Part shown: in pieces, positions 1-64,000 of the stretch
How the letters are laid out: the number at the start of each line of letters is the position of its first letter
Numbering within the stretch: position 1 is the first letter of the stretch
Source of the DNA: Candidatus Shapirobacteria bacterium
GTDB taxonomy: Bacteria > Patescibacteriota > Microgenomatia > UBA12405
DNA: 64,000 nucleotides
Direction of reading: 5' to 3'
NCBI GenBank assembly: GCA_041661765.1
Contig: JBAZTV010000001.1
Span: forward strand, 71,755-135,754
Notes under the pieces: generated by a model
Told to the model about the DNA's origin: nothing
The model's database searches: none
Seen by the model: the letters and a program-made list of their open reading frames with translations, nothing else
Program-made: the position numbers and the translations under genes

Positions 1-834
1 TGTCGCCGGACTATAACCAATCGCTACAAACAACCCATCCAATGGCAATATTCTTTCTTCATTGGCCTTATTATTCAAAACACTAACCGACTCTAATTTT
101 TCCTGGTTTTGCCCTTCTTTTTCAAGGGAGGGTGCCCACGCCACTGCGGGGATGGGCGGGTTTATATCCTTTACTTCTGAATTCCATAAAATCTCTATTT
201 TTTCATTTTCCAATACCTTTTTTTGTTCCGCCGCACTAGCTCTAAATTCTTCTTTTCTAACAATCATAAAAACTTTTTTAGTAAATTTCGCCAAAAATAC
301 AGCATCTTCACAAGCTGTATCTCCACCTCCCACCACTGCCACTGTTTTATCTCTAAAAAACATTCCATCACAAGTAGCACAACTACTTATTCCATATCCA
401 ATTAATTCTTTCTCTTTTGGCAGACCTAACCATTTTACTCCCGCTCCGGTAGCCACAATCACAGTTTTGCTTTGTAAAACCTCTCCACTTTCCAACTCTA
501 AAAAAAAGTCGCCCCTATCAAGGGGAGATGTCGATTCATCGACAGAGGGGTTTGTTCTTTGAATTTGACGAACAATTCCAGATTTAATCTCTACCCCCAA
601 TTTTTTTACCTGAGTTTGAGTATCCATCATCAATTTAAAACCACCAACTCCATCTGGAAATCCCGGATAATTTTCTACCATTGGAGTGATTGTCAATTGA
701 CCCCCCGGTTGATTTCCAGCAATCACAATCGTTTTAATATCCGCTCTCGCATGATAAATTGCTGCTGTTAACCCGGCTGGTCCTGAACCGATAACTACAC
801 AATCATATTTTATATTTTCATTCATACCCATCAT
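1..834 (-). CDS. trxB: Thioredoxin-disulfide reductase (partial; C-terminus runs off the window start)
   Basis: Manual minus-strand translation gives MMGMNENIKYDCVVIGSGPAGLTAAIYHARADIK..., the CATCDG redox-active site and a second GGGDTACEDA NAD(P)-binding motif. No stop codon before position 1. Two repeat-element copies lie in-frame inside it. Confidence 0.85.
   Translation of the reverse strand, partial: MMGMNENIKYDCVVIGSGPAGLTAAIYHARADIKTIVIAGNQPGGQLTITPMVENYPGFPDGVGGFKLMMDTQTQVKKLGVEIKSGIVRQIQRTNPSVDESTSPLDRGDFFLELESGEVLQSKTVIVATGAGVKWLGLPKEKELIGYGISSCATCDGMFFRDKTVAVVGGGDTACEDAVFLAKFTKKVFMIVRKEEFRASAAEQKKVLENEKIEILWNSEVKDINPPIPAVAWAPSLEKEGQNQEKLESVSVLNNKANEERILPLDGLFVAIGYSPAT
111..163 (+). 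repeat. Double-hairpin element copy 1 (degenerate), in-frame inside trxB
   Basis: gcccttctttttcaagggaggg...gggcgggttt. Encodes NPPIPAVAWAPSLEKEG in TrxB. Confidence 0.6.
511..553 (+). repeat. Double-hairpin element copy 2, in-frame inside trxB
   Basis: gcccctatcaaggggag + atgtcgattcatcgacag + aggggttt. Encodes NPSVDESTSPLDRG. Confidence 0.75.
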
Positions 835-883
835 TCTATCAAAAGAGCTTTACTTTTTTAATTTTTTAATTAATACTTAAATA

Positions 884-1804
884 ATGTCCAAGAAAACTCA
901 CCAAGTTGTAAAATTAATTTTTGATCTCATTCAAAATAAACACAATTTTATTTTTTGGGTAGGAATTCGTTTTCTTTCTACTTTCTTACCCTTAGTCACT
1001 ATTTATTTGTTTTCAAAAACCATTAATTTGGTTGAAATTAAATCAGATTTTTCCGCCATCTTTTTTTCCATTCTAATTATTTTTACTGTCAGAATTTTTG
1101 ATAACTTTGTTCGCATTAAATCTGTAACCAAATTAGATGAGTGTATTAGTGATATTAATTTTGATATTCATAACTATTTTATTAAAGATATTAAAAACGA
1201 AACCAAATTAGAAAGACATGAAAGCATTCAAACCATTCGTAATTTTGCCGATGCTACTGCTTGGACTTTAAGGCTTTTTCGCCAACCAGGAATTGATAGT
1301 TTTGTTTCCCTATTTACCATTCCTTTTATTATCCTTTTTGTAGATTTTAAAGTTTTTATTTTAGAAATTGTCTATATTACCGTCTATTATTTCATCGACC
1401 ACTACACCACTCAACGCTACATTAATTTTAAAGATATCCAAAATACTAAAATTGAAAGTTATTATGCCAAACTTCATGAAACTAACGATGTTGATCTTGA
1501 ACAAAAAACTTTTAGTCGTAATTTTGCTCGCCTTTGTAATTGGTGTTTCACTGAATGGTTCACTCTCCAAAACACCGCCGTTTTCTTTTACACTCTAATC
1601 TTTGCTTATTTAATAATTTCTGTTTCCAGTGGTACAAAATTAATTTCAGATTTAGTTTTAATTATGAGCTATATCGCCTCAACTCAAGTTTATTTAAATT
1701 CCTTTTCTGAAATTAAAGATAGTCTCGCTGATATGTCTGTTTCGGTTGACCACATTGCTAAAAATAAATCCATCACCGCCATCGACTTCGACGATTTAGT
1801 ATAA
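884..1804 (+). CDS. Hypothetical polytopic membrane protein (possibly ABC-exporter transmembrane-domain-like)
   Basis: 306-aa ORF with about 6 hydrophobic segments. No recognisable catalytic motif. Confidence 0.4.
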   Translation: MSKKTHQVVKLIFDLIQNKHNFIFWVGIRFLSTFLPLVTIYLFSKTINLVEIKSDFSAIFFSILIIFTVRIFDNFVRIKSVTKLDECISDINFDIHNYFIKDIKNETKLERHESIQTIRNFADATAWTLRLFRQPGIDSFVSLFTIPFIILFVDFKVFILEIVYITVYYFIDHYTTQRYINFKDIQNTKIESYYAKLHETNDVDLEQKTFSRNFARLCNWCFTEWFTLQNTAVFFYTLIFAYLIISVSSGTKLISDLVLIMSYIASTQVYLNSFSEIKDSLADMSVSVDHIAKNKSITAIDFDDLV

Positions 1805-1810
1805 TAAATT

Positions 1811-2686
1811 ATGCCAGAACTTCCCGAAGTTGAAGTTGTCCGTCTTTTTCTCAACCAACATCTAATTAATAAAACCATTTCTAATTTAGAAATTCTTACT
1901 CCAAAATCTTTTATTGGCGATCCCAAATTAGTTCAAGGCCAAAAAATAATTAAAACTTCTCGCATTGGCAAACAACTTTCTCTTCACTTAGAAAATAATT
2001 TAATTCTTCTTTTTCATCTCAAAATGACCGGCCAATTGATTTTTTATCCTCCCTTGTCAAGGGGAGGTCCCGAAAGGGGAGGGGTTTCGCTTGGTCATCC
2101 CACTCCCAAAGAAGATAAATCAATCTTACCCAACAAATCAACTCGTCTCGTTTTCACTTTTTCTAATGGTTCGAAATTATTTTTTAACGATCAGCGCAAA
2201 TTTGGCTGGGTCAAGCTTTTTAATCAGGATGAACTTGCCGAAGCCCAAAAAAATCTCGGTCTCGACATTTTAAGCCCAAACTTCACTCCTGAATATTTTT
2301 ACCAGCAAATCCAAAATACTTCCCGTCCAATCAAAATAGTTTTACTCGACCAAACCAAATTTGCTGGCATTGGTAATATTTATGCCAACGATTCTCTTTT
2401 TTTGACTAAAATTAATCCACAAACACCCTCAAATAAAATTAACTTTAAAAAAGCTTCACTTCTACACCATTTTCTAATTCAAATTATGACTGAGTCAATT
2501 AAAGCTGGTGGCTCCACTGCCAAAGATAATAAATACATCCACCCCGACGGTTCCAGTGGTCAGCACCAATTTAATTTTCAAGTTTACCAACGAGCCGGCG
2601 AACCTTGTTTAGTTTGTCAAACCCCAATTAAGCGAATCACTCTCGGTGGTCGTGGTACCTTCTATTGCCCCAATTGTCAGAGATAA
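1811..2686 (+). CDS. mutM: Formamidopyrimidine-DNA glycosylase (Fpg/MutM)
   Basis: N-terminal MPELPEVE with catalytic Pro2/Glu3, and a C-terminal zinc finger CLVCQTPI...YCPNCQ. Carries an in-frame repeat-element insertion (PPLSRGGPERGGVS) in a loop. Confidence 0.9.
   Translation: MPELPEVEVVRLFLNQHLINKTISNLEILTPKSFIGDPKLVQGQKIIKTSRIGKQLSLHLENNLILLFHLKMTGQLIFYPPLSRGGPERGGVSLGHPTPKEDKSILPNKSTRLVFTFSNGSKLFFNDQRKFGWVKLFNQDELAEAQKNLGLDILSPNFTPEYFYQQIQNTSRPIKIVLLDQTKFAGIGNIYANDSLFLTKINPQTPSNKINFKKASLLHHFLIQIMTESIKAGGSTAKDNKYIHPDGSSGQHQFNFQVYQRAGEPCLVCQTPIKRITLGGRGTFYCPNCQR
2048..2088 (+). repeat. Double-hairpin element copy 3, in-frame inside mutM
   Basis: cctcccttgtcaaggggagg + tcccgaaagggga + ggggtttc. 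Confidence 0.8.
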
Positions 2687-2926
2687 TTTCATTTTTATTT
2701 TTATTAAAAAAAACGATCCATTTTTAACAGATTACAAATCCTATAATATTGACAAATAAACATTTTTTGTTAAAATCTCCCCATTAATTCAATTTCTCTA
2801 ATTAATACAAGCATTAATTAACAAGATTTGTTTAATAGTGTACTTTAAAATTTGTGTGACCTTCTATAAAAATCCAAGAGTTTTTAACTCTTTTATATAA
2901 AAAAACAATTCAATATTAAGAAAGGT

Positions 2927-3664
2927 GTGATTTTGTTGAACGGCAAAAAACCTATATACAAACCTTCTTTTTTTAAGCGATGGGAAAAAACTTGTTTTCA
3001 ATCATCTGAGATTATTATTCCGATTGTGTTAAAAATTCTCGGAAATATATCTTCGGTGGTAGACATGGGGTGTGGAACAGGGCCTTGGCTTTCAGTCTTT
3101 AATAGTTACGGAATAACTGATTTCACAGGTATTGACGGTGACTATGTTAATGAAGATGCGTTAGTTATTACTAAAGAACATTTCAAAGCATATGATCTTA
3201 ATAAACCTCTTGATCTTAGAAGAACTTTTGACTTAGTAGTTTCTTTGGAAGTTGCAGAACATCTCTATCCGCAAAACAGTGAGACTTTTGTAAAAACTTT
3301 AATAAAACATGGGTCAATTATTCTCTTTTCTGCTGCTATACCTTTTCAAGGTGGAACCCATCATTTTAATGAACAATATCAGGATTATTGGTCTGAGATT
3401 TTTAAAAAAAACGGTTACTTTGCAATTGATTGCATTAGACCAAAAATTTGGGACAATAAATCTGTTTACTGGTGGTACAGACAAAATATTATCCTATATA
3501 TTAAAAAGGAAACTATCGAAAATAACGATACATTAAAAGAACTTTACAAGGAGACAAATTCCTTATTAAATCGTGTTCATCCACAAAATTATTTAACTAG
3601 GATTTGTCAAACAATCAAATTTTCACCAGTTCTGGAGTTTGTAAAATTTTTTATCAGCAGATAG
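2927..3664 (+). CDS. Class I SAM-dependent methyltransferase
   Basis: Motif I VVDMGCGTGPW. GTG start preceded by an AAAGG ribosome-binding site. 245 aa. Confidence 0.65.
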   Translation: MILLNGKKPIYKPSFFKRWEKTCFQSSEIIIPIVLKILGNISSVVDMGCGTGPWLSVFNSYGITDFTGIDGDYVNEDALVITKEHFKAYDLNKPLDLRRTFDLVVSLEVAEHLYPQNSETFVKTLIKHGSIILFSAAIPFQGGTHHFNEQYQDYWSEIFKKNGYFAIDCIRPKIWDNKSVYWWYRQNIILYIKKETIENNDTLKELYKETNSLLNRVHPQNYLTRICQTIKFSPVLEFVKFFISR

Positions 3665-3689
3665 AAATAGAAGATCAACAAATTAAACT

Positions 3690-3730
3690 AAGCCGTAGGG
3701 TTAACTTTTAACACCTTACGGCTTTTTCTT
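3690..3730 (+). terminator. Rho-independent terminator downstream of the methyltransferase gene
   Basis: Stem AGCCGTAGGG ... CCTTACGGCT with a 14-nt loop, followed by TTTTTCTT. Confidence 0.6.
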
Positions 3731-3751
3731 GTTATTTTTTTATTTTAATTC

Positions 3752-3780
3752 TTGACAACCTTTCTATATCGGACTAAAAT
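3752..3780 (+). promoter_or_regulatory. Sigma70-like promoter for the iscRS-iscU operon
   Basis: TTGACA (3752-3757), a 17-nt spacer, then TAAAAT (3775-3780). Sits 9 nt upstream of the ATG at 3789. Confidence 0.5.
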
Positions 3781-3788
3781 AGTCCAGT

Positions 3789-5318
3789 ATGAATTTATCA
3801 ACTAAATCTCGCTATGGACTTCGCGCTCTGACCAATCTTCTTGATCAAGACTGTTGTTGTTCCATCAAACAGATTTCCAAAAAAGAACATATTTCTTCCG
3901 ATTATTTAGAAAAAATTTTTGCCAAATTAAAAAAAGCCGGTCTCTTGAAAGTTGAAAGGGGAGCTTGTGGTGGCTACTCTCTCAGTCGTGACCCCAAAAA
4001 AATTACCCTAGGCGAAGTCATTAATGCTCTCGAAAAACCAGAATTCATTTGTCCTGATTTTTGTGATTGTCAAAGCAAATCAGTTTGGCAAAAAATTCAA
4101 TCTGGATTCAGTCATGTTTTAAATTCTATTACTCTCGATCAATTAGCTGTTTCCAAAAATAAATCAGTTTATCTTGACTATGCCGCTTCCACTCCTGTCG
4201 ACCCCGAAGTTTTAAATACCATGCTTCCTTATTTTGATTTTTCTTTTTGTGGCAACACCATGTCTCTCCATCAAATGGGAAGTGTCGCTTCCCAAGTTGT
4301 CGAATCTTGTCGTCAATCCTTTGCTAATATTTTAAAAGTTCAGTCATCTGAAATTATTTTTACTGGCTCGGCCACCGAAAGTAATAATACTGTTTTAAAA
4401 GGGATTGCTTTTGCCAACAAAAATAAAGGTAAACACATTATTATTTCTTCAATTGAACATGATTGTGTCTTAAACAGTGCTAAATGGTTAGAAACTCAAG
4501 GTTTTGAAATCAGTCAAATTTCTGTCGATAAATTTGGTCTCTTAAATTTAGATGAGCTTAAAAAAACCATTCGCCCCGACACCATTTTGGTCTCTATTAT
4601 TCATGGCAATAATGAAATAGGCACAATTCAAGATCTCGCCAGCATCGGCCAAATTTGTCATGATCGCGGAGTTTATTTTCACACCGACGCTTCTCAAAGT
4701 TTTACTAAAACCGACATTGATTTATCTAAGTTAAACGTCGATCTCTTAACCGCTTCTTCTCATAAAATTTACGGTCCAAAAGGCGCAGCTCTTCTTTATA
4801 TTAAAACTGGTACCAAAATTACCCCGCTTCTTCATGGTGGCGGTCATGAATTTGGTCTCCGTTCCTCGACTGTTAATCTACCTGCCGTTGTTGGTTTTAC
4901 TAAAGCCGCCGAAATTGCCATTAAAAATTTTGATCAAGAAAATAAAAAGTTATGTGAACTTCGCGATTATTTAATTAAAAATATTTTAAAATCAATTTCC
5001 GATTCTCATCTCAATGGTCACCCCACTAAACGTCTTTCCAATAATATTAATATTTCTTTTACTCGAGTCGAAGGAGAGTCCCTTCTTTTAGAATTAGATT
5101 TTTATGGCATCGCTGTCTCTACTGGTTCCGCTTGCTCTTCGGCCTCTCTGGAACTCAGCCACGTTCTTTTGGCTATTGGTCTTAAACCTGAACAATCACA
5201 TGGTTCCCTACGTTTTAGTCTTGGTCGTTTTACCACTAAATCCGAAGTGGATTACCTGTTAAAAGTTTTACCTCAAGTTGTTAATAAATTTAGGCAAATT
5301 TCGCCATTTAAATCATAA
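3789..5318 (+). CDS. iscS: Fusion protein: N-terminal Rrf2/IscR-type transcriptional regulator domain plus cysteine desulfurase (IscS/NifS)
   Basis: Residues 1-130 carry the Rrf2 signature (TKSRYGLRAL...GGYSL) and three clustered Cys (CPDFCDC). The remainder carries the PLP-lysine motif SSHKIYGPKGAALLY and the C-terminal GSACSS...LRFSLGRFTT typical of IscS. One continuous 509-aa ORF. Confidence 0.8.
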   Translation: MNLSTKSRYGLRALTNLLDQDCCCSIKQISKKEHISSDYLEKIFAKLKKAGLLKVERGACGGYSLSRDPKKITLGEVINALEKPEFICPDFCDCQSKSVWQKIQSGFSHVLNSITLDQLAVSKNKSVYLDYAASTPVDPEVLNTMLPYFDFSFCGNTMSLHQMGSVASQVVESCRQSFANILKVQSSEIIFTGSATESNNTVLKGIAFANKNKGKHIIISSIEHDCVLNSAKWLETQGFEISQISVDKFGLLNLDELKKTIRPDTILVSIIHGNNEIGTIQDLASIGQICHDRGVYFHTDASQSFTKTDIDLSKLNVDLLTASSHKIYGPKGAALLYIKTGTKITPLLHGGGHEFGLRSSTVNLPAVVGFTKAAEIAIKNFDQENKKLCELRDYLIKNILKSISDSHLNGHPTKRLSNNINISFTRVEGESLLLELDFYGIAVSTGSACSSASLELSHVLLAIGLKPEQSHGSLRFSLGRFTTKSEVDYLLKVLPQVVNKFRQISPFKS

Positions 5319-5320
5319 TT

Positions 5321-5773
5321 ATGTATACCCAAAAAGTTCTCGAACACTTCAGAAATCCTCACAATTTTGGTTCCATGGAAAACCCCACCGCTGTCGGTCA
5401 AGTTGGAAATCTTGCCTGTGGTGATGTCATGAAACTTTATTTAAAAATCGATAAAAACAAAAAAGGGGAAGATTACATTCAAGACATTAAATTTGAAACT
5501 CTTGGTTGTGCTGCTGCCATTGCCACCAGCAGTATTGTCACCGATTTAGCCAAAAATAAAACTTTAACCGAAGCCTTAAAGATAAAAAACGAAGATATTA
5601 TTAAAGCTCTCGACGATTTACCTGCCGTCAAAATTCATTGTTCTTTATTAGCCGCTGATGCTTTAGACGAAGCAATTTATGAGTTTTATCAAAAAACCAA
5701 TCAACCCATCTCTCCTGAGTTAGAAAAGCTTCATCACCGCATCACCGTTTGTCAAACTCGTTTAAACCATTAA
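5321..5773 (+). CDS. iscU: Fe-S cluster assembly scaffold IscU/NifU-like
   Basis: GNLACGDVMKLYL, FETLGCAAAIATSS and HCS motifs, giving the three conserved Cys of the scaffold. Immediately follows iscS. Confidence 0.85.
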   Translation: MYTQKVLEHFRNPHNFGSMENPTAVGQVGNLACGDVMKLYLKIDKNKKGEDYIQDIKFETLGCAAAIATSSIVTDLAKNKTLTEALKIKNEDIIKALDDLPAVKIHCSLLAADALDEAIYEFYQKTNQPISPELEKLHHRITVCQTRLNH

Positions 5774-5791
5774 ATATTGATAAAATAAATT

Positions 5792-6250
5792 ATGTTTTTA
5801 GTCAAAACCGTTTATGCTCAATGTCCTGTCTGCATCGTCACTGTTGGTGGGGGAATGTTTTTAGCCCAAAAACTAGGCGTCGATGATTTTTTGGTTTCTC
5901 TTTGGATTTCTGGACTCAATACTGCCATTTCTTTTTGGTTGGCCCCCAAAATTAAAAATCGAATTTTAGGTAGCCCAATTATTTTTTCTTTATTAATGTT
6001 TGGTTTTACTCTTTTTTATTTTATTTCTACTGGTCAAACAGGTTATTCTACTAATAAGATTCTTGGTTTAGATAAAATTATTTTTGGCCAAAGCTTAGGT
6101 CTTTTAATTATGTTTTTGGGTATTTTTATTGATCGTCATTCCCGTAAATTAAATGGTGGTAAAATTCTTTTTCCTTACCAAAAAGTCGTCTTTCCTGTCG
6201 GCACTTTAATCATTTTTACTTTACTTTTTAAATTATTATTTAAATTATAA
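5792..6250 (+). CDS. Hypothetical small membrane protein
   Basis: 152 aa with 3-4 hydrophobic helices. Co-directional with the isc genes. Confidence 0.4.
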   Translation: MFLVKTVYAQCPVCIVTVGGGMFLAQKLGVDDFLVSLWISGLNTAISFWLAPKIKNRILGSPIIFSLLMFGFTLFYFISTGQTGYSTNKILGLDKIIFGQSLGLLIMFLGIFIDRHSRKLNGGKILFPYQKVVFPVGTLIIFTLLFKLLFKL

Positions 6251-6255
6251 ATTAA

Positions 6256-6305
6256 ACTCTCTTTTTTTTAAAGGGAGATACCCCGCTTCGCGGGACGGAG
6301 GGTTT
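6256..6305 (+). repeat. Double-hairpin element copy 4, intergenic; its 3' GGAGGGTTTT abuts the ATG at 6307
   Basis: ...aagggagat + accccgcttcgcggga + cggagggtttt ATG. Confidence 0.6.
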
Positions 6306-6306
6306 T

Positions 6307-6852
6307 ATGAACAACAAAGAAATCGAAAAATTCATTAATAAAACTAAAGAATTAGAAAAAGGTCATCAATTAGATCTTTCTTCTGGAGAAGATTTATCAA
6401 TTGCCATCATGAATCTTATCGGTATTGAAGAACACATGTTTTTTACTTCCCAAAAATTGGACGACATTAAATATCTCAATATTCTAAATTCAGCCAGGGA
6501 AATGAGAAAAGAATTAATGAAAAAAATCGTCAAAGAAGGTCATGGTGAAGTTTGGTGTACTAGTAAACATCTTTTATCTGCCTCCATGCGTCTCATGGAA
6601 GTTGGCACAAAAAGTTTAACCAAAGGTGACCAAAAAGAAGCCAATGATTATTTCAAAAAATCTTTTGATTTATATAATCTTTTTTGGGGTTTAAATTTAG
6701 GTTTAATAGATTCCTCTATGGAAACACACCATGGCGCGTCTCTACTTCCTAAAAAAAACATACCTGTCAAAGAAAAACCCATTCCTCAAAAAAGCCTAAT
6801 GGGAACTATTAGCCAAACTATCGGTAAGATTCTTGATTGTTGTCGTGAATAA
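6307..6852 (+). CDS. Hypothetical protein
   Basis: 181-aa ORF. The upstream repeat element supplies GGAGGG 6 nt before the ATG. Confidence 0.4.
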   Translation: MNNKEIEKFINKTKELEKGHQLDLSSGEDLSIAIMNLIGIEEHMFFTSQKLDDIKYLNILNSAREMRKELMKKIVKEGHGEVWCTSKHLLSASMRLMEVGTKSLTKGDQKEANDYFKKSFDLYNLFWGLNLGLIDSSMETHHGASLLPKKNIPVKEKPIPQKSLMGTISQTIGKILDCCRE

Positions 6853-7251
6853 CTAATCTCTAAAGATCAATAATATTCCCACAAAAACAAAAGTAATTGG
6901 CCAAAACATATCCCAGTCAATCATTTTTGGAAATATTTGATTCCATAAAGCTGTTAATCCTACTAAGATTAATACTACGCCTAGAATATTAATTCTCTTT
7001 CCTTTTATTTTTTTATCCTGCCTTGCAGAAATTTCTTTTGTCATTGATTTCTCTTTTTCCTTTTCAGTTTCTTTTGGAATCACTAACCATAAAATTAAAT
7101 AAATCAAAAGTCCACTTCCACCACCAATTGCCAATAAAATAAAAATAATTCTAACCAATGATCCGTCAATTTGAAAATACTCAGCCAATCCACCGCAAAC
7201 ACCAGCAATTATATTATTATCGACTGATCTAAATAATTTTTTTGTCTCCAT
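6853..7251 (-). CDS. PspC-domain membrane protein
   Basis: N-terminal IIAGVCGGLAEYFQIDGSLVRIIFILLAI matches the PspC domain. A TM helix and a second TM follow. Confidence 0.7.
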   Translation of the reverse strand: METKKLFRSVDNNIIAGVCGGLAEYFQIDGSLVRIIFILLAIGGGSGLLIYLILWLVIPKETEKEKEKSMTKEISARQDKKIKGKRINILGVVLILVGLTALWNQIFPKMIDWDMFWPITFVFVGILLIFRD

Positions 7252-7253
7252 TA

Positions 7254-7907
7254 TTAGATTCTAGCAATTTCTCTAATCTTTTCAATATTCTTAATCACCA
7301 TCGTTCTTTTTTTATTATAAAGATATCCTTGTTTTTGAAATTTCAAAATTTGTAAAGTTACAGTTTCTCGAGTCAATCCAGCCATACTAGCCAAAACCCG
7401 GTGTGGAGTATTGAATTTAATTACAATTTCATTACCTTTTTTTTCACCCACATCTTTAGCAATCAAGCAGATCAATCCCGCCACTTTACTTTCTGCATCT
7501 CCTGCCACAATTTGTCGCCAACTAATAGATAAATCAAGTAGTTCATCTATTAATTTTTTATTAACCTCACGTAATATGTTTTCGTCTTTCTCAATAAATT
7601 TTACAAACTCATTCATTGGCACTGCCCAAAGTTCCACCGCTGTTATTGCCTCGACAAAATATCTATTTGGTTTTTTATGAAGCCCATTTATTCCAGCACA
7701 AAAAAACAATGGTCTTAAATTCGGAAGACTTGTTTCCTTCTCACCATTAACCACATAAGCTCTTAAAAACCCGCTTTTTTCTATATAAGCCGTATTTAAA
7801 TTCTCTCCCGATCTAAACAAAACTTGTCCCTTTTTATATTTAATTACATCAAACTGGCTAAAAAATGACTCTAACTGTTTCCTAATTTTATCGTTCATAA
7901 AGTACAA
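7254..7907 (-). CDS. Crp/Fnr-family transcriptional regulator
   Basis: cNMP-binding beta-roll region plus a C-terminal HTH (RETVTLQILKFQKQGYL). 217 aa. Confidence 0.7.
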   Translation of the reverse strand: MYFMNDKIRKQLESFFSQFDVIKYKKGQVLFRSGENLNTAYIEKSGFLRAYVVNGEKETSLPNLRPLFFCAGINGLHKKPNRYFVEAITAVELWAVPMNEFVKFIEKDENILREVNKKLIDELLDLSISWRQIVAGDAESKVAGLICLIAKDVGEKKGNEIVIKFNTPHRVLASMAGLTRETVTLQILKFQKQGYLYNKKRTMVIKNIEKIREIARI

Positions 7908-8037
7908 AACTATTAATTATTAAAAAATTATTAAATTTTTATTAAAAGATAATAAAATTTATTATATCACTAAGTTTTTCTAATATTTCTTACTAATTTT
8001 TAATAATTTTTTAATAATTAAGTTATAATATGAGCCT

Positions 8038-8652
8038 GTGGTTAAAAAAATGGAATTTCTTAATCCAAATTTGGATTTAAATATACCTCTAAAGTCAGAT
8101 AGTGTTACCCCAATTCTTGAGGCTGCTAATCAATTAAAGGAAAAAATAGATCAAGCCGAAAAAAGAGCTAAGAAAGCAGAAGAAGAAAATGTTGTAGATT
8201 CTTTAACTGGTTGTTATAATCGAAATTTTTTTGAAAAATTTAAACAAGAAAACTTTGATCCCAATCGTGATAATAATAAAATTGGTTTAGTTTTTGTTGA
8301 TGTTAATAATTTAAAAACTGTTAACGATAATCAAGGCCATGAAGCTGGTGATAATTTAATTAAAAATACTGCTAATTTTTTGAAATCAAATTCCAGAAAA
8401 GAGGATTTAGTTGTTCGTATTGGCGGCGATGAATTTATAATTATTTGTCGTAACCATGATAACACTCCTAATTTTGAAGAAAAAATCCTCAATAGAATAA
8501 AAGAGAGATTAATTGACAATCCAAACAAAGATCTTGCTTTTGGTGTTGCTGTTTACAATAAAGAACAAGATTTTTCTAACCTAGATAAAACTAAAGATCG
8601 TGCCGACACTCACATGTATCAAAACAAAAGAGATATGAAGGCTGAAATGTAA
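8038..8652 (+). CDS. GGDEF-domain diguanylate cyclase
   Basis: LTGCYNRNFF, FVDVNNLKTVNDNQGHEAGD and RIGGDEF motifs. Stand-alone, without a sensor domain. Confidence 0.85.
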   Translation: MVKKMEFLNPNLDLNIPLKSDSVTPILEAANQLKEKIDQAEKRAKKAEEENVVDSLTGCYNRNFFEKFKQENFDPNRDNNKIGLVFVDVNNLKTVNDNQGHEAGDNLIKNTANFLKSNSRKEDLVVRIGGDEFIIICRNHDNTPNFEEKILNRIKERLIDNPNKDLAFGVAVYNKEQDFSNLDKTKDRADTHMYQNKRDMKAEM

Positions 8653-8685
8653 CTTTTCACTAACACTTGAGTTTATAATACTATT

Positions 8686-10437
8686 ATGAATCTCTCAAAA
8701 AGAGCTCATTTTATTATTTTTTTATTTTTTTTAATTTTAACTTGGATATCTTTTGGAATCGAAAAAATCCAAGCTAATGAAAAATATGCCACCATTGTCA
8801 ATCCAGTCAGGAGTCGAGAATTATGGGTCGATAAAACTATTAAGCCTATAGATGACCAATATCAAACAATAAATAATCTAAAACTAAAAGCCACTTGGTT
8901 AATTCAAGACGATGTAATTAATGATCAAGAACTCATCAAAAAAATTAAAGAATTTAATCAAGACCAAGAATTAGGTTTATTTTTAGAAGTTAGTCAAAAT
9001 TTAACCAAAAAAGCTCGAGTTTATTATCCCACCCAAACAGTCTGGTACAGCCCCAAAGCTGTTTTTTTATCAGCCTACAGTCTCAATGATAGAAAAAAAA
9101 TAATTGATCAAATGGTCGCTGATTTTAAAAACACTTTTGGATTTTTACCAAAATCGGCCGGAGCTTGGTGGATTGATAGTTGGTCACAGCAATATTTAGA
9201 AAAAAAATATCACATCACCACTGTCATGATTGTTGCCGACCAAAAAACTACCGATAAATACGGAGTTTGGGGGCAGTGGTGGGGTTACCCATATCATCCT
9301 TCACCTGATAATATTTTAGTGCCAGGAAACTCAAAAACAGTAGTTATTCAATGGGCCCAAAGAGATTTAGAAAAAGCCTATAGTGGCAGTGGTCCTTTAG
9401 TCTCAAATTTTTCACTTCAAGCCAACGATTACACCAGCCAAGGATTAGACCTTAATTATTTTAAAGATTTAGTCAACCAATATTTATCAGTCGAAAAATT
9501 AGGTCAAATTACTGTCGGTTTAGAAACAGGCATGGAAAGTATCGGACATGAAGAAGAATATGCAAAACAATTAACCTGGATTGCTAACAATCAGGTTATT
9601 AGTTTAAAAATGAGTGAGTTTGGCGACAAATATCGCTCCGTTTATGAAAATAAAAATCCCAAAAAAATAATTTTAAGTAATTGGATATTAACGCCGGAAT
9701 ATCGGGAAAATCAAAACCTAGGCGAAAAAACCAATTACAATCCCAATCTAAGTTTTAGTGATAAATTTATTGCCGATCAATCAGAATTTTTAAACCGAGT
9801 TTTATCAGAAACAAACAACAGAAAAGAAATTAAATATTGGCCAATATTTTTAATTATCATCCCTCTTCTATGGCTATGGAGTAAAAACATAGGCTTAATT
9901 TTTTGGCTTTTATTATTATATTTACCTATTTTTAGATCATATTATGATTCGGGTTGGAAAATATTTTTTGGTACCACTATCGAAAATTTAATTTTAGTAC
10001 AGTTGTCAATATTACTTATTGGTGGATTTTTAATCACCAAAATTAATAAAAAATTTAAAATTGATTGGAGTGCTTGGTGGTCGGTATGGATAGTAAATTT
10101 ATTAATTTTTACTGCCAGATACTCAGTTATTGATGGTCAACGTCATCTTGGTTGGCTAGTCGATAATTTTAGATTTATTGGTATCACTTTTGGTCAGGGT
10201 GTTAAATTTTTAAACCAAGATTTAATAGGATACGTAGCCGCTACTATGTTGAAATTTAATCCAGGTTGGATTTGGAATAATTGGTGGGTTTGGATGATTT
10301 TTTATCCTATTATTGAAATTGGATTAGTCTTTTTAATTAGCAAATTAATCCCCAAAAAACTTAGATATTTTATGGCCATATTATCAATATTTTTTATAAT
10401 TTATATTTTTGGTTTAGATCCAATAACTGTAAAATAA
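8686..10437 (+). CDS. Large membrane protein: N-terminal TM, a Trp-rich extracytoplasmic domain of about 370 aa, and a C-terminal polytopic region
   Basis: 583-aa ORF. Hydrophobicity pattern only; no catalytic motifs recognised. Confidence 0.45.
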   Translation: MNLSKRAHFIIFLFFLILTWISFGIEKIQANEKYATIVNPVRSRELWVDKTIKPIDDQYQTINNLKLKATWLIQDDVINDQELIKKIKEFNQDQELGLFLEVSQNLTKKARVYYPTQTVWYSPKAVFLSAYSLNDRKKIIDQMVADFKNTFGFLPKSAGAWWIDSWSQQYLEKKYHITTVMIVADQKTTDKYGVWGQWWGYPYHPSPDNILVPGNSKTVVIQWAQRDLEKAYSGSGPLVSNFSLQANDYTSQGLDLNYFKDLVNQYLSVEKLGQITVGLETGMESIGHEEEYAKQLTWIANNQVISLKMSEFGDKYRSVYENKNPKKIILSNWILTPEYRENQNLGEKTNYNPNLSFSDKFIADQSEFLNRVLSETNNRKEIKYWPIFLIIIPLLWLWSKNIGLIFWLLLLYLPIFRSYYDSGWKIFFGTTIENLILVQLSILLIGGFLITKINKKFKIDWSAWWSVWIVNLLIFTARYSVIDGQRHLGWLVDNFRFIGITFGQGVKFLNQDLIGYVAATMLKFNPGWIWNNWWVWMIFYPIIEIGLVFLISKLIPKKLRYFMAILSIFFIIYIFGLDPITVK

Positions 10438-10443
10438 AATTTT

Positions 10444-10992
10444 TTATTTTTCTTTAAATTTTCCCTCAAATCTCTCCACCAAAGAATAACAACAACCACA
10501 AAATATTTGCTTGTAAAAACCTTTAGTTTCTAATTTTTTACAAATATTTTGTGGCACCAAAAATTCAATTCCTACTTTTTCTCCAATTTCTTTTCCAATC
10601 TTTTCAATCATTTCCGAATTTTGATATTCGCTGGTCAACAGTGTCGAACTAAAAGCCTCAAATCCATTTTTTTTAGCAAACTCCGCTGTCCTTTCCAGCC
10701 TCAACCTCCAACATCTCTCACATCTTTTAGGTTTTAAAAAGTCCCTCTTGTCAAAGAGGGATTTAGGGAGATTGGTTTCAAACCATTCTCTTGGTCTCCA
10801 ATCCGCCACTATCATTTTCAAATCACCAATCATCAATTGCATTGCCTTTAACCTCGATTGATATTCCGATCTTGGGTGAATGTTCGGATTGTAATAATAA
10901 ACTACAATTTCACTAAATCTTTTTTCCAACTTAATTGATTCCACTATTTTTAATAAACAATCAGCACAGCAAGCATGTATTAACAATTTCAT
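10444..10992 (-). CDS. queH: Epoxyqueuosine reductase QueH (DUF208)
   Basis: N-terminal LLIHACCADC, YYYNPNIHPRSEY, and C-terminal Cys pairs (CERCW, CGCC). Carries an in-frame repeat-element insertion. Confidence 0.6.
   Translation of the reverse strand: MKLLIHACCADCLLKIVESIKLEKRFSEIVVYYYNPNIHPRSEYQSRLKAMQLMIGDLKMIVADWRPREWFETNLPKSLFDKRDFLKPKRCERCWRLRLERTAEFAKKNGFEAFSSTLLTSEYQNSEMIEKIGKEIGEKVGIEFLVPQNICKKLETKGFYKQIFCGCCYSLVERFEGKFKEK
10741..10780 (+). repeat. Double-hairpin element copy 5, in-frame inside queH (minus-strand gene)
   Basis: gtccctcttgtcaaagaggga + tttagggagattggtttc. Confidence 0.65.
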
Positions 10993-11015
10993 AAAATATT
11001 TTAAATTTAAAATTA

Positions 11016-11058
11016 AACCCTCCCTGTCAAGGGAGGGTGCCCGCAGGGCGGGTGGGTT
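11016..11058 (+). repeat. Double-hairpin element copy 6, intergenic, directly abutting the tyrS stop codon
   Basis: aaaccctccctgtcaagggaggg + tgcccgcagggcggg + tgggtttt. Confidence 0.8.
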
Positions 11059-12234
11059 TTATTTCCCCAAAAACTCTTTCATTTTTTCCAAACTCCCTTT
11101 CACTTTTGGTTCTTCAAAATGTTTCCTGGCCGGTTCCAATTTTTCAATCAACCAATCCGCTAATCCATTTTTCAAATCCAATGGATATAATTTTTCATTT
11201 TTATAATCCTCAATTAATTCATCCACTTTAGTGTAGACAATATCTCCACCAAATTTTTCTGGTCGGCTGATTTTAAAATTACCTGTTTTTTCTCCCCAAA
11301 ACACCAAAGTTTGCACCCAATTAATTAATGGATTAAATTCAATTTCTTTTGGTGGTCCGTAAGCTTTTTTAATCTTATTTCTAATTTCATCTGGCGTGTC
11401 ATGAATAAAAATCGCACTATTGGGTTTTGATTTGCTCATTTTCAAAGATTCTTCCAACAAAATTTTATCTCCACTTTCTGTAGTCAAATTTTTACCATCT
11501 TCTGTCAATAAACCAAAACCTTCATTTGAATTTTCCGGTCCAGTTAATCCCGCAATCAAATTTTGATGAATTGCCACTGGGGCAATAATTTCCCCTTTAC
11601 TATTTTTTAATGGATTAATGGTCAATTTTTTAGCCACATCTCTGGCAATTACATGAGCTTTTCTTTGATCCATTCCCGCATGAGCCAAATTAACCTGCAT
11701 CGTAAAAATATCTGCCACCTGGAGTGGGGGGTAAAACAAAGTTGCCATATCCACATCGTTACCTTCCTTTTTGCCCATTATCGAAATTGATCTTAAATTT
11801 CTCGACAAAGTCACATGTTTACCCACTTCCATAAAAGTTTCCCAGTGAACAAAATTTTTCTCATACAAATCTTTACCAGTCACAAATTCTACTTGATTTT
11901 CATTCACCCCATAACACTTTAAAGAGGCGATTAACCCTTCTTTAAAATAATGTTCGGTTGCCCAGCGGATATTTTCCCAATTTCCGCCCAATTTATTATT
12001 TAAATAAGAATGAAAATCAGCTAAAAATATTTTACATTTAACTCCTGCTTTTAAAAAATCAGCAATCTTTCCCATTGAAATCAAGCCAGTTCCCAAATGT
12101 ACCATTCCTGATATTTCAAACCCAATATAATGATTTAATACAGTTCCGTTTTCTAGTAATTTTTTCAAATCGTCTTCAGTTAATACTTCCTGACAATTAC
12201 GGGTGATTAATTTAATTTTTTCATTTATCTCCAT
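11059..12234 (-). CDS. tyrS: Tyrosyl-tRNA synthetase, archaeal/eukaryotic type
   Basis: YIGFEISGMVHLG (HIGH region), KMSKS, and C-terminal RPEKFGGD...LEPARK. Closely parallels archaeal TyrRS, e.g. M. jannaschii. Confidence 0.85.
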   Translation of the reverse strand: MEINEKIKLITRNCQEVLTEDDLKKLLENGTVLNHYIGFEISGMVHLGTGLISMGKIADFLKAGVKCKIFLADFHSYLNNKLGGNWENIRWATEHYFKEGLIASLKCYGVNENQVEFVTGKDLYEKNFVHWETFMEVGKHVTLSRNLRSISIMGKKEGNDVDMATLFYPPLQVADIFTMQVNLAHAGMDQRKAHVIARDVAKKLTINPLKNSKGEIIAPVAIHQNLIAGLTGPENSNEGFGLLTEDGKNLTTESGDKILLEESLKMSKSKPNSAIFIHDTPDEIRNKIKKAYGPPKEIEFNPLINWVQTLVFWGEKTGNFKISRPEKFGGDIVYTKVDELIEDYKNEKLYPLDLKNGLADWLIEKLEPARKHFEEPKVKGSLEKMKEFLGK

Positions 12235-12293
12235 AACTTAGAGTATAAAGCTAATTTTTAGAATTTACCATAGATTAGTGGCGTATAATTACT

Positions 12294-13364
12294 TTGATGA
12301 AAAAAATAATTTTATTTTTAGTTATTTTCTTTTCTTGTTTTTTTTCTTTATCTAAAAATACCTTTGCTATTGATCTTTATTATCGAGCTCAAGTCATCAA
12401 AATTACCAATACTGGGTCTGGTCAAAATCTCGATTTAAAAATTAATGATTCTAAGATTTCAGATAACACTATAGTCACTATTACCAATAATTTTTCTTTA
12501 GATGAAGGCCAAACCACTTTTAGTAATCAAAACAATTATCAAATCGACGATTGGCTTTATTTAAGTCAAGGCATTGACCCCTTATCTGGCCAAACCAGTT
12601 ATCAAATTGCTGATTATGATCGCAGCTCAGCTATTTTTTTGCTTTTTATGATTTTTATTATTGCCGTCCTACTTATTAGTTCGTGGCATGGGCTTCGTTC
12701 TCTTTTGTCAATGGCATTATCCTTTTTAGTTATTTTCTTTTTTATCCTACCCAATATTTATCATGGTTCCAATCCAATTTTAATTGTATCTCTAGGCATA
12801 ATTTTTATTATTCCAATTACTTTTTACCTCTCTCATGGTCTAAATAAAAAAACTACTGCCGCTATTATCGGTACCATTATTAGTCTTTTTATTGCCATTG
12901 CATTATCCTTAATTTTTATTAAATTTGCCAAGTTAACTGGTACTACCAGTGAAGAATCTGGTTTTTTACTTTCCTTAAAACCCGGTTTTTTTGATTTTAA
13001 ATCTATTTTATTATCAGGAATTATTATAGGTGTTCTTGGTGTCATTGATGATATTACTATTTCTCAATCAGCCGTTGTTTCTCAATTAAGAATTGCCAAT
13101 CCAAAAAACAAAAAAATATTTTCTCAGGCCATGGCTATTGGTAAAGATCATATTTCCTCCATGATCAACACACTGGTTTTAGTTTATGCCGGGGCTTCAT
13201 TACCTCTTTTACTTCTTTTTGTTGATAATCAATTACCTCTCGGTCAATTAATCAGTTTTGAACCGATTGCTGAAGAAATCATTCGCACTCTCATTGGTAG
13301 TGTTGCTCTTATTATCGCTGTTCCTATCACTACTTTTATTGCCACCAAATTAATCAAAAACTAA
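12294..13364 (+). CDS. YibE/F-like polytopic membrane protein (tentative)
   Basis: Signal/TM segment, an extracytoplasmic domain of about 100 aa, then 6-7 TM helices. 356 aa. Confidence 0.35.
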   Translation: MMKKIILFLVIFFSCFFSLSKNTFAIDLYYRAQVIKITNTGSGQNLDLKINDSKISDNTIVTITNNFSLDEGQTTFSNQNNYQIDDWLYLSQGIDPLSGQTSYQIADYDRSSAIFLLFMIFIIAVLLISSWHGLRSLLSMALSFLVIFFFILPNIYHGSNPILIVSLGIIFIIPITFYLSHGLNKKTTAAIIGTIISLFIAIALSLIFIKFAKLTGTTSEESGFLLSLKPGFFDFKSILLSGIIIGVLGVIDDITISQSAVVSQLRIANPKNKKIFSQAMAIGKDHISSMINTLVLVYAGASLPLLLLFVDNQLPLGQLISFEPIAEEIIRTLIGSVALIIAVPITTFIATKLIKN

Positions 13365-13802
13365 TTATTTATAATAGCTTTTAATTTGAAACAAAATATA
13401 CCAAGAAATTCCGGCTCCAATTATTAAACCTCCTAAATCAAACTTTAATAAACTTAATAAAGCGCTAATTAATGAAATATAAAACAATAATCTCCAAGAT
13501 TTAATTTTTCTTTTAAATAATCCCGGTATTGCCATTATTTGTAAAATTATCATTACTATTCCTAATAATACTGAAATAATATAAAAACAACCTCTAGTAC
13601 CACCTAAAAGTATCAATGATGTCGTTGTTATCATTAACCCCATAAAAGCCAATATCACTGGCACTGATAAAACTAATAATATTACTGCTAAATACGGGCC
13701 ATATTTTACAATTATTTCTTTAATTTTTTTGGGCAACTCTGGCAATTTTTTAACAAAAATTTTATCCAATCCTTTTTCTAGTTTTGTAATCATTCTAACC
13801 AA
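13365..13802 (-). CDS. Hypothetical 4-TM membrane protein
   Basis: 145-aa hydrophobic ORF. Confidence 0.4.
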   Translation of the reverse strand: MVRMITKLEKGLDKIFVKKLPELPKKIKEIIVKYGPYLAVILLVLSVPVILAFMGLMITTTSLILLGGTRGCFYIISVLLGIVMIILQIMAIPGLFKRKIKSWRLLFYISLISALLSLLKFDLGGLIIGAGISWYILFQIKSYYK

Positions 13803-13809
13803 TTATACA

Positions 13810-14472
13810 CTAAAATTTTCCAGTTCCAAAGATCAAGCAAGTTGCCAATCCATCCACCCCAATTCCCACATAATTCCATCTATTATCCAACTGATTGTCG
13901 TTATGAGGTTTATCGCCGGCATACATCCATTCAATCACATGAACCCCATTTAATTTAAATCCATAACTAATATTTTCTCCCAAAGCTGTAAATCCTAATT
14001 TATTAAAACCATCCTGATTTTCAATAAAATCACTAAAACCTTTATGTTGATCCACTGATTTTAATCCGTTTAAATATTTTGCCCTTTCTTGGGCATAATT
14101 ACTCAGTTTTTCATCCAAAGTTAAAATTTGTGAACCTTGTACTTTCCGATATTCATTCAAAGCCACCAATATTTCCTTTGCCGTCGCCATAGTTGCATCT
14201 TCACCTATTTTCATTGTCCAAGTCACCTCATCTATTTGTTTTGCCACCCCCCATGGCTCAGTCCCTCCCTTTTCAAGGGAGGGTGTCCGTAGGACGGGTG
14301 GGTTTTGACTCTCAATAGTTGTTATTGTGGGTTTTGGAATTATAGTGGGTTTCGATGTCAGCGTCGGTATTTTTTCTAAAACCGGTGCCAAAGCTTCTTC
14401 TTTTTGAACCAAAACAAATCCCAAAATTTCCAACAATAAAACCATTAATACTATTCTTACAATTCTCTCCAT
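13810..14472 (-). CDS. Secreted CAP/SCP/PR1-domain protein
   Basis: Signal peptide. CAP-domain signatures (HKGFSDFIEN, GENISYGF, WMYAGDKPHNDNQLDNRWNYVGIGV). In-frame repeat-element insertion in the N-terminal linker. Confidence 0.7.
   Translation of the reverse strand: MERIVRIVLMVLLLEILGFVLVQKEEALAPVLEKIPTLTSKPTIIPKPTITTIESQNPPVLRTPSLEKGGTEPWGVAKQIDEVTWTMKIGEDATMATAKEILVALNEYRKVQGSQILTLDEKLSNYAQERAKYLNGLKSVDQHKGFSDFIENQDGFNKLGFTALGENISYGFKLNGVHVIEWMYAGDKPHNDNQLDNRWNYVGIGVDGLATCLIFGTGKF
14262..14307 (+). repeat. Double-hairpin element copy 7, in-frame inside the CAP-domain gene
   Basis: tccctcccttttcaagggaggg + tgtccgtaggacggg + tgggtttt. Confidence 0.8.
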
Positions 14473-14488
14473 TAGTTCTATTTTACTC

Positions 14489-17400
14489 TTACAATCCAGT
14501 TGTATCTAATGTCGCTCCTACTTCTGTTGGTGTTGGTGTCAGTGTTGGTGTTGTTCCTCCAATATCCATTTTCAATAAAATCTGATCCAATTGCGATTTA
14601 GTAATACATGTTTCATTATTTTCTTCACCTACACATAAATTCTTAGTTTGAGTTTTATCAGTTACAATCTTTGGAGTAATTATTTCCACTCCGGCCACCA
14701 ACCGATCAGTTATTATTTCCGATAAATCGGTTAAAACTAAATTATCATTCTGCCACATCAATTCATCCAAAATTTGTTTTGAAAAATCAGTTGCATTTTC
14801 ATCAACCCCTGGCAATAAATCAGCAATTTTAGTTCCAGTTCCCAAACCATTTTTAATAAACATTAAAACCTGACCTGTCTCTTCACCCTCAAAATCGCTC
14901 ATCGCCGTTCCAATAATCGCTCCCGCTTTAGTCGCTTTCATTGCCACCCCTGGGGTCGATGACGAAGTTAGGGGATCACCCGCCTTAATTGGTCCATTTT
15001 CAGTATTCACTTTCACTGGTACTCTTCCCGACAATGCCACCGGTACTGATTTTACCCCTTCATCATCCACTTCTCCCATTATTACCCCCGGTCTCAAAGA
15101 AATTACTCCAAAAACATTATTATCATATGCCTTTTGGCTTTTTTTAACCCCCGCATTTAAGGTTGAATCTAAGCTCACCACATCTCCTGGAGCCATAGAA
15201 TTATCATTAGTTGAATAAAGTTCTGCCAAGTCTGCTCCCGAGGCCGCCACTTCAATTATTGTCATCATTATTTTTGGTACCGTATTTGGAGTTGTGGCAG
15301 TACTAGTCAGAGCACAAATAGTGTAAGCCTGAGAAGAAGTTGTATTTGGACTATCAATAAAACTAAAACCAAGATAACTGTCGACAGGGGAATCAGATGT
15401 ATGGCTTCCAGTTGTCAGTAAAGTTAAATCAGAATCAACTTGTGTTCCACCACAACCAGATACTCCTCTTCGAACTCTAAAAGTATTTGTTTCAGTATCA
15501 TTTGATGTCATAGTTACCTTAATTAATCCCGTAATTAAAATCCTATTACTGACAGATGATGGTGTAATTGCCGGGGCAGTTCCTTGAAGAATATTGGTTT
15601 CACCAATACCAAGAGTGTCAATAGTATTATCCACTATACTAGCGCTTTTTGCCGCTCCACCAGATCCGGTAGTATCACAATCTTTCCAGACACTATTTTC
15701 ATAACATCTAAATTTATTAGTAGAAGAATTGTAATAAGTGGCTCCATTTATTCCAGTCGGATCACTAGTTCCATTATCTAGCACTAATAAATCTGGTGCC
15801 GTTGTTCCACTGTTCCCAATAACCACTTTTCCGCTGGAATTCGTTCCACCAACCGCAAAAGTAATATTTCCACTACTAGCTTGAATAGTATTTGTACTTA
15901 TTCCACCATTAAATGTTTGCAGTCCAGTCCACACATTCGATGATCCCAAATTCAAAGCCACTGTGCCTGTGCTACCTAAAGAAATTGTTCCTCCGCCACT
16001 TAACCCTATCCCAACTGCCACAGTCAGCGAACTATTAACCAAACTAGTGTTAGTCAGGCCAGTAATTGTATTATTACCACCATCAATTGTTTTACCTGTA
16101 AATGTTTGAGTTTGTCCCACAAAAGCAAAAGTGTCATCTATGGTTAAACCTGGAATAGTGGCAATTCGACTAGTCGATGGAGCAATTGCTGATATGGTTG
16201 TTGTGTTATTTGTCCCTAAAGATAATTGATTTGTTGTATTAAAAATATTCAAAGCACCAGCTGGGTCCAGTCTCATTTTTTCACTTCTAGTAGTCGAACC
16301 TAAAGGTGTCACAATAAAAGATAAATAAGTTCCCCGGTTAGTGGCAGTAAAATTTTCTCCAGCAATGACTTGAAATGCTCCTGAACTACCTAAAACTCCT
16401 AATGGAAAAGTTGTACCATCATAACCGCGACCGCCAAGTGAAGCTAATTTATCATCTGTCTGGACTGCCAATGGAGCACTTTCCGTTCCTCTAGCCTTTC
16501 TGCCGACTACTCCTGGTGAATAAACATCATTACTGTATTTGGTCACATATAAAAAATCATTCTGAGAAATTAATTCAAATGGGCCAACAGGGTTAGTCGT
16601 CCCAATTCCCACAAACCCATTATTCATAATTACTATTGCTGTATTCGCGCCACTATCACCCACATTAAATTTTGTATTTATGCCGGTAGCATTATTTCCC
16701 GACAGGGCATTGTTACCAGCAATAGTTATTGTTCCATCTGCAATTGCACTACCAATAATCTGAGGCGTTAAAATCGAAGTTGTAAAAGTCGGGGAGGTAG
16801 ATAACACCAAAGCTGAACCACTCCCAGTCGTTGAATTACCCAAAGCCGTCACAGTTCCTGAAGTTGGTAAAGTTAAAGAAGTCGGCCCAGTAGTATTAAA
16901 GAAAAGCCCATTATTTAAAGTGGATAGGGGAATTTGTCCTGAAGCATCAGGTAAAGTCCAAGTTCTACCAGCCGTTAAATTAGCTTGGGTAATTATTCCC
17001 TGATAAGAAGTTGCTCCACCGTTCTGTCCAGGCGCAATTTTGATCGAATCATCAGTCACTGTATTAGATAAAAATTGCATTCCATTACCACTGCCAGTTT
17101 TAGCCGTAATACTACCTGTTCCACTTCTTAACTCAATACTGGTACTAGTTGTTGAATTTCCAATCGCAATAATATTAGAGGCATTTCCTGTTCCAATGTT
17201 AACCGTCATCCCCCCATTGCTGGCAAATAAATTAGCTGTTCCAGTTTGATTAACCCCCCCAATATCAAAAGTTCCAGTTGTTGTAGAGCTACCAATGGAA
17301 TAATTTGAAGAAGCAGTACCTTCTAGAGAAAAACCACTAGTTCCAACAAATAAATTTAACGAAGTATCACCAGTATTATTACCAATATTAATAATTTTTT

Positions 17401-20047
17401 CATTTGGACTATTGCCAATATTTATACCCCCATCCCCAGAAATAATATTAATTGGTTGATTAGCAGCAATATTACCAATTGTTACGGCGCCTAAAGCAGT
17501 TGTGTCAAAAATAGTATTATTTTGCGCCACCACCTTAAATGGATTAGCTGTTGATCCCGCTTTTGTACTTACTCCTAAAATATATTGAGAACCAGTTCCG
17601 TTTGTTGCAGCTGTATTTTCCCCAAAAGTAAAAGCCGTTTTGCCATCAGTCGTTAAACCCCAATTCCATATTTGAGCAAAATCATTACTATTAATAGTGT
17701 TCGCCGCAGTTGCTGCCGTTATATTACTCAAAATTGAAATTCTTGCTCCACATCCCCAGCTAGAAGTGCTACTATTCCATGCCAAAACTTGACTATTTGA
17801 GCAAGTTGTTATTAATGACAACCCAGAATTATTTTCTAAACCACCAGTTGAACTAAGTTGTATTGCTGAACCAGAAACCTTATCAGTGGTAGTAATTGTT
17901 GCCAAATTATTATCAGTTATGCCCGCAGTTCCCGATAAATTTGAATTAGTTAACCCAGTAATCGTATTTCCGATCGCTGTTATCGTTTTATTAGTTAACG
18001 TTTGAACTGTATCAATCATCACCACTTTATTCCCAATCCTAATTCTCGCCGCACTACTTCCCACATCAGACACAATAAATTCATCAGAAGAAACACCAGT
18101 AGATCCAAATTGTAATTCCACTATTGATGACACTGACGGAGTTTGGTCTGACTCTTCTATTGTCAAAGAACCACCACCCCCAGAGTTATCTGCGTCGCAA
18201 GCCCAACCACCAGAAGCTGTCCATTTTAGCAATTGACCGTCTGAACAAGTGCGAATAAGAGATAATCCTCCACCGTCAGATAGTAGTCCACCATCTAAAT
18301 AAACTGATGGTGTTCCGCCGGCAATATCCGATCCGCAAGCCCAACCACCAGAAGCTGTCCATTTTAGCAATTGACCGTCTGAACAAGTGCGAAGCAAAGT
18401 TAAACCGCCGCTGTCGCCAATTCCACCATTAGTATTCAATTGAACGGCTGAACCGGAAACTTTATTAGCAGTCACAATCGTCGCTAAATTAGCATCAGTT
18501 ATTCCCGCACTTCCCGATAAATTTGAATTTGTTAACCCAGAAATAGTATTACTTCCAGCATCAATAGTTTTATTTGTAAATGTTTGAGTTTGACCAACAA
18601 AGGCAAAAGTATCATCTATAGTTAAACCTGGAATTGTCGCAATCCGACTGGCATTTGGGGCAATCGCCGAGATGGTGGTGGTATTAGTTGCTCCTAAAGA
18701 CAGCTGATTTGTCGTTGTTGTGACGACCAAGCTATTAGTTAAATTAGCTCCATTAAAAGTTGGGTTGGCTAAAACATCAATATTTTGAATTGTATCTACT
18801 GCCCCATTTATTACCAAAAAATTAACGGCATCAAAAGAGGCCATTCCCTTAATCACATTAGTTGCATCAAGCCCTGCTATTTTTACAGTTCCACCCAAAG
18901 CTACTGGCGAACCGCTAATCCCAATTCCTGTTCCAGCCACCGCATTCACATTAATGCTATTATTTGCTAATTGCGAATTATTAATACCAGCCGACCCTGA
19001 TAAATTACTGTTGGTTAAACCAGTAATAGTCGTTGGTGTAACACTAATTACGCTTCCGTATTGATCTATTTGAAACACTGGAATTTGAGTAGCAGATCCA
19101 TAAATTCCAGGAGTGGCCACCGACACAAAAGATAAACTTAATGTTCCACCCAAACCCACTGTACCACCACCCTGTAAACCACTACCAGAAAGAGTTTCAA
19201 TAGTTATAGATGAATTAGCCAATTGTGAATTTGTAATACTCGCTCCAACCGAAAGATTGTTAGTCGTCAAACCAGTAATCGTATTATTGCCAGCAGCAAT
19301 GGTTTTATTTGTCAAAGTCGCCCCAAAATTATTAAACACAAAACTATCATTAGTACTCATCGCTGGAATGGTTACGATTCTATCTGCAGTTTGGGTATTA
19401 GCATTTATAGTAGTTTTTGAACCACTAACTCCCAAATTTAATTGGTTAGAGGTAGTAGTCATATTTAAACCATTGTTAATAGTCACATTATTAAAAGTTT
19501 GCAGACCCGTCCAAACATTAGACGCACCTAAATTCAATGCTAATGTGCCTCCTTCGTTTCCTGTCATCATTAATCCGCCTCCACCAGTGGCTCCCGCCAC
19601 ATAATTTCCCGAAGTATAAGTTCCTAAAACCACATCATTCCCATGCCAAACCCCAGTTGTAATCGTTCCTAAAGTTGACACATTAGTCGACCCTACCCAA
19701 GTTAATAAATCAGCACTTCCGCTGTCATCTCCACACACCCAATCTGTTCCGTTAAATTTTGGTATTTGTCCATTAATACAACTATTACTCGCCCATTTAA
19801 TAAAAGTTATTCCGCCATCAGTAATTTCTACCCCGCTTGAACCCACCGTCAACCCACTCCCAGTGGCTGTCGAAATTGTCACTGGCGGTGTCACTGTACA
19901 ATTTGGGTTAGTCGGTAAACAACTTGGAGTTAATGTTTCTCCTGGAGAATATAACGCCGTCGCTTCAATCTGCTTAGTAAAAACCAAAAATAATAAAACT
20001 AAAATAAATAAAGGGTATATATTAAAACGCCCCGCCTTCAATAACAT
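14489..20047 (-). CDS. Giant (1852-aa) secreted repeat-rich surface protein, G/T/S/N-rich
   Basis: N-terminal signal peptide MLLKAGRFNIYPLFILVLLFLVF. Repeated roughly 75-aa modules (TNQLSLG..IATIPGLTIDDTFAFVGQTQTFT.KTID.G.NTISGLTNSNLSG) and a duplicated CSDGQLLKWTASGGWAC unit. Confidence 0.75.
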   Translation of the reverse strand: MLLKAGRFNIYPLFILVLLFLVFTKQIEATALYSPGETLTPSCLPTNPNCTVTPPVTISTATGSGLTVGSSGVEITDGGITFIKWASNSCINGQIPKFNGTDWVCGDDSGSADLLTWVGSTNVSTLGTITTGVWHGNDVVLGTYTSGNYVAGATGGGGLMMTGNEGGTLALNLGASNVWTGLQTFNNVTINNGLNMTTTSNQLNLGVSGSKTTINANTQTADRIVTIPAMSTNDSFVFNNFGATLTNKTIAAGNNTITGLTTNNLSVGASITNSQLANSSITIETLSGSGLQGGGTVGLGGTLSLSFVSVATPGIYGSATQIPVFQIDQYGSVISVTPTTITGLTNSNLSGSAGINNSQLANNSINVNAVAGTGIGISGSPVALGGTVKIAGLDATNVIKGMASFDAVNFLVINGAVDTIQNIDVLANPTFNGANLTNSLVVTTTTNQLSLGATNTTTISAIAPNASRIATIPGLTIDDTFAFVGQTQTFTNKTIDAGSNTISGLTNSNLSGSAGITDANLATIVTANKVSGSAVQLNTNGGIGDSGGLTLLRTCSDGQLLKWTASGGWACGSDIAGGTPSVYLDGGLLSDGGGLSLIRTCSDGQLLKWTASGGWACDADNSGGGGSLTIEESDQTPSVSSIVELQFGSTGVSSDEFIVSDVGSSAARIRIGNKVVMIDTVQTLTNKTITAIGNTITGLTNSNLSGTAGITDNNLATITTTDKVSGSAIQLSSTGGLENNSGLSLITTCSNSQVLAWNSSTSSWGCGARISILSNITAATAANTINSNDFAQIWNWGLTTDGKTAFTFGENTAATNGTGSQYILGVSTKAGSTANPFKVVAQNNTIFDTTALGAVTIGNIAANQPINIISGDGGINIGNSPNEKIINIGNNTGDTSLNLFVGTSGFSLEGTASSNYSIGSSTTTGTFDIGGVNQTGTANLFASNGGMTVNIGTGNASNIIAIGNSTTSTSIELRSGTGSITAKTGSGNGMQFLSNTVTDDSIKIAPGQNGGATSYQGIITQANLTAGRTWTLPDASGQIPLSTLNNGLFFNTTGPTSLTLPTSGTVTALGNSTTGSGSALVLSTSPTFTTSILTPQIIGSAIADGTITIAGNNALSGNNATGINTKFNVGDSGANTAIVIMNNGFVGIGTTNPVGPFELISQNDFLYVTKYSNDVYSPGVVGRKARGTESAPLAVQTDDKLASLGGRGYDGTTFPLGVLGSSGAFQVIAGENFTATNRGTYLSFIVTPLGSTTRSEKMRLDPAGALNIFNTTNQLSLGTNNTTTISAIAPSTSRIATIPGLTIDDTFAFVGQTQTFTGKTIDGGNNTITGLTNTSLVNSSLTVAVGIGLSGGGTISLGSTGTVALNLGSSNVWTGLQTFNGGISTNTIQASSGNITFAVGGTNSSGKVVIGNSGTTAPDLLVLDNGTSDPTGINGATYYNSSTNKFRCYENSVWKDCDTTGSGGAAKSASIVDNTIDTLGIGETNILQGTAPAITPSSVSNRILITGLIKVTMTSNDTETNTFRVRRGVSGCGGTQVDSDLTLLTTGSHTSDSPVDSYLGFSFIDSPNTTSSQAYTICALTSTATTPNTVPKIMMTIIEVAASGADLAELYSTNDNSMAPGDVVSLDSTLNAGVKKSQKAYDNNVFGVISLRPGVIMGEVDDEGVKSVPVALSGRVPVKVNTENGPIKAGDPLTSSSTPGVAMKATKAGAIIGTAMSDFEGEETGQVLMFIKNGLGTGTKIADLLPGVDENATDFSKQILDELMWQNDNLVLTDLSEIITDRLVAGVEIITPKIVTDKTQTKNLCVGEENNETCITKSQLDQILLKMDIGGTTPTLTPTPTEVGATLDTTGL
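16082..16235. repeat. Intragenic ~155-nt repeat (copy 1 of 2), roughly 85% identical by eye to 18560-18715
   Basis: Direct nucleotide-similarity comparison inside the giant ORF. Confidence 0.7.
18197..18393. repeat. Tandem duplication of a 138-nt unit encoding TCSDGQLLKWTASGGWAC
   Basis: The near-identical 57-nt core gcaagcccaaccaccagaagctgtccattttagcaattgaccgtctgaacaagtgcgaa occurs at 18197 and again at 18335. Confidence 0.8.
18560..18715. repeat. Intragenic ~155-nt repeat (copy 2 of 2)
   Basis: Matches 16082-16235 (tcaat.gtttta..tgtaaatgtttgagtttg.cc.acaaa.gcaaaagt.tcatctat.gttaaacctggaat...). Confidence 0.7.
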
Positions 20048-20082
20048 TGTATCTATTTAATAATTCTTTTATTAAAAAATTA

Positions 20083-20583
20083 TTATTTTTTCTTTTTAGA
20101 TACGATAATATCTATGATAGCCAAAATCGCCACCAAGCTGATTACTCCCAACAAAATAAAAAAATAAGTTTTTAATTCCTCATCTTTTCCCGCCACTACA
20201 TGAAAACTAGTCAACACTTCTTCAGCTAAGTTTTCATAATCACTTATTTTTACATTTAAGTTATAAAATCCAGTTTCAGAACTTTCTGGAATCACAATAA
20301 AATCTAAAAATTGAGCTTGTGTTTCTACTGCTTTTAAAACTTGTGATTGGGCTATTACTATTCCATCCTTAGTCACTTCATAATTCAATCGCAAATCCTT
20401 TCTTTGTGGATTTTCTGGATATTTAATATCTATTTCAAAATAAAGTCGGTCACCAGCCTGAATTTCAGTATATTTTTCTGAAATATTTGTTGACACACTC
20501 AAAGCCCTGGCATATGGCGCATTAATAAACATTTCTACATAAATAAAAACAACACAAATTACTTTAATTATCTTAACCATCAT
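20083..20583 (-). CDS. Small secreted protein with C-terminal TM anchor and basic tail (module A; paralog of 25218-25742)
   Basis: Signal peptide. Conserved core YPENPQRKDLRL.Y...VLKA.ETQ..F.D...IPES...G.Y is shared with its paralog. Ends ...LAIIDIIVSKKKK. Confidence 0.6.
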   Translation of the reverse strand: MMVKIIKVICVVFIYVEMFINAPYARALSVSTNISEKYTEIQAGDRLYFEIDIKYPENPQRKDLRLNYEVTKDGIVIAQSQVLKAVETQAQFLDFIVIPESSETGFYNLNVKISDYENLAEEVLTSFHVVAGKDEELKTYFFILLGVISLVAILAIIDIIVSKKKK

Positions 20584-21079
20584 GACGAATATTAATTAAA
20601 AAACTTAAAATTGAAAGATAAAGAAGTATATTGTAAAAAGCAAATAAAACCAAATTTGTATTATAAATAATAATCCTAAATGGTATAAATAAAGATAAAA
20701 TATTTAAGTTAAAAAAAATAATAGAGCATATAAAAAACATATAAAATAATAACGAGTTAATCTTTTTCTTATTAATATAAAAAAACATTACCGGGGCCAA
20801 TATTAATAAAAAATTAATATAATAAACCCAATCGATAATATTTAGTGAAAAATATAACATAAAAATATCAAGGAAAATCCTTATTAAAACTACAAGATAG
20901 GTTAAAAATATAAAAACTATTTGTTTTTTATCAGCTTTTTTAAATAATCCCACTACCAATAAACCCATCATCACAATTGTTAAAAGGACACAAATAAACA
21001 AAACACTTAGCTCTATATTTTGGTTAATATTAAACATTATCGTTTTTTTATTAAAATAATTAAAATCCATAAAGAACAT
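20573..21079 (-). CDS. Small 4-5 TM membrane protein (module A; counterpart of 25723-26208)
   Basis: 168-aa hydrophobic ORF. Occupies the same operon position as its module-B counterpart. Confidence 0.5.
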   Translation of the reverse strand: MFFMDFNYFNKKTIMFNINQNIELSVLFICVLLTIVMMGLLVVGLFKKADKKQIVFIFLTYLVVLIRIFLDIFMLYFSLNIIDWVYYINFLLILAPVMFFYINKKKINSLLFYMFFICSIIFFNLNILSLFIPFRIIIYNTNLVLFAFYNILLYLSILSFLINIRHDG

Positions 21080-21297
21080 ATTGCTAGAAGTGATTCAGAC
21101 ATAAACCAAGCTCTTTGATCATTAATGTTATATAAATTTAAAGCAACATTGATACAATAAGAAAGACTTATTGTAAAAAAAGGCAAAAAAATTCCCATTT
21201 TTTTTGAACGAATAATATTCAAAGAAGCTAGCCACATTAATACAATTGCTGACATCAACACAATAACTATTGTTAAAAAGTTTAAAAATATTGTCAC
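21037..21297 (-). CDS. Small 2-3 TM membrane protein (module A; paralog of 26195-26461)
   Basis: Shares LMWLASLNI../..KKMGIFLPFFTISLSYC with MIWLSSQAM../KKMVIPFVPFFMIGLAYC of the paralog. The true start may lie downstream of the 43-nt overlap. Confidence 0.5.
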   Translation of the reverse strand: MTIFLNFLTIVIVLMSAIVLMWLASLNIIRSKKMGIFLPFFTISLSYCINVALNLYNINDQRAWFMSESLLAICSLWILIILIKKR

Positions 21298-23123
21298 AAC
21301 TTCATTTCCTTTTTAAATCCATAAAAAATTAAAAACAAACTCACAAATTCTATAGTTCCCAATAGCAGCCAAAAATAAAGAGGAAAAGGTTCAAAATTAT
21401 TATTATATTCTTCAAAAAAAACTTGCGTTAATTTATCAAACAAAAATAAAATAGATCCCCATTGAATTAATTTTTTTGCCACCATATCTTTAAATTTAAA
21501 TGCATTAAAAAACAAATTAATTAAAACCATTATCATCACTAGATCAGGAATATCATTATAAAATGCCGCCTTTCTCCAATCATTAAAAAATGAAATTATA
21601 AAAAAGAAATAACCAATTGTAAAAATTAAAGAAAATAAAATAACATATCCAATTTTTAGTTTTATAAAAAAATTCTCAATTTTTGATATTTTTTTTATTT
21701 TTTCTTTTTCCAATAGTCTTATCTTATTTCTAATAGTTACTAAAACACCAATCAAAGAAAATAATAAAAAAATTATTATTGATGCAAACAATTCTTTATT
21801 AAAAGATATATCTAAAACTTCAGTCTCTTTAATTTCCGTTGCCAAACACCAAGGCAATCCAGTAATTAAAGAATTTGTGGCAATAGTTCTTTCATTATTA
21901 TAATTAAGTAAAATATTTATCGATGGATTTTTTATTCCAGAGAAACAATTACGGATATTGTCCGTATCAATAGTTTGAACAAACATATCAAAAGAACTAT
22001 TTCTTAATGGACTAACAAGTATTTTTTGGTCTTGACTTACTAAATAACTTTCACCAGTTTTAGCCAAACTTTCTTTATCTTCAACTATTCCAAAAACAAC
22101 ATTCATATTTTTAATCAAAGCCACATATCCTAATAATTTGTTTTGATCATACACTGGCGATAAAACTAAAAACTCTGGATACAAGTCACTATAATAATCA
22201 ATGTAAGCATCAGAAAATATAATCTCTTTTTTATTTTTTGTTTCAATAAATTTTTTTGTTAAATACCAATTTTGATTAACCGGCCAATTAAGATTTGACC
22301 CAACCTTTTCTTTAATTGTATTTGTATATACGACATAACCATCAGGATTTATTAAAAATAAATTATTAAAATCCTTTTTATTAACATTTTCTTCAAAAAA
22401 TTTTAAATTTAATTCAGATACCTCTTTAATCATTTTATAACTATCAACAGTGGCTGCTACCACCACTGCTAAACCAACTCCGTCACCAGTTTTAACGTCC
22501 AAATTAGCCATACGGACATATCTTCTTATTGGATTTTTATTCTTTTCATTCCAATTATAAAAACCATAAATATCTTGATTATTTTTTATACCCTCAATAA
22601 TCAGTTTATAAAGCTCTGGAGAATTTTTTATATCATCATAATTTTTTCCAAAAAATGTTCCACCTTCATTAAAAGAGGACACTTGCTGTTGGTAATTTTC
22701 AATCGAAATATAACCATCTAAACCAATTATTCCAGTTATAATTTTTTGAAAGACAGGATCGTTTTTAAATTCATTAAAATTTCTATTTGGATTTCTTTTA
22801 ATATAATTTTCTATTTCTTTAATAATAATATTAGACTCTTCGTCGACATTAATTTTCATTATTTGTTCACTAGAAACTAATGGCTCATCTAATAAATATT
22901 TTGTTTCATCTGAATTTGACAACTCTTTAATTTCATTATCTATAATTGAAAAATACGAATCAATCTTATTTTTCTTTAAATCAGAAACCTCAATTAATTG
23001 ATGGTATGTTTTTTTTAAGATTTGATTTTTAGTAAAAGTACAACTTATAAGCCAAAAAAGTCCACCTCCTAAAATACCCAAAAAACAAAAAATTATTATA
23101 CTTTTTATTCGACTCAAAATCAT
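21294..23123 (-). CDS. Membrane sensor-like protein: N-terminal TM, an extracytoplasmic Cache-like domain of about 430 aa, and a C-terminal 5-6 TM region with no cytoplasmic output domain (module A)
   Basis: Hydropathy pattern plus Cache-like strand motifs (GYVVYTN..., SYLVSQDQKILVSP). 609 aa. Confidence 0.5.
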   Translation of the reverse strand: MILSRIKSIIIFCFLGILGGGLFWLISCTFTKNQILKKTYHQLIEVSDLKKNKIDSYFSIIDNEIKELSNSDETKYLLDEPLVSSEQIMKINVDEESNIIIKEIENYIKRNPNRNFNEFKNDPVFQKIITGIIGLDGYISIENYQQQVSSFNEGGTFFGKNYDDIKNSPELYKLIIEGIKNNQDIYGFYNWNEKNKNPIRRYVRMANLDVKTGDGVGLAVVVAATVDSYKMIKEVSELNLKFFEENVNKKDFNNLFLINPDGYVVYTNTIKEKVGSNLNWPVNQNWYLTKKFIETKNKKEIIFSDAYIDYYSDLYPEFLVLSPVYDQNKLLGYVALIKNMNVVFGIVEDKESLAKTGESYLVSQDQKILVSPLRNSSFDMFVQTIDTDNIRNCFSGIKNPSINILLNYNNERTIATNSLITGLPWCLATEIKETEVLDISFNKELFASIIIFLLFSLIGVLVTIRNKIRLLEKEKIKKISKIENFFIKLKIGYVILFSLIFTIGYFFFIISFFNDWRKAAFYNDIPDLVMIMVLINLFFNAFKFKDMVAKKLIQWGSILFLFDKLTQVFFEEYNNNFEPFPLYFWLLLGTIEFVSLFLIFYGFKKEMKL

Positions 23124-23127
23124 AATT

Positions 23128-24201
23128 CTATTCCGATGGTAAATAGTTAATAATTTTCGAATTAATCAAAATTACACTTGGAATATTTTCTTGTTTTAAT
23201 CCAAGACTTTTAGCTCGAGCCAAATTCAAATATCGTAAACCTTTTTCGGTTGCTTTAAATTCAAAACTACTAGGAAATTTACCATCAATTAGGATTGCTC
23301 TAGCTAAATCTCCAGCCTTTCTCCCTTGTTCTTCAGATGATACCTCAACTGAAAGTAATACCCCATCTTCAACCACAAAACCCCAAAAAGTAGTTTCCGG
23401 AATTCCACTATTTTTTATTAGCCATTTTATTACTTCTGTCTCTGACACACTCTTATTATTTTCATCCACCAAACCAACCATACTAAAATTCATAATCGCA
23501 TTTACTTTTTTACCTTTATATTCCAAAATTTTCTTCTTATATTCATTGAAAGTATTAACTCGATCCCATCCAATAAATTCGATTTCTGGAAAATTAGTCG
23601 TTTGTTTTTGAATTCTTTCCATCACTACTTTCCATTGTGATGCATCTTGTGAGATCACTCCAATTTTTTTTATTTTATTGGGATATAAAGATTTTAAAAA
23701 TTCAATCGTTTCTATAAAATGTTCTCTTTCCAAAACTCCAGTCACATTTTTAGTTTTATCATAACCATATGTTTGTGGATCTTCATTCACTCCCGAAAAA
23801 ACTATCGGAATATTTGTATTAATATATTTTAAAATCGCCATTTGTGCTCCATCATCAGTGGCATAAATTAGGTCTGGTTTATATTCATCAATCATTTTTA
23901 TCGCTTCTTCAGTTGCTAATCTTTTATGTTCCACCGAAACATCCCTCAATTCATCCAAGTCAAACTCCTTTACTTCTATAATAATTCCATCTTTTTCAAA
24001 AACATCTTTAAAAGCTTTTATGTTTTCTGTAATTAAAGGAAAATCTGAGTGATAGCTGTTTAACCAAAATATTTTAATTGCCCTATTTCCTCCTCTAAAT
24101 TTATATGGACTTCTAAAAATATAATAAGAGCTAAAAATTAATCCAATTATTACTATCACAACAATAATTATTAAAAAATTTTTTTTAATTATTTTTTTCA
24201 T
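23128..24201 (-). CDS. Membrane-anchored periplasmic substrate-binding protein (ABC_sub_bind-like)
   Basis: N-terminal TM, then a two-lobed alpha/beta binding fold (...IYATDDGAQMAILKYINTNIPIVFSGVNEDP...). Confidence 0.45.
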   Translation of the reverse strand: MKKIIKKNFLIIIVVIVIIGLIFSSYYIFRSPYKFRGGNRAIKIFWLNSYHSDFPLITENIKAFKDVFEKDGIIIEVKEFDLDELRDVSVEHKRLATEEAIKMIDEYKPDLIYATDDGAQMAILKYINTNIPIVFSGVNEDPQTYGYDKTKNVTGVLEREHFIETIEFLKSLYPNKIKKIGVISQDASQWKVVMERIQKQTTNFPEIEFIGWDRVNTFNEYKKKILEYKGKKVNAIMNFSMVGLVDENNKSVSETEVIKWLIKNSGIPETTFWGFVVEDGVLLSVEVSSEEQGRKAGDLARAILIDGKFPSSFEFKATEKGLRYLNLARAKSLGLKQENIPSVILINSKIINYLPSE

Positions 24202-25228
24202 CTAATTTATTGTTTATTAAAAGTAATATAAAAATAAATCCTTGAATTAATACTTGTATCAAAATTGCCCATAAATAATCTTTTTTTTGTTGACTGAAAT
24301 CTTTTAAGCGATTACTCTTATTAGTCACTGTAATTAATAACCACTGGTAATCATCATTAAGATTTTCATTAATTGTTTTTGATCCTTCATATAATTCAAA
24401 ATTACTTATTGTTGGGTTAATACAGCGATAAGTAAAAAATTGCTCATTAGTTTCTTGGCGTCTCTCATCACATTTAGTAATTAAGTCTTTGGAGGCAATC
24501 GGATAGTCAACAAAAAAATTATTATTTTCATTTTCGGATAAATAACCAAATTCTTTATTTTTATTAGGGTTAGCCAAATAAAAACCATCCTTATCAATTA
24601 AATAGGTCGTTTCTCCTTCTCTTCGTGATCTTCTAATACTATCTAAAAAATAATTGGCATAAACTTTAACTAAAATTATGCCCTTTAATCTATTTGTCTT
24701 CTGGTCAAAAATTGGAGTGGCATATTTTAAAACTGGAATTTTTTTTTCCAAAGTTAAAGGAAAAATATAAACCTCTCCTTTTTTTAAATTTTTTAATAAA
24801 TCAAAACAAGAATTATCGTTTTGCTTATCATTAGAATCAGAGATAATTTGTCGTGTTTTTCCATCAAATTCAGCCATTAATAAAACTTTTTTATCACTAT
24901 TTATATAACTTATTTGGTAATAAGCCTCACTCTGATTTAAAAATTCTAAAAAATCATTTTTAATATTATTAATTTCAGCCGAGTTTGTACTTATTTTTTG
25001 AAATTCAGATAATTTACTTAAAAATAAAAGATTATCTGCCGCCCCAGATGGAAAATTATTAATTTCAAAATAAGTGGTATTTAATCTTTGGTCAATTATA
25101 TCTAAAGCATCAGCTTTAATTTTTATATTTTGTTGCCTAGATTGTTGGTAATAAAATACCGCATTAAAAACCATCGATATTATTAATAAAATAAAAATCA
25201 AAAATAATAAAGACTTTTTATTTTTCAT
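24185..25228 (-). CDS. Double-TM Cache-like extracytoplasmic sensor protein without an output domain
   Basis: N-terminal TM, a periplasmic domain of about 280 aa (YYQISYINSDKKVLL, GEVYIFPL), and a C-terminal TM. 347 aa. Confidence 0.45.
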   Translation of the reverse strand: MKNKKSLLFLIFILLIISMVFNAVFYYQQSRQQNIKIKADALDIIDQRLNTTYFEINNFPSGAADNLLFLSKLSEFQKISTNSAEINNIKNDFLEFLNQSEAYYQISYINSDKKVLLMAEFDGKTRQIISDSNDKQNDNSCFDLLKNLKKGEVYIFPLTLEKKIPVLKYATPIFDQKTNRLKGIILVKVYANYFLDSIRRSRREGETTYLIDKDGFYLANPNKNKEFGYLSENENNNFFVDYPIASKDLITKCDERRQETNEQFFTYRCINPTISNFELYEGSKTINENLNDDYQWLLITVTNKSNRLKDFSQQKKDYLWAILIQVLIQGFIFILLLINNKLDEKNN

Positions 25229-25742
25229 TTTTTTTCATTCTATAAATCATCCAAAATTCAATAATAACCAAAACATCCACAATTCCGATTGCCACTCCTA
25301 AAATATAAATATATTTCATCAAATCAGCTTTTCCTTTAACTACTCTAAAATCTGCCGAAACCTCTTCGTTTAAATTTTCATAGTCTTGAACCTTGTTGGT
25401 AATAGTATAGGTTCCCACCTCCAAAGATTCAGGTATTGTCATATAGTCCATAAAAGAAGATTGAGTTTCAATTGCCTTAAGAACCTTACTTTCACTAACA
25501 ATTTCATCTCCATTTTTAATTTGGTAAGTTAATCGTAAGTCTTTTCGACTAGGGTTTTCTGGATATTTTACTTCCAATTCAAAAGTAAGCCGGTCTCCAG
25601 CTGTTATTTCTAAATATTTTTCTGGAATATGGATAACTAAATTTAATGCCAATACTGATTTACTAACCACCACTACAACCACTATTAATCCCAAAATCCA
25701 CATAAATCCAAACAAAACTTTGTTATTTATATTCAGGTTCAT
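25218..25742 (-). CDS. Small secreted protein with C-terminal TM anchor and basic tail (module B; paralog of 20083-20583)
   Basis: Signal peptide, the YPENPSRKDLRLTY core, and a C-terminal ILGVAIGIVDVLVIIEFWMIYRMKKNEK. Confidence 0.6.
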   Translation of the reverse strand: MNLNINNKVLFGFMWILGLIVVVVVVSKSVLALNLVIHIPEKYLEITAGDRLTFELEVKYPENPSRKDLRLTYQIKNGDEIVSESKVLKAIETQSSFMDYMTIPESLEVGTYTITNKVQDYENLNEEVSADFRVVKGKADLMKYIYILGVAIGIVDVLVIIEFWMIYRMKKNEK

Positions 25743-26208
25743 TTTGAAATTTAATTAAGACTGCTAATATTAAAAAATATAGATCAATTACTGTTAATAA
25801 AGATAAAAACCCTGCCAATAACATCAACAAATTATTCCCAGTATTAATTTGAATAGTAAAAACTATAAAATTTAGGATTATCAATCCTATTCCGATTAAA
25901 ATCTCTGTCGGTCTAATAAATTGTCTAAAAACCGAAAATAGTCGAATATAAAGCCAAACTACTACTATGTTTATAGTAGTAAAAACAGAAAAATCGATCA
26001 TTCCTGGCCATCTAAAAAGAATAATAAATCCATAAGTCAGCAATAAAATTATCGAAGAAATAACCAAACTAAAAAACATTGATAGTAATATTCTTGCTTC
26101 TTTGTATTTGAATTGGAAAGATAATAATATTCCAAATAAAGTCATCAAAATAATTCCACTCCCTAAAAATAAGGATATTATTATAGTATCCAAATTAGTC
26201 AGAAACAT
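25723..26208 (-). CDS. Small 4-5 TM membrane protein (module B)
   Basis: 161-aa hydrophobic ORF. Confidence 0.5.
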   Translation of the reverse strand: MFLTNLDTIIISLFLGSGIILMTLFGILLSFQFKYKEARILLSMFFSLVISSIILLLTYGFIILFRWPGMIDFSVFTTINIVVVWLYIRLFSVFRQFIRPTEILIGIGLIILNFIVFTIQINTGNNLLMLLAGFLSLLTVIDLYFLILAVLIKFQNEPEYK

Positions 26209-26461
26209 ATTTTTTTATAGTAAAAACAAATAATCCAAAACTAATCAATAAAAATAAGTCTTTAAAAAACCAAAAAATATTAGTCAAAAGAAAATAAAAA
26301 GAAAATACTGAGGCAAAACAGTAAGCCAATCCAATCATAAAAAAGGGGACAAAGGGGATTACCATTTTCTTCTCCATCATTGCCTGTGACGACAACCAAA
26401 TCATTAATATTGCCAACATTAAATCTAAAAAACTTCCAAAATATAATAATAAATTGCTCAT
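26195..26461 (-). CDS. Small 2-3 TM membrane protein (module B)
   Basis: 88 aa. Paralog of 21037-21297. Confidence 0.5.
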   Translation of the reverse strand: MSNLLLYFGSFLDLMLAILMIWLSSQAMMEKKMVIPFVPFFMIGLAYCFASVFSFYFLLTNIFWFFKDLFLLISFGLFVFTIKKYVSD

Positions 26462-27537
26462 AATTTTAAATTTTTCTTAAAACTAAAAAATAAAGATAAA
26501 AATCCAGTAATACTCAAAAATCGCATTAAAACTAAAATCAAATTTCTCCAAATACTCGATAATTCATATGCCTGCCTATATTCATTAAAAAATATGGTCA
26601 ATAAAAAATAAACACCCAAAAGTAATGATCCAATTTTAAGATATTTACCTTTTTTAAGCGGGATCATCACAATTAATAGAAAAAATGAAAGTGTCGCCAT
26701 TCCCCATTCCAAAAAATATGTTTCTAGAGAAAAATAATTAACTCCTCGAGTCACTAAAGTCACAATAAAACAATAAGAAATTCCTGCTGCCCCACAAAGA
26801 ACAAATAGTAACATTTCTTCTATACTAAAAGATGAAGAAAAACTAGAAAAATATCCACTTAAAAAAGTAATCACTAAAACAAAAAGCATTCCCCAAAAAA
26901 TATATCGTTTAAGTATTTGTTGTGCAGGTATATCAATATTTGTCACCTTTTCTGTTTCTGAAAATAAACACAAAGGCAAACTGCCTGGTACTTTTTGATA
27001 TGTCCCATAAACCGATCTATTTCCTTCATCGATTCCAGTATAAAATTTTCGACTAAAATTATTACCTTTAAGACATTGATCCAAAAGTTCATTGCGAATA
27101 ATTTTAGTTGTCGCCCGTTCATTACTGATATCAAATTCTTTTTGGGCTGTTAATAAATCTCCTTTGTCATTTACTAAATAAGCATTAAGTCGAAGTGTTT
27201 TTTGTTGTTCTACATACAATAATTTTCTTAAATCATCCATGGAAATTGCCTGTCCTCCACTAATTATATTAATAGTATTAATTGATCCTTCATTTTCCAC
27301 AAATTCCAACGGTTCACTTTTATCAGCTAAAAATTGAGAAATAGAATTTTCTTTTTCGTTAGAAAAATTTGTCAAAGTTTTTTCAACTTGATCTATTAAT
27401 TTAATGTAATCTTGGTTAAAAAAAAATTGAATACTTATCATCGCAATCACCAATGCTACCGCAAAAGAAGTTATCGTAAAAAATTGTGATTCATTTATTT
27501 TTTTCATTTCCTTCTCCTCACCAACCCAATAATCCAA
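26458..27537 (-). CDS. Membrane sensor-like protein: N-terminal TM, an extracytoplasmic domain of about 170 aa, and a C-terminal 5-TM region (module B)
   Basis: 359 aa. Same architecture as 21294-23123 but shorter. Confidence 0.5.
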   Translation of the reverse strand: MDYWVGEEKEMKKINESQFFTITSFAVALVIAMISIQFFFNQDYIKLIDQVEKTLTNFSNEKENSISQFLADKSEPLEFVENEGSINTINIISGGQAISMDDLRKLLYVEQQKTLRLNAYLVNDKGDLLTAQKEFDISNERATTKIIRNELLDQCLKGNNFSRKFYTGIDEGNRSVYGTYQKVPGSLPLCLFSETEKVTNIDIPAQQILKRYIFWGMLFVLVITFLSGYFSSFSSSFSIEEMLLFVLCGAAGISYCFIVTLVTRGVNYFSLETYFLEWGMATLSFFLLIVMIPLKKGKYLKIGSLLLGVYFLLTIFFNEYRQAYELSSIWRNLILVLMRFLSITGFLSLFFSFKKNLKL

Positions 27538-30476
27538 GAAATTAAGATTAATATGATTCCACCTCCAATAATAATCATCAGTAGTTTGTTCTCCAAGAAA
27601 TTAGTTGTAGGGGAGGAAGTAAAATCTCCAACTTCAAAATTTTGTTTAAATTCATCTTTAATATTAGTGTTATAAAGTGTGTTTAAGACTAATGTGTATT
27701 TACCTTTATCTAATAACAATCCTTCAAATGTTTTATTAAATACTCCTTCAGTTTGTATAGAGGTATTGTCAATTGATCTATAATATTCTTTTCCATTTGC
27801 ATCAACTATAGTAAATGTCATTTCTACTGGAGTATCTTCTTTTCCAAAACTTACAAATGTTACTCTGGCAGCTAATTCAGATGCTTTAGTTATTTGTGTT
27901 TTATCTACAATTAGGGCGATATCAAAAAGTTGAGATGGAATTTGAGAAACAGGCACAAATCCTTCAGCTGGAGTTGTTGTTTCACCAGTAGTACCTCCCG
28001 TAGTTGTTTCTATTATTCTTCCTCTTGGTGTTGCTGACACCTCATTCGACCAATCACCTGGCATACAATCATTAATTGCTTTTATCTTGAAATAATATCT
28101 AGTTCCACCAGATAATCCTTTGATTGTATAACTAGTAGTATCAGCATTTCCTACATTTGGATTACCGTATTCAATCGATCCAGAAGAAGTTCCATAAGCT
28201 ATTAAATATTTAGTTACTGGATTACTTGCTTTTGACCAAGTTAAAGTCACACTATTATCTCCATTAATTGTATTAGTAATAATTGGTGTCCCTCCTGGTT
28301 TAGTTGCACTACATGCTGGTGCTGCCCAACCAGTACTACTAATTGAAGAGGTGGAAGTTGAAGTAGAAGGTGAGGAGGTTGGGGTAGGGGTGGGTGTTGG
28401 AGTTGGTGTTATTGTTGAAACAGAACTGAAAACAATAAATTTAGTAAAATGTCTCGTCCATACCACTAAATCATTACCAACATCAATTTTACAATCTTCA
28501 TCCACCCCCAATGTCGCACCAGAATCACTCCCACAGGTCGTTGTAATTTCAGTGAATGGTATAGCACTTCTGAGATACCCCACTCTATTTCCCGCTTGAT
28601 CTGGAAACAATATCCTTACTGCTTTATCAAAAGATAATTTAACATCAGTCACTCCAACATCAATTGCCGTTTCCACAGTCCTCGTTTCACCCGAAACCTC
28701 AGGTATCGTCGTCGATATTGCTGTTGGAGCCAACATCATTCCATCCCAACCAATATCTGTACTTGATATTGAAGTTGAAGCCTGAATAGATATTCCCACA
28801 CCATTAACATTATTTGCCAAAATATTTACCTCTGGTAATGTTCCTGATCCACTAGAAATAAACCCACTAAAATCAATTGTTGGACTGGTTATTCCACTAT
28901 TTATTGTAATATTAGCCGGTGTAGTTGAATTTGTAATTACGGCTAAATATTGATTATTACTGCTGATTGTGGCTGTACCACCCACTTGATTAACCACTAA
29001 ATAATTTCTTGAATTTTCAATGTAATATGGAATAAAAGTTGCATTTCCATAAATTAATGATTTTGTAACCTGATAATTTTTACTTCCCCACCAATTATTT
29101 ATAGCACTTACTGTATCCGCAGTATTATTTCGTAAATTATAACTAGTATTACTAAATATCAAATTTTCAGTTATTTCGTATCCACCAATTGAAGTTCCCA
29201 CATCCAAAAAAATTCCTTTATCCCATCCGGAAATATTATTTCCTGTTATCGATGTTGTCACCGCCCCATCACCCAGATCAAAAATAGCGGATGAATTACT
29301 AGTCCCATCACCAGTTAAAGTATTTTCCAAAACACTCACTCCAACAGTATGGCTATTTGGAGTAAATCCCTCCAAACTAATACCACCACGAGGAAAACCA
29401 CTCCCAATTGTATTTAAATATAGTGTTGAATTATTAATATTTGCCTGTTCATTATCTAAATAAATTCCTGTTCCATAAGTATGTCCCGAACCAGAAATGT
29501 CATTATTTTGAATATTCACTTCTGAACTATATCTATCAGTAATTCCAAAATCACAATTAATAATCGTGTTGTTTTCAATCACCGCTCCATCTTGAATATT
29601 TATTACCTCTATTGCCGTATCCCAATCAGCAGTATTATAGTGTAGATCACTAACAACATTTCCCGAAATTGCTGTAACTGTTGCCCCATCATAAACTTTA
29701 ATTCCACCTTGTCGTCGCGTAGTTAAAATTCCACCCCCATTAATTACATTATTATGAATATTTACCGTTATATTTGTGGTTGTTTCTCCAATTTGAATCC
29801 CGCTACTTAAAAAATTAGAGGCCGTACAACCACTAATTTCAACTGCCTTTGCCGAAGTAGTATCAGCATCCGCCCAAAAAGCATGTATTCCACTTTTCCA
29901 CGATTCAGACCCAATCGGTATTACTACATGATCATTATGTATACTACTAACATTCTCAATTACCCCGCTAGTGTTATAAAAAAAGACTCCCCCAAAACGC
30001 ATATCGGGTATTGTTGAACCGAACCAATCTACTCTGTCAGTTGATAACGAAGATGCATCTACTGTTAAATTCTCTACTGTAACCGTACTTCCTATATCAT
30101 TAACCACAATTATCCCCGTTGTCATCCCGGATGGTGTTGTTACATATACATCCAACGAATTTGGTTTAATAACTGTAGTTCCTCCAGTTCCATTTAATAC
30201 TATCGCTTTAGTAATATTAACCTGTTCTACATATTCACCAGTCGCAATATTAAGAGTATCACCATCAACAACTCTAGTATCACCTATGGCATATTGAATA
30301 GTTTGAAAAGCGTTTGCTCCGCTTGCTGTTCCATGAGACCCATCATTAGTTCCACTCGGGTCAACATAATAATCAGTTGCCATTACTTGTTTAGGTTTTA
30401 TTAATAAACCAAACCTCAACAAATTTATTCCAATCAGACACCCAATCAAAAATAAGCCAAAACATTTTCTGTTCAC
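27504..30476 (-). CDS. Giant (990-aa) surface protein: right-handed parallel beta-helix (pectate-lyase/PbH1-like), a (TP)n linker, a fibronectin type III domain, and a C-terminal TM anchor with RRRK tail
   Basis: N-terminal ATDYYVDPSGTNDGSHGT...FQTIQYAIG typical of beta-helix proteins. Repeated NN.I.N/G rungs. TPTPTPTPTP linker. FN3 region (LTWSKASNPVTKYLIAYGTSSG...GTRYYFKIKAIN). Ends GGGIILILISWIIGLVRRRK. Confidence 0.7.
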   Translation of the reverse strand: MNRKCFGLFLIGCLIGINLLRFGLLIKPKQVMATDYYVDPSGTNDGSHGTASGANAFQTIQYAIGDTRVVDGDTLNIATGEYVEQVNITKAIVLNGTGGTTVIKPNSLDVYVTTPSGMTTGIIVVNDIGSTVTVENLTVDASSLSTDRVDWFGSTIPDMRFGGVFFYNTSGVIENVSSIHNDHVVIPIGSESWKSGIHAFWADADTTSAKAVEISGCTASNFLSSGIQIGETTTNITVNIHNNVINGGGILTTRRQGGIKVYDGATVTAISGNVVSDLHYNTADWDTAIEVINIQDGAVIENNTIINCDFGITDRYSSEVNIQNNDISGSGHTYGTGIYLDNEQANINNSTLYLNTIGSGFPRGGISLEGFTPNSHTVGVSVLENTLTGDGTSNSSAIFDLGDGAVTTSITGNNISGWDKGIFLDVGTSIGGYEITENLIFSNTSYNLRNNTADTVSAINNWWGSKNYQVTKSLIYGNATFIPYYIENSRNYLVVNQVGGTATISSNNQYLAVITNSTTPANITINSGITSPTIDFSGFISSGSGTLPEVNILANNVNGVGISIQASTSISSTDIGWDGMMLAPTAISTTIPEVSGETRTVETAIDVGVTDVKLSFDKAVRILFPDQAGNRVGYLRSAIPFTEITTTCGSDSGATLGVDEDCKIDVGNDLVVWTRHFTKFIVFSSVSTITPTPTPTPTPTSSPSTSTSTSSISSTGWAAPACSATKPGGTPIITNTINGDNSVTLTWSKASNPVTKYLIAYGTSSGSIEYGNPNVGNADTTSYTIKGLSGGTRYYFKIKAINDCMPGDWSNEVSATPRGRIIETTTGGTTGETTTPAEGFVPVSQIPSQLFDIALIVDKTQITKASELAARVTFVSFGKEDTPVEMTFTIVDANGKEYYRSIDNTSIQTEGVFNKTFEGLLLDKGKYTLVLNTLYNTNIKDEFKQNFEVGDFTSSPTTNFLENKLLMIIIGGGIILILISWIIGLVRRRK

Positions 30477-30555
30477 AAATAAATAAAACCAAATATAAGT
30501 TAAAAAATGTTAAAAAGTTAACAAAATCTTAAAAATCCTAGCAATTAATCAAATC

Positions 30556-32370
30556 TTAATATCCACCTATAAATTTCATTGTTTCTGTCTGTTCCTCGAT
30601 TGCTTTTTTAGCTGATTGTTCCGGATTTTCTAATACTGACAAAATTAATTCTGGTTTTTCAATCAATTTAATTTCACTTATTTTTTTCCTCGACTTACTT
30701 ATATTTTTTAAAATAGTATTCGAAATTTCAATTAAAACTTCTTTCCAAAATATTTCCTTAAAATCATTTTTACTGGTTGCTTTCTTAAAAATTTCCACTG
30801 CCACCGGATTAATAAATCCTTTTTTTAAATCGTCTTCCCAATCATGCGCATCATCATTTAATTGTCTAGCAATCAAGTAATGCTTAAAAAAAATCCAAAT
30901 ATTTTTTACCTCTAGTGAATTTTTATCAAATCCCAATGAATACAAAATCGCAATTGGTCCCAATGCATGCCCCAAAGATTTTTTAGCCAATTGTAAATAA
31001 TCACCATAATTAGGTATTTGTTTTTCGTTATAACAATTAATAACTTCCCAATAATTAGCCGCATCAATTTCATCCATCGTGTTATTAAAAAAATCAGCAA
31101 AATCAGTTTTTGGCAAAATACCATTATATATAAGTGCCAATTCTCTTAAACACACGTTCGCCATCGACAAAGTTTTTTTATCTCCATCACCATCCAAAAA
31201 ATCATCATAAATTGTATAGGCAATCCATCCATAAAGATTAGCCAATCCACATTTAATAATTAATTTCTTTGACACCCTTTTTCCATTTTTTCCCAAAGAT
31301 TTATAAAAAATATACGGTAAAAGAGTAATACTTTTTTTACAATTTTCTTCAGGTATTTGGGATAAAAAATTTACTCTTTTTTGGGCTATTCGTAGTATTT
31401 CCTGGTGAATTTCACCAGCCATTTTATCCTTTTTTTGATCAGGTTTTTTAATCGTCATTAAAAAATATTTATTTAACGCTTCCACACAAAAAGCTGTCGT
31501 TAAAGACGGGGAGCCAGCATAATAAGTTTCTCTATTTATCGCCGGATCAATACAAAAAGCACTTGCTTTCCAAGAACCATCGTTTTTTTGATTTTTAATT
31601 AAGTAATTAATACTTGGCCATAAAATTTTTAAATCAATTTTTAAATTTAAAAGCGAATTAACCGCCAAGGCTGTATTTAATGGGTTTCCCCAATTATCAC
31701 CATTTTTTTTCGATAAAATTATTTTTATTAATTTTTCCGATTTAAAAAATCTAGAGATAAAATAAACAATTGGATAAATGGAAGGGTAGTAAGGCGATGT
31801 CAAATTTTCTTTTTCGATCGCTAATTTAATTAGCTTATTAATATTTTCTAATTCAATTTCTTGCAATGACAAAAAATAACCAATATTACTATTAACTGCC
31901 AAATCAACATCTTTCCAAACTTTATCAACATTTTTCGAAACCAGCCAAGTTTTATATGGTCCGCCTTCTTTTTTTTCCATCGCCGTCAACAAAGTCACAA
32001 TTTTAACTACTACTGCTCCGTCAATTAATTTTGAATTATATTTATAGATTCCACTCAAAGCACAAAAAGTATCATCAAGATCGTCAGGGTAGGGCATTCT
32101 TTTGTTTTCTTCTGCGTCGCGTTTCCAATAATTAAACGACCAGTGTTCACTTTTTTGAGACAAAAGAAAATTCACTAATCTCTTTTTGATTTCCTCCGAT
32201 TTTTCTACCGAATCTAAACAAGATAAAATTAATGCTGATGGAAAAATAGAATTATATTTTTTAGTCTTATTAAAATTATTTTTATTTGGACTCGACCAAC
32301 TCAAAAAACCACCATCATTTTGTTGTTGACCTTTAATAAAACTAATTGCTCGATCAATATTTTTTTTCAT
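30556..32370 (-). CDS. Cytoplasmic alpha/alpha-toroid protein with class-II terpene-cyclase-like motifs (QW repeats, DxDDT) and a C-terminal domain with DDxxD plus a downstream NDxxHDxxED
   Basis: QQNDGGF and NQKNDGSW (QxxDGxW). YPDDLDDTFCAL (DxDDT). IYDDFLDGD (DDxxD), and about 115 aa later LNDDAHDWEDD. No signal peptide. 604 aa. Confidence 0.4.
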   Translation of the reverse strand: MKKNIDRAISFIKGQQQNDGGFLSWSSPNKNNFNKTKKYNSIFPSALILSCLDSVEKSEEIKKRLVNFLLSQKSEHWSFNYWKRDAEENKRMPYPDDLDDTFCALSGIYKYNSKLIDGAVVVKIVTLLTAMEKKEGGPYKTWLVSKNVDKVWKDVDLAVNSNIGYFLSLQEIELENINKLIKLAIEKENLTSPYYPSIYPIVYFISRFFKSEKLIKIILSKKNGDNWGNPLNTALAVNSLLNLKIDLKILWPSINYLIKNQKNDGSWKASAFCIDPAINRETYYAGSPSLTTAFCVEALNKYFLMTIKKPDQKKDKMAGEIHQEILRIAQKRVNFLSQIPEENCKKSITLLPYIFYKSLGKNGKRVSKKLIIKCGLANLYGWIAYTIYDDFLDGDGDKKTLSMANVCLRELALIYNGILPKTDFADFFNNTMDEIDAANYWEVINCYNEKQIPNYGDYLQLAKKSLGHALGPIAILYSLGFDKNSLEVKNIWIFFKHYLIARQLNDDAHDWEDDLKKGFINPVAVEIFKKATSKNDFKEIFWKEVLIEISNTILKNISKSRKKISEIKLIEKPELILSVLENPEQSAKKAIEEQTETMKFIGGY

Positions 32371-33715
32371 CGGTTTTTTTTCTAACAGGGAATCTAATAG
32401 TAAACAAAGTTCCTTCGTTTAATTTACTTTTCACTTCAACCTTTCCCCCAAATTCTTTTTCTACAATAGTTTTACTTATATAAAGCCCAATCCCTGTACC
32501 CTTTTCAGAATCTTTAGTAGTAAACAACGGATCAAAAATTTTTTGTTTAATTTCTTCACCAATACCGCAACCAAAATCTTCCACCTTTAATATTATTTCG
32601 TCTCTATCAATCTTCAATTCAACAATAATTTTTCTATTTTTATCTCTTTCTACTTCACAATACGAATCTAATGCGTTAGAAATCAAATTACTAACCAATT
32701 GATAAAATCTAACCGGGTTACCAAACGTACTGATTTCTTTTTTACCAATAATACTAAGTTGAATTTTCATTTCTTTAGCTCTATATTCAAAACTTTCCAT
32801 TACCGACACTATTTCTATCCATGGCCTAAAATTACTTTTTGTCTCTTGCTGTTGGATTTGTTTTCTTACTGACACAACCAATTTTTCCATTTGTTTAGTT
32901 CCTTTAATCGCTCTCCTAATAGTGGGTTCAATTTTGTTTAATTCATGTGATATTTTATTTTTTGTTTGCAACTTTATATTACTTAAACTTAAAGATACTT
33001 GTGTTAACGGGTTAGCAATATCATGAAACATTCCTGCTGTTAATCGTCCAAAATCAGCAAATTTATATAAATTTACCATTCTTTCCAATTGAACTGTTTT
33101 TAACTCTTTCGTTCTTTTCTCAACTTCAATTTCCAAATTATCCCGTTCTTTTTTTAATGCAACTTCAGAATTTTTAGCCAGTCTTAAGGCCTTTTCGATT
33201 TCTCTGTTCGACAACCAAGAAACAAGGCAAATAACACATAAAATTACACTTTTCACCAAAGTTGAACCCCATGTTGGTTCTATTGTCCACGAGACATATC
33301 CAATTCGATTATTAATTTGTAAAAAAGTTAAAAGAGATATTAACAACACGTGAATTCCAATCAGAAATAAAGTAAATCTAATCGTAAAAAGTACCCCTGT
33401 TAACACTATTACTAATATCAATAAAATCCAAAAATAAGATATCACCACACCAAAACATATTCCTAGATAATAAGCTATTAAAGATAATATTAAAATCAAA
33501 ATAAACGACGGTACAAACAAATATCCTTTCTTTACTAATCCCAATAAAAACAAAAAAAGACCCAAAAATAAACCAGGAACAAACTCAAACAAAAAATCAT
33601 ATTGCACACCATTTATTACTACATTCACCAAAACTGCAATTAAAGAAAGAAAAATAATCCCACGCAAAATAACTACCAACAACAACAATTTTCGCTCTTT
33701 TTCTTCTCTTAACAA
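32354..33715 (-). CDS. Sensor histidine kinase with an N-terminal 6-TM intramembrane-type domain
   Basis: H-box FHDIANPLTQVSLS. HATPase N/G boxes (GCGIGEE, GTGIGLYISK). About 170 aa of consecutive TM helices with no periplasmic domain. Confidence 0.85.
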   Translation of the reverse strand: MLREEKERKLLLLVVILRGIIFLSLIAVLVNVVINGVQYDFLFEFVPGLFLGLFLFLLGLVKKGYLFVPSFILILILSLIAYYLGICFGVVISYFWILLILVIVLTGVLFTIRFTLFLIGIHVLLISLLTFLQINNRIGYVSWTIEPTWGSTLVKSVILCVICLVSWLSNREIEKALRLAKNSEVALKKERDNLEIEVEKRTKELKTVQLERMVNLYKFADFGRLTAGMFHDIANPLTQVSLSLSNIKLQTKNKISHELNKIEPTIRRAIKGTKQMEKLVVSVRKQIQQQETKSNFRPWIEIVSVMESFEYRAKEMKIQLSIIGKKEISTFGNPVRFYQLVSNLISNALDSYCEVERDKNRKIIVELKIDRDEIILKVEDFGCGIGEEIKQKIFDPLFTTKDSEKGTGIGLYISKTIVEKEFGGKVEVKSKLNEGTLFTIRFPVRKKTDEKKY

Positions 33716-33726
33716 CTTTTAAATCT

Positions 33727-33840
33727 TTAAATTATTTGTTCCCATGGCTCTGCTACCACAATCGACATTACAAACGCTGCCACAGCAACTACATTTCTTG
33801 CTTTTTTATCAGTCAAAACTTTTTTCATTAATTCTTTCAT
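33727..33840 (-). CDS. Putative 37-aa single-TM membrane peptide between the response-regulator and histidine-kinase genes (MKELMKKVLTDKKARNVVAVAAFVMSIVVAEPWEQII)
   Basis: Manual translation. GGAGAT sits 7 nt upstream of the ATG. Not in the supplied ORF track (below the length cut-off). Confidence 0.35.
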   Translation of the reverse strand: MKELMKKVLTDKKARNVVAVAAFVMSIVVAEPWEQII

Positions 33841-33895
33841 TTTTTTATCTCCTAAATTAATAATTAATTAATAATAATTATAACCAAAAGTTAAT

Positions 33896-34564
33896 TCAAG
33901 TAGCAATTTTATATCCCAAGCTATGCACCGATTTAATCATCTTAACTCCAAACTGTCGATCAATTTTATTTCTTAAATAATTAATATGAACATCAACAGT
34001 ATTAGTCAACTGATTTGTATCACTTTCCCATACATGCTCCAAAATCATACTTCTCGTCAATACTTTACCAGCATTACGCATTAAATATTCTAATAATCTA
34101 AATTCCTTCAATCTAAGTTCAATTCTATCCCCTTTATATTCAGCTGTATTAGAAACAGTATCTAAAATTAAACCATTAACTGATAATTTATCAGATGAAA
34201 AACCATTTGGAGCCCGTCTTATTAAAGCTTGTAGCCTGGCATGAAGTTCTTCAAAACTAAATGGCTTAGTTAAATAATCATCCGCCCCTAAATTAAGAGC
34301 ATTAATTTTATCCCTCGTTTCTGATTTTCCTGTTAGCATTATAATCGGTGTTTTAATTTCACCTTCTCTAATATTTCGGCAAACTTGAAATCCATCAATA
34401 TCAGGCAAAACCACATCCAGTACTATTGCATCATAATCATTATCAAACACCAAATCCTCTCCTTTTTGCCCAGTATAGGCTATATCGATTGCATAATAAA
34501 CTTTTAACATTTCCTTAATCGAACTTGCCGTTTGTCTTTCATCCTCAATTAACAAAATTTTCAT
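33896..34564 (-). CDS. OmpR-family response regulator
   Basis: Receiver residues (DE...D...T/K) and a C-terminal winged helix. Paralog of 52019-52687. Confidence 0.85.
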   Translation of the reverse strand: MKILLIEDERQTASSIKEMLKVYYAIDIAYTGQKGEDLVFDNDYDAIVLDVVLPDIDGFQVCRNIREGEIKTPIIMLTGKSETRDKINALNLGADDYLTKPFSFEELHARLQALIRRAPNGFSSDKLSVNGLILDTVSNTAEYKGDRIELRLKEFRLLEYLMRNAGKVLTRSMILEHVWESDTNQLTNTVDVHINYLRNKIDRQFGVKMIKSVHSLGYKIAT

Positions 34565-34679
34565 ATTTAATCAAAAGTTACTTAATAATAACTTAATTTG
34601 CAATTAATTAAACAACAGAAAGATTAAAAAAATCTAAGAAAAACTAAGTAAATTAAATTTAAATATATTTTATTCGAAT

Positions 34680-35759
34680 TTAAAATGTAGACACGAATCC
34701 AATCACAAAAACTATCAAAATCAAAATAATTAAACTAAAAATAAAATAATTATTTTTAAGTTTAAACATTATCAGACAAATTATTATTGTTGAGACAAAA
34801 ATACTTCCAGCTCCAATTACTCCCAAAATTGTCCCAAAAGATAAATTAAAAAGTAATAATGTTGTTATTGGTAAAACTACTGCTAGTAAACTAGATATTT
34901 TTTCTGTCACTTTAAAATCACGATAAAAAATTTCATGAAAAACATTCATAAAATTTATAGACCCCTTAAAAGTGGTCAATATTCCAAAAACAGCTATTAT
35001 CCCTGCTATTAAATAAGAAGTTTTAGCCAGTCCTGTCACACTATCTTCAGTTAAATTATCCCCAACTAATTTTATTATTGAATAACTAAAAATTACATAA
35101 ACTATAAAAGCCAACAACAATCCCATAATTGAAGCCCACGCCAACTTTGTTTTTACTTTTTCTCCACCATCCAATAGATCTTTCATCTCTGGTATCACTG
35201 TAAAACCTGATAATGCAAACACTACCACCCCAAAAAAAGTGAAATTAAAATTTTGTAATTCAATTTTTGGAAACGGATTAATCAAAACAATTTGTAATAA
35301 TAAAAAAACAATAAATATAGCCACGAAAGGTAAAAAATCCAAAATAATTTTAATTTTTTTTATTTTTAATAAATACCCCAATATTATCAATAATAAAAAA
35401 AACATTACTGATAAAAAACTATTTATTGGCCATAAAATTTGGATAAATCCTGACCCTAATTTAATATATGCCAACACTGCTCCCAATCCAGAAACAATCA
35501 AACTCGTTGCCGCTAAATATTTAAATTTTTCACCCAAATATTTTTTAGCATAACCTGATAATTGGTGGTCGCCCGGTGTGTTGCTAATAATTTGTACATA
35601 AAAAATATTAACCACTGCTGTTACCAAAGCAATTAAAAACATTCCAATTATTGCCCAAAAAAAGTTAGAATTATATAAAAAGTAGGGGAGAGCAAATATT
35701 CCTGCTCCCATTATTCCCGAAAATTGTAGCAGTACCGCCCTTATAAATTTACTTTTCAT
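34680..35759 (-). CDS. Amino-acid permease, Trp/Tyr-permease-like family (tentative)
   Basis: 11 predicted TM helices. N-terminal GIMGAGIFALP motif resembles aromatic/hydroxy amino-acid permeases. Confidence 0.4.
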   Translation of the reverse strand: MKSKFIRAVLLQFSGIMGAGIFALPYFLYNSNFFWAIIGMFLIALVTAVVNIFYVQIISNTPGDHQLSGYAKKYLGEKFKYLAATSLIVSGLGAVLAYIKLGSGFIQILWPINSFLSVMFFLLLIILGYLLKIKKIKIILDFLPFVAIFIVFLLLQIVLINPFPKIELQNFNFTFFGVVVFALSGFTVIPEMKDLLDGGEKVKTKLAWASIMGLLLAFIVYVIFSYSIIKLVGDNLTEDSVTGLAKTSYLIAGIIAVFGILTTFKGSINFMNVFHEIFYRDFKVTEKISSLLAVVLPITTLLLFNLSFGTILGVIGAGSIFVSTIIICLIMFKLKNNYFIFSLIILILIVFVIGFVSTF

Positions 35760-36901
35760 TAAGTCTTAATCGAGCTGAATTCTAATTTATATTTTTTATT
35801 GTTTGCCACCGTAAAAACTATTCTATTTATCAACCAAGTTAAACCAATTAAAATCAAGTAATAACACATCCCAATAAGTGTAATTTTAGGAAATTGATCT
35901 TTAGACAAATAACCAATTATTCCCGACACCACTCCAATAGTTGTAATTAAAGTTAAAGATTGAATAGTATTTGCATTTGCTTGGCTTTTAACTTCTAAAA
36001 CCACTTGTATCGCTGTATTAAGGTAATCTTTTGTCATATTCCAGACTTCTTTTATATAAGCATGTGTATCAATCAATGTTTCAAATTTATATTGAAAAAT
36101 ATTTGACAATTTTTCTTCTAAACTCATTTTTTTAGCAATTGATGATCTCGTGTTTACATAAACATTCATTTGATTAATTCGGCTACCAATTAAATTAATC
36201 GTTTTTTGATATCCATCTAATTTCATTCTCACTTTCTCAATATTTTTACCCAACAAAACTCTCTTTTCTTTATACTCAGATATTTCCTCCCACAACTCTC
36301 TATGAATATTCAAATATCTTTCTAATTGATCCTTAAATTCTCTAAAAAAAATTTGCATTTCCATCAAAGCTCGAACATGTTTTTCATCAATTCCTCTAAT
36401 AAAAATATATTTTGGAGTTTTATACACCGACATATCATCAGCCTCAATTTTGCTGTAAATTTTTCCAAAAACATTTTCATCCACTTCTATTTTTTTTGAT
36501 TTAGTCGAAATAACCACCGGGTGATCCAATTTAATGTTCGCCAAAATTTTTGGTGTTGGCGCTCCTAACGAAAAAATGTAAGCAATTGCCGGGTTTAATT
36601 TTTCTTCAAAATATTCTTCCAACAATGTCTTTGCTTCAACTGCATCTTTTGAATTAATTTCTAAAATATACAGACCATCTTCATAGTAGCGAATTTCTAT
36701 TCCATTTTTTGTGTTAGCTTTAACATATTCCAAATAATCAATTTCTCTCGAAACACTAATAATTTCTAAACCTTCTCGTAATTTTAATATTTTATTTTTA
36801 TCCAAGCCCAAATTCGTTTCACCTAATGCTAAAAAATTAAATATCTCAGTTAGATGTAAAGTTGTTCTTTGATACCAACCACCAAAAGTAATTGTGTACA
36901 T
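35759..36901 (-). CDS. Hypothetical protein with a large cytoplasmic domain and two C-terminal TM helices (CorA-like topology, no GMN motif)
   Basis: 380 aa. Hydropathy only. Confidence 0.35.
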   Translation of the reverse strand: MYTITFGGWYQRTTLHLTEIFNFLALGETNLGLDKNKILKLREGLEIISVSREIDYLEYVKANTKNGIEIRYYEDGLYILEINSKDAVEAKTLLEEYFEEKLNPAIAYIFSLGAPTPKILANIKLDHPVVISTKSKKIEVDENVFGKIYSKIEADDMSVYKTPKYIFIRGIDEKHVRALMEMQIFFREFKDQLERYLNIHRELWEEISEYKEKRVLLGKNIEKVRMKLDGYQKTINLIGSRINQMNVYVNTRSSIAKKMSLEEKLSNIFQYKFETLIDTHAYIKEVWNMTKDYLNTAIQVVLEVKSQANANTIQSLTLITTIGVVSGIIGYLSKDQFPKITLIGMCYYLILIGLTWLINRIVFTVANNKKYKLEFSSIKT

Positions 36902-36935
36902 GAATTAAGATTATCACACCTAAAGATCGTTTTTT

Positions 36936-37361
36936 TTATTCCGCCTTAATGGCAATTTTTTTAGGTTGTACTTTTGGTGACTTAGCAAATATGACTGTCA
37001 TCATTCCATTTTTACATTTTGCTTCTGGTTCAGTATTATTATCAATATCACCCGGCACCGTCAATTGATAAACAAAAGATTGTCTTGATTGCCTAATCAC
37101 CTTTTTCTTTTCCTCTTTTTCAGTTGATTCCGCCCTTATTGACAAAAGTCCCTTATTGAAGGTGATTTCTATATCTTTAGCATCAATTCCAGGCACTGCC
37201 GCTTTCACATAAACATTTTTATCGTCCTCAGAAATTGACAGACCGCTATCATTATTCGATGTTATTAAATCATTATTCCACCATGAATCCAAATCAGACG
37301 GAAACCATGGCGCCATTAATAATTTTTTAGGTACTAACATATTCATATTTTTTCCTTCCAC
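36936..37361 (-). CDS. Hsp20/alpha-crystallin small heat-shock protein
   Basis: Alpha-crystallin domain (DVYVKAAVPGIDAKDIEITF...LLSIRAE) and a C-terminal I.I tail. Confidence 0.75.
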   Translation of the reverse strand: MEGKNMNMLVPKKLLMAPWFPSDLDSWWNNDLITSNNDSGLSISEDDKNVYVKAAVPGIDAKDIEITFNKGLLSIRAESTEKEEKKKVIRQSRQSFVYQLTVPGDIDNNTEPEAKCKNGMMTVIFAKSPKVQPKKIAIKAE

Positions 37362-37411
37362 ATTAAATAACTAAATCAATTCAATTAAAAACAATTAAAA
37401 TTAAAAATTAA

Positions 37412-37780
37412 TTAAAAAATCTTAGGAATAAAAATTATCAAACCAATTATTGCCGCCACCATTGCAGTTACCAATACCGATCCTGCCGCCATATCTCTCA
37501 CCTTAGTCGTCGCTTCATAGCTTAATTTATTAACATCTCTAACTGTATTACTTAATTCTTCAACACTAGAATTAACTAACTCAGCTGACCAAACCAATGA
37601 AACCAAAACCAAAATTATTATCCATTCATTTATTGACAATTTATAATATAAACTCGCTGTCAATAATATTAAAGTCATCACTCCGTGAAACTTCATATTC
37701 CGTCCTTCAAAACCTCCAACTATTCCTCTAAATGCATAAACAAATCCCATTAAAAATTTCACCATAAAATATTCTAACAA
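37412..37780 (-). CDS. dgkA: Diacylglycerol kinase (prokaryotic DgkA family)
   Basis: ELVNSSVEELSNTVRD and KVRDMAAGSVLVTAMVAAIIG align with E. coli DgkA (EILNSAIEAVVDRIG / RAKDMGSAAVLIAIIVAVITW). Confidence 0.75.
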   Translation of the reverse strand: MLEYFMVKFLMGFVYAFRGIVGGFEGRNMKFHGVMTLILLTASLYYKLSINEWIIILVLVSLVWSAELVNSSVEELSNTVRDVNKLSYEATTKVRDMAAGSVLVTAMVAAIIGLIIFIPKIF

Positions 37781-37790
37781 ATTTATAGAA

Positions 37791-40700
37791 TTATTTAAAA
37801 ATATTTACCAATGTTTTCAACTTATTTTTAATAATAGTTTTATATTTATAAATTGTTCCCTTTTTATTTGCCTTAGCTGGCACCCATTCTGACCATGGGC
37901 CCATAGTACAGCCATTAACCGCCGCCACTTTAAAATAATAAGTTATTTTTGGATTAAGCATATTAATATCAGCATTTTGTACTCCTTTGTTTTCATTAAT
38001 AGTGTTAATAAATGTTCCAAATCGTTCGTCTCCCTTTTTCAAACCATATAAAACAGCATAAGACGTTGCTTGTGAAGTTGGGGAGTAAAAAAGTTTAACA
38101 CTGCCTTTAATAGTTTTAATTTCAAAAAGGTCAGGGTTATCGATTGGAGGACTATCAGTACAAACTCTTGGTCCATAATTATTACTATTATTATCAGAAC
38201 TTTGCTGAGTCGCAGTTTCATAAGAAGCAGCTGTAAAATAAGAAGCTTGAGTGGCCCAAAATTGACAATAACCACTACTTACCACACAAGTGGCAGGTGT
38301 CACAATACCATCACTTGTCCACCCAGAAGATCCAGTTGGAGAACGCAAAACATTTAAAGTTCTTCCGTTCAAGTCTGTTCCCACATAAATATTAATAGTA
38401 ACAGGGTTACTAAAGGTTAATGTTTTGTTTGGAATTCCCCATTGAATTACTGCTTCTTTAGTAAAACCCGAACCAAGATCTGATACAGTATTTTTGTCGA
38501 CTACAATTGCACTTAATTCATTAGTATTAAAAAGCTGATTATCATGTTCAGTAATATCTGTACCTTGTAATAAATATACAGTACTTAAAGTACCACTAGT
38601 ACCAATATTTATAGTTATATTATTAGCCACTGATACTTTTGATGTTTCATCAGGATTATCATTATTTGGAGTGGTTGTAAAAGTACCATAAGTTATTAAA
38701 TCCGAGAGATTAGTTGCTCCAATATTTGATGGCACTATTTTTGTTGCTCTAAAAACAGAAACAGCATTATTTAAAGCATTTACTGCCAGATCTATTTGAT
38801 CTTGATTTGATGTTAAATTATTTTTAATTCCAGTAGCTGTAGTAATAGCTGTCTGAAGATCAGTGATAGCATTAGTTGGATATTGACCATAACCAGTTCC
38901 AGCCACTGCCGAATCATACTGTGATTGAGCCAAAGTAATCGCAATATTTAAATTAGTAAAATCTGCCACTGGTGTCACTCCACTAATAGAAGCATATGCT
39001 CCCAATCCAGTCTGGTTAACTGCTGCCACTCTAAAATTATAACTAGTCCCATTAGTTAAACCAGTTACAGTAGTAGATGTTCCAATAATTAAACTTCCAT
39101 GACCCACAGTAGTCCAACTATCACCTATTCCATAATCAATTTGATAATCGACAATAGTCGAACCTACATTTGTCGGCCCAGTCCAAGATAATAAAACTTG
39201 AGTATTACCTGGAACACCTGTTAAATTACCAGGTGCAGAGGGGACAGAAACAGGAGCGATAGTAACTGTTATATTATAATTTTGAGTTGAAGTATTTTCA
39301 GCTGTGACAGTGTAAGAAACTGGATTGGTAAAATCCCGAGCCGTACCAGAAAGTGGAGAAATAGATGCCCCAGCATCAACAGTAATAATTGGAGTCAAAT
39401 TTGTCACATCAGTGCCATACGGAACAGTAACACCTATATCAGTTCCGTTAATTATTCCTGATACTCCTATCCCATTAAAACTAAATCCTGTTATTGTTTT
39501 ATTAATGGAACCTATTGTAATAGTAATAGGTGAAGAAGTTGAGCCAACTCCTGTTTGATTAATAGCACTAACTCTAAAATCATAACTAACTCCATTAGTT
39601 AAACCAGTTACAGTGGTGGATGTTCCTGTAATTGAAACTTCGTGAGTAAAAGTAATCCAACTATCTCCTATACCATATTCTATTTGATAATCTAGAATAG
39701 TTGAGCCTACATCGACTGGAGCATTCCAGTTTAAAGTAACTTGATTACTATTAGAAACACCTGTTAGATTACCAGGTGCAGAGGGGACAGGAACCGGAGC
39801 TACAGGTACTATTCCATAACTATAAACATATGCACCTAATCCAGTTTGATTAACCGCTGCCACTCTAAAATCATAACTAACCCCATTAGTTAAACCAGTC
39901 ACCGGTATATTAGAAATATTAATTTCTGATGTAGCAACTACCTGAGTAGTCCAATTAATTTCAGTATCGCCAATTACACTCTCCTTATATCCAATCTGAT
40001 ACTGAACAATAGTCGAACCTACATTTGCCGGCCCAGTCCAAGATAATAAAACTTGGGTATTACCTGGAACAGTGGTTAAATTATTAGGTGCAGAGGGAAC
40101 AGAAACAGGAGTCATGAGAGCTTCCATTACTAAGACTGAATTATAAGCATTAATTCTTTTCCCTGTAGTAGTTTTTCCAGATAAAGCATCAATAGAATCA
40201 CCATTATTTAAAATAATATTTCTCAATTGGGAATAAGTTACTGAAGGGTTAATGCTTAATAAATATCCAGCTAATCCAGTCACATGAGGAGTAGCCATTG
40301 AAGTTCCATCTTTAAAATCATAACCAGCATCTGTGCCATTTTCAGGATAATCAATTATTTTAATATTGTACACATAGCAACCAATATTAGCATTCAAACT
40401 AGAGTCAGTTTTCCAATGTAATCGATATTTAAAATTATTAGTTAAATAAGAGCTACCTATACCAATATTAAAAGTATTAGAGCAATAAGAACTACCACAA
40501 GAACCAGTTGACATACCAGATATCGAAGATTTATTAAATCTAGAAACTTCAGTAAAAGTATCTCCTCCATCACCATTAAATTCCAAAGCTACATAATCTG
40601 AGGTAGCTCCACCACCACTATCAGTTGTCCCAACATCATAACACTGTGCTTTGAAACTAAATTTAGTCGGGTTGTTAATTGTGTTCGAAATGTCGATATT

Positions 40701-41996
40701 TTTTGAAGTAATAATATAATCAGAATTATTTGAATAAGTGGTACGACTATCAGTATTAAAAATTTCCCCAACATTTGAAGTATTTGCAACTTGCCAATAA
40801 GAACCAATACCGTTTATATAATCTAAATAATCTTCAATATAATCTTTTCTATAACTAACAGTACTATAAATATCCACACCAGGAGCTCCAACATCAACCG
40901 ATGTAGTGCCGTAATTAGAGAAACTAGCCAATTGATCATTATTATCAGTAGCCGCCACTGAAATAATATTATCCAAATCATAATCACTAGGATAGTTAGG
41001 GGTTATTTCATTATTAGCTCCATCATTTCCAGCACTAGTAATAAAAACACCACCAACTGCCTTAAAGCGGTTAATGGCATCATATTCTAAAGACGAATAA
41101 GATGGCCCACCATAACTTGCATTAATAACTTTTACTCCATTTTTAATTACAAAATCAATGGATTCAATCAGACAACTGCTACTAAAAGACCCATTTTCCA
41201 CTTGACAATTAAGAGCCATTATTTTTATTTTCTGACCAATACCAACAATTCCCAGGCCATTATTAATCACTCCACTAATAGTCCCAGCAATATGAGTCCC
41301 ATGATAAGAGCTTTCTACATTTGTTAGAACCGGAGCCGGATTAGTAGAACCAGTTATAAAATTATAACCATGAAGACAACCACCGACAATTGTATCGCCA
41401 TTTTGATCCAAACAATTACTACCATTCCACATATTATTAATCAAATCAGGATGATTCCAAGCAACACCAGTATCAATCACAGCAACAATAACATCACTGG
41501 TACCCACAGAAACATTCCAAGCTCGGGCTAAATCAATATCAGCCCCACTCGTGCCAATACTAGTTGTCCCATTATCAAAAGTAATAGTTTGGCCAAAATT
41601 ATCCAAACCCCACAAATTATTTTTATCAACATCACTAGTTCCTAGATCAGAAATATATGAATAATAATTTGGTTCAACTGTTTCAACATTAGAATCAGTT
41701 CTAACTTCATTAACAACTTCTTCTACCGACCGACCACTTTTAATTTTATAAACAACTACATTTCCAGATTCTAATACTGCATCCTTTTCTAAATCATTAT
41801 TTGTTCGAGTAGTATATTCTCTAAAAAGGGACATTAACCCAGGGTTAGCCAAATTAACTTGTCCTTTTTTGAATTTAACTAATACTTCATCTGGCGAATA
41901 TTTAGGCCGATTAATTTCTGCAGATGCCACAACAGTCGAGTTAAACAAAAGAAAACTTAAAAATAAAAAGCTAAAAAAAATACCCTTCTTAAACAT
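37791..41996 (-). CDS. Giant (1401-aa) secreted subtilisin-like serine protease (peptidase S8) with three FN3-like repeats and a C-terminal domain
   Basis: Signal peptide. Catalytic triad motifs VAVIDTGV, HGTHIAGTI and GTSMATPHVTG. Three copies of PSAPGNLTGVPGN.QV.L.W..P..VGSTI.DYQI.Y...VAAVNQTG. Confidence 0.85.
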   Translation of the reverse strand: MFKKGIFFSFLFLSFLLFNSTVVASAEINRPKYSPDEVLVKFKKGQVNLANPGLMSLFREYTTRTNNDLEKDAVLESGNVVVYKIKSGRSVEEVVNEVRTDSNVETVEPNYYSYISDLGTSDVDKNNLWGLDNFGQTITFDNGTTSIGTSGADIDLARAWNVSVGTSDVIVAVIDTGVAWNHPDLINNMWNGSNCLDQNGDTIVGGCLHGYNFITGSTNPAPVLTNVESSYHGTHIAGTISGVINNGLGIVGIGQKIKIMALNCQVENGSFSSSCLIESIDFVIKNGVKVINASYGGPSYSSLEYDAINRFKAVGGVFITSAGNDGANNEITPNYPSDYDLDNIISVAATDNNDQLASFSNYGTTSVDVGAPGVDIYSTVSYRKDYIEDYLDYINGIGSYWQVANTSNVGEIFNTDSRTTYSNNSDYIITSKNIDISNTINNPTKFSFKAQCYDVGTTDSGGGATSDYVALEFNGDGGDTFTEVSRFNKSSISGMSTGSCGSSYCSNTFNIGIGSSYLTNNFKYRLHWKTDSSLNANIGCYVYNIKIIDYPENGTDAGYDFKDGTSMATPHVTGLAGYLLSINPSVTYSQLRNIILNNGDSIDALSGKTTTGKRINAYNSVLVMEALMTPVSVPSAPNNLTTVPGNTQVLLSWTGPANVGSTIVQYQIGYKESVIGDTEINWTTQVVATSEINISNIPVTGLTNGVSYDFRVAAVNQTGLGAYVYSYGIVPVAPVPVPSAPGNLTGVSNSNQVTLNWNAPVDVGSTILDYQIEYGIGDSWITFTHEVSITGTSTTVTGLTNGVSYDFRVSAINQTGVGSTSSPITITIGSINKTITGFSFNGIGVSGIINGTDIGVTVPYGTDVTNLTPIITVDAGASISPLSGTARDFTNPVSYTVTAENTSTQNYNITVTIAPVSVPSAPGNLTGVPGNTQVLLSWTGPTNVGSTIVDYQIDYGIGDSWTTVGHGSLIIGTSTTVTGLTNGTSYNFRVAAVNQTGLGAYASISGVTPVADFTNLNIAITLAQSQYDSAVAGTGYGQYPTNAITDLQTAITTATGIKNNLTSNQDQIDLAVNALNNAVSVFRATKIVPSNIGATNLSDLITYGTFTTTPNNDNPDETSKVSVANNITINIGTSGTLSTVYLLQGTDITEHDNQLFNTNELSAIVVDKNTVSDLGSGFTKEAVIQWGIPNKTLTFSNPVTINIYVGTDLNGRTLNVLRSPTGSSGWTSDGIVTPATCVVSSGYCQFWATQASYFTAASYETATQQSSDNNSNNYGPRVCTDSPPIDNPDLFEIKTIKGSVKLFYSPTSQATSYAVLYGLKKGDERFGTFINTINENKGVQNADINMLNPKITYYFKVAAVNGCTMGPWSEWVPAKANKKGTIYKYKTIIKNKLKTLVNIFK
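38990..40110. repeat. Three tandem FN3-encoding nucleotide repeats inside the S8 protease gene
   Basis: Near-identical stretches, e.g. ...ctctaaaat(t/c)ataacta..cc.attagttaaaccagt.ac... at about 39040, 39580 and 39880. Confidence 0.7.
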
Positions 41997-42060
41997 TTTT
42001 AATCAAACAAAATTAATCTCATCTAAATGATATTATTAATTAATAATATCACTAAAAAAA

Positions 42061-42393
42061 ATGAAAAAAATAACTAGAAGATCCATCTTTTTTTTAATTT
42101 TAATTATTTTATTTTTAGTGATCGGGATAACAATTTTAATTGAAAATAATAAAAATAAAGAATCAATAAAAATTAAAGAAAACACTAATCTTTGTCAAAG
42201 GGCAGGTTGTAGTGGACAATTATGTGTTGAATCAAATTTCAAAGACACGACAACAACTTGTGAGTGGAAAGAAGAATATTCCTGTTACCAAAAAGCTAAA
42301 TGCGAAAAACAACCAGATGGAAAATGTGGATTTACTAAAGATGATCAATTCAATAAATGTGTCGACGAATTAATTGTAAAAATAGAAAAATAA
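42061..42393 (+). CDS. Small secreted Cys-rich protein
   Basis: Signal/TM segment followed by an 8-Cys domain of about 70 aa (CQRAGCSGQLC...CEW...C..AKCEKQPDGKCGF...C). Confidence 0.45.
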   Translation: MKKITRRSIFFLILIILFLVIGITILIENNKNKESIKIKENTNLCQRAGCSGQLCVESNFKDTTTTCEWKEEYSCYQKAKCEKQPDGKCGFTKDDQFNKCVDELIVKIEK

Positions 42394-42405
42394 AAGTTTG
42401 TAAAA

Positions 42406-42810
42406 ATGAACGGAAATAATTTAATAATAATTGTTAAAGATTTAAATAATAATGTCGTTAAGGATGCTAAGGTAAACTTAGTCTCTGAAAAATTGAGCGG
42501 AATAACCGACGACAAAGGACAAATAGCTTTCCCTTTACCAAACGCAAAAAAAATAAATGTCGAAGTTGAACTAAATGGAGAAACTAATACTACTACCTAT
42601 TATCTAACTGGTAACTCGAATCAGAAATTAGAAATAAATTTTGCCTCCTACAAAAAACTTCAAGAATCTCAATCATCATCTCAAACATCATCTCAATCAC
42701 TATTAATTAAAGATAAAAGACAAAATGGAAATGCAGTTTATATTTTTAGTTTTTTAATAATAATTTTAGGTAGCTATTTACTATTCAAAAAATATCAAAA
42801 ATATAAATAG
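42406..42810 (+). CDS. Hypothetical protein with an N-terminal beta-sandwich-like domain (CarboxypepD_reg-like) and a C-terminal TM anchor
   Basis: 134 aa, S/Q-rich linker. Hydropathy only. Confidence 0.35.
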   Translation: MNGNNLIIIVKDLNNNVVKDAKVNLVSEKLSGITDDKGQIAFPLPNAKKINVEVELNGETNTTTYYLTGNSNQKLEINFASYKKLQESQSSSQTSSQSLLIKDKRQNGNAVYIFSFLIIILGSYLLFKKYQKYK

Positions 42811-42873
42811 CCAAGTTTCTTCCAATTTCAATACATTCAATTTTATTAGATAATTTTAGATACAATATAATCC

Positions 42874-43797
42874 ATGATGTTAACAATTTTAACTATTATT
42901 GGCCTCAGTCTTTTTGAAGTCGTTTGTAGCATTGATAATGCTATCGTTAACGCCAAAGTTTTGCGCACTGTTAGTGCTAAAGCCAAAAAATGGTTTTTAA
43001 CTTGGGGATTATTTTTTGCAGTCTTTGTTGTTCGTGGTCTTTTACCATGGATAATAGTCTGGGCTGTCAATCCTCATTTAGGTCCAATTGGTGCTTTTAC
43101 TGCATCTTTTAGTTCCGATCCTGTCATTGCTCATTCAATTGAAAAATCAATCCCAGTTTTATTTATGACTGGTGGTGTTTTCTTACTACTTTTATTCTTT
43201 AGTTGGCTTTTTCTTGAAAATGAAAATTATTGTATAAGAGGGGAATATTTTTTTTATCGCAAAGGTTTTTGGTTTAACAGTATTGCTTCTTTAATCTTAC
43301 TTGTTTTAACTTTTATTACTATTAAAATTGATCCCAACATGACTTTAGGTGCTGCCATAGGGTCTACCATTTTTTTTATTACTCACGGTTTTCGTGAGCG
43401 AGCAAAAAGCATGGAAGAAGGCCTGGAAACTTCCAATCGTTCAGATTTTAGTAAACTTCTATTTTTAGAAATTCTCGACACTAATTTTTCCATAGATGGG
43501 GTTCTTGGTGCCTTTGCTTTTACTCTTTCCATCCCAATTATTTTACTTGGTAATGGTATTGGAGCTGTAATTGTTAGACAGTTAACAGTTGGTAATATTG
43601 ATCGAATTAAAAAATATCGTTATCTTGAAAATGGCGCTATGTATTCCATCTTTTTTCTTGGATTTTTTATGATTACAGAATCATTCGGCATTCCAGTCCC
43701 AAAATTTTTACCCCCAATTTTTACTATTAGTACCATCTCTTTCTTTTTATATAAATCAATTGTCAGACTAAAACTAGAACAATCAGCCAAAATTTAA
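42874..43797 (+). CDS. TerC/DUF475-family integral membrane protein
   Basis: Duplicated SIDNAIV / SIDGVLG motifs in two internal repeats. 307 aa. Confidence 0.45.
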   Translation: MMLTILTIIGLSLFEVVCSIDNAIVNAKVLRTVSAKAKKWFLTWGLFFAVFVVRGLLPWIIVWAVNPHLGPIGAFTASFSSDPVIAHSIEKSIPVLFMTGGVFLLLLFFSWLFLENENYCIRGEYFFYRKGFWFNSIASLILLVLTFITIKIDPNMTLGAAIGSTIFFITHGFRERAKSMEEGLETSNRSDFSKLLFLEILDTNFSIDGVLGAFAFTLSIPIILLGNGIGAVIVRQLTVGNIDRIKKYRYLENGAMYSIFFLGFFMITESFGIPVPKFLPPIFTISTISFFLYKSIVRLKLEQSAKI

Positions 43798-44312
43798 TTA
43801 AAAATCTATTTTATCCGAACGAATTACTCTATGTCAGGGGATTCCCCACCACCCTAAAAACCTTTGGTTTTTCGGCCAGTATTACTACCTCTTTATAAGA
43901 CAAAGTTTTTCCTTTAGAAATTTTCTTTATCATGGCATAAACTTTTTCCACCATCGAAAAATAAACTAATTTCTCTAATCGTATTATTTATTGTTCTTTT
44001 AATTTTTATTTTATTATTTTTTTTAATCAAAAATTTTTCATTTGTCTTAATTAAAAAATCTTTAGATAAACAAAATTTCATCTTCAAAAACTTATTAAAA
44101 AATTTTTTCAACCATAAGTTAGTCAAAATTAATATCAAAGCAAATAAACCTAGAAATAAATATGAAATTGAAAATTTAATAATACTGATGCAAAACCGAA
44201 CCAAAAATCAAACTGATTGAAAGTGATAAAAATGCCTTTTTTCTCCGAATTATTTCTTTTTCCGAAACTTTATATTTTACTAACACAATTAATTATATAT
44301 CAGAGAAGGGAA

Positions 44313-45581
44313 TCATTTTCGCAATTTATATATTTTCCCTGTATTACCCCCAATACCAAGTTGATCTGTTGTTAGAACATATAATTCCCCATTTTTGTCT
44401 TCACCAAACCCATTAATAAAGGAATCAGTCTTTATAGTCTCAGTTACATTCCATTTGTTTTCTTTTTCTTCTGCCACCATAATTTTCCCCCCACCAGTCT
44501 TAAAATTATCACTCCAATCTCCAAAAATATATTTTCCATTCAACCCCGAGATTTCTGTTCCTCTATAAATAAATCCGCCGATAATAGATATTCCTTCCGA
44601 ATGATTATATTCCAAAATAGGTGCTATTAATTGTTCTCCTAGATAACCGACATTAACACAATCGGCTGGAGATTTATCAGGACTTTCATGACTAAAACAG
44701 TAATTTCCTTCTTTAATATTCCATCCATAATTTTTACCTTTCTCAACAATATCAACTTCTTCCCATAAATTTTGTCCAACATCGCCTACAAAAAGTCTAC
44801 CTGTTTCTTTGTCAAATGACATTCTAAATGGATTTCTAAATCCATAAGCATAAATTTCATCCCTTCCTGTTTTTCCAACAAAAGGATTATCTTCAGGGAT
44901 TCCTCCATCTGTTTTAATTCGTAAAATTTTACCTAGCAAATTAGACAGATCTTGCGCATTTCCGGTTTTCGAATGCCCCAAACCAAAATCATCCGCGTTT
45001 CCACCATCACCGACAGCCACATAAAGATAGCCATCACTTCCAAAAATTATTTCTCCACCATTGTGATTAAATTGTGGTTCATCAATTTCCAAAATTATTT
45101 TTTCTGAATTTAAATCTGCCTTGTCCTGGTTATCATTAGAAACTTTAAATTCTGAAATTCTACTGGTATGATCCCACCCTTGCGGACCATTTTTTCTCAA
45201 AGGCGCACTGTAATAAACATAAAATTTTTTATCATTTTCAAAATTAGGACTGAAAGCAATTCCCAAAAGCCCTCGTTCATCATAACTTTCCTTTAGTTTA
45301 ACCATATTCTTCCTTAAATCTAAAAATGGTTCATCCAATACTTGTCCATCTTTTATTATTTTAATTAGACCAGTTTGGTCAGTAACAAATAATCTACCGC
45401 TATTATTAGGGGATTCAAGTAACTTTATAGGGGAAACAAATTTATCTGCAACTAATTCCAAATTTATCGCTTCTGATTTTTTCATAGGGTTAGATAAAGG
45501 GGTTGGTAAAAGAAAAAAATAAATTATTAACATTGCTACCATAACTATTCCAACATAAATTAAAATATTTTTTTGTTTCAT
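44313..45581 (-). CDS. Soluble glucose/sorbosone dehydrogenase (GSDH, PQQ-dependent, YliI-like beta-propeller)
   Basis: HNGGEIIFGSDGYLYVAVGDGGNADD...GKILRIKTDGGIPEDNPF, and RNPFRMSFD. N-terminal TM/signal. Confidence 0.7.
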   Translation of the reverse strand: MKQKNILIYVGIVMVAMLIIYFFLLPTPLSNPMKKSEAINLELVADKFVSPIKLLESPNNSGRLFVTDQTGLIKIIKDGQVLDEPFLDLRKNMVKLKESYDERGLLGIAFSPNFENDKKFYVYYSAPLRKNGPQGWDHTSRISEFKVSNDNQDKADLNSEKIILEIDEPQFNHNGGEIIFGSDGYLYVAVGDGGNADDFGLGHSKTGNAQDLSNLLGKILRIKTDGGIPEDNPFVGKTGRDEIYAYGFRNPFRMSFDKETGRLFVGDVGQNLWEEVDIVEKGKNYGWNIKEGNYCFSHESPDKSPADCVNVGYLGEQLIAPILEYNHSEGISIIGGFIYRGTEISGLNGKYIFGDWSDNFKTGGGKIMVAEEKENKWNVTETIKTDSFINGFGEDKNGELYVLTTDQLGIGGNTGKIYKLRK

Positions 45582-45587
45582 ATTTTT

Positions 45588-45974
45588 TTATTGAACAATA
45601 ATTTTTCCTGTCATAAAAGGATGGGGTGTACAGTGATAGTCATATTCTCCAGTCTGATTAAAAGTGTGTGAATATGTCTCATCTAGACTAAGTAGCTCCG
45701 AAGATAATTCTTTTCCAGCATCCGAGAAAACATTGTGTTTTATAGAATCTTTATTTTTCCAAACAACTTTCTCCCCAGCCAAAATCGTTATTTCTTTTGG
45801 GGAATATGCATAATTCTCAATAATAACAATTTTTTGTCCTTCAATCTCTTCCGATATTTTTGAATCTTTCAAAACTTCTATTGAAGGTTTTTTTAAATAA
45901 GAATAAAAACCAACTCCGACAACCACAACTACTATAACAGAGATAATAATTGAGATTAATGTTTTTTTTCTCAC
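45588..45974 (-). CDS. Cupredoxin (plastocyanin/azurin-like type-1 blue copper protein)
   Basis: Type-1 copper ligand set in KHNVFSD ... YHCTPHPFM (H, C, H, M). N-terminal TM anchor. 128 aa. Confidence 0.75.
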   Translation of the reverse strand: MRKKTLISIIISVIVVVVVGVGFYSYLKKPSIEVLKDSKISEEIEGQKIVIIENYAYSPKEITILAGEKVVWKNKDSIKHNVFSDAGKELSSELLSLDETYSHTFNQTGEYDYHCTPHPFMTGKIIVQ

Positions 45975-46037
45975 AATTTAATAATAACACTAAATCTAAA
46001 ACAATTTAAAAACAGTAAATCATTGTATGATTAGAAC

Positions 46038-46382
46038 TTATTTTTCTTTCCCGAATTTTTTCTTGATTTCATTGTTCAATTTCTCATGCCAACCAGTAGT
46101 CCAGGTTTTCGTGTTAAGTAAAAGTTCATCACAAAACTCGGCTACATCTTTTCCTGTGATTTCTAATACACGTTTACCATCCGCAACGCCAGCCTCAAAC
46201 AAATCAATCAGGTCGTATTGAACTTTTAACATGTCCATACTGTCACCTCCGGCATGATTCCACATATAATTTTGAATCTTTTTGAACACAAATTGATAAT
46301 CTTTTGGCATGACTTCGACTCGCGCCATCATCATTTTGTATTCTTTTTTATCACCAATAATTTTTTTTAAAAAATTTAACAT
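46038..46382 (-). CDS. DUF1048-like small protein (PadR-associated)
   Basis: 114 aa. Sits immediately downstream of the PadR regulator, with a 1-nt gap, a gene order common for PadR-DUF1048 pairs. Confidence 0.3.
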   Translation of the reverse strand: MLNFLKKIIGDKKEYKMMMARVEVMPKDYQFVFKKIQNYMWNHAGGDSMDMLKVQYDLIDLFEAGVADGKRVLEITGKDVAEFCDELLLNTKTWTTGWHEKLNNEIKKKFGKEK

Positions 46383-46383
46383 T

Positions 46384-46716
46384 TTAAACTTCCTCCTTTA
46401 ATTTATAAATTTTTTTTGAAACAAAATTCCATTTATCCCAAAATATTTTAAGCTCTCTTTTTCCATTTTCATTTAGAGAATAGAACTTTCGAGTAGGACC
46501 TATATCTGATGATTTCTTTTCAATATTAACTAATTCATTTTTTTCTAATCTTAATAATATAGTATAAACAGTCCCTTCAACCACATCGTCAAAACCCAAA
46601 GTATTTAATTTTTTTGTAATTTCATAACCATATATTTCTTTTTTACTAATAATTTCTAAAACACATCCTTCAAGGACACCTTTTAGCATTTCGGTTAAAT
46701 TATTCATATATTTCAT
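46384..46716 (-). CDS. PadR-family transcriptional regulator
   Basis: Winged HTH CVLEIISKKEIYGYEITKKL...GTVYTILLRLEKNELV. Confidence 0.8.
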   Translation of the reverse strand: MKYMNNLTEMLKGVLEGCVLEIISKKEIYGYEITKKLNTLGFDDVVEGTVYTILLRLEKNELVNIEKKSSDIGPTRKFYSLNENGKRELKIFWDKWNFVSKKIYKLKEEV

Positions 46717-46795
46717 TTAACTAATAAGTAGTATTAGGTACCTCTATATAGTAATACAAAGTAGTTAGTCTGTCAATAGGATGCAAACAACATTT

Positions 46796-46862
46796 GGCGG
46801 CGAAACATTGACGCATTTAGAACCTATTTTATGATTTCTAAATTAGATAAAATCTAAAATGC
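46796..46862. repeat. ~65-nt direct repeat, copy 1 (GGCGGCGAAACATTGACGCATTTAGAACCTATTTTAT...TCTAAAATGC)
   Basis: Roughly 80% identical by eye to 48348-48413 over its whole length. Confidence 0.7.
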
Positions 46863-46950
46863 ATTTTTCTCCAATTAAAATAATCCAAAAGGAAACGTAT
46901 GTTTTTGTAATAATGATACTATTAATATAATTATTAATTTAATTTTTTTA

Positions 46951-47682
46951 ATGAAAAAATACTTAATTTTGTCTTTCCTCTTTTTATTAGCAATTACTCC
47001 TGCTCTAGCTAAGGGTTCAACTGAAACTCAAGGACAACAAGCAACTGGACAACAAACAGCAGTTTCTGGCTCTCAATCAAATACTACTGGTAGCAACCAA
47101 GGTACTAATGGTCAAAACACGGTAACCGCATCTCCAACCAAAAAACCAACTGTTTCACCAACTGGTAATCAAATTAAAAATACCAATGAAGTCCAAACTC
47201 AAAACCAAGGTGAGGATTCTCAACTTAGTGTTAAAACTCAAGAATCTGAAAAGTTGAATCAAGCGGTTGATGACAGTTTAACTAAAGTTTCAGATCAAGT
47301 AAAAGAATTAATTGAAACTACTGGCGCCAAAGGTGGAATTGGAACTGAAGTTAAAGAAATTGCTCAAAACCAGACTAAATTACAAGATGAAATAGTTTCA
47401 GATGTTGCCAAGTTGAATTCCCGAGGAACAGTAGCTAAATTTTTTATTGGTTCAGATAAAAAATTAATCCAAACTATGGAACAAAAGATGGAACAAAATC
47501 GTCTCATGATTCAACAACTTGAAGAATTAAAACTCCAAACCAAAAATTCTGGAGATTTACAACAACTCCAAGAAACTATTGATTTGATGACTTATCAAAA
47601 TACTTCTTTACAAAACAAGATTGATAAAGAAAGTAAAACAAACGGGATGTTTGGTTGGTTAGTTAATTTATTTAATAAATAA
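46951..47682 (+). CDS. Secreted Q/T/S-rich coiled-coil protein
   Basis: Signal peptide MKKYLILSFLFLLAITPALA, a low-complexity T/Q/S region, then heptad-like repeats. Confidence 0.5.
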   Translation: MKKYLILSFLFLLAITPALAKGSTETQGQQATGQQTAVSGSQSNTTGSNQGTNGQNTVTASPTKKPTVSPTGNQIKNTNEVQTQNQGEDSQLSVKTQESEKLNQAVDDSLTKVSDQVKELIETTGAKGGIGTEVKEIAQNQTKLQDEIVSDVAKLNSRGTVAKFFIGSDKKLIQTMEQKMEQNRLMIQQLEELKLQTKNSGDLQQLQETIDLMTYQNTSLQNKIDKESKTNGMFGWLVNLFNK

Positions 47683-47821
47683 TTATTTTTATGAATATGA
47701 AGCCCTTTCCACATATGAGGCGGTAATTACTAAAATTGGTAATTTTGTTGGCGTCTTCACTAATCTTATGAACGCTTCTCAAGAAAAGCATCTAACTGCT
47801 TTTGAAAAATGTAATTAAAAA

Positions 47822-48217
47822 TTATTTCTGATGAGCTTTCATTAAACAAATTCCGCTGATTACTTCAAAACTATTTTCTTTAGCCAAGTTTTCTGCATCT
47901 AAATTTAGACTACCTTCCTGAAACCATATTACTGGTTTTTGATTAGATTTAATTATTTCTTCAACAATTAGTAGAACTTGATCTGATTTACGAAAAATAT
48001 CAACAATATCAATCTTGATATTGGAGGGAATACTACTAAAACTCGAATAGGATTTAAGACCAAAAACGTTTTCGATGGTTGGGTTCACTGGAATAATAGT
48101 GAAACCTTGAGAGATTAGATATTCAGCCACTTGGTAACTTGGACGATCAGGCTTATCGGAAAGTCCGATAATAGCGATGGTTTTTGATTTTTTTAGAATA
48201 TTTTCTATAGATAGCAT
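47822..48217 (-). CDS. CoA-binding domain protein (YccU-like)
   Basis: KTIAIIGLSDKPDRPSYQVAEYLISQGFTIIPVNP matches the Rossmann-like CoA-binding fold. 131 aa. Confidence 0.65.
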   Translation of the reverse strand: MLSIENILKKSKTIAIIGLSDKPDRPSYQVAEYLISQGFTIIPVNPTIENVFGLKSYSSFSSIPSNIKIDIVDIFRKSDQVLLIVEEIIKSNQKPVIWFQEGSLNLDAENLAKENSFEVISGICLMKAHQK

Positions 48218-48278
48218 GCTTAATAAAGCATACCATTTTACTCATTACAGGCTGTAAAACTGAAAATTATTAAATCCT

Positions 48279-48311
48279 AAAAAAAAACGAAGGAAACCAA
48301 GGGGTTTCTAG
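48279..48311 (-). terminator. Rho-independent terminator (minus strand) after the radical SAM gene
   Basis: Read on the minus strand: stem GAAACCCC/GGTTTCC around a TTGG loop, followed by T9. Confidence 0.6.
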
Positions 48312-48347
48312 TCACAGAGTTCAAGTCTGATGGAACCTTAGGCTGAA

Positions 48348-48413
48348 TGCGGCGCACCATTGACGTAATTAGAACCTATTTTATTAAATTTTTAATAAAA
48401 AGTCTAAAATAAT
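48348..48413. repeat. ~65-nt direct repeat, copy 2 (overlaps the last 12 codons of the radical SAM ORF)
   Basis: TGCGGCGCACCATTGACGTAATTAGAACCTATTTTAT...TCTAAAATAAT. Confidence 0.7.
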
Positions 48414-49242
48414 TAATTATTCTTTTGTTTTGATTTGTTATTTGAATTCCACCTCTTACAGTTTTTACCCCTTTTGTTCCCAGGCAATATCGGCAGTATT
48501 CTTTAAATCTCTTATCTTCTAAAAATGTTTTAACAATTTCTGATTTTTCAATATTACTTCCTGTATTTATAACCAATTTTCGGATATCAAGATTCTCTCT
48601 GTTAGTAAATTTAATTTTAAAATACTCCTCACTCCCATAAGCATTACCACAGTGAAACAATCTACCATCGACCAAAGTAGTACATACTTTAAATGCACAA
48701 TTGTCATATATTTCTTGCACCTTCTTATTATTATTATTTTTGTTTTCTCTGTGAATTAATAACCATCTTCCAACCTTAGTTGAAAAATAATATTTGTTGC
48801 AGGCAATTTTATTTTTTATTAATACATCACAAAACTTTTGTTGTCTTTCTCCTATATCTTTATATTGGCTTAATGTAATTCTAAAATCAGGATGCTTTAC
48901 TTTTTTTAGTGCTACTAATACGTTTTCTTTTAATGTCATTGTCCCATTAGACGTAATCCATATTCTAGGTATATCCAGTTTATCAATAGTGCGAATTATT
49001 TTTTCAATCTCAGGATGAGTAAATAATTCTCCACCTTGAATTTGTAAGTATTCAATTCTGCAAATTTTACAAAGATCTTTAATGTCTTTTATTATAAAGT
49101 CAATATTAAATGATTTTTGTTTAATATATGGAATCAAATTACAACAATCTTTACACTTTAAGGAACATTTAGTTCCGACCCATAAAACCAACATAGGAAT
49201 CGAATACATATCTTTTTTAGAAACCGTATTGCCATTTATCAT
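48376..49242 (-). CDS. Radical SAM protein (N-terminal CX3CX2C, additional C-terminal Cys clusters)
   Basis: GTKCSLKCKDCCN and the QGGE motif. C-terminal cysteines (CDVLIKNKIAC, CAFKVC, HCG, CRYC) suggest an auxiliary Fe-S cluster. Confidence 0.7.
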   Translation of the reverse strand: MINGNTVSKKDMYSIPMLVLWVGTKCSLKCKDCCNLIPYIKQKSFNIDFIIKDIKDLCKICRIEYLQIQGGELFTHPEIEKIIRTIDKLDIPRIWITSNGTMTLKENVLVALKKVKHPDFRITLSQYKDIGERQQKFCDVLIKNKIACNKYYFSTKVGRWLLIHRENKNNNNKKVQEIYDNCAFKVCTTLVDGRLFHCGNAYGSEEYFKIKFTNRENLDIRKLVINTGSNIEKSEIVKTFLEDKRFKEYCRYCLGTKGVKTVRGGIQITNQNKRIINYFRLFIKNLIK

Positions 49243-49263
49243 ATATTCTCATACTATCTTTTA

Positions 49264-49305
49264 TTATTTAAGATTACAACCACACTTTGTAAATTTTAGA
49301 CTCAT
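49264..49305 (-). CDS. 13-aa mini-ORF MSLKFTKCGCNLK immediately upstream of the radical SAM gene (speculative precursor peptide)
   Basis: Manual translation. No convincing ribosome-binding site. Very short. Confidence 0.15.
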   Translation of the reverse strand: MSLKFTKCGCNLK

Positions 49306-49350
49306 TTAATTTACTTATTAAGTATTAAGAAAGTATCAAAATATATGGCT

Positions 49351-49438
49351 TGGCGGAGGAGGAGAGATTCGAACTCTCGATGCCTTGCGACATACACGCT
49401 TTCCAAGCGAGCGCACTAAACCACTATGCGACCCCTCC
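49351..49438 (-). tRNA. tRNA-Ser (anticodon GGA), class II with long variable arm, CCA encoded
   Basis: Hand-folded. 7-bp acceptor stem (one G-U). D stem GCAT/GTGC. Anticodon loop TTGGAAA. Variable-arm hairpin ATGTC/GGCAT. T arm GAGAG-TTCGAAT-CTCTC. 88 nt. Confidence 0.8.
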
Positions 49439-49460
49439 ATTAAGGTACGAGTATTATAAC

Positions 49461-49973
49461 CTACTTTTTCATCAACTTCTCCAATTCTATTTTTGCCTTT
49501 TTTAAAAGCATCCTTTCACTATCATAGGCTAATTTTTCTTTAGCTTCTTCAAAACTAAACCATGATCTTTCTAAAACCATCTCAACATCATAATATTTCA
49601 AATTACTTTGTTCTAAATATTCCATCATAAAAAATGTCACCTTCTTAATGATTTTCTTTTTCTTTTCTTTATCCCAAATAATATAATCATTTGATCCCAA
49701 TTTAGTTATTACTTTAGCCTTAACTCTACCTTCTTCCTCAACCTCTCTCAGTGCTGCTTGTTTTAAAAATTCGCTTTTATCTAAATGACCCTTTGGAAAT
49801 TTATAAATCGACACATTCTTCCCTTTATTTTTTTCGCTTCTAAAATTAGAACCAGAGGCAGTCTTAATCAAAAGCCATAAAATTTTATTATTTTCAATTT
49901 TATAAACCAAGCCGCCAGCCGACCTTTCATCATAATACATCTCATCACCTATCTTCGCTGTCTCATTTTTCAT
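49461..49973 (-). CDS. NUDIX hydrolase
   Basis: Nudix box GHLDKSEFLKQAALREVEEEGRV. Confidence 0.75.
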   Translation of the reverse strand: MKNETAKIGDEMYYDERSAGGLVYKIENNKILWLLIKTASGSNFRSEKNKGKNVSIYKFPKGHLDKSEFLKQAALREVEEEGRVKAKVITKLGSNDYIIWDKEKKKKIIKKVTFFMMEYLEQSNLKYYDVEMVLERSWFSFEEAKEKLAYDSERMLLKKAKIELEKLMKK

Positions 49974-49985
49974 AAGTAGTCGATA

Positions 49986-50477
49986 TTATATCTTAATTTT
50001 ATCAATAATTAGGCTTGTCGATTGATGTGGAATTGATTTACTTACCTCTAATACTTTTGCCCCAACCTCATTAGCTTGTTTCATTTTTTTTTCCAAATTA
50101 TTATCATTTTCACTAACAGCAATTATTTCTGGTTTTAATTTTTTAATTATTTCTAAATATTCCTCATCGTTTTTCATTTCTGGTAATTTAATTACATAAT
50201 CTACCATTTTCAATTTAGTCAAAAAAACAGCCCTATTTTCTTGATTGTTTATCGGTCTATTTTGTCCTTTATTTTTTTTAATATTTTCATCCGATTCTAA
50301 AAGTACTATTAATATATCTCCCTTTGCTTTTGCTTTTTCCAAAAAAATCAAATGACCCAAATGAACAATATCAAAACACCCCCCAACCAATACAATCTTT
50401 AAAGCCGCCCTGTCAAGGGAGGTGATTTCGATTTTATCGAAATCGGAGGGTTTTTTCATATTAATTATATTTTTCAT
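49986..50477 (-). CDS. Cytidylyltransferase-like nucleotidyltransferase (TagD/RibL/NMNAT-like)
   Basis: GGCFDIVHLGH ((H/T)xGH Rossmann nucleotidyltransferase motif). The N-terminal 20 codons are encoded by a repeat element. Confidence 0.6.
   Translation of the reverse strand: MKNIINMKKPSDFDKIEITSLDRAALKIVLVGGCFDIVHLGHLIFLEKAKAKGDILIVLLESDENIKKNKGQNRPINNQENRAVFLTKLKMVDYVIKLPEMKNDEEYLEIIKKLKPEIIAVSENDNNLEKKMKQANEVGAKVLEVSKSIPHQSTSLIIDKIKI
50404..50454 (+). repeat. Double-hairpin element copy 8, encodes the N-terminal 20 aa of the nucleotidyltransferase ORF
   Basis: gccgccctgtcaagggagg + tgatttcgattttatcgaaatcgga + gggtttttt. Confidence 0.75.
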
Positions 50478-51370
50478 TTTACCCTTTTTCCTCTAGTCAA
50501 AATCTGTATCGGCACCAACATTAAATTATTAGTAATAGTATAAATTATTGACGGCAATGCCACTACTGGATTAAATAAAGTTAATGCCACCAAAGTTCCT
50601 AAAGTATAGTTTTTATAACTCGAAGTCACTGCTAATGTGATTTTATCCTCTTTTGTTTTTCCAATTTTCCACCCCAACCAAAAATCAAAAGATATTAATC
50701 CAATTACTATTAATATTAACCATATTGATCTTTCCCAATTATCTAATATTACCTGTCTTATGGGTGAAATTATTCCTACAATTATTAAAAATAAAAATAT
50801 TACCGATAAACCAGAAGCTTGCTTTATTAAATATTTTGCCAAACCCATCCATCTCACTAAAATCGCCGCTAATATCGGCACTGCCACTAACCACATAATT
50901 GTGGTTCCCATTTCTATTGGATCCATTTTAATACTAGTTTTAGCAAATAACCACACCAATAATGGCACTACAATTGGACTTAAGGCGTTTGAAATTGATG
51001 AAACAACCAAAGCTGTTTCTGGTTTCCCTCCATAAATACTCACCAAAAAAACCGATGCTCTTCCCGCCGGGATTACCGAAGCCAATATTAATCCTAAAAA
51101 TATTTCTTCACTCAAAAATCCTTTCAAAAATATTAATACTATTAATGGTGAAACTAAATGAACTATTGATAATATCAACAGTTGAATTTTAAAATCTTTT
51201 AATGCTTCAACAAATTCTTTTAAATCAATGTCCAAACAACTCAAAAACATCAACACCATCAGAAACAAACTAAGGTAAGGTTTTAATACTATTCCAAAAC
51301 TTGGCAAACCGAAACTAATTATTATCGCCAAAAATATTACCAGCCAAGTATTTTTTACTAATAACCTCAT
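50474..51370 (-). CDS. BASS-family (bile acid:Na+ symporter / SBF-like) transporter
   Basis: IPAGRASVFLVSIYGG...SSISNALSPIVVPLL resembles the PGG.aSN core of SBF proteins. About 9 TM helices. Confidence 0.5.
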   Translation of the reverse strand: MRLLVKNTWLVIFLAIIISFGLPSFGIVLKPYLSLFLMVLMFLSCLDIDLKEFVEALKDFKIQLLILSIVHLVSPLIVLIFLKGFLSEEIFLGLILASVIPAGRASVFLVSIYGGKPETALVVSSISNALSPIVVPLLVWLFAKTSIKMDPIEMGTTIMWLVAVPILAAILVRWMGLAKYLIKQASGLSVIFLFLIIVGIISPIRQVILDNWERSIWLILIVIGLISFDFWLGWKIGKTKEDKITLAVTSSYKNYTLGTLVALTLFNPVVALPSIIYTITNNLMLVPIQILTRGKRVK

Positions 51371-51373
51371 TCC

Positions 51374-51934
51374 CTATCTTACCAATCCTAAAGGCATATA
51401 CCAACTAAAAGGTTTTTTACAAACAGGACATTCAACTGGGGGAGCTTTACCTTTATGAATATAACCACAATTCACACATTTCCACTCTAATTCAGTTTCT
51501 CGATTATAAAGGGTATTAGCGTCTAAATGCGTTGCAATAATAATATATCTTTCCTCATGTTTTTCTTCCACCTCTTTCACTTCCCTAAATAATCTTTCTG
51601 CTTCCGCATCACCATCAATTTTTGCCTGTTCTTCAAAGTTTGGATACATTTCCGTCCATTCATGATGTTCACCCTCAGCTGCCATTTTTAAATTATCAAC
51701 TGTTCTCACACTATAAGGTTTAATCGATAAAACATCGCTCACACCCACCGGTTCTTTAATCATTTCAAATAATTCCTCAGCATGGGCTTTTTCTTGATCA
51801 GCTGTTTCCTCAAAAACCCTAGCAATCCATTCTAAATCTTCCTTTCTCGCCATTTTGGCAAACATATTATAACGATTTCTCGCTTGGCTTTCACCCGCAA
51901 ATGCTTTCAAAAGATTCTCTTGTGTTTTATTCAT
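51374..51934 (-). CDS. Rubrerythrin
   Basis: Ferritin-like diiron motifs (E..H pairs) and a C-terminal rubredoxin-like CVNCG...CPVC. Confidence 0.85.
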   Translation of the reverse strand: MNKTQENLLKAFAGESQARNRYNMFAKMARKEDLEWIARVFEETADQEKAHAEELFEMIKEPVGVSDVLSIKPYSVRTVDNLKMAAEGEHHEWTEMYPNFEEQAKIDGDAEAERLFREVKEVEEKHEERYIIIATHLDANTLYNRETELEWKCVNCGYIHKGKAPPVECPVCKKPFSWYMPLGLVR

Positions 51935-52018
51935 ATTAATTAATCTTAACAGAATAAATAAAATTTTTATTAAAAATTTTTTTCAGTTTATTTTCAGCTT
52001 TAGATTTATAATTAAACT

Positions 52019-52687
52019 ATGAAAATTTTAATTGTCGAAGATGAACACTTAATTGCTACTGCCATCAAAAAAGGTTTAGAGCAGGAACACTACACGGTCG
52101 ACATCGCTTTTGATGGTGAAAAAGGTTTTGATTTGGCTTCAAGTGGGGATTATGATCTAATTTTATTAGATCATATGCTCCCAAAAATGAATGGTATCGA
52201 AGTTTGTAGTCAACTTCGCCAACAACAAATACACACTCCTATTCTAATGCTCACCGCCAAAGGTCAAGTTGAAGACAAAATTAAAGGACTCAACAGTGGG
52301 GCTGATGATTATTTAACTAAACCTTTTGCCTTTGAAGAACTTTTAGCCAGAATTAGAGCTTTAACTCGTCGTCCTAAAAATTCTGCCAGTGAAATTATCA
52401 CCGTTAGTGATCTCTCTATAAATTTATCGACTTATGAAGTCACTCGTCATGGAAGACAAATCAATTTATCTAGTAAAGAATATTCTCTTTTGGAATGTCT
52501 CATGCGTCATACCAATAAAATTTTAAATAAAGATCAATTAATTCAGCATGTCTGGAGTTATGAGTCCGATATTCTTCCCAACACTGTCGAAGTCTACATC
52601 AGAAATTTACGTCAAAAAATTGACCAGCCTTTCAAAACCAAATTAATCAAGACTATCCGTGGTTTTGGATATAAAATCAGTGAGTAA
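52019..52687 (+). CDS. OmpR-family response regulator
   Basis: Receiver plus winged-helix domain. Close paralog of 33896-34564. Confidence 0.85.
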   Translation: MKILIVEDEHLIATAIKKGLEQEHYTVDIAFDGEKGFDLASSGDYDLILLDHMLPKMNGIEVCSQLRQQQIHTPILMLTAKGQVEDKIKGLNSGADDYLTKPFAFEELLARIRALTRRPKNSASEIITVSDLSINLSTYEVTRHGRQINLSSKEYSLLECLMRHTNKILNKDQLIQHVWSYESDILPNTVEVYIRNLRQKIDQPFKTKLIKTIRGFGYKISE

Positions 52688-52710
52688 AATTAAATGTTTA
52701 AAATAAATCG

Positions 52711-52757
52711 CCCTGTCAAGGGAGATGTCCTCCGAAATTTCGGAGGACAGAGGGTTT
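52711..52757 (+). repeat. Double-hairpin element copy 9, between the response-regulator and histidine-kinase genes
   Basis: gccctgtcaagggag + atgtcctccgaaatttcggaggacag + agggttt. Confidence 0.75.
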
Positions 52758-52768
52758 AATACAAAAAT

Positions 52769-53779
52769 ATGTTTAAACAAGCTAGATTAAAACTAACCGG
52801 CTGGTACCTTTTAATTATTATGGTTATTAGTTTTTCTTTCAGTGCTCTTATTTACCAAATAAGTAGCATGGAAATTATTCACTTTGCCGAGTCTCAACGA
52901 ATCCGAATTGAAAGAAGAATAAATTCTTCTTATCCAAATTTACCTCCACCACCAATGTTAGTCGATACTGATTTAATCATTGAGAGTCAACAACGCCTCT
53001 TAACCAATTTAACCGTCATTAATTTTTTTATTCTTTTAATTTCTGGCACTCTTTCTTATTTTTTAGCCGGTCGCACCCTTCGTCCTATTCAAAAAATGAC
53101 TGAAGATCAAAAACAATTTATTAGTGACGCTTCTCATGAATTAAGAACTCCCATCACTGCCCTTAAAGCCATGCTGGAAGTTTCTCTTCGCGACCCTAAA
53201 TTAAGTCTAGACGAGTCAAAAAAAGTTCTCACCGATGCTATTTATTCTACTAATCAATTAAAAACATTATCAGACTCTCTTCTTGAGTTAAATCAATTTA
53301 ATAATAAATCTGCTCTTAATTTAAATCCATTTTCAATTAAAAATTTAATGTCTGAATCTGTTAAAAAAATTAAACCCAAAGCCGATAAAAAACAAATTGT
53401 AATTAAATATAACCCAATTAATGGCCAAATTAACATTGATATTCAAAAAATAGAAGAATTATTTTTAATTCTTCTCGACAACGCCATTAAATATAGTTCC
53501 AAATCCAGTCAAATTAAATTCATCGCTCTTAAAACTAGAAAAAATATAATTTTTAAAATCATCGATCACGGAATTGGTATTTCCCAAAAAGATTTACCTC
53601 ATATTTTTGATCGTTTTTATCGGGCCGATAATGCTCGTACTAAAAATGGAGCCCAAGGTTACGGTCTTGGTCTTTCCATTGCTAAAAAAATAGTCGAATC
53701 ACACGGTGGAAAATTGGAAGTTGACAGCAAATTAAATAATGGAGCTACCTTTGTTATCTATTTGCCACGTTTCAGTTAA
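52769..53779 (+). CDS. Sensor histidine kinase (2 TM, HisKA + HATPase_c)
   Basis: H-box ISDASHELRTPITAL. G-boxes GYGLGLSIAKKIVESHGG. Confidence 0.85.
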   Translation: MFKQARLKLTGWYLLIIMVISFSFSALIYQISSMEIIHFAESQRIRIERRINSSYPNLPPPPMLVDTDLIIESQQRLLTNLTVINFFILLISGTLSYFLAGRTLRPIQKMTEDQKQFISDASHELRTPITALKAMLEVSLRDPKLSLDESKKVLTDAIYSTNQLKTLSDSLLELNQFNNKSALNLNPFSIKNLMSESVKKIKPKADKKQIVIKYNPINGQINIDIQKIEELFLILLDNAIKYSSKSSQIKFIALKTRKNIIFKIIDHGIGISQKDLPHIFDRFYRADNARTKNGAQGYGLGLSIAKKIVESHGGKLEVDSKLNNGATFVIYLPRFS

Positions 53780-53809
53780 CATTCAGAATTAGTTCTTACA
53801 ATCCCACTT

Positions 53810-55141
53810 ATGAAATTACCTAAAATTTTAAGAATAATTTTAATATTTTTAATTATTAGTGGAATTAGTTATTTTACTTATTCAAAAATAACTTCTTCTA
53901 CCAAAAAAATAACTTATAAAACCACTGAGGTTACCAAAGGTACTTTAGTAACCTCTATCTCTACCACTGGTACTATCACTTCTTCCAATAAATCTGCTAT
54001 TACCACTGGTGCCACTGGTACCATTAAAACTGTTTATGTCAAAGATGGAGATACTGTCACTAAAGGTCAAAAAATAGCCGAAATTACTCTTGATGACGAC
54101 GGTACTAATAATAAAGTTACTGCTTGGGCCAACTATTTAACCATGCAACAAAGCGAAAAAGCCGCCATCGCTGATCGATCAGCTGCTGATATTCAGATGT
54201 GGAATGATCGCCAAGCAGTTCTTGATGCCCAAAAAGAATATGACAAAATGATCGGCGGTGATTACAATGAAAAAACCAAAACCACATACACCTATAACGA
54301 AAGAGCCATTGTTACAAAAACTTTAACTTTAGCCAAACAAAAATTCACTACCGACGAAACCACCTACAACAATTATTCCGCTTTTATCACTAAAGCCAAA
54401 CAGCAAACTTCTATTGCTTTAGATAATTATAAAAAAGTTTCCTCCACTATTTATGCAACTTCTGCTGGTATTGTTAGTAATTTAAGTATTGCTTCGGGAG
54501 TTGTTATTTCTAATACCTCTGAGTCAATTACTGTTTCCACTGGTACCAATAGTAATGAAAACTCTTCCACTGTTACTTCTCATGCTGTCGGCAGTATTAC
54601 TAATCCCAACGGTCAATACCAAGCCACTCTTAGTCTATCAGAGTCAGATATTCCCAAAATTAAATCTGGTCAAAAAGTTACCCTAACCATGGATGCTTTC
54701 GAAGGTAAAACTTTTACTGGCACCGTCTTATCTATTAATGTTAGTGGGTCTACCAGTTCTGGTGTTACCACTTATCCTGTTGTTGTTCTTATCGATGATA
54801 CTGATCAACAAATTTATACCAACATGGCTGTTTCCGCCACAATTATTATTAATTCCAAAGCCGACATCTTAATTATTCCTTCAACTGCCATTGACACGGC
54901 CACTGACGGTACCACCACTGTCAGAATCATGAAAAATAATGTCATTTCCACTATTAATATAACCATTGGTGAAACCAATGACAGTGAAACGGAAGTTACC
55001 TCTGGACTCAACGAAGGTGAAACTATTATTTCTTCCTCAATTAGCAATGACTCTAAGTCAAATAATAATAATACTTCTGCTTTCAGCAGCTCTAATACTA
55101 GAAGTAGTAATTTTGGTGGCATGGGTGGTCCAGGAATGTAA
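53810..55141 (+). CDS. HlyD-family periplasmic adaptor (membrane fusion protein)
   Basis: N-terminal TM, a coiled-coil region, and a beta-barrel/MP domain (GQKVTLTMDAFEGKTFTGTVLSI). T/S-rich low-complexity segments. Confidence 0.65.
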   Translation: MKLPKILRIILIFLIISGISYFTYSKITSSTKKITYKTTEVTKGTLVTSISTTGTITSSNKSAITTGATGTIKTVYVKDGDTVTKGQKIAEITLDDDGTNNKVTAWANYLTMQQSEKAAIADRSAADIQMWNDRQAVLDAQKEYDKMIGGDYNEKTKTTYTYNERAIVTKTLTLAKQKFTTDETTYNNYSAFITKAKQQTSIALDNYKKVSSTIYATSAGIVSNLSIASGVVISNTSESITVSTGTNSNENSSTVTSHAVGSITNPNGQYQATLSLSESDIPKIKSGQKVTLTMDAFEGKTFTGTVLSINVSGSTSSGVTTYPVVVLIDDTDQQIYTNMAVSATIIINSKADILIIPSTAIDTATDGTTTVRIMKNNVISTINITIGETNDSETEVTSGLNEGETIISSSISNDSKSNNNNTSAFSSSNTRSSNFGGMGGPGM

Positions 55142-55152
55142 TTTAAATAATT

Positions 55153-55893
55153 ATGTCAAAATCAAAAGCCATTATTATTGCCAAAAATCTTTCCAAGATT
55201 TACAAAACTGACGATTTAGAGACCGTCGCTCTCAACAATATTTCCTTCCAAATTAACGAAGGGGAGTTTGTCGCCATCATGGGTCCTTCCGGATCAGGTA
55301 AATCTACTTTAATGCACATCCTTGGTGCTCTCGATAAACCAACCAGTGGTCAATATATTTTGGATGGTAAAAAAGTTGAAAATTTATCAGATGACGAATT
55401 ATCAGAAATCCGTAATAAAAAAATTGGTTTTATTTTTCAAGCATTCAATCTTTTACCTCGAACTACCACTTTAACTAATGTTATGTTACCCATGGCTTAT
55501 GCCGGTGTTCCAAAAGAAGAAAGATTCAAAACTGCCGAAAAATACCTTAAAATGGTCGGTCTTAGTGATCGTTTAAATCACACCTCAAATCAAATTTCTG
55601 GTGGACAGCAACAACGTGTTGCCATTGCTCGATCTTTAGTTTTAAATCCAGCACTGATTTTAGCCGACGAGCCAACCGGTAATATTGCTTCAGCTCAAGC
55701 CGATGAAATTATGTCCATTTTTGAAAAATTAAATGACGAAGGTCACACTATTGTTATGATTACTCACGAACCAGATATTGCCGAACATGCCAAAAGAATT
55801 ATTTTTATTAAAGACGGGAAAATTATCAAAGATAGTACTAATCATCAACGTCGAAGAGCCGCTATCGAAAAGGAGGTATTAAAAAATGATTGA
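55153..55893 (+). CDS. ABC transporter ATP-binding protein (MacB/LolD-like)
   Basis: Walker [10 protein letters not shown], signature [14 protein letters not shown], Walker [10 protein letters not shown]-loop. Confidence 0.9.
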
Positions 55894-57109
55894 ATTATGG
55901 GAATTAGTTAAAGAAAGTATTAATACTCTTCGACTCAATAAAATGAGAACTAGTTTAGCTGTTTTGGGAATTATTATTGGCATCGGTAGCGTCATCGCTC
56001 TTATCTCTATTGGTCAATCAAGCCAAAAATCTATTACTTCCAGAATTCAAGCCCTGGGTACCAACCTTTTAACTGTTTCCCCCGGATCACAAAGTTCTGG
56101 TATGGTCCGAACTTCTACTGTCAGAAAAACATTAACTCTTGCCGACGCCGACGCTCTCAAAGCCGCTAAACTCACTGCTGTGAGTGCAGTTTCTCCAGAA
56201 TATTCCAGTCGTCTCCAAGTTATTGCCGGAAATAATAATACTAACACCACTATTTACGGAGCCACTTCTGCCTATTCCGGTATTCACAATATCACCATTG
56301 CTTCAGGTCGATTTATTACCGTCAGTGATTATAATTCTCGCAGTCATGTCGCCGTTTTAGGCCCCACTGTTGTTACTGATCTTTTTGGCAGTTCCAGTTA
56401 TAACCCAGTTGGTGAAATTATCCGTATCAATGGGTTAAATTTCACTATTATTGGCGTCACCGTTGCTAAGGGCTCATCTGGTATGTCTGATTCAGACGAT
56501 GCCATTTATGTTCCTCTTTCTACTGCCATGAAACAACTTTTTGGTGTCACTTATTTATCATCCATTGCTGTCGAAGCAGTCAGTAGTGACGTTATGATTC
56601 AAGCCCAAAATCAAATCGGTTATTTTTTATTAGCTCGTCACAAAATTACAGACACCACCAAAGCTGATTTTTCCATTCGCTCGCAAGAAGAAATTTTATC
56701 CACTGCTTCTAGCATCACTGGTACCTTCACTTCACTTCTTTCCGGTGTGGCTGCCATTTCTCTAATTGTTGGTGGCATAGGTATAATGAATATTATGTTA
56801 GTCACTGTCACCGAAAGAACCCGAGAAATTGGATTAAGAAAAGCTCTTGGCGCTAAAAAGAAAACTATCATCGCTCAGTTTTTAACTGAATCAATTATTC
56901 TCACTTTTACTGGTGGAATTTTAGGGGTAATTTTAGGCATCTTAAGTTCTTATTTTTATTCTCGTATCAATTCATCAATTTTTACTATTTCTCCGTATTC
57001 TGTTCTATTAGCTTTCAGTGTTTCGGTGGTAATTGGTATTATCTTCGGTTGGTATCCCGCAAAAAAAGCCGCCAGCCTCCAACCAATTGAAGCTCTTCGA
57101 TACGAGTAA
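55886..57109 (+). CDS. ABC transporter permease, FtsX/MacB type with a periplasmic domain
   Basis: N-terminal TM, a periplasmic domain of about 220 aa, and three C-terminal TM helices with an FtsX-like motif (RTREIGLRKALGA). Confidence 0.8.
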   Translation: MIELWELVKESINTLRLNKMRTSLAVLGIIIGIGSVIALISIGQSSQKSITSRIQALGTNLLTVSPGSQSSGMVRTSTVRKTLTLADADALKAAKLTAVSAVSPEYSSRLQVIAGNNNTNTTIYGATSAYSGIHNITIASGRFITVSDYNSRSHVAVLGPTVVTDLFGSSSYNPVGEIIRINGLNFTIIGVTVAKGSSGMSDSDDAIYVPLSTAMKQLFGVTYLSSIAVEAVSSDVMIQAQNQIGYFLLARHKITDTTKADFSIRSQEEILSTASSITGTFTSLLSGVAAISLIVGGIGIMNIMLVTVTERTREIGLRKALGAKKKTIIAQFLTESIILTFTGGILGVILGILSSYFYSRINSSIFTISPYSVLLAFSVSVVIGIIFGWYPAKKAASLQPIEALRYE

Positions 57110-57180
57110 TTTCAGGTTCACTTCAGTTTAATTTTTTATTATCAATTAATTATTAATTATTAAATCTCCCTTTCTTTAAT

Positions 57181-57657
57181 ATGAAAAACCTAAAACAAAT
57201 GTTTCCCATTTCCACTATTATTATTTCTTTAATTGCTCTCTCCATTGGTTTTACTGGCGGTTTTATTTATCAAAAAAGTAAAACACCATCTTTTGCTCGA
57301 AATGGTCAATTTCAAATGGCTGGCGGTAATAATTCCAACCGGATTGGCAATAAAGGTAGTACTGGTAACCAAATGGTTGGCCAAGGTCAAAGATCTTTTG
57401 CTAAAGAAACTATCGGTGAAATTACCAGTGTTGATTCCTCATCTATTACTGTCAAAACTAACGATGGCAGTTCTAAAATTATTATGATTTCTGATTCCAC
57501 CACTGTTAATCAAGCAACTAAAGTTGATAAAAACAGTCTTAAAGTTGGTTCCCAAATTTCAATTTCTGGTGATCAAAACACTGATGGTACTGTCACTGGC
57601 AAAATCATTAATATTAATTCTGCCACTACTACTATCACTCCTGTGACTAAAAATTAA
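57181..57657 (+). CDS. Secreted hypothetical protein (DUF5666-like beta-domain)
   Basis: Signal/TM segment. GEITSVDSSSITVKTNDGSSKII...GDQNTDGTVTGKIININ. Confidence 0.4.
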   Translation: MKNLKQMFPISTIIISLIALSIGFTGGFIYQKSKTPSFARNGQFQMAGGNNSNRIGNKGSTGNQMVGQGQRSFAKETIGEITSVDSSSITVKTNDGSSKIIMISDSTTVNQATKVDKNSLKVGSQISISGDQNTDGTVTGKIININSATTTITPVTKN

Positions 57658-57674
57658 ATATTTATTAATTTTTA

Positions 57675-57700
57675 ATTAATTTAAAACCCTCCAAATTTCG
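57675..57700 (+). repeat. Half-element / terminator hairpin (AAAACCCTCC-aaatttc-GGAGGGTTTT)
   Basis: Perfect 6-bp stem CCCTCC/GGAGGG (6-nt loop aaattt plus one unpaired C) flanked by A4 and T4. Same second-hairpin motif as copy 9. Probable bidirectional terminator. Confidence 0.6.
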
Positions 57701-57750
57701 GAGGGTTTTAACTCAGCCGTTAATTTGGTAAGATTAAAAACTGTTTTTAT

Positions 57751-59169
57751 ATGATTAATAAAGCCAAAAATATTATTAAAATGCCCATTTTTAGGGCACT
57801 TTTTACTCTAGCTATTCCAATTATCATGGCCAATCTTTTTCAGGCCATGTATCAAATGACCGATTCTTTTTGGGTTGGTCGTCTTGGAGGCACTGCTCTT
57901 GCTGCTGTTTCCATTTGCACTCCAATTATTTTTCTTACAGTTTCCATTGGAATTGGTTTTGCTATGGCCGGATCCACTTTTGTTGCTCAATATTTTGGAG
58001 CCAAAAATAATAAAATGGTCAGTCATGCTGCTGCCCAAACTATTTTAATGATCCTTTGTACCTCTTTTGTTTTTAGTGTTTTAGGTTTTATCTTTGCTCC
58101 GCAGATTCTTCATTTTATTGGTGCTAATTCTGAAATTTTTGGCATGGCATTAGCTTTTTTAAGAATCTCTTTTATTGGTCTTATTTTTAATTTTTCTTTT
58201 TTTATTTTTCAAGCCATCATGAGAGGAATTGGTCGTCCCCAAATTCCCGTCTATATCGTCATTGCCACTGTTTTACTAAATTTTATTCTTGATCCAATTT
58301 TAATTTTTGGATTCGGTTCAATCCCGTCTTTTGGCCCTGCTGGTGCTGCTATCGCCACTCTTTTAACCCAAACCATTGCTGCCGCCTCAGGTTTTATTAT
58401 TCTTTTTGGTGGGCGACATGGCATTCATTTAAAAATCAGTGATTTTAAGCCAGATTTTAAATTTATTAAAAAAGCTTTTAAAATTGGTTTACCTTCATCA
58501 ATTGAACAATCATCCCGTAATTTAGTTATGGTTTTTATGACATCTCTTATTGCTGGTTTTGGTACCACTGCTGTTGCCTCTTACGGAGCTGGTTCAAACA
58601 TTATTCAAGTGGCCATTTTTATTGCCATCGGACTATCTGTTGCCAATGGAACTTTGGTTGGTCAAAACATTGGAGCTAAAAACATTAATCAAGCCATCAA
58701 AGCCTCCAAAATCAGTGCTTTTGTTGCTTTTACTTGTTTATCATTTTTAGGAATCATTATTTTTATTTTTTCCCGACAGTTTGTTTCTTTTTTTGTCCCC
58801 AACGATTTTGCTGTTATCAAAGAAGCTTCTAATTTTATTAAAACCGTTTCTCTTAGTTTTGGTTTAGTTGCACTCCAGATGTGTTTTAGCAGCGTTTTTA
58901 ACGCCGCTGGTCAAACCAAAATCACCATGTTTATTACCATTTTTTCCCAATGGTGCATTCAAATTCCTTTAGCTTACTTTTTATCACAACACACCACTCT
59001 CGGCATTCAAGGCATTTGGTTAACTTTTCCCATTACTAATATTTTTAACAGTATTGTCGCTTTTATCTTCTATTCTCGTGGATCTTGGAAAAAAACCAGA
59101 ATTATTGAAGAAGACAAAACTGTTGGTCAAGTTTCCGAAGAGACCATAGTTGAAGAGGGTATTCATTGA
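57751..59169 (+). CDS. MATE-family multidrug/oligosaccharidyl-lipid efflux transporter
   Basis: 12 TM helices. N-terminal ...PIIMANLFQAMYQMTDSFWVGRLG typical of NorM-like MATE proteins. Confidence 0.8.
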   Translation: MINKAKNIIKMPIFRALFTLAIPIIMANLFQAMYQMTDSFWVGRLGGTALAAVSICTPIIFLTVSIGIGFAMAGSTFVAQYFGAKNNKMVSHAAAQTILMILCTSFVFSVLGFIFAPQILHFIGANSEIFGMALAFLRISFIGLIFNFSFFIFQAIMRGIGRPQIPVYIVIATVLLNFILDPILIFGFGSIPSFGPAGAAIATLLTQTIAAASGFIILFGGRHGIHLKISDFKPDFKFIKKAFKIGLPSSIEQSSRNLVMVFMTSLIAGFGTTAVASYGAGSNIIQVAIFIAIGLSVANGTLVGQNIGAKNINQAIKASKISAFVAFTCLSFLGIIIFIFSRQFVSFFVPNDFAVIKEASNFIKTVSLSFGLVALQMCFSSVFNAAGQTKITMFITIFSQWCIQIPLAYFLSQHTTLGIQGIWLTFPITNIFNSIVAFIFYSRGSWKKTRIIEEDKTVGQVSEETIVEEGIH

Positions 59170-59242
59170 ATAAACTTTACATATACGTAAAATTCGTCTA
59201 ATATTAATTTGTTAGTTATTTTACAAAGGGAGGTGTATTTTA

Positions 59243-59443
59243 ATGAAAAAAAGTCCTTTATATGTTTTTTGTCTCATTCTTATCATCGTCGGTGGACTCA
59301 ATTGGGGTTTAATTGGTCTTTTTAATTATGATCTTGTCGCCATGATTTTTGGAAATATGTCCTTTTTATCTCGACTAGTTTATGACCTCGTCGGTTTATC
59401 AGCGGTTTATATTCTATTTTTTCTTTTTAGCGACAAAAAATAA
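59243..59443 (+). CDS. DUF378-family small membrane protein
   Basis: GGLNWGLIGLFNYDLV motif. 66 aa. Strong ribosome-binding site AAGGGAGG 8 nt upstream. Confidence 0.65.
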   Translation: MKKSPLYVFCLILIIVGGLNWGLIGLFNYDLVAMIFGNMSFLSRLVYDLVGLSAVYILFFLFSDKK

Positions 59444-59450
59444 AAAAAAC

Positions 59451-59492
59451 TCCCCCGGTCCCTCCTTGTCCAAGGAGGGACTTAGGGTTGAT
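59451..59492 (+). repeat. Double-hairpin element copy 11 between convergent genes (DUF378 and patatin)
   Basis: tcccccggtccctccttgtccaaggaggga + cttagggttgatttt. Confidence 0.7.
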
Positions 59493-59493
59493 T

Positions 59494-60258
59494 TTATATT
59501 TCCCTTCTTCTTTCCATTACCGATTTATAACCCAAATCAATTAAATACTGATAATTCTTTTTTCTAAAATCTAAAATAAAAGTTTTATCATCGTCCAAAG
59601 TTAAATAAATTATTTTTTTATTAATATCCCTAGCTTTTTGTAAACTATTACTTCGTTGCAACATCGCAAATGATGAATATAAAATATCAGCACCCAAACT
59701 TTTTTCATTCACTTTTTTAATCGGTCCAGTAATATCTGAAATCAATATTTTATTTGAATTTTTAATTAAAGTAATTGGAATATTATTAGTAACTCCGCCG
59801 TCAACCAAAAATCTATCCTGATATTTAAGTGGGGGAAACACCCCAGGAATTGATATCGAAGCCATTATTCCTGGAAAAATTCTCCCTTTTTCAAAAATTA
59901 CCTCCTGATTATTATTTATATCCGTTGCATTAAATCTGGTTTTAATTTTCAATTCATCAAAATCATTAGCTTTAATATGACTTTTCAAAAATTTTTCCAA
60001 AACTCCATCAGATTTTTTAACTCCTCCCAAGACCATTTCTTGAACTAATTTAAAAAAAACCAACTCACTTGCCACTTTTTCAAAATCAATTTTAGGATCA
60101 GCCGCATACATTAATCCAATCACTGCTCCAATCGATGTCCCGCTGATTTCATTTATTTTCACCCCCATTTCTTGAAGTCCTTTAATCACTCCCATATGAA
60201 AAAACCCCCTCGCTCCGCCACCTCCCAACACCAATCCAATTTTATTTCTATTAAACAT
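59494..60258 (-). CDS. Patatin-like phospholipase
   Basis: Oxyanion-hole GGGGARG, nucleophile GTSIGA (GxSxG), catalytic DGG. Confidence 0.85.
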   Translation of the reverse strand: MFNRNKIGLVLGGGGARGFFHMGVIKGLQEMGVKINEISGTSIGAVIGLMYAADPKIDFEKVASELVFFKLVQEMVLGGVKKSDGVLEKFLKSHIKANDFDELKIKTRFNATDINNNQEVIFEKGRIFPGIMASISIPGVFPPLKYQDRFLVDGGVTNNIPITLIKNSNKILISDITGPIKKVNEKSLGADILYSSFAMLQRSNSLQKARDINKKIIYLTLDDDKTFILDFRKKNYQYLIDLGYKSVMERRREI

Positions 60259-60297
60259 ATCTAATTATAATTTTTTTATTAAAAACTGAATTAATTT

Positions 60298-61401
60298 TTA
60301 ATTTATCCTAAAATCTTGTTGTTCTACTGATATTTTATTAATCTGAGAATCATTTATCGACTGAGCCAAATTATTGACTATTTTATTCAAAGCATCAGTT
60401 TCATTACTAATTTTTTTAAAACGATCAACTTCTCCAATTCTTTGCCAAGAGGGATCATTATAAACCACTGGCTCGTCAAGTGATTTTTTAAATTCTTTAA
60501 TAGTTTTTGTTTTTCCCGTTTTTAAAGCATCTAAAAACAATCTCATGTAAAATTCAGAATCTTCCATACCTTTAATCGAATAAGTCTTGTTTCCAGATTT
60601 CAAAGGTCTTTCTTTACCATCACAAAGAGGATTAAAACCACCAAAATCGATTAAATCCGTTAAAGGAACCAAGCTCAAAGTGTTTCTCATTGCATAGACT
60701 AATTCAAAAAGATTACTATTCATTGGTTCTCTCATCATAACCTTAAACTTTTCCCATAATTTATTTTGATCTAACTCAAAAGGTGGTTTGTCTTCAGAAG
60801 TTTTTCTAACTGTAAATACATATTTTTGTTCATCAGATAGTCTTTTCATTTTTTCAACTTCCTCTTTTTCTATATTTGCATCAAACGACATACTCAACAT
60901 TTTTATGTTTTTCGTATCTATCTGTTTTTCTTTAGCAATTTCATTCATTAAAGCCACTCCCACATTTAATCCAGAAGTCCAAGAATATCCTTTAATCCGC
61001 AATGGTAGCACCGGAACACTATTTTTTCTTTGTTTATTTGCTTCTAATAAACTATTCTCGGTCATATTATCTTTATCCTGATCATAGTTAATTGCCAAAA
61101 TTACCCCTCGCAAACCAGGCAATGATTCTTTAATATCGTCAACTCGATCAAGCATTTCTGCTACTGATTTCTCATCTTTATTCCAACATCTAACCACCGC
61201 AAAAATAACAGGTTCTTTATTTTTACCAGAATTCTCAACTGAATTAATAAAATCTGGAAAAATTCTTTTAGTCGCATCTGAAATTTCAATACTAGGGTAT
61301 TCGCCTGGAAAATCTGTTATTTCTATTTTTTTCTTATATTCTTCAATATTTGGCTGTTTTAGTTCAAACTCTTGATTAGATGAACCTGTTTCTAATGGCA
61401 T
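60298..61401 (-). CDS. Hypothetical protein (possible GT-A-like fold)
   Basis: PVIFAVVRCWNKDEK...VILAINYDQDKD loosely resembles a glycosyltransferase family 2 N-terminus. No firm motif. Confidence 0.3.
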   Translation of the reverse strand: MPLETGSSNQEFELKQPNIEEYKKKIEITDFPGEYPSIEISDATKRIFPDFINSVENSGKNKEPVIFAVVRCWNKDEKSVAEMLDRVDDIKESLPGLRGVILAINYDQDKDNMTENSLLEANKQRKNSVPVLPLRIKGYSWTSGLNVGVALMNEIAKEKQIDTKNIKMLSMSFDANIEKEEVEKMKRLSDEQKYVFTVRKTSEDKPPFELDQNKLWEKFKVMMREPMNSNLFELVYAMRNTLSLVPLTDLIDFGGFNPLCDGKERPLKSGNKTYSIKGMEDSEFYMRLFLDALKTGKTKTIKEFKKSLDEPVVYNDPSWQRIGEVDRFKKISNETDALNKIVNNLAQSINDSQINKISVEQQDFRIN

Positions 61402-61437
61402 AGGTTGTTTATAACATAATAGTATGATTAAGTTCTA

Positions 61438-63678
61438 TCATTTTTCTTTTATTTCAAATTTTCCGTATTTTTCTACAGTTGTGTAATTATCTAAAATATA
61501 ATTATTTATTAATTCCAATTTATCTGCTCCCAGCCCTCCAAAACTCATATCTGAATTGTAAATTATTATTGTTTTTTCATCTTTTTTCAAATCATCAATC
61601 ATCTGCGTCTGATAATCATTAGTAAAGAAACCATAAGGAGTATCAATTTTAGTCGCATTTTTCTTGTCAGCCAAAAAATAAATTTCTGGCATCCAAGGAT
61701 AGGCAAATATTTTTTTATCCGGCGAAGTTTGCGAAATATAATTTATTAAATTATCCATATTCGCTGTTTCAGTTCCTTGATCAACGGCTATTCCAAATCT
61801 TGGACTTTGATAGTTCTTAGAAGTTCCTGGAATTTTTCCATAAGATTGAATTTTTTCCACTTGTCCATACAAAAAATAATCATTAAATCCATCTCGGTTT
61901 AAAATCATGGCAAAAACCAGAAGAGTTATACCAAAAACTATAGATGGCTTCTGGTAAAATTTTTCAACTATTTGGCCAAACAAAATTAAAGCAATAATTA
62001 TCAGCGGCAATAAATGCCACCAGTCTGATCGACCCAAAGCACTTCTAAATAAAACCAAACCAATTAAACTTAGAATTATAAAAATGCCATTCTTTGAATC
62101 TTTTTTTTCTCCTTTAAAATAAAAATAAATTCCTAAAAAAAATGAACCAATAATTACTATTTGGCTAAATTGCCACCACATTTCCATTGAACCCAAAAAA
62201 TCATTAACAGCTCTCCAGTCTAAAAGTGGTAGAAGTTTAGTTCTATCGATTGCCAAATTAAAATAACCGTCAGTAAATGCTTTGGAATAATAAGTTAATT
62301 GAGTAATCATCTCCCACAGTGATTCTTGGTAAAGAAGCACTCCAAATATTGGAATGATTACTATTAATAGTCCACCAAAATAATTTAATAATGGTTTTAT
62401 TATTTTAATATTTTTAGTTATAACCAAAAAGGCACCGATTGATAACAGTGATACTATTCCCACTTCCAAACTAACAAATATTGACAATCCACTGGCTATT
62501 CCCGCCCAAATTAACCACCGATTATTTTTGAACTTTAAATAATTAAATAATGGAATTAATGGTAATAATCCCATCGCCAATCTAATTTCGGCATTATTTT
62601 TAGTTAAACCGCTACTTATTCCCATAATCATAGCCAAGATTATTATCTGGCCTATTTTATTGTTGATAACTTTTTTAATTAGCAAATAAAAAATAAAATA
62701 AGCCACTATCTGCATCAAATGAAAAAAGAGTTTCATATTAGCCACACTCGCTCCGGTTATTAAAACAAAATATTTAAGCAGCCAAGCCAATAATGGTGGG
62801 TGATAGGCTAAAAAATCTTTATACATTACTTCTTTGTTTAAAAGATGCTGTAACCATCCCAACCAAAATCCTTCTTCAACTGGATCTAATGTTGTCCAAT
62901 AATACAAAGGATTAAAAGCTACTAGAGTAATTAGTACAAACGGATACATTTTATAAATTAGTTCAGTTATTTTTTTCTTATTTTTAAATTTAATTAATTC
63001 TGTCAAAACTATCATGACCGCCGTTATTACTAATAAAATTAAAAGCCAGCTAAAATTTCCTGGTCTAAATATAAAAAAACTTAAAATTACATGACTTGGA
63101 TTTGATAAAAAATTAAATGGTAGCAGGTGGTAAATTAAAGGCATTAGTACTAATATAAATAGCGGTAAAATTAGGGAATAATTAAATTTTTGAACCAACT
63201 GCATCATTATTAAACCAACAAAAATGCCATTGATTAATAATCGACTGTCGAATTTTATAGTTTTATTTTTTCTCTTAAATAAAACCATTGTCCAAAAAAT
63301 AATTTGAAACAATACAAAAAAAATCAACATTAAACTACCTGAAAAACCAACAAAATTAGCCTGGGTAAAAAACAAGAGAGAAGCTATAAAATAAAACCAA
63401 TCATAAAAAGGCTGTTTTTTTTGACGTTTTTTTAATAAAAAAATAGTTATACCAAACAATACTGCCATTATTAAAATAAGCAGTCCATATTCAATCATGT
63501 CGATTGATTTTGCCTGGGCCAATTCCAAAGAAAAAGAGGGAATTGTTTGTAGAGAAGATTGAGAAAATATATTTATCGAACCAAATTTACTGATTAAATA
63601 TAAAATTACTTTATCCAAACCCAAGGAGAAAAAAAGTATTCCCAAAAAAAGCCCAATAGTCATCCCAAAGTTTAACAA
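61438..63678 (-). CDS. Large polytopic membrane protein (YfhO/ArnT-like glycosyltransferase-C-fold candidate) with a C-terminal extracytoplasmic domain
   Basis: 746 aa. More than 12 TM helices, then a soluble domain of about 180 aa. Confidence 0.4.
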   Translation of the reverse strand: MLNFGMTIGLFLGILFFSLGLDKVILYLISKFGSINIFSQSSLQTIPSFSLELAQAKSIDMIEYGLLILIMAVLFGITIFLLKKRQKKQPFYDWFYFIASLLFFTQANFVGFSGSLMLIFFVLFQIIFWTMVLFKRKNKTIKFDSRLLINGIFVGLIMMQLVQKFNYSLILPLFILVLMPLIYHLLPFNFLSNPSHVILSFFIFRPGNFSWLLILLVITAVMIVLTELIKFKNKKKITELIYKMYPFVLITLVAFNPLYYWTTLDPVEEGFWLGWLQHLLNKEVMYKDFLAYHPPLLAWLLKYFVLITGASVANMKLFFHLMQIVAYFIFYLLIKKVINNKIGQIIILAMIMGISSGLTKNNAEIRLAMGLLPLIPLFNYLKFKNNRWLIWAGIASGLSIFVSLEVGIVSLLSIGAFLVITKNIKIIKPLLNYFGGLLIVIIPIFGVLLYQESLWEMITQLTYYSKAFTDGYFNLAIDRTKLLPLLDWRAVNDFLGSMEMWWQFSQIVIIGSFFLGIYFYFKGEKKDSKNGIFIILSLIGLVLFRSALGRSDWWHLLPLIIIALILFGQIVEKFYQKPSIVFGITLLVFAMILNRDGFNDYFLYGQVEKIQSYGKIPGTSKNYQSPRFGIAVDQGTETANMDNLINYISQTSPDKKIFAYPWMPEIYFLADKKNATKIDTPYGFFTNDYQTQMIDDLKKDEKTIIIYNSDMSFGGLGADKLELINNYILDNYTTVEKYGKFEIKEK

Positions 63679-63699
63679 ATTATAGTGATAAAGTTAACC

Positions 63700-64000
63700 T
63701 TAACCAAAAAGCTGAATTACTAATCCCGATAAAACACTGACTCCATACAATATAGCCAATACTTTAAAAAATATATTTTTATTTTTTTCTTCTCGATATA
63801 GAATTAACAATCCTAAACCAGCACTAGCCAATAAACCTGCAACTGCTGGTCCTAAGCCTATTATGTTTTTTAAAAATAATTCAGTTATTGCCACTGAAGC
63901 AGCACAATTTGGAATTAATCCTATTGTCGCTGCCAAAAATGGTTGCCAAAATATATTTTTAGTAAAAAAGTCATTTAAAAAAGTTTCACCTAATTGAAAA
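63700..64000 (-). CDS. Membrane protein, partial (N-terminus beyond the window end)
   Basis: The reading frame stays open to position 64000 (…FQLGETFLNDFFTKNIFWQPFLAATIGLIPNCAAS…). The ATG-less start in the ORF track is an alternative-codon artefact. Confidence 0.5.
   Translation of the reverse strand, partial: FQLGETFLNDFFTKNIFWQPFLAATIGLIPNCAASVAITELFLKNIIGLGPAVAGLLASAGLGLLILYREEKNKNIFFKVLAILYGVSVLSGLVIQLFG

Follow-up and report, generated by a model that had tools for sequence, protein, structure and literature searches.

In a 64-kb stretch of candidate-group Shapirobacteria DNA (31.6% G+C; hereafter the window), we found a non-random family of ten short, G+C-rich repeats that are built from three arms on a single strand. 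We consider it probable that they are dispersed DNA-level repeats of the BoxC/PIT/TMECO kind, with 7-9-nt arms and a nested hairpin, that the selected feature is a single strand able to fold into a class II purine-motif triple helix, and that new copies arise via a strand-specific DNA process.

Copies in the window and their three-arm architecture

Pattern and hairpin scans recovered eleven G+C-rich elements across positions 111-59492, all on the + strand (Table 1). Ten of them, 30-55 nt in length, form the family. The remaining element, c10, which the preliminary description had counted as a half-element among its eleven copies, is a mere hairpin; because it has no third arm, we rejected it as a member. 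The pattern CCCTCC-N5-9-GGAGGG had four exact matches in the window versus 0.00 expected. A three-arm scanner detected six clusters on the + strand and two on the - strand, versus 0.02 per window in shuffled sequences, and both minus-strand clusters overlap c7 and c11. The scans and shuffles thus bear out the dispersed repeat family that had been proposed. No identical pair was found among the window copies, so recent movement is without support from them.

Table 1. Elements recovered in the 64-kb window (Y, pyrimidine arm; R, purine arm; H, third arm, with the T run that follows it where present)
Element	Position	Strand	Context	Y	R	Loop 2	H	Peptide or remark
c1	112-163	+	antisense in trxB, TrxB site 2	CCCTTCTT	AAGGGAGGG	hairpin	GGGCGGGTT	NPPIPAVAWAPSLEKEGQNQ; degenerate triplex-motif element
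c2	509-553	+	antisense in trxB, TrxB site 1	TCGCCCC	GGGGAGA	TGTCGATTCATCGAC	AGAGGGG, then TTT	TNPSVDESTSPLDR
c3	2048-2087	+	sense in mutM	CCTCCCT	GGGGAGG	TCCCGAAAGG	GGAGGGG, then TTT	PPLSRGGPERGG
c4	6257-6306	+	intergenic, stop of ORF 5792..6250 to ATG 6307	CTCTCTT	AAGGGAG	hairpin CCCGC-ttc-GCGGG	GAGGGTT	
c5	10742-10773	+	antisense in queH	TCCCTCT	AGAGGGA	TTT	AGGGAGA	NLPKSLFDKR; short-loop, without second hairpin
c6	11018-11060	+	intergenic, queH / tRNA-synt_1b gene	CCCTCCC	GGGAGGG	TGCCCGCAGGGC	GGGTGGG, then TTTT	0 mismatches
c7	14263-14306	+	antisense in CAP-domain gene, linker before CAP domain	CCCTCCC	GGGAGGG	TGTCCGTAGGAC	GGGTGGG, then TTTT	NPPVLRTPSLEKGG
c8	50405-50457	+	antisense in cytidylyltransferase-like gene, N-terminal extension	CCGCCCT	AGGGAGG	9-bp hairpin	GGAGGGT	KPSDFDKIEITSLDRA
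c9	52708-52757	+	intergenic, response-regulator / histidine-kinase genes	TCGCCCT	AGGGAGA	10-bp hairpin	AGAGGGT	
c10	57681-57711	+						plain terminator-like hairpin (AAAACCCTCC/GGAGGGTTTT)
c11	59459-59490	+	intergenic, between convergent genes	TCCCTCC	GGAGGGA	CTT	AGGGTTG	short-loop; 1 mismatch in H

In all ten members the order on the + strand, read 5' to 3', is a pyrimidine arm (Y), a loop, a purine arm (R), a second loop and a third arm (H). The H arm is the mirror image of R, with G opposite G and with A or T opposite A. What had been described as a GGGTTT tail is really this third arm, which reflects the R arm in hairpin 1 and closes with TT(T); part of the supposed TGTCAAG loop likewise proved to be stem, CTT pairing with AAG. 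The Y/R/H rule holds with at most one mismatch per arm in the window copies except c1, which has three mismatches, two in the pyrimidine arm and one in the third arm. The Y/R stem of several copies contains a G.A or G.T mismatch, and TCGCCC(C)T is the common form. Five asymmetric R/H pairs of the window (those of c2, c3, c5, c8 and c9) fit a mirror repeat, not a direct repeat. In c11, there is a second H-like arm on the opposite side too.

We retested the mirror arm on related DNA with the seed copies removed, in a sample of 206 perfect hairpins that have an asymmetric purine arm. A perfect mirror arm was present downstream in 66 of the 206, compared with control counts of 8 for a direct repeat downstream, 2 for a mirror arm upstream and 5 for a direct repeat upstream. 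The three arms covary across differing arm sequences, and the architecture is, at the level of sequence, the signature of a class II purine-motif intrastrand triplex, as in the E. coli BoxC/PIT/TMECO repeats. In such a fold, R would pair with Y as a Watson-Crick hairpin, and H would lie antiparallel to R through G·G, A·A or T·A contacts. Watson-Crick folding of the elements as DNA, by a nearest-neighbour calculation with no triplex model, gave two hairpins, with z-scores from -1.5 to -5.2, and always left the H arm unpaired.

The second loop measures 10-23 nt in eight of the ten window copies and 3 nt in c5 and c11 only; the variable second hairpin of the preliminary description is therefore a property of most copies but not of these two. 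In related DNA, 201 of 245 copies had a second loop of at least 10 nt, and a perfect stem of at least 4 bp was found in 160 of these 201 sequences versus 19 of 201 shuffled ones. The pairing in hairpin 2 is kept by compensatory changes, and 68 of the 93 loop-2 triloops are of the GNA type. Overall, loop 2 in the Shapirobacteria lineage usually folds into a stable mini-hairpin, in most cases capped by a GNA triloop.

Insertions in conserved genes

Six of the ten window members lie in frame inside genes, namely trxB (twice), mutM, queH, a CAP-domain gene and a cytidylyltransferase-like gene, and all six in-frame copies of the preliminary description, which called the last a nucleotidyltransferase gene, were confirmed. 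Both c1 and c2 are in trxB, a minus-strand gene that extends past the window start. Element-free close orthologues and empty sites were found for the in-gene copies, and the same motif also occurs between genes. These copies are therefore insertions and not ancestral peptide segments, the objection that the preliminary description had allowed for. Comparisons of QueH, TrxB and MutM orthologues showed in-frame insertions that are polymorphic among relatives, and alignments of filled and empty codons were obtained for trxB site 1, trxB site 2 and mutM. In the TrxB tree the inserts are patchy, and differing arm types occur at one and the same site. Filled/empty pairs were also found at intergenic sites of relatives, where the borders are imprecise. 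Because the coding frame fixes the borders, junctions in genes can be read far more precisely than intergenic ones.

The net gain relative to orthologues was 15 and 17 codons in TrxB and 12 in MutM, and the CAP gene showed zero net length change relative to the one orthologue found. These values correct the earlier figure of 13-20 added residues per copy. In the AlphaFold model of TrxB, the only residues with a pLDDT under 50 are 1-5, 100-106 and 227-242; the segments 100-106 (c2 insert) and 227-242 (c1 insert) each lie between beta strands, which agrees with the loop positions suggested beforehand. The c8 site is in the N-terminal 29 residues ahead of the cytidylyltransferase domain. In every in-gene copy examined the frame was intact and there was no stop codon, in an orthologue collection that is blind to frameshifted copies. 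Overall, the in-gene copies sit in variable loops or termini with the frame kept, and they would be translated as surface loops of 12-17 residues. Presumably, only in-frame, structurally harmless insertions would survive selection. There are dozens of filled/empty sites inside conserved genes; CPR housekeeping proteins thus differ in length partly because of repeat insertion, and annotators gain a simple rule to recognise inserted segments.

Distribution, strand bias and competing explanations

The family has more members than the eleven copies first listed, since a metagenome scan detected at least 119 loci. A sample of related contigs (733 kb) held 247 copies, 113 of which (~46%) were inside ORFs, 57 sense and 56 antisense, in all three frames; 54% of the copies fell in the 14% of the sequence that is intergenic. 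The load ranged from 0 to 8 elements per 21 kb between relatives, one relative having none in 21 kb. The motif strand was the C-rich strand (negative GC skew) in 68 of 74 loci (~92%, p = 2e-14) and had a negative GC skew for 10 of 10 window copies. Across the rpmH-dnaA-dnaN cluster of two relatives, neither the GC skew nor the element orientation flips. The orientation is tied to chromosome strand asymmetry and not to transcription, and a bias of ~92% links the repeats to a DNA process that differs between the strands, for which replication is a candidate. The same architecture was found in Sphingomonadaceae, Dehalococcoidia, Paenibacillus, Clostridia, Gastranaerophilales, Geobacter and others, with nearly the same arms in distant phyla; viral contigs gave no matches. 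The architecture is thus not specific to CPR, and the suggestion of an undescribed family of small-genome or CPR bacteria had to be given up, because it occurs in many phyla and the BoxC/PIT/TMECO kind is already described (PMC4666352).

The elements had first been read as non-autonomous, RPE- or MITE-like selfish palindromes. In that case they would be moved by a transposase encoded elsewhere, such as a Y1/HUH enzyme of the IS200/IS605 or RAYT type; the transposase would recognise the hairpins, and the mirror arm would be incidental. Their dispersed, abundant and patchy occurrence is consistent with this explanation, as is the strong strand bias, which resembles that of single-strand transposons, and the uneven load between relatives would be expected if only some genomes had the enzyme. 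However, a protein recognition site leaves unexplained a mirror third arm that covaries with the purine arm. We found no terminal inverted repeats beyond the arms, no target-site duplication either at five filled/empty gene sites or at intergenic sites, and, outside the three arms, no information content and no conserved flank or 5' tetranucleotide. The ORFs of the 64-kb window contain no transposase, integrase or Y1/HUH domain, in line with the absence of a transposase noted before, and the viral contigs were without matches. Consequently, the simple palindrome of MITE type had to be abandoned as a description, cut-and-paste movement by a transposase that recognises terminal repeats is improbable, and we doubt the wider explanation by an enzyme encoded elsewhere. 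A host-beneficial DNA signal, acting in replication pausing or priming, as a recombination hot spot, in nucleoid-protein binding, or through modules between genes that serve as bidirectional terminators and Shine-Dalgarno sequences, would fit the intergenic enrichment, the orientation by chromosome strand and the similarity of arms between distant phyla. In c4, moreover, GGAGGG lies 5 nt upstream of the ATG, and the spacer here is 0-8 nt in relatives. On the other hand, a signal role is hard to see for the nearly half of the copies that are inside ORFs in both orientations and three frames, the same sites are empty in close relatives and one relative has no copies in its 21 kb, and PIT elements in vivo were without promoter, terminator or replication effect (PMC4666352), which makes such a signal quite unlikely.

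It is very improbable that the elements act at the RNA level, as a structured RNA, a riboswitch, a small RNA or a segment that is removed or bypassed and hence untranslated, even though both hairpins fold well as DNA and hairpin 2 is preserved by compensatory changes. The even sense and antisense counts in genes, the orientation by DNA strand rather than transcript, and the lack of an Rfam match even at E <= 1 over positions 1-15000, which include seven copies, together indicate a DNA-level and not an RNA-level element; in the whole window, tRNA-Ser alone reached the Rfam gathering score. Furthermore, according to published work RNA does not form purine-motif triplexes (PMC4666352), and the kept frame without stops in the examined in-gene copies would be needless in a segment that is removed or bypassed. 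A selected four-stranded structure, a G-quadruplex or i-motif formed by the G-tracts of R and H, is scarcely credible. At least four G3 tracts do occur in type A copies (GGGAGGG ... GGGCGGGTGGG) and in the versions from Sphingomonas and E. coli, but the commonest type of the lineage, with GGGGAGA as R and AGAGGGG as H (or the pair AGGGAGA/AGAGGGT), contains just two G-tracts and cannot form an intramolecular quadruplex. Such a structure needs neither the conserved pyrimidine arm nor the mirror placement of A and T, and NMR of TMECO excluded a quadruplex (PMC4666352).

The covariation of three arms over many variants is comparative evidence for selection on the triplex geometry itself, and dispersed DNA repeats with a triplex-forming strand are the explanation that we prefer. 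New copies of such repeats would come from a DNA process that is strand-specific and employs the single strand in its folded form; candidate routes are a template switch where a polymerase has stalled or an enzyme that works on single strands in trans. A more speculative version, which we put forward tentatively, is a widespread class of selfish DNA that is defined by structure and independent of transposases, in which a triplex strand capped by a GNA mini-hairpin is copied strand-specifically in replication, for example by template switching at its own polymerase block. If true, this would explain the near-identical arms from Proteobacteria to Clostridia to CPR, and CPR genomes, with almost no intergenic space, would have new surface loops written routinely into essential proteins.

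Relation to known repeat families

Rickettsia palindromic elements (RPEs), which Ogata et al. reportedly found in 2000 in frame in conserved protein-coding genes, share with the present repeats the in-frame position in conserved genes of a small A+T-rich genome, the compatibility with protein function, the presence or absence among relatives and the lack of a transposase of their own. RPEs are simple palindromes of ~100-150 bp restricted to Rickettsia, whereas the present elements, set apart here by description, are 30-55 nt long, have an architecture found in many phyla and show a strand bias; we know of no triplex-type third arm described for RPEs. The RPE mode of genome colonisation proposed earlier thus captures the outcome, in-frame inserts that are probably translated, but not the family. 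Fungal mitochondrial elements, that is, the mobile GC clusters of yeast and the double-hairpin elements of Allomyces that Paquin et al. are said to have described in 2000, are likened to ours by description only: they are very short and rich in G+C, contain one or two hairpins, are scattered over A+T-rich genomes between genes and occasionally in frame in coding regions, and have no transposase. They reside in organelle genomes, however, and to our knowledge have no mirror third arm. REP/BIME (REPIN) sequences with their RAYT, and IS200/IS605 derivatives with hairpin ends, are also short structured repeats relying on the folding of single-stranded DNA. Insertion of IS200/IS605 is strand-specific with respect to replication, and REPs are essentially extragenic. 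The conserved 5' tetranucleotide or flank of the REP/RAYT system is absent here, as is a Y1/HUH gene from the window, and a mirror-repeat third arm is not a REP feature.

The BoxC/PIT/TMECO repeats of E. coli and other Proteobacteria (Hoyne and Maher 2000; PMC4666352) have the same order of arms on one strand and a third arm with T or A opposite A. They are also G+C-rich and short (TMECO ~37 nt), have many dispersed copies that are highly variable between related strains, lack an associated transposase and include some "palindromic" copies with arms on both sides, as c7 and c11 do here. In vitro, CD and NMR have both revealed triplex formation by TMECO/BoxC (Holder et al. 2015, PMC4666352). 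The TMECO consensus, 5'-CCCTCNCCC N3-6 GGGNGAGGG N3 GGGNGAGGG, had 0 matches in the window. TMECO has 9-nt CCCTCNCCC arms and a 3-nt second loop, whereas the arms here are 7-9 nt, of CCCTCCC and TCTCCCC types, the 7-nt arms being shorter than those of TMECO, and loop 2 is mostly a mini-hairpin of 10-25 nt. Such a loop is outside the published 1-6-nt search definition; the loop lengths allowed for intrastrand triplexes are 1-6 nt in the ITxF definition and 0-10 nt in that of Hoyne et al. The host of TMECO is a proteobacterium, and the present host is a 31% G+C CPR bacterium. BoxC/PIT/TMECO repeats have been known for ~30 years without a function or a spread mechanism and were described as strictly intergenic and unoriented; TMECO in E. 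coli MG1655 is always intergenic and has no strand bias, in contrast to the ~46% of copies in ORFs and the ~92% in one orientation relative to GC skew reported here. For the study of such repeats, the lineage offers three new footholds: the covariation of the three arms, the strand bias, and the filled/empty sites inside conserved genes.

Three-arm anatomy of the window elements

Scans of the window (31.6% G+C, with negative GC skew over its whole length) for G+C islands, perfect hairpins and fuzzy motifs turned up eleven short elements rich in G+C, every one of them on the plus strand and within 112-59490, and the core pattern had four exact matches against 0.00 expected. The elements are numbered c1 to c11 by position. 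Because the scans recovered the elements together with the genes that they touch, the preliminary description, which had reported dispersed elements in housekeeping genes, was essentially correct. The orthologues of TrxB and DnaN assign the host to Candidatus Shapirobacteria (CPR/Patescibacteria).

The anatomy proposed there, two hairpins followed by a GGGTTT tail, needed revision. Hairpin 1 consists of a pyrimidine arm, Y, paired with a purine arm, R; loop 2 separates R from a third arm, H. When every copy was treated as single-stranded DNA under Watson-Crick rules only, two hairpins formed and H was left unpaired. In the window copies with an asymmetric R (c2, c3, c5, c8 and c9), the supposed tail is an H arm that mirrors R, each A of R facing an A or a T. 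Such an arm has precisely the form needed for an antiparallel purine-motif third strand (G*G:C, A*A:T, T*A:T). A switch-like structure in which the tail pairs with the 5′ arm was discarded, because H mirrors R instead of repeating it and so is unable to serve as an alternative helix partner for Y.

A three-arm scanner (7-nt arms, at least 5 G, at most one mismatch per arm) found six clusters on the plus strand of the window and two on the minus strand, against 0.02 in shuffles, and allowing 4 G recovered c4, c5 and c9. Copy c1 is degenerate, and in c5 and c11 loop 2 is 3 nt long and has no second hairpin. The two minus-strand clusters overlap c7 and c11; these copies score as three-arm motifs on both strands, as do the "palindromic" TMECO copies of E. 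coli. In c7 the additional arm lies over conserved Trp-Gly-Val codons of the CAP-domain gene, and this match may be fortuitous. Finally, c10, previously counted as a half-element, is not a member of the family. It is a plain 12-bp hairpin, TTAAAACCCTCC-aaatttc-GGAGGGTTTTAA (arms also given as AAAACCCTCC/GGAGGGTTTT), which shares the CCCTCC/GGAGGG words and has no third arm; lying directly after an ORF, it looks like a bidirectional terminator.

Features of the window and of related loci (L-numbers)
Feature	Position	Strand	R arm	H arm	Remark
trxB		minus			runs off window start; two copies
mutM					one copy
queH					one copy
CAP-domain gene					one copy
cytidylyltransferase-like gene					one copy
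c2		plus	GGGGAGA	AGAGGGG	
c3		plus	GGGGAGG	GGAGGGG	
c4	6257-6306	plus			
ORF after c4	6307..6852				
c5		plus	AGAGGGA	AGGGAGA	
c6		plus	GGGAGGG	GGGTGGG, then TTT	Y CCCTCCC; loop 1 tgtcaa; loop 2 TG-CCCGC-agg-GCGGG
tRNA-synt_1b gene	11059-12234	minus			
c7, opposite-strand motif	14243-14283	minus			
c8		plus	AGGGAGG	GGAGGGT	
c9		plus	AGGGAGA	AGAGGGT	
ORF before c10	57181..57657				
c10	57681-57711	plus			
c11, opposite-strand motif	59448-59479	minus			
L030, c6/c7-like copy	1465-1504				
L120, c6/c7-like copy	1576-1615				
L140, mutM orthologue	2588-3451				
L266	1-21122				by synteny just left of window
L267	1-21074				by synteny just left of window

Covariation, placement and orientation in related DNA

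A metagenome scan with one subtype returned at least 119 loci, 733 kb in all (35% G+C), and these contain 247 non-overlapping three-arm elements whose arms vary widely in sequence. Copies are thus far more numerous than the first eleven. With the copies that seeded the search left out, 206 perfect hairpins had an asymmetric purine 3′ arm. A perfect mirror arm followed no more than 52 nt downstream in 66 of them, compared with 8 for a direct repeat downstream, 2 for a mirror arm upstream and 5 for a direct repeat upstream. This excess over the controls is three-way covariation. Loop 2 occurs in 178 distinct sequences among 245 copies, usually laid out as TG-stem-loop-stem-C; a perfect stem of at least 4 bp was present in 160/201 (19/201 when shuffled), and 68 of 93 triloops were GNA. 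C-GNA-G triloops make up a class of DNA mini-hairpins with unusual stability. Among the lengths of loop 2, multiples of 3 were in weak excess only, and length modulo 3 did not differ cleanly between in-ORF and intergenic copies, since the 5′ border varies. A few copies share a conserved 3′ extension (TTTGTTCCTTGG...), which is not general.

The copies in the related DNA comprised 134 in intergenic positions, 57 in sense and 56 in antisense orientation within ORFs. Long stop-free stretches make up 86% of the bases, and intergenic positions are therefore enriched about four-fold; the 46% of copies inside ORFs occupied all three frames. With the elements masked and one seed taken per locus, the motif strand had negative GC skew at 68 of 74 related loci (p = 2e-14), and the same held for 10/10 copies in the window. 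Orientation is independent of transcription and strongly tied to strand composition. Gene-strand bias was absent, 46% of coding bases being on the G-rich strand, and tRNA genes lean to that strand.

The best-supported reading of these sequence patterns is that of a DNA-level repeat selected for a predicted intrastrand triplex geometry. An explanation at the RNA level is disfavoured by the orientation of the copies, which follows strand composition and is split between sense and antisense within ORFs. Formation of a quadruplex is likewise disfavoured: the mirror anatomy of the three arms, their covariation and the data on placement and orientation argue against both.

About 10 kb upstream of trxB, relatives have the canonical rpmH-rnpA-yidD-yidC-jag / dnaA-dnaN cluster. 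The related loci L266 and L267 have unusually strong GC skew (-0.16 to -0.5), and neither skew sign nor element orientation changes across the rpmH-dnaA-dnaN cluster in them; in L267, elements on either side of dnaA share one orientation. The replication origin may not be at dnaA in these genomes. Either it lies elsewhere, or the asymmetry has another cause.

Insertions within genes and their borders

The 120 TrxB orthologues range from 304 to 374 residues, and their inserts concentrate at two sites: site 1, the loop holding c2, is filled in 21 and site 2, the loop holding c1, in 32. The peptides vary (PPALRAPSLEKGGQ, PSVDKSTSPLD, PSVPTKVGTPSLEKGG and others), and one type is shared by the two sites. 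A tree of the core columns shows the filled state in patches, and sisters about 95% identical differ in state. Codon alignment of filled and empty alleles gave net insertions of 45 nt at trxB site 1, 51 or 42 nt at site 2 and 36 nt in mutM. The in-gene copies are thus insertions, as had been proposed. In QueH, one site is occupied by a different variant in each of three relatives. The linker in which the CAP-gene copy sits is variable, and the sole orthologue found has an unrelated A+T-rich sequence of equal length there; the cytidylyltransferase copy lies upstream of the domain start (residue 30), with no in-frame start codon downstream of it. Conservation of the frame suggests that the in-gene copies are translated.

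The AlphaFold model of TrxB (mean pLDDT 83.6) falls below 50 only at residues 1-5, 100-106 and 227-242. The latter two segments are the inserts, each between two beta strands, and alignments to solved TrxR and MutM structures have gaps at the same places, in agreement with the earlier placement of the inserts in loops of homologs.

The TrxB loops also hold other recurrent short peptides (P0025, P0070, P0061, P0052, P0054, P0063 and other orthologues), including SNDKFLMS, RCQMSDV, RSQISDVRSQLDVKSQM and KIQMTND, the last at site 1 in one orthologue and site 2 in another. Such peptides may represent a second family of repeats inserted in frame, this one A+T-rich. In the tRNA-synt_1b gene (Tyr/Trp-tRNA synthetase type), a stretch of some 20 residues, NSNEGFGLLTEDGKNLTTESGDKILL (residues ~236-262, 31% G+C), is missing from the L142/L246 orthologue, which is 83% identical; this stretch is not one of the triplex-type elements. 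The element-bearing MutM orthologue in L140 lacks eight residues (TPKEDKSI), 6 residues downstream of the insert, that are kept in the window MutM and in empty alleles, and this loss may reflect local instability beside the element.

Outside genes, c4 forms a clean insertion of 50 nt that separates a stop codon from the following ATG (6307); in relatives the flanking genes abut or stand 6-8 nt apart. Its H arm puts GGAGGG 5 nt upstream of the start of the following ORF, and the insertion may have supplied a Shine-Dalgarno sequence. Beyond the arms and TTT no conserved sequence was found, and no filled/empty pair had terminal repeats beyond Y/R or a target-site duplication, which does not support the MITE-like character suggested earlier. 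At some junctions the element ends resemble the empty site over 2-6 nt (GTCTCC and GTCGCC; Asn/Gly codons AAY/GGN), in too few pairs for a target-site rule. The window encodes no transposase, as already noted, and no integrase or HUH protein. In viral contigs the specific pattern had 0 matches; a loose-pattern scan gave 17, which were chance-like. Element load is uneven among relatives, with 10 in 64 kb in the window and then 8, 4, 1 and 0 per 21 kb; the window and L142 are rich in elements, L266 and L262 poor. Because transposon hallmarks are lacking and there is strand bias, the most economical guess would be copying by a replication-coupled, single-strand mechanism; it is also possible that a trans-acting single-strand enzyme makes the copies.

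Relation to known triplex repeats

Species-representative genomes were scanned with hairpin 1 alone (CCCTCCCTN{2,3}CAAGGGAGGG), and the matches listed were mostly from Sphingomonadaceae and other phyla. Among them, the layout Y-loop-R-(linker or hairpin)-GGGTGGGT(T) occurs in Sphingomonadaceae, Dehalococcoidia, Paenibacillus, Gastranaerophilales, Geobacter, Gallionella and Clostridia, where the copies have the loop-2 hairpin, and also in Parcubacteria, Gracilibacteria, Uhrbacteria and Shapirobacteria. In Clostridia MAGs (Oscillospiraceae, Gallimonas) the layout includes the TG-hairpin-C second loop. Near-identical copies of c6/c7 (…GGGAGGGtgccctcagggcGGGTGGGtttt) are found in a Parcubacteria MAG and in a 32% G+C MAG that bears the label Gammaproteobacteria and may be a mis-binned CPR contig. 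The loci behind these Clostridia, Parcubacteria and Gammaproteobacteria-labelled cases are L030, L120, L029, L048 and L095.

Motifs of this kind have been described before and are not confined to CPR. The BoxC, PIT and TMECO repeats follow the pattern 5′-CCCTCNCCC N3-6 GGGNGAGGG N3 GGGNGAGGG (Holder et al. 2015, PMC4666352). TMECO-type repeats, with 3610 copies counted across 262 proteobacterial genomes, form a class II intrastrand triplex in vitro by CD and NMR; the E. coli copies are always intergenic, without strand bias and unlinked to mobile elements, and the repeats are associated with local genomic instability, their function being unknown as of that paper (PMC4666352). The TMECO consensus had no match in the window, no Rfam family matched an element there, and a literature search on in-frame palindromic repeats of CPR returned nothing relevant. 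The mode of colonisation proposed earlier, that of Rickettsia palindromic elements, holds as a likeness of outcome and does not extend beyond it. The elements are best regarded as a variant of the BoxC/PIT/TMECO kind, from which they differ in the mini-hairpin nested in loop 2, in their frequent in-frame residence inside genes and in their strong orientation bias.

What the first reader, a model, noticed from the sequence alone, without database searches (positions are those of the whole stretch)
111..59492. All element copies are in the same orientation on the + strand regardless of host-gene strand
Elements inside minus-strand genes (trxB, queH, CAP, nucleotidyltransferase) and inside plus-strand genes (mutM) all read CCCT..TCAAGGG...GGGTTT on the + strand. 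Either the element is tolerated in frame in both orientations, encoding P-L-S-R-G-G-type versus P-S-L-E-K-G-G-type peptides. Or insertion orientation is biased, by replication strand or by target-site/insertion mechanism. Eleven of eleven in one orientation is unlikely by chance (about 1 in 1000).
Basis: seen in the sequence. Interest (0 to 1): 0.55.

Follow-up and report, generated by a model that had tools for sequence, protein, structure and literature searches.

The report
Strand-locked triple-helix DNA repeats in Patescibacteria
A short GC-rich repeat scattered through this Candidatus Shapirobacteria genome, even in frame inside genes on either strand, has three covarying segments that fit a DNA triple helix, and it nearly always points the same way relative to the strand asymmetry (GC skew) used here as a proxy for replication direction.

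Summary
A covariance model finds 10 copies in the window, all on the + strand: 7 strong and 3 weak, one of which (59458-59498) is nearly symmetric. No independent minus-strand copy exists, and two more + copies lie just left of the window.

Copies sit in frame in minus-strand genes (trxB twice, CAP, queH, a cytidylyltransferase N-terminus), in plus-strand mutM, and between genes. Close relatives have empty trxB and mutM sites (33, 45 and 51 nt net).

Orientation follows GC skew, not gene strand. In unrelated loci from other Patescibacteria, 50 of 54 single copies (21 of 23 genomes) have the G-rich reading on the C-rich (lagging) strand. In mutM-syntenic loci 42 of 43 do, split 16:14 between host-gene strands.

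The anatomy is pyrimidine arm, NTCA loop, purine arm, variable hairpin or 2-3 nt loop, then a mirror-image purine arm and TTT. The third arm covaries with the second by the purine-motif triplex code. That is the architecture of E. coli BoxC/PIT/TM_ECO intrastrand-triplex repeats, which are intergenic and show no strand bias.

Verdict: a new variant of a known kind. The cause of the bias (strand-specific gain or loss at the replication fork) is inferred, not shown.

The parts
111..167 (+). Copy c111, inside trxB (minus strand). Read through in frame as NPPIPAVAWAPSLEKEGQ. Long form with a hairpin in loop 2.
   Evidence: CM 48.7 bits. In-frame translation. 51-nt gap in relatives L129 and L131. 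Third-strand code met at 7 of 8 positions.
508..557 (+). Copy c508, inside trxB (minus strand). Read as NPSVDESTSPLDRGD. Parse: TCGCCCCT-ATCA-AGGGGAGA-[hairpin]-AGAGGGGT-TT.
   Evidence: CM 53.2 bits. 45-nt gap in L129. Third-strand code met at 8 of 8 positions, with a G opposite A in the Y arm.
2046..2091 (+). Copy c2046, inside mutM (plus strand). Read as YPPLSRGGPERGGVS.
   Evidence: CM 47.9 bits. Orthologues at 85-88% identity lack it. 33-nt net insert against L129 and L131. The insert lies between two beta strands in a region of low pLDDT.
6255..6309 (+). Copy c6255, a degenerate long form between two plus-strand genes. Its third arm GGAGGG sits 5 nt before the ATG at 6307 and can serve as that gene's Shine-Dalgarno sequence.
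   Evidence: CM 19.8 bits. 52-nt gap in L129 and L131, where the two genes abut (TAAATG) and the downstream N-terminus differs.
10741..10782 (+). Copy c10741, short BoxC-like form (loop 2 = TTT), inside queH (minus strand). Parse: TCCCTCTT-GTCA-AAGAGGGA-TTT-AGGGAGAT.
   Evidence: CM 20.7 bits. 8 of 8 perfect triads. QueH matches Pfam profile positions 1-173 with residues 3-171, so there is no net length gain. Insertion status is open.
11016..11063 (+). Copy c11016, intergenic between the stop of a class Ib aminoacyl-tRNA synthetase gene (11059-12234, minus) and the start of queH (10992, minus). Parse: CCCTCCCT-GTCA-AGGGAGGG-[hairpin]-GGGTGGGT.
   Evidence: Best CM hit, 60.7 bits. 8 of 8 triads, with T.A-T at the A positions.
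14261..14309 (+). Copy c14261, inside a CAP-domain protein gene (13810-14472, minus), in the N-terminal linker. Read as SQNPPVLRTPSLEKGGT.
   Evidence: CM 51.7 bits. The CAP domain covers residues 104-206 and the element residues 55-71.
50402..50457 (+). Copy c50402, at the extreme 5' end of a cytidylyltransferase-like gene (49986-50477, minus). It encodes residues 7-26, ahead of the domain that starts at residue 30.
   Evidence: CM 49.4 bits. Pfam PF01467 covers residues 30-157. The gene caller's 163-aa product includes the element.
52705..52761 (+). Copy c52705, intergenic between the response-regulator and histidine-kinase genes (both plus strand). Parse: TCGCCCT-GTCA-AGGGAGA-[9-bp hairpin]-AGAGGGT.
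   Evidence: CM 51.3 bits. Fold z-score -4.3. Third-strand code met at 7 of 7 positions.
59458..59498 (.). Copy c59458, short form between convergent genes. Nearly symmetric, so its orientation is ambiguous (+ slightly favoured).
   Evidence: CM 16.9 bits on + against 14.9 bits on -. The triplex finder hits both strands.
1..831 (-). trxB, host gene of two copies. It runs about 200 nt beyond the window start. 343 aa here against 312 aa in relative L129.
1811..2686 (+). mutM (fpg), host gene on the plus strand. 291 aa against 280 aa in insert-free orthologues.

Best explanation
The repeat is a Patescibacteria family of BoxC/PIT (TM_ECO)-type 'class II' intrastrand-triplex DNA elements.

Read on its G-rich strand, the element is:
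- a 7-9 nt pyrimidine arm (Y, e.g. CCCTCCCT or TCGCCCT);
- a 4-nt loop (NTCA);
- the complementary purine arm (R, AGGG...);
- loop 2, which is either 2-3 nt or, usually, a variable 12-27 nt hairpin;
- a second purine arm (R') that is the mirror image of R;
- TTT.

As single-stranded DNA, Y and R can form a hairpin. R' can then lie antiparallel to R in the major groove through G.G-C, A.A-T and T.A-T triplets.

The element is a DNA-level feature, not an RNA or protein signal. It occurs between genes and in frame within genes on either strand, adding 11-17 residue Gly/Pro/Ser/Arg-rich loops.

Its orientation is locked to the replication fork. The G-rich, triplex-competent strand is almost always the lagging (C-rich) strand, which is the template of the leading strand.

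What is shown: the anatomy, the three-way covariation, the presence/absence polymorphism, independence from gene strand, and the association with GC skew.

What is inferred: that the cause is fork asymmetry acting on the folded single strand. My preferred version (about 0.35-0.4) is differential survival. Copies whose purine-motif strand lies on the lagging-strand template, which is transiently single-stranded, fold, stall synthesis and are deleted by slippage. Copies in the other orientation expose only the C-rich strand there, and its triplex needs protonated cytosine. Strand-specific gain at the fork is nearly as likely (see rivals).
For: Anatomy:
- The hp1 and hp2 helices are 90.7% paired over 101 distinct copies, against 71.7% in shuffles, with 262 double-sided changes against 83.5.
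- Third arm: in 88 distinct copies the uninterrupted run of valid R'.R contacts averages 6.94. Controls give 4.88 +/- 0.13 with permuted partners (maximum 5.32 in 1000), <=1.2 with register shifts, and 2.35 when read as a direct repeat.
- Where R has A, R' has A or T, which is the purine-motif rule quoted in PMC4666352.
- All 10 window copies satisfy the code at 6-8 positions.
- At the orthologous mutM site, AGGGGAGG/GGAGGGG in our genome corresponds to AGGGAAGG/GGAAGGG in L146.

Known class:
- TM_ECO is 5'-CCCTCNCCC-N3-6-GGGNGAGGG-N3-GGGNGAGGG. It forms a triplex in vitro, shows a recurrent G/A mismatch triplet, and occurs partly as inverted doublets. Our family has the same recurrent mismatch and doublets in some genomes.

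Orientation:
- Window: 9 clear + copies and 1 ambiguous, plus 2 more + copies in L001, with GC skew negative throughout.
- Independent loci with |skew|>=0.1: 50 of 54 single copies, 29 of 31 loci and 21 of 23 genomes.
- mutM-syntenic loci from about 20 populations: 42 of 43 on +, all with negative skew. Of these, 16 lie in same-strand ORFs, 14 in opposite-strand ORFs and 13 are intergenic.

Loss and gain:
- Empty sites in L129 and L131, and a patchy distribution among MutM orthologues.
- PIT elements block DNA polymerase in vitro and TM_ECO loci are deletion-prone, per PMC4666352.
- From established knowledge (not tested here): structure-prone repeats are lost preferentially from the lagging-strand template (Trinh and Sinden 1991).
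Against: - No triplex was measured here. Holder et al. could not detect the E. coli triplex in vivo.
- E. coli TM_ECO single copies show no replichore bias: 8 leading against 5 lagging, my count from their Table 1.
- Hairpin-less lookalikes in Betaproteobacteria lean the other way (8 of 9, weak unmasked skews). A universal purge of the G-rich strand from the lagging-strand template is therefore not supported.
- Inverted doublets, which contain both orientations, persist in some Patescibacteria (L035, L065, L017, L028, L049).
- GC skew is a proxy. No contig with a skew switch could be examined. About 7% of single copies are exceptions (L015, L066, one copy each in L104 and L101).
- Many mutM-syntenic copies are orthologous and so are not independent.
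Confidence: 0.7

Rival explanations
1. Strand-specific gain without a transposase. Single-stranded copies of the G-rich strand, stabilised by their fold, anneal through short terminal homologies to the exposed lagging-strand template. They are then built into the nascent lagging strand, as lagging-strand oligonucleotides are in recombineering. The orientation bias is set at insertion rather than by later loss.
For: - The direction fits: the G-rich strand is the lagging strand.
- No target-site duplication is seen, and the empty sites resemble one end of the element. Examples: AAAAGTCTCC against AAAAGTCGCCCC at trxB, AAAATCGCC at GT4, and GGAGATTTT against R'-TTT at mutM. In L140, L162, L164 and L152 the R' arm overlaps the pre-existing Gly-Asp-Phe codons.
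- No transposase Pfam appears among about 110 called genes in the loci read.
- The same sites are filled by different subfamilies in two genomes.
- Doublets of both orientations persist elsewhere, which argues against a simple purge.
Against: - Only five or so filled/empty pairs were examined, and microhomology in AT-rich flanks is easy to over-read.
- No source of single-stranded copies is known.
- The homologies are very short for annealing-based insertion of 33-57 nt.
- It does not explain why E. coli BoxC shows no bias.
Confidence: 0.3
2. The element is a non-autonomous hairpin element moved by an HUH (Y1) single-strand transposase, of the IS200/IS605 PATE or REP-RAYT/REPIN kind. It inserts into the lagging-strand template at the fork, which fixes its orientation.
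For: - From established knowledge (Ton-Hoang et al. 2010): IS608 and ISDra2 insert strand-specifically into the lagging-strand template, so their orientation follows replication.
- Our element is hairpin-based, follows skew, and forms REPIN-like inverted doublets in some genomes.
- The minus-strand loop reads TTGAC/TTGAT, which resembles the ISDra2 target TTGAT. This is a recalled resemblance only.
Against: - No Y1 transposase or any other transposase Pfam in the window or in about 100 kb of related loci. Whole genomes were not searched.
- No conserved 4-5 nt target next to the element in the empty sites.
- No GTAG/CGTC REP tag.
- The second hairpin varies in sequence, so it cannot be a sequence-specific recognition hairpin.
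- The model gives no reason for the mirror-image third arm.
- It requires the C-rich strand to be the active one.
Confidence: 0.15
3. Orientation is set by expression. The element works or is tolerated only in one orientation relative to transcription or translation, for example as a terminator, an RNA structure, a Shine-Dalgarno donor or a coded peptide. The + bias would then simply reflect gene orientation.
For: - A few copies place GGAGGG 5-9 nt before a same-strand start codon: c6255, and the exception L015.
- In-ORF copies show a strong reading-frame preference.
Against: - Copies keep the same absolute orientation in plus-strand and minus-strand genes. In the window, 3 sit in plus-gene contexts and 6 in minus-gene contexts. 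In syntenic loci the split is 16 same-strand to 14 opposite-strand hosts, all following skew.
- No Rfam match even at E<=1.
- Purine-motif triplexes do not form in RNA, per PMC4666352.
Confidence: 0.03
4. The uniform orientation is chance, or inherited synteny of a few old copies.
For: Only 9-12 copies in one 64-kb window with a single skew sign. Orthologous copies are shared among relatives.
Against: - Non-syntenic loci from 23 other genomes follow skew in 21 cases (p about 7e-5).
- Copies sit at many different sites, and close relatives have empty sites.
Confidence: 0.02

Closest known systems
BoxC / PIT elements / TM_ECO intrastrand-triplex repeats of E. coli and more than 260 proteobacterial genomes (Hoyne et al. 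2000; Holder et al. 2015, PMC4666352)
   Same: - Class II order on one strand: C-rich arm, short loop, G-rich arm, loop, second G-rich arm that obeys G.G-C, A.A-T and T.A-T.
- Similar arm sequences (CCCTCNCCC against CCCTCCCT).
- A recurrent G-opposite-A mismatch triplet.
- Multi-copy, no associated transposase, presence/absence polymorphism between close relatives.
- Inverted doublets in some genomes.
- Short forms here have loop 2 = TTT, TTA or TA, like TM_ECO type A (TTA).
   Different: - Loop 2 is usually a 12-27 nt hairpin of variable sequence.
- Loop 1 is a conserved NTCA, and the element ends in GGGTTT.
- About 70% of copies lie inside ORFs, in frame. TM_ECO is always intergenic.
- Orientation is about 93% locked to GC skew. 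E. coli shows 13+/10- by strand and 8/5 by replichore.
- The host is a roughly 31% GC Patescibacteria genome.
Rickettsia palindromic elements (RPE; Ogata et al. 2000), from established knowledge
   Same: - Selfish-looking palindromic repeats in a small, AT-rich genome.
- They insert in frame into protein-coding genes and are translated as extra surface loops.
- They are also found between genes.
   Different: - RPEs are 100-150 bp simple palindromes. Here the element is 40-57 nt with a three-arm mirror architecture.
- No sequence relationship was seen or tested.
- To my knowledge no replication-linked orientation bias is described for RPEs.
IS200/IS605-family elements and derivatives (PATEs; REP/REPIN with RAYT)
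   Same: - They act as folded single strands.
- IS608 and ISDra2 orientation follows replication direction.
- REPINs are inverted doublets.
   Different: - No HUH gene, target tetranucleotide or REP tag was found.
- The extra mirror arm is unexplained by that mechanism.
- Coding-region residence is not typical of these elements.
H-DNA-forming mirror repeats
   Same: Purine/pyrimidine mirror symmetry and the purine-motif triplet code.
   Different: H-DNA forms from one duplex mirror tract under supercoiling. Here all three arms are on one strand, with a Watson-Crick hairpin and a structured linker.

Membership tests
BoxC / PIT / TM_ECO class II intrastrand-triplex repeats | 5'-pyrimidine arm, loop, complementary purine arm, loop, reverse-Hoogsteen arm-3' on one strand, with G.G-C, A.A-T and T.A-T triplets | tested here: met
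   88 copies have a mean valid third-strand run of 6.94, against 4.88 with permuted partners and <=1.2 with register shifts. An independent finder gives 8 window loci against 0.07 expected.
BoxC / PIT / TM_ECO class II intrastrand-triplex repeats | Consensus CCCTCNCCC N3-6 GGGNGAGGG N3 GGGNGAGGG (9-nt arms; loop 2 of 3 nt, TTA or CCG) | tested here: not met
   Arms are 7-9 nt and related (CCCTCCCT/AGGGAGGG/GGGTGGGT in one subfamily). However, 8 of 10 window copies have a 10-23 nt hairpin-bearing loop 2. Only c10741 (TTT) and c59458 (ACTT) are short.
BoxC / PIT / TM_ECO class II intrastrand-triplex repeats | Always intergenic | tested here: not met
   6 of 10 window copies lie inside ORFs. 30 of 43 do in syntenic loci.
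BoxC / PIT / TM_ECO class II intrastrand-triplex repeats | No strand-orientation bias | tested here: not met
   50 of 54 single copies follow skew. E. coli gives 8 against 5 by replichore, from Table 1 of PMC4666352.
BoxC / PIT / TM_ECO class II intrastrand-triplex repeats | Recurrent mismatch triplet (G in the Y arm opposite A) and occasional inverted doublets | tested here: met
   43 of 101 rows are unpaired at alignment A4 columns 7/62. Doublets occur in L017, L028, L035, L049, L065 and L106, though none in the window.
BoxC / PIT / TM_ECO class II intrastrand-triplex repeats | Isolated G-rich strand forms a stable triplex (CD, NMR, UV melting) | not testable with these tools
   The folding tools model Watson-Crick pairs only.
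Rickettsia palindromic elements (RPE-like in-frame selfish DNA) | In-frame insertion into conserved protein-coding genes, with insert-free orthologues | tested here: met
   MutM 291 aa against 280 aa. trxB and mutM DNA gaps of 45, 51 and 33 nt.
Rickettsia palindromic elements (RPE-like in-frame selfish DNA) | 100-150 bp palindrome of the RPE sequence families | tested here: not met
   The elements are 40-57 nt. No RPE sequence comparison was run.
REP / REPIN with RAYT | 20-40 nt extragenic palindrome with a conserved GTAG or CGTC tag at one end | tested here: not met
   The aligned copies show no such tag; the 5' flanks are A-runs. Many copies are intragenic.
REP / REPIN with RAYT | Cognate RAYT (Y1 HUH) gene in the genome | not tested
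   Only the window and about 100 kb of related loci were annotated, and none was seen there. The rest of the 445-kb contig was not available.
IS200/IS605-derived PATE | Insertion 3' of a fixed tetra- or pentanucleotide target, without target-site duplication | tested here: inconclusive
   No duplication was seen, but five empty sites share no 4-5 nt motif next to the junction. The sample is too small.
IS200/IS605-derived PATE | Orientation coupled to replication direction | tested here: met
   This is an analogy of behaviour only.
MITE | Terminal inverted repeats plus target-site duplication | tested here: not met
   Apart from A-run and T-run flanks, there is no consistent duplication at the five junction pairs.
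Structured RNA family (Rfam) | Match to a curated covariance model | tested here: not met
   No hit at gathering score in the window other than a tRNA. No hit at E<=1 in 1-15000.

The most novel reading that the evidence does not exclude
The three-way covariation (Y, R and mirror R'), maintained across subfamilies and at orthologous sites inside essential genes, would be the first comparative-genomic evidence that a DNA triple helix is under selection in living cells.

The element may also propagate without any transposase. Its folded G-rich strand would be built into the nascent lagging strand at the fork. In some sites a pre-existing purine tract of the target (such as the GGAGAT-TTT of mutM) would serve as the third strand, so the target would be chosen by triplex or microhomology pairing.
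Probability: 0.2. Interest if true: 0.88.

Novelty: new variant of a known kind. Interest (0 to 1): 0.62.

Why it matters
BoxC/PIT triplex repeats have been known in E. coli since the 1990s. They have had no function, no mobility mechanism and no in vivo evidence that the triplex forms.

This Patescibacteria variant offers three new handles:
- A near-absolute orientation rule relative to the replication fork, which points to a single-stranded, fork-associated step.
- Three-strand covariation across dozens of genomes, an evolutionary readout of the fold.
- Frequent in-frame residence in housekeeping genes with empty alleles in close relatives. This makes gain and loss datable, and shows how streamlined CPR proteins acquire extra loops.

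The finding also shows that published triplex-motif surveys, which allow loops of 6 nt or less, miss a whole class with structured linkers.

Tried and rejected
- **Simple motif count.** TCAAGGG alone is not enriched (7 found against 5.7 expected). The signal is in the whole architecture.
- **Generic repeat finder.** It missed the family because the copies are short and gapped.
- **Loose two-hairpin descriptor.** It was swamped by G-U pairing on the G-rich strand and was replaced by the covariance model.
- **Known RNA family.** No Rfam match.
- **Intrinsic terminator.** The T-run does not follow a hairpin directly, and orientation ignores gene direction.
- **G-quadruplex.** Only some subfamilies have four G3 tracts. 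c52705, c508 and c50402 have two.
- **Integron attC.** No R'/R'' core sites and no cassette spacing.
- **General Shine-Dalgarno donor.** True for c6255 and a few others only.
- **Uptake-signal sequence.** Considered because Patescibacteria depend on DNA uptake. Nothing supports it, and uptake signals spread by point substitution, not by 33-57 nt insertions.
- **Literature.** Searches by sequence and by CPR/MITE terms found nothing on this element. The triplex search led to PMC4666352.
- **Orientation flip on one contig.** This failed. No locus contains a skew switch, and the 735-kb and 445-kb contigs were hidden as 'similar places'.
- **MutM structure model.** Only moderate quality (pLDDT 71). 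It says no more than that the insert lies in a poorly confident inter-strand loop.

Full report
**Setting.** The window is about 31% GC, with negative GC skew in every 4-kb window (-0.10 to -0.34). About 69% of its coding sequence is on the minus strand (ORF list). By the usual rule (leading strand G>C, with genes co-oriented with replication), the minus strand is the leading strand and the plus strand the lagging strand throughout. This is an inference.

The MutM protein is identical to a MAG protein on a 445,083-nt contig. The element-bearing relatives found in the genome collection are overwhelmingly labelled Candidatus Shapirobacteria or Patescibacteria.

**The observation.** Seven copies share CCCT-N-TCAAGGG ... 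GGGTTT. A covariance model built from them was run with filters off on both strands. It finds those seven (47.9-60.7 bits) plus three weaker + copies: 6255-6309, 10741-10782 and 59458-59498.

All minus-strand hits with E<0.1 overlap these palindromic copies. 59458-59498 is nearly symmetric (16.9 against 14.9 bits). A strand-neutral pattern hits 7 times in one orientation, against 0 expected. Two more + copies lie just left of the window in the same genome (L001), and none lie in the 7 kb beyond its right end.

**Gene context.**
- trxB (minus strand, running off the window start) reads through both of its copies in frame.
- mutM (plus strand) reads through its copy as YPPLSRGGPERGGVS.
- The CAP-domain gene, the cytidylyltransferase gene and queH (all minus strand) contain copies.
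- Four copies are intergenic.

MutM orthologues at 85-88% identity lack the insert, while others carry variant inserts at the same position. DNA alignments with the relatives L129 and L131 show net gaps of 33 nt (mutM), 45 nt and 51 nt (trxB). They show further empty sites upstream of the 5'-3' exonuclease gene, in the N-terminus of a GT4 glycosyltransferase, and between orf5792 and orf6307.

The queH copy adds no length relative to the Pfam profile, so it may not be a plain insertion. In a moderate AlphaFold model the MutM insert lies between two beta strands in a low-confidence stretch.

**Anatomy.** Each strand folds into two adjacent hairpins. Over 101 distinct copies from many genomes, both helices show compensatory changes. 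Pairing is 90.7% against 71.7% in shuffles, with 262 double-sided changes against 83.5, and all five scored hp2 pairs covary.

The new point is the segment between hp2 and TTT. It is the mirror image of the 3' arm of hairpin 1:
- AGGGAGA ... AGAGGGT
- AGGGAGG ... GGAGGGT
- AGGGAAA ... AAAGGGT
- AGGGAAGGGG ... GGGGAAGGGT
- AGGGAGGG ... GGGTGGGT

Opposite a G there is a G. Opposite an A there is an A or a T.

The uninterrupted run of such contacts averages 6.94 in 88 distinct copies. Controls give 4.88 +/- 0.13 with partners permuted (maximum 5.32 in 1000), at most 1.2 when the register is shifted, and 2.35 when read as a direct repeat. This is the triplet code of the antiparallel purine-motif triple helix.

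A finder written for pyrimidine arm / purine arm / mirror arm, with loop 2 allowed up to 36 nt, recovers 8 window loci against 0.07 expected. All ten window copies satisfy the code at 6-8 positions.

Short forms also occur, with loop 2 of 2-3 nt instead of a hairpin: c10741, c59458, L131:5758, L131:6752, and the mutM site in L164 and L159.

**What is known.** The architecture matches BoxC, also called PIT elements or TM_ECO. These are class II intrastrand-triplex repeats with consensus CCCTCNCCC-N3-6-GGGNGAGGG-N3-GGGNGAGGG, found 3610 times in 262 proteobacterial genomes (PMC4666352).

According to that paper:
- The isolated strand forms a stable triplex in vitro, but this was not detected in vivo.
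- The element is always intergenic in E. coli K-12 and shows no strand bias (13+/10-).
- It sometimes occurs as inverted doublets.
- It often carries one mismatched triplet (CCCTCGCCCC / GGGGAGAGGG).
- Purine-motif triplexes do not form in RNA.
- No function or mobility mechanism is known.

Our family shares the G-opposite-A mismatch (43 of 101 rows). It also shares doublets in some genomes. I found no paper on such elements in Patescibacteria and no Rfam family.

**Orientation across genomes.** Model R1 found real copies in Shapirobacteria, other Patescibacteria, and several MAGs whose labels look wrong.

Elements were masked and skew was measured over +/-3 kb. Among the 54 single copies in loci with |skew| >= 0.1, the G-rich reading lies on the C-rich strand in:
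- 50 of 54 copies;
- 29 of 31 loci;
- 21 of 23 genomes (p about 7e-5 by genome).

Twenty-two further copies form inverted doublets 10-60 nt apart, concentrated in a few genomes.

A second, protein-anchored sample covers MutM relatives from metagenomes, all oriented by mutM. It gave 42 + hits and one weak - hit after removing one duplicate contig. Local skew is negative everywhere. Of these hits, 16 lie in ORFs on the same strand, 14 in ORFs on the opposite strand, and 13 are intergenic. These loci are syntenic and partly orthologous, so they show constancy rather than independence.

Taken together, orientation follows the replication-associated strand asymmetry and ignores gene direction.

**Contrasts and limits.**
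- From Table 1 of PMC4666352 I placed the 13 single TM_ECO copies of MG1655 on the replichores: 8 on the leading strand and 5 on the lagging strand. That is no bias.
- Hairpin-less lookalikes in Betaproteobacteria (TCCCTCCCT-TTCA-AGGGGAGGG-N7-GGGGATGGGTTT) lean towards the G-rich strand in 8 of 9 single copies with |skew| >= 0.03. Those skews are weak and were not masked.
- No locus contained a skew switch, and the long contigs could not be fetched. The direct test of a flip at the origin and terminus is still to be done.
- Exceptions exist (L015, L066, and one copy each in L104 and L101). The L015 copy places its third arm as a Shine-Dalgarno sequence before a same-strand gene.

**How it may work.**

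Shown:
- a folded-strand architecture under covariation;
- gain/loss polymorphism;
- tolerance in both reading directions;
- orientation tied to skew.

Inferred: the relevant state is single-stranded DNA at the fork.

Two versions fit the direction of the bias. In the survival version, the purine-motif strand folds and blocks synthesis when it lies on the transiently single-stranded lagging-strand template, and is deleted. In the observed orientation only the C-rich strand is exposed there, and its triplex needs protonated cytosine. This rests on published polymerase blockage and deletion-proneness of PIT/TM_ECO, and on the known lagging-strand bias of structure-mediated deletion.

In the gain version, a folded G-rich single strand is built into the nascent lagging strand by annealing through short terminal homologies. 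The evidence that fits this version:
- the junctions lack target duplications;
- the empty sites resemble one end of the element;
- at the mutM site of L140, L162, L164 and L152 the third arm overlaps the pre-existing GGA GAT TTT codons.

The persistence of doublets and the lack of bias in E. coli weigh against a universal purge. The small number of junctions weighs against over-reading the microhomology.

An HUH-transposase mechanism of the IS608 type would also give replication-linked orientation. However, no such gene, target motif or REP tag was seen in the DNA available, and it gives no role to the mirror arm.

**Other evolutionary points.**
- Two sites (upstream of the exonuclease gene and in the GT4 N-terminus) are filled in our genome and in the more distant L131 by different subfamilies, one with and one without hp2. 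The closer L129 is empty at both.
- At the mutM site, our copy and that of L146 share the derived flank GTTTCGCTT but differ by matched changes in R and R'.
- In-ORF copies prefer one reading frame per orientation: antisense 22 of 23, sense 18 of 26. Orthologous copies were not removed from this count.

**Verdict.** The finding is real and its second interpretation is supported. The element is best filed as a new, hairpin-linked, gene-invading and replication-oriented variant of the BoxC/PIT intrastrand-triplex repeats. It is not a member of the TM_ECO consensus family in the strict sense.

Noticed in passing
window 6255-6312: The third arm of copy c6255 (GGAGGG) lies 5 nt before the ATG of orf6307. 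In relatives without the element the two genes abut (TAAATG) and the downstream protein has a different N-terminus (MTTP... against MNNK...). The insertion therefore seems to have re-made the translation start.
   Followed up: partly
window 14240-14262 and 50378-50404: ACCCCCC tracts 11-20 nt upstream of copies c14261 and c50402 create a weaker second pyrimidine/purine/mirror arrangement on the minus strand. This could be a remnant of a doublet or chance.
   Followed up: no
loci L023, L025, L026, L029, L031, L036, L037, L042, L063, L082, L086, L091, L095, L096, L098, L103, L105, L108, L113, L115, L119, L121, L127: A multi-copy, hairpin-less triplex/G4-like repeat, TCCCTCCCT-TTCA-AGGGGAGGG-N7-GGGGATGGGTTT. 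Most of these MAGs and isolates are labelled Betaproteobacteria (Undibacterium, Noviherbaspirillum, Herbaspirillum, Azonexus, Gallionella, Sulfuricella, Dechloromonas); a few are labelled Geobacter, Desulfuromonadales or only Pseudomonadota/Proteobacteria. It is often in inverted pairs. Its single copies lean towards the G-rich strand, opposite to the Patescibacteria family.
   Followed up: partly
loci L014, L019, L021, L068: Dehalococcoidia and delta-proteobacterial MAGs carry CCCCTCCCTT-ATCA-AGGGAAGGGG-ATAA-AGGGGAAGGGT. This is another short mirror-arm (class II triplex) repeat with the same NTCA loop.
   Followed up: no
loci L017, L028, L033, L049, L106 and L018, L041, L051, L055, L059, L074-L076, L078, L084, L104, L125: MAGs labelled 'uncultured Rhizobium sp.' (about 40% GC) and 'uncultured Gammaproteobacteria' (31-36% GC) carry this Patescibacteria element. 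The taxonomic labels look wrong.
   Followed up: no
alignment A3 (MutM orthologues P0013, P0046, P0022, P0032): Other in-frame insertions occur at different MutM positions in relatives: ARPELAEGVEG near residue 38, NLPAEALAKVG near residue 100, and a C-terminal YSRSVKGDARRTEGLI tail. Gene-internal insertions appear to be common in this lineage.
   Followed up: no
L001:2518-3187 against L129:6317-6937: Between the GT4 gene and trxB, our genome has a PIN-domain gene plus a small upstream ORF (toxin-antitoxin-like). The close relative has a peptidase S51 gene there instead. Relatives also carry TraG/TraC/PrgI-like conjugation or type IV secretion genes just upstream.
   Followed up: no
window 16041-18715 and 38965-40111: Long internal direct repeats (75-89% identity) lie inside two very large minus-strand genes: 1852 aa, and 1401 aa (subtilase plus fibronectin-III domains). 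No triplex element lies anywhere in the 36 kb between 14.3 and 50.4 kb.
   Followed up: no
in-ORF copies across loci: There is a strong reading-frame preference. Antisense copies are read as N-P...S/P-L-D/E-K/R-G in 22 of 23 cases; one of the other two frames contains TGA. Sense copies are read as P-L-S-R-G/E in 18 of 26 cases. Orthologous copies were not removed.
   Followed up: partly

Follow-up and report, generated by a model that had tools for sequence, protein, structure and literature searches.

Does a ~20-kb run of closely packed minus-strand genes, from position 34564 down to position 13810 of the window (the whole 64-kb stretch of DNA analysed here), encode one system or several? The first-pass annotation had described it as a single cluster, and the ORF lists and a gap table agree on the genes themselves: all 18 between 13810 and 34564 are minus-strand genes whose order and sizes are those first described. 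Neighbours overlap by up to 43 nt or stand up to 79 nt apart, and the widest gap of this interval separates the gene for a 604-aa protein from that for a 990-aa protein. The family and domain calls were borne out by Pfam and NCBIfam profile searches. The genes in the interval are contiguous, but the run does not stop at either end first given; it spans 13365-41996 and also takes in a permease, a 380-aa protein, an HSP20 protein, a diacylglycerol kinase and a 1401-aa S8 peptidase. The widest gap in this longer run, 115 nt, lies 5' of the regulator gene at 34564. Because the run also holds the permease, HSP20, diacylglycerol kinase and other such genes, co-directionality by itself defines no system. 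The 20-kb cluster is a set of separate units lying side by side, not one system.

The first unit (30556-34564, minus strand) is a cassette of four genes, encoding a response regulator, a 37-aa peptide, a histidine kinase with six TM segments and the 604-aa enzyme. We surveyed 80 species-representative loci of Patescibacteria, from Microgenomates, Parcubacteria, Saccharimonadia and CPR2. The kinase gene adjoined a gene of the 604-aa type in 71 of 73 species loci, a small peptide ORF lay between the regulator and kinase genes in 65 of 67, and a regulator homologue was found upstream on the same strand in 53 of 56, with two more loci carrying it downstream in divergent orientation. On two metagenomic contigs (L126 and L141), kinase and enzyme are encoded by a single ORF. 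The adjacency across Patescibacteria, together with these fusions, bears out the earlier proposal that the two-component system is tied to the terpene-cyclase-like protein. The enzyme family is large, with at least 1354 cluster representatives at E<=1e-30 (50%-identity clusters). Upstream of the cassettes, no gene family was common to more than 3 of 60 loci. The sole recurrent downstream family was polyprenyl_synt (PF00348, E=1e-58), a separate gene present within the flanks in 20 of 80 loci, directly after the enzyme gene in 13 loci and within the operon in 4; a search of the 64-kb window for a polyprenyl synthase found none. The gene after the cassette was on the opposite strand in 28 of 79 loci. 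The flank census revealed no conserved exporter or leader peptidase beside the cassettes, and no conserved immunity transporter or protease near them. We regard the four-gene cassette, with high confidence, as a conserved unit separable from the surface modules.

The second unit (20083-30476, minus strand) is an independent extracytoplasmic membrane module in two tandem paralogous copies, accompanied by an anchored surface protein. This 990-aa protein (27504..30476, minus strand) has an N-terminal signal or anchor, an fn3 match (E=8e-12), weak NosD/beta-helix matches and a C-terminal TM segment; its orthologue in L004 matches Pfam Beta_helix. Its C-terminal ~160 residues (27507-27989, minus strand) are the conserved Ig-like and TM piece of the module family, residues ~830-990 matching, in 24 of 31 module loci, the gene that lies upstream of the one for Cache. 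Module B (25218..27537, minus strand) consists of four genes, for a 359-aa protein with an ectodomain and five TM segments, an 88-aa protein with three TM segments, a 161-aa protein with five, and a 174-aa protein whose Ig-like part is flanked by two helices. Module A (20083..25228, minus strand) has six, for a 347-aa dCache protein (dCache_1, E=4e-12), a 357-aa membrane-anchored protein matching ABC_sub_bind (PF04392, E=9e-13), a 609-aa protein with a Cache domain and five TM segments (PF02743 was found in its homologues), and proteins of 86, 168 and 166 aa, the last Ig-like. Pairwise comparison showed the proposed paralogy of the modules to be real: identity is 50% for the 174/166-aa pair (E=5e-47), 32% for the 88/86-aa pair (E=6e-14) and, over 296 aa, 24% for the 359/609-aa pair (E=1e-9), with the 161/168-aa pair marginal (E=1e-3). 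The six-gene order of module A recurs far from any cassette in L086, L157, L158 and L161.

The modules are followed by a 1852-aa secreted repeat protein rich in Thr, Gly, Ser and Asn (14489..20047, minus strand), whose gene contains three internal DNA repeat families, and by a 220-aa secreted CAP-domain protein (13810..14472, minus strand; Pfam CAP, E=2e-6, 28.9 bits where the cutoff is 21.1). Searches with the 1852-aa protein gave no Pfam domain above the curated cutoff and matched nothing in NCBIfam, PHROGs or PDB; proteins like it follow the modules in close relatives and lie near modules in L107 and L142. No homologue of the CAP protein was present in any locus fetched. These two proteins are lineage-specific surface cargo.

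We observed the two units together only rarely. A module gene lay within 10 kb of only 4 of the 80 species-level cassette loci, and among 31 module loci of at least 9 kb a cassette was present in five, three of them from the window's own clade. Modules occur with no such kinase nearby in L086 and in two DPANN archaeal loci (L087 and L088). By contrast, relatives with a 604-aa protein of at least 66% identity (L004, L006, L003 and L092-L100) retain the entire order of genes. Ordinary operons aside, the adjacency of cassette, module and giant protein could have no functional meaning and reflect strand bias in a compact genome, a view to which we give slightly less than equal weight. Consistent with it, GC skew was negative in 31 of the 32 2-kb bins of the window, the run holds housekeeping genes, promoter and terminator scans did no better than shuffles, and most cassettes and most modules are unlinked. 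Such a chance neighbourhood concerns the linkage of the units only, and is compatible with the explanation of the cassette that we prefer.

Two observations argue against mere chance. First, the distant L126/L141 and L020, where the enzyme is only 33-45% identical, also have a module behind the cassette; with this clade included, the two stand side by side in at least three divergent lineages, and they may therefore be less independent than we state. Second, alignment of relatives revealed a conserved promoter-like block, TTTTTTAACTTATATTTGGTTT (30486..30507, minus strand), at the junction itself, in the 79-nt gap after the 604-aa gene. Written as TTTTTTAACTT[A/T]TATTT[G/A][G/C]TTT, the block is invariant at 19 of 22 positions in 7 of 7 aligned relatives, and it stays in place where a WxL gene cluster has been inserted behind it. 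A sigma-70-like match, TTAACT-18-TATATT (9/12), overlaps the block, although, taken over the whole scan, consensus matches did not exceed those in shuffles. The conservation of these letters suggests a promoter role for 30486-30507. In the present lineage the cassette may have the modules as an output via this putative promoter, a weak link.

What the cassette itself does is suggested by its four products. The first gene (33896..34564, minus strand) encodes a 222-aa OmpR-family response regulator (Pfam Response_reg, E=1e-26; Trans_reg_C, E=2e-24). The small ORF between the regulator and kinase genes (33727..33840, minus strand) encodes a 37-aa precursor-like peptide, MKELMKKVLTDKKARNVVAVAAFVMSIVVAEPWEQII, with a leader motif LTDKKAR (33796-33816, minus strand) and an invariant Trp codon (33742-33744, minus strand). 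Across the peptide family the leader is a conserved LTDKxAR, and the last Trp lies 1-6 residues from the C-terminus in 69 of 69 distinct sequences, with Pro just before it in 57. The middle segment ranges from hydrophobic to hydrophilic among the 69 sequences; the earlier description as a membrane peptide suits the hydrophobic version in the present genome, but not the family in general. The histidine kinase (453 aa; 32354..33715, minus strand) matches Pfam HATPase_c (E=6e-25) and, weakly, HisKA, and its top NCBIfam matches are AtoS/PrsK-type kinases, all under cutoffs. It has about six hydrophobic (TM) segments within residues 10-168, separated by short loops, with no sizeable extracytoplasmic sensor domain, and an H-box FHDIANPL (His codon 33023-33025, minus strand). 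A partial-Mantel test of the peptide core against the kinase membrane domain showed no specific co-variation beyond shared phylogeny. The kinase gene overlaps the 604-aa gene by 17 nt.

The 604-aa protein is a confident two-domain fusion (AF2 pLDDT 94, pTM 0.82). Its N-terminal domain (residues 1-308; 31447..32370, minus strand) is a class II terpene cyclase of the monodomain kind, whose closest matches, by sequence as well as by fold, are beta-only cyclases that are monodomain or HAD-fused (drimenol synthase AsDMS, MstE); squalene-hopene/tetraprenyl-curcumene-type cyclases are also among the close structural relatives, and profile matches to squalene-cyclase, prenyltransferase-toroid and TED families are all weak. 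We rejected a beta-gamma didomain class II cyclase, as residues 1-308 form the only alpha/alpha barrel. The DxDD motif, DDLDDT at residues 96-101 (32068-32085, minus strand), lies within PYPDDLDDT at 93-101, and a QW-type motif, QKNDGSW, is found at 261-267 (31570-31590, minus strand). D97 and D99 are invariant in 60 homologues, and the DxDD core is kept in at least 83 of 90, with losses in L037/L038 and L126/L141. AsDMS and MstE share with this domain the single alpha/alpha-barrel beta domain and the DxD(D/T)T general-acid motif, but their substrates are free farnesyl diphosphate or meroterpenoids, they stand alone or are joined to a phosphatase, not to a trans-isoprenyl-diphosphate-synthase (trans-IDS)-like domain, and they have no associated peptide or kinase.

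The C-terminal domain (residues 316-604; 30559..31425, minus strand) is trans-IDS-like, with a first Asp-rich motif DDFLD (31192-31206, minus strand) and a second motif Q-x2-DDAHD (30841-30864, minus strand). The two Asp-rich motifs are invariant, and so is the Gln upstream of the second. Ordinary chain-elongating synthases carry this Gln too, so it does not discriminate between a prenyltransferase and an elongating synthase. Canonical enzymes have an RRG after the first Asp-rich motif; as read from its sequence, the 604-aa protein has none. None of 60 enzyme members reached E<=0.01 against PF00348, and the Pfam and NCBIfam scans matched no family named for ComQ (IPR033965). The top fold matches of the domain are chain-elongating synthases, and it could alternatively be a chain-length synthase feeding the cyclase. 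By analogy we read it as a ComQ/PalQ/ChrPC-P-like prenyltransferase, the Gln being a reported indole-recognition determinant of enzymes of the ComQ/PalQ/ChrPC type (PMC13290415).

The first-pass annotation recognised no named system here; for the core this is mistaken, since it matches ComQXPA, PalPXQ and ChrPC logic. We found no paper on either unit in Patescibacteria, and an earlier mention in the primary ChrPC paper is possible. ComQXPA of Bacillus subtilis comprises the ComQ prenyltransferase, the ComX pheromone, the ComP kinase and the ComA regulator. The cassette likewise places side by side a small precursor in which a Trp close to the C-terminus is the only core residue that stays constant, a trans-IDS-like enzyme that has Asp-rich motifs and an upstream Gln, a polytopic kinase and a regulator. 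It differs from ComQXPA in its order (regulator, peptide, kinase, enzyme), in an OmpR-type rather than ComA-type regulator, in an enzyme with an extra class II cyclase domain and no ComQ profile match, and in being distributed over Patescibacteria instead of Bacillus. PalPXQ of Paenibacillus alvei also combines, in one small cluster, a kinase, a conserved-leader precursor with a conserved C-terminal Trp and a Trp prenyltransferase of terpene-synthase fold and superfamily (PMC10853753). The PalX leader is of nitrile-hydratase type and its Trp is strictly C-terminal, whereas here the leader is a ~15-aa LTDKxAR type and the Trp is followed by 1-6 residues; PalQ lacks a cyclase domain, and the cassette here includes a regulator.

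ChrPC (Hubrich et al. 2024) has been summarised as a trans-IDS-like prenyltransferase fused to an MstE-like cyclase, which prenylates and then cyclises on an internal Trp, and all characterised trans-IDS-like peptide prenyltransferases target Trp (PMC13290415). Compared with that description, the 604-aa protein has the same two folds and catalytic motifs as ChrPC/NctPC, including an MstE-like monodomain class II cyclase with its catalytic Asp fused to a prenyltransferase-like domain. Its cyclase domain is N-terminal and, in a difference from ChrPC/NctPC, the cassette is hard-wired to a two-component system. The ChrPC/NctPC precursors are of proteusin, Nif11 or lasso types, as against the ~36-aa peptides here. 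The kinases of BceRS-BceAB and LiaFSR resemble the present one in having no sizeable extracytoplasmic sensor domain, but they have two TM segments rather than about six, and the cluster contains no ABC transporter or LiaF-like gene. A BceS/LiaS-type kinase with a linked accessory partner finds no support here, as the cluster has no gene for such a partner and Cache/binding-protein genes lie within 10 kb of only 4 of 80 cassettes. The four genes are conserved, their domain folds, catalytic motifs and the peptide pattern are established, and kinase-enzyme fusions occur. By analogy with the characterised systems, the cassette is most likely a variation on ComQXPA/PalPXQ/ChrPC-type logic.

Taken as a whole, we lean towards the view that the cassette most likely makes and senses a Trp peptide bearing a cyclised terpene, the modules being separate. 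The chemistry, export and ligand-receptor relation would then be as follows. The ~36-aa peptide would be the precursor, with the LTDKxAR leader as recognition element and the near-C-terminal Trp as acceptor. The trans-IDS-like domain of the cytoplasmic enzyme would prenylate this Trp from an isoprenoid diphosphate; in about a quarter of lineages a dedicated polyprenyl synthase is a direct neighbour. With Asp99 as proton donor, the class II domain would protonate the attached chain and cyclise it. Once released, the lipidated peptide would be detected in the membrane by the six-TM kinase, which would phosphorylate the OmpR-type regulator. The enzyme probably acts on the Trp of the peptide; on the operation of the complete signalling loop our judgement is evenly divided.

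An alternative that we consider unlikely has the 604-aa protein producing a cyclic terpenoid in free form, as a membrane lipid or a substitute for hopanoids, with the kinase monitoring membrane state and the peptide only modulating the kinase. The synthase-like domain would then build or ionise a prenyl diphosphate and the class II domain would cyclise the product. The nearest structural relatives of the cyclase domain act on free isoprenoids, the C-terminal domain has chain-elongating synthases as its best fold matches, a polyprenyl synthase is linked in 20 of 80 loci and Patescibacteria are not known to synthesise lipids, all of which would suit a free product. This alternative nevertheless leaves unexplained why 65 of 67 cassettes encode a peptide whose Trp is invariant and whose leader is conserved. 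A bona fide polyprenyl synthase beside the enzyme, with no family member reaching the polyprenyl_synt profile, argues that the C-terminal domain is not an elongating enzyme. The missing RRG also counts against this alternative. Moreover, the kinase-fused forms of L126/L141 have lost the class II motif and kept both Asp-rich motifs, indicating that the transferase/synthase domain, not cyclisation, is the indispensable activity.

Improbable, in our view, is a bioactive lipopeptide directed against hosts or competitors, with the two-component system only autoinducing production or immunity, like NisRK for nisin. The enzymology evidence for it is identical to that for the signalling reading, a variable core and tail are typical of RiPPs, and Hubrich et al., in 2024, reportedly found modest antibacterial activity for a PC-type product. 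However, no immunity transporter or protease is conserved nearby, and the retention of one locus across a radiation of reduced genomes, together with the fusion of enzyme and receptor kinase, suits signalling better. Least probable is the original proposal of a single system for sensing the envelope or surface proteins and deploying them, spread over all 20 kb, with output-less Cache and binding-protein-like membrane proteins as accessory sensors of the kinase in the manner of BceS/BceAB or LiaS/LiaF: the tight co-directional packing, the full order kept in close relatives, the succession of cassette and module in L126/L141 and L020, the block after the cassette and a kinase with no extracytoplasmic domain are in its favour, but it fails the synteny test, since modules are near so few cassettes and exist without such a kinase in distant bacteria and DPANN archaea, while the kinase's near-constant partners are the peptide and the enzyme, the cluster holds no BceAB-type ABC transporter or LiaF homologue, and HSP20, diacylglycerol kinase and permease genes share the run.

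Most Patescibacteria (CPR) live as episymbionts; these bacteria are tiny, carry out little biosynthesis and have very few regulators. If the preferred reading of the cassette as a Trp-peptide signalling circuit is true, the cassette would be one of the few universal signalling devices of Patescibacteria, found in Microgenomates, Parcubacteria, Saccharimonadia and CPR2, and a testable handle on how these bacteria sense each other or their hosts. They would also spend isoprenoid diphosphates on more than the cell-wall carrier lipid. Natural-product chemistry would gain compact cyclase-prenyltransferase maturases by the thousand, all of them paired with an obvious substrate of ~36 aa, and the cyclase-less and kinase-fused variants are natural experiments. 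The Cache/small-TM/Ig-like module is a conserved surface device common to CPR bacteria and DPANN archaea, both ultra-small symbionts. More tentatively, and on balance doubtfully, almost all Patescibacteria may share a terpene-Trp-peptide pheromone (or host/partner-sensing) circuit, and in some lineages, including this one, a cassette-borne promoter may switch on the attachment modules shared with DPANN archaea.

ORF lists and a junction table bore out the gene layout described in the first-pass annotation: all genes between 13810 and 34564 are on the minus strand, in the order regulator, 37-aa ORF, kinase, 604-aa protein, 990-aa protein, a block of four genes, a block of six genes, 1852-aa protein and CAP protein, with neighboring genes overlapping by up to 43 nt or separated by up to 79 nt. 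Its domain calls also agree with Pfam and NCBIfam scans. Pairwise BLAST showed that the four-gene and six-gene blocks have paralogous parts in common, with 50% identity (E=5e-47) for a 174/166-aa pair, E-values of 6e-14 and 1e-9 for the 88/86-aa and 359/609-aa pairs, and marginal similarity for a 161/168-aa pair. The minus-strand run extends past both ends originally given for the cluster, from 13365 to 41996. Its upstream part (34680-41996) encodes a Trp/Tyr-permease-like transporter, a 380-aa protein without a family, HSP20, a diacylglycerol kinase and a 1401-aa S8 peptidase with FN3 domains, so co-directionality alone cannot delimit a system. The permease, HSP20 and diacylglycerol kinase genes are retained upstream only in the closest relatives (loci L003 and L006). 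The last gene of the run (13365-13802, minus strand) encodes a 145-aa four-TM protein with homologues within 10 kb of related regulator-kinase-enzyme genes in three distant Saccharimonadia loci (L051, L062 and L075); this nearness may be coincidence. G+C content is ~30% across the window, 0.36-0.40 over the two large surface-protein genes (14000-20000 and 28000-30000) and 0.235-0.28 over the two blocks (20000-28000), a contrast for which Gly/Thr/Ser-rich protein composition, not foreign origin, is the probable cause.

We carried out the synteny comparison proposed in the first-pass annotation, and the cluster split. A cassette of regulator, 37-aa ORF, kinase and 604-aa enzyme (30556-34564, minus strand) is conserved; the 20-kb cluster as one unit is not. 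The 604-aa protein has more than 1000 homologues, of ~650 aa and with 45-50% identity even in other CPR classes, and an exhaustive profile search returned 1354 representatives of 50%-identity clusters at E<=1e-30. We took a census of 80 loci from a scan with one genome per species, covering Microgenomates, Parcubacteria, Saccharimonadia, CPR2 and others, in which six-frame ORFs were searched with the window proteins. A homologous kinase is encoded directly upstream of the enzyme gene in 71 of the 73 loci with enough DNA, the regulator is upstream in 53/56 loci (two further loci have a divergent regulator gene just downstream), and a small ORF of the 37-aa type lies between regulator and kinase in 65/67. 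Beyond these four genes, no gene family was common to the upstream flanks of more than 3 of 60 loci, and the next downstream gene was on the opposite strand in 28/79. The sole recurrent neighbor family is a bona fide polyprenyl synthase (PF00348, E=1e-58), found within the flanks of 20/80 loci, right after the enzyme gene in 13 and between regulator and peptide in 4 (examples are L016:11944-12894 and L022:7286-8323); the 64-kb window contains none. The 990-aa protein, the two downstream blocks and the 1852-aa protein were detected in the census only in close relatives, with partial matches in L020 and L064. Many cassette contigs (L010, L012, L017, L019, L027, L029, L033, L051 and others) are labeled Gammaproteobacteria, Methylomirabilota, Sulfotelmatobacter or Vitreimonas; because single contigs of 1.3-1.4 Mb are among them, mis-assigned MAG taxonomy is the probable explanation.

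AlphaFold2, with a 60-sequence alignment, gave a confident two-domain model of the 604-aa protein (pLDDT 94, pTM 0.82). With the family profile, residues 1-308 were matched to drimenol synthase, in its class II cyclase domain (9mhs/9m7d, E=1.5e-9); PYPDDLDDT is aligned with PDDLDTT of drimenol synthase, which places Asp99 at the position of the D333N mutation in entry 9m7d. Residues 316-604 carry two invariant or almost invariant motifs, DDFLD (389-393) and Q503-LN-DDAHD (506-510). Among 90 homologues, the Q-x2-DDxxD pattern is present in 89, the first Asp-rich motif in at least 85, and the DxD core of the class II motif in at least 83. The Pfam polyprenyl_synt model was reached by none of 60 family members, and Terpene_synth_C was passed by one. 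No signal peptide or TM segment was found, indicating that the protein is cytoplasmic. Some homologues (P0030, P0060, P0073, P0107 and P0119) carry the precomputed Pfam accession PF28380, which a Pfam scan of P0060 did not return; it may be a recently built family covering part of the protein.

The small ORF is represented by 69 distinct sequences of 34-46 aa. Their N-terminus is conserved (M-x-E/K-L-I/L-K-K-V/I-L-T-D-K-x-A-R) and their middle varies; near the C-terminus, with 1-6 residues after it, is an invariant Trp, which Pro precedes in 57/69. The description of the 37-aa product as a membrane peptide fits the window genome and other Microgenomates, where the middle is hydrophobic. By contrast, the middle is hydrophilic in Saccharimonadia (e.g. 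MKDVIASILTDASARDSNTVEDTLMQQAVATPWAN), and a TM role is therefore not a conserved feature of the small ORF. A conserved leader, a variable core and one invariant near-terminal Trp are the pattern of a RiPP or pheromone precursor. In partial-Mantel tests, divergence of the peptide core was weakly and positively correlated with that of every domain compared, namely the membrane and catalytic domains of the kinase and the two domains of the enzyme (partial r 0.12-0.24). The core thus shows no co-evolution specific to any of them, and as a test of peptide-receptor co-variation the comparison did not discriminate.

Two metagenomic contigs, L126 and L141, found via a search for the surface-protein blocks, encode kinase and enzyme in a single ORF, indicating that enzyme and receptor are functionally tied. 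The L126 fusion (L126:1834-4833) is 999 aa long and has a regulator gene and a 36-aa ...GAPWLS peptide upstream; the L141 ORF (L141:2-2362) is cut by the contig end. Both fusions have lost the segment with the class II motif and kept both Asp-rich motifs, a pattern suggesting that the activity which cannot be dispensed with is that of the transferase-like domain, cyclization being an elaboration.

Peptide prenylation coupled to signaling has precedents. In ComQXPA, an internal Trp of ComX is prenylated by an enzyme resembling a trans-isoprenyl-diphosphate synthase (trans-IDS), and ComP, a polytopic kinase, is the receptor of the pheromone. PalPXQ combines a kinase and a Trp prenyltransferase of the terpene-synthase superfamily with a precursor that has a conserved leader and a terminal Trp (PMC10853753). 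All characterized trans-IDS-like peptide prenyltransferases target Trp, and they have in common a Gln, placed shortly before the second Asp-rich motif, that contacts the indole NH (2026 review, PMC13290415). As described in that review, ChrPC is a trans-IDS-like prenyltransferase domain fused to an MstE-like cyclase, which cyclizes the installed chain; judged by folds and this published description, the 604-aa protein has exactly the same domain pair. Its gene is a neighbor of the Trp-peptide gene and is coupled to those of a kinase and a regulator; its likeness to ComQ and PalQ is likewise judged from published descriptions. A search of full-text literature on Patescibacteria, CPR and Saccharibacteria, whose scope did not extend to the primary ChrPC paper, found no description of the cassette.

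The four genes of the cassette are inherited together, the enzyme has two folds with their catalytic residues, the peptide has a precursor-like pattern, a supplier of prenyl diphosphate is linked to the cassette, and kinase and enzyme occur fused. We propose that the C-terminal domain would prenylate Trp33 of the precursor, that the N-terminal domain would cyclize the attached chain through Asp99, that the processed lipopeptide would exit the cell, and that the 6-TM kinase would detect it within the membrane and signal to the OmpR-type regulator. We consider it somewhat probable that the enzyme acts on the peptide, and give even chances to operation of the whole signaling loop. The main rival is that the enzyme is a synthase of free terpenoids, as membrane lipids, and that the kinase monitors the membrane; this reading gives no account of the peptide with its invariant Trp, and both the separate polyprenyl synthase and the fused forms without a cyclase motif weaken it. 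That the product is an antimicrobial or effector RiPP with autoinduction seems to us improbable.

The remaining genes have a different distribution. A metagenome scan yielded 78 further loci with surface modules related to the two blocks, and context was counted in the 31 of at least 9 kb. A Cache protein is encoded in 27/31, and 24/31 carry the C-terminal ~160 residues of the 990-aa protein (~830-990, Ig-like + TM), usually in a gene just upstream of the Cache gene, indicating that the 990-aa protein belongs with the modules. Only five of the 31 have the cassette, three of them from the window's own clade. Module parts are an anchored protein with an Ig-like and TM C-terminal domain, one or two Cache proteins, small 3-TM and 5-TM proteins, and an Ig-like anchored protein of ~165 aa with ~50% identity across matches; no cytoplasmic domains were found in module proteins. 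Modules recur in distant CPR bacteria and DPANN archaea (L086, L087, L088, L089-L166). Distant member L086 has dCache, ABC_sub_bind, 622-aa, 86-aa, binding-protein and 170-aa genes; two dCache genes are found both in L087, from an assembly labeled Nanoarchaeota, and in L088, together with a 160-aa gene in the former and 84-, 159- and 163-aa genes in the latter. The L088 contig also carries, ~2.6 kb downstream, the gene for ribosomal L35Ae, which is a marker of archaea and eukaryotes. None of these three has the cassette. A word-indexed search with the 609-aa Cache protein reached only 21 proteins, indicating that this family evolves too fast for such tracing. Overall, the modules and the 990-aa protein form an extracytoplasmic membrane cassette that is independent and crosses domains of life; the window has two versions of it in tandem (within 20083-30476, minus strand). 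For the 1852-aa and CAP proteins no informative relatives were found; a phage tail-fiber-like C-terminus considered for the former gained no support, with no match in PDB or PHROGs and no significant one among protein families.

The closest named relatives of the window are Candidatus Shapirobacteria (Microgenomates, Patescibacteria/CPR), and in this clade (enzyme >=66% identical) the whole gene order is retained. A subclade has three WxL surface-protein cluster genes after the enzyme gene; replacement of the modules by this cluster in L003 was ruled out, since the cluster is inserted ahead of the modules, which are found farther downstream. A cassette followed by a module is also found in the fusion loci L126 and L141 (enzyme 33% identical), where the module is ~1 kb downstream, and more loosely in L020, and the adjacency is thus more than a one-off. 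In the 79 nt between the enzyme gene and the 990-aa gene lies a promoter-like 22-nt block, TTTTTTAACTT[A/T]TATTT[G/A][G/C]TTT (30486-30507, minus strand), with 19/22 positions invariant across the seven relatives aligned, among them the ones that have the WxL insertion. The block overlaps a weak sigma-70-like match and looks like a putative promoter travelling with the cassette. Consensus scans of 13000-42500 found no more promoter or terminator sites than in shuffled sequence, and no intergenic terminators, so transcription units cannot be defined by them. An 8-mer common to the three cassette intergenic gaps, TAACTTTT, was dropped as a regulator box (14 occurrences in the window against 13.35 expected, and not conserved in L006), and no regulator-binding motif was established at the cassette. 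Linkage is absent from more than 90% of cassettes and from most modules. The suggestion that the kinase has Cache and binding proteins as accessory sensors is unsupported; the original observation of the cluster holds, and the interpretation placed on it is supported in part. Regulation of the surface modules by the cassette in the Shapirobacteria lineage is a tentative hypothesis that we hold to be rather unlikely. We conclude that the cassette is a Patescibacteria-wide regulator-peptide-kinase-(cyclase-prenyltransferase) system, probably a variation on the ComQXPA / PalPXQ / ChrPC theme, and that a second, unexplained CPR/DPANN surface module adjoins it.
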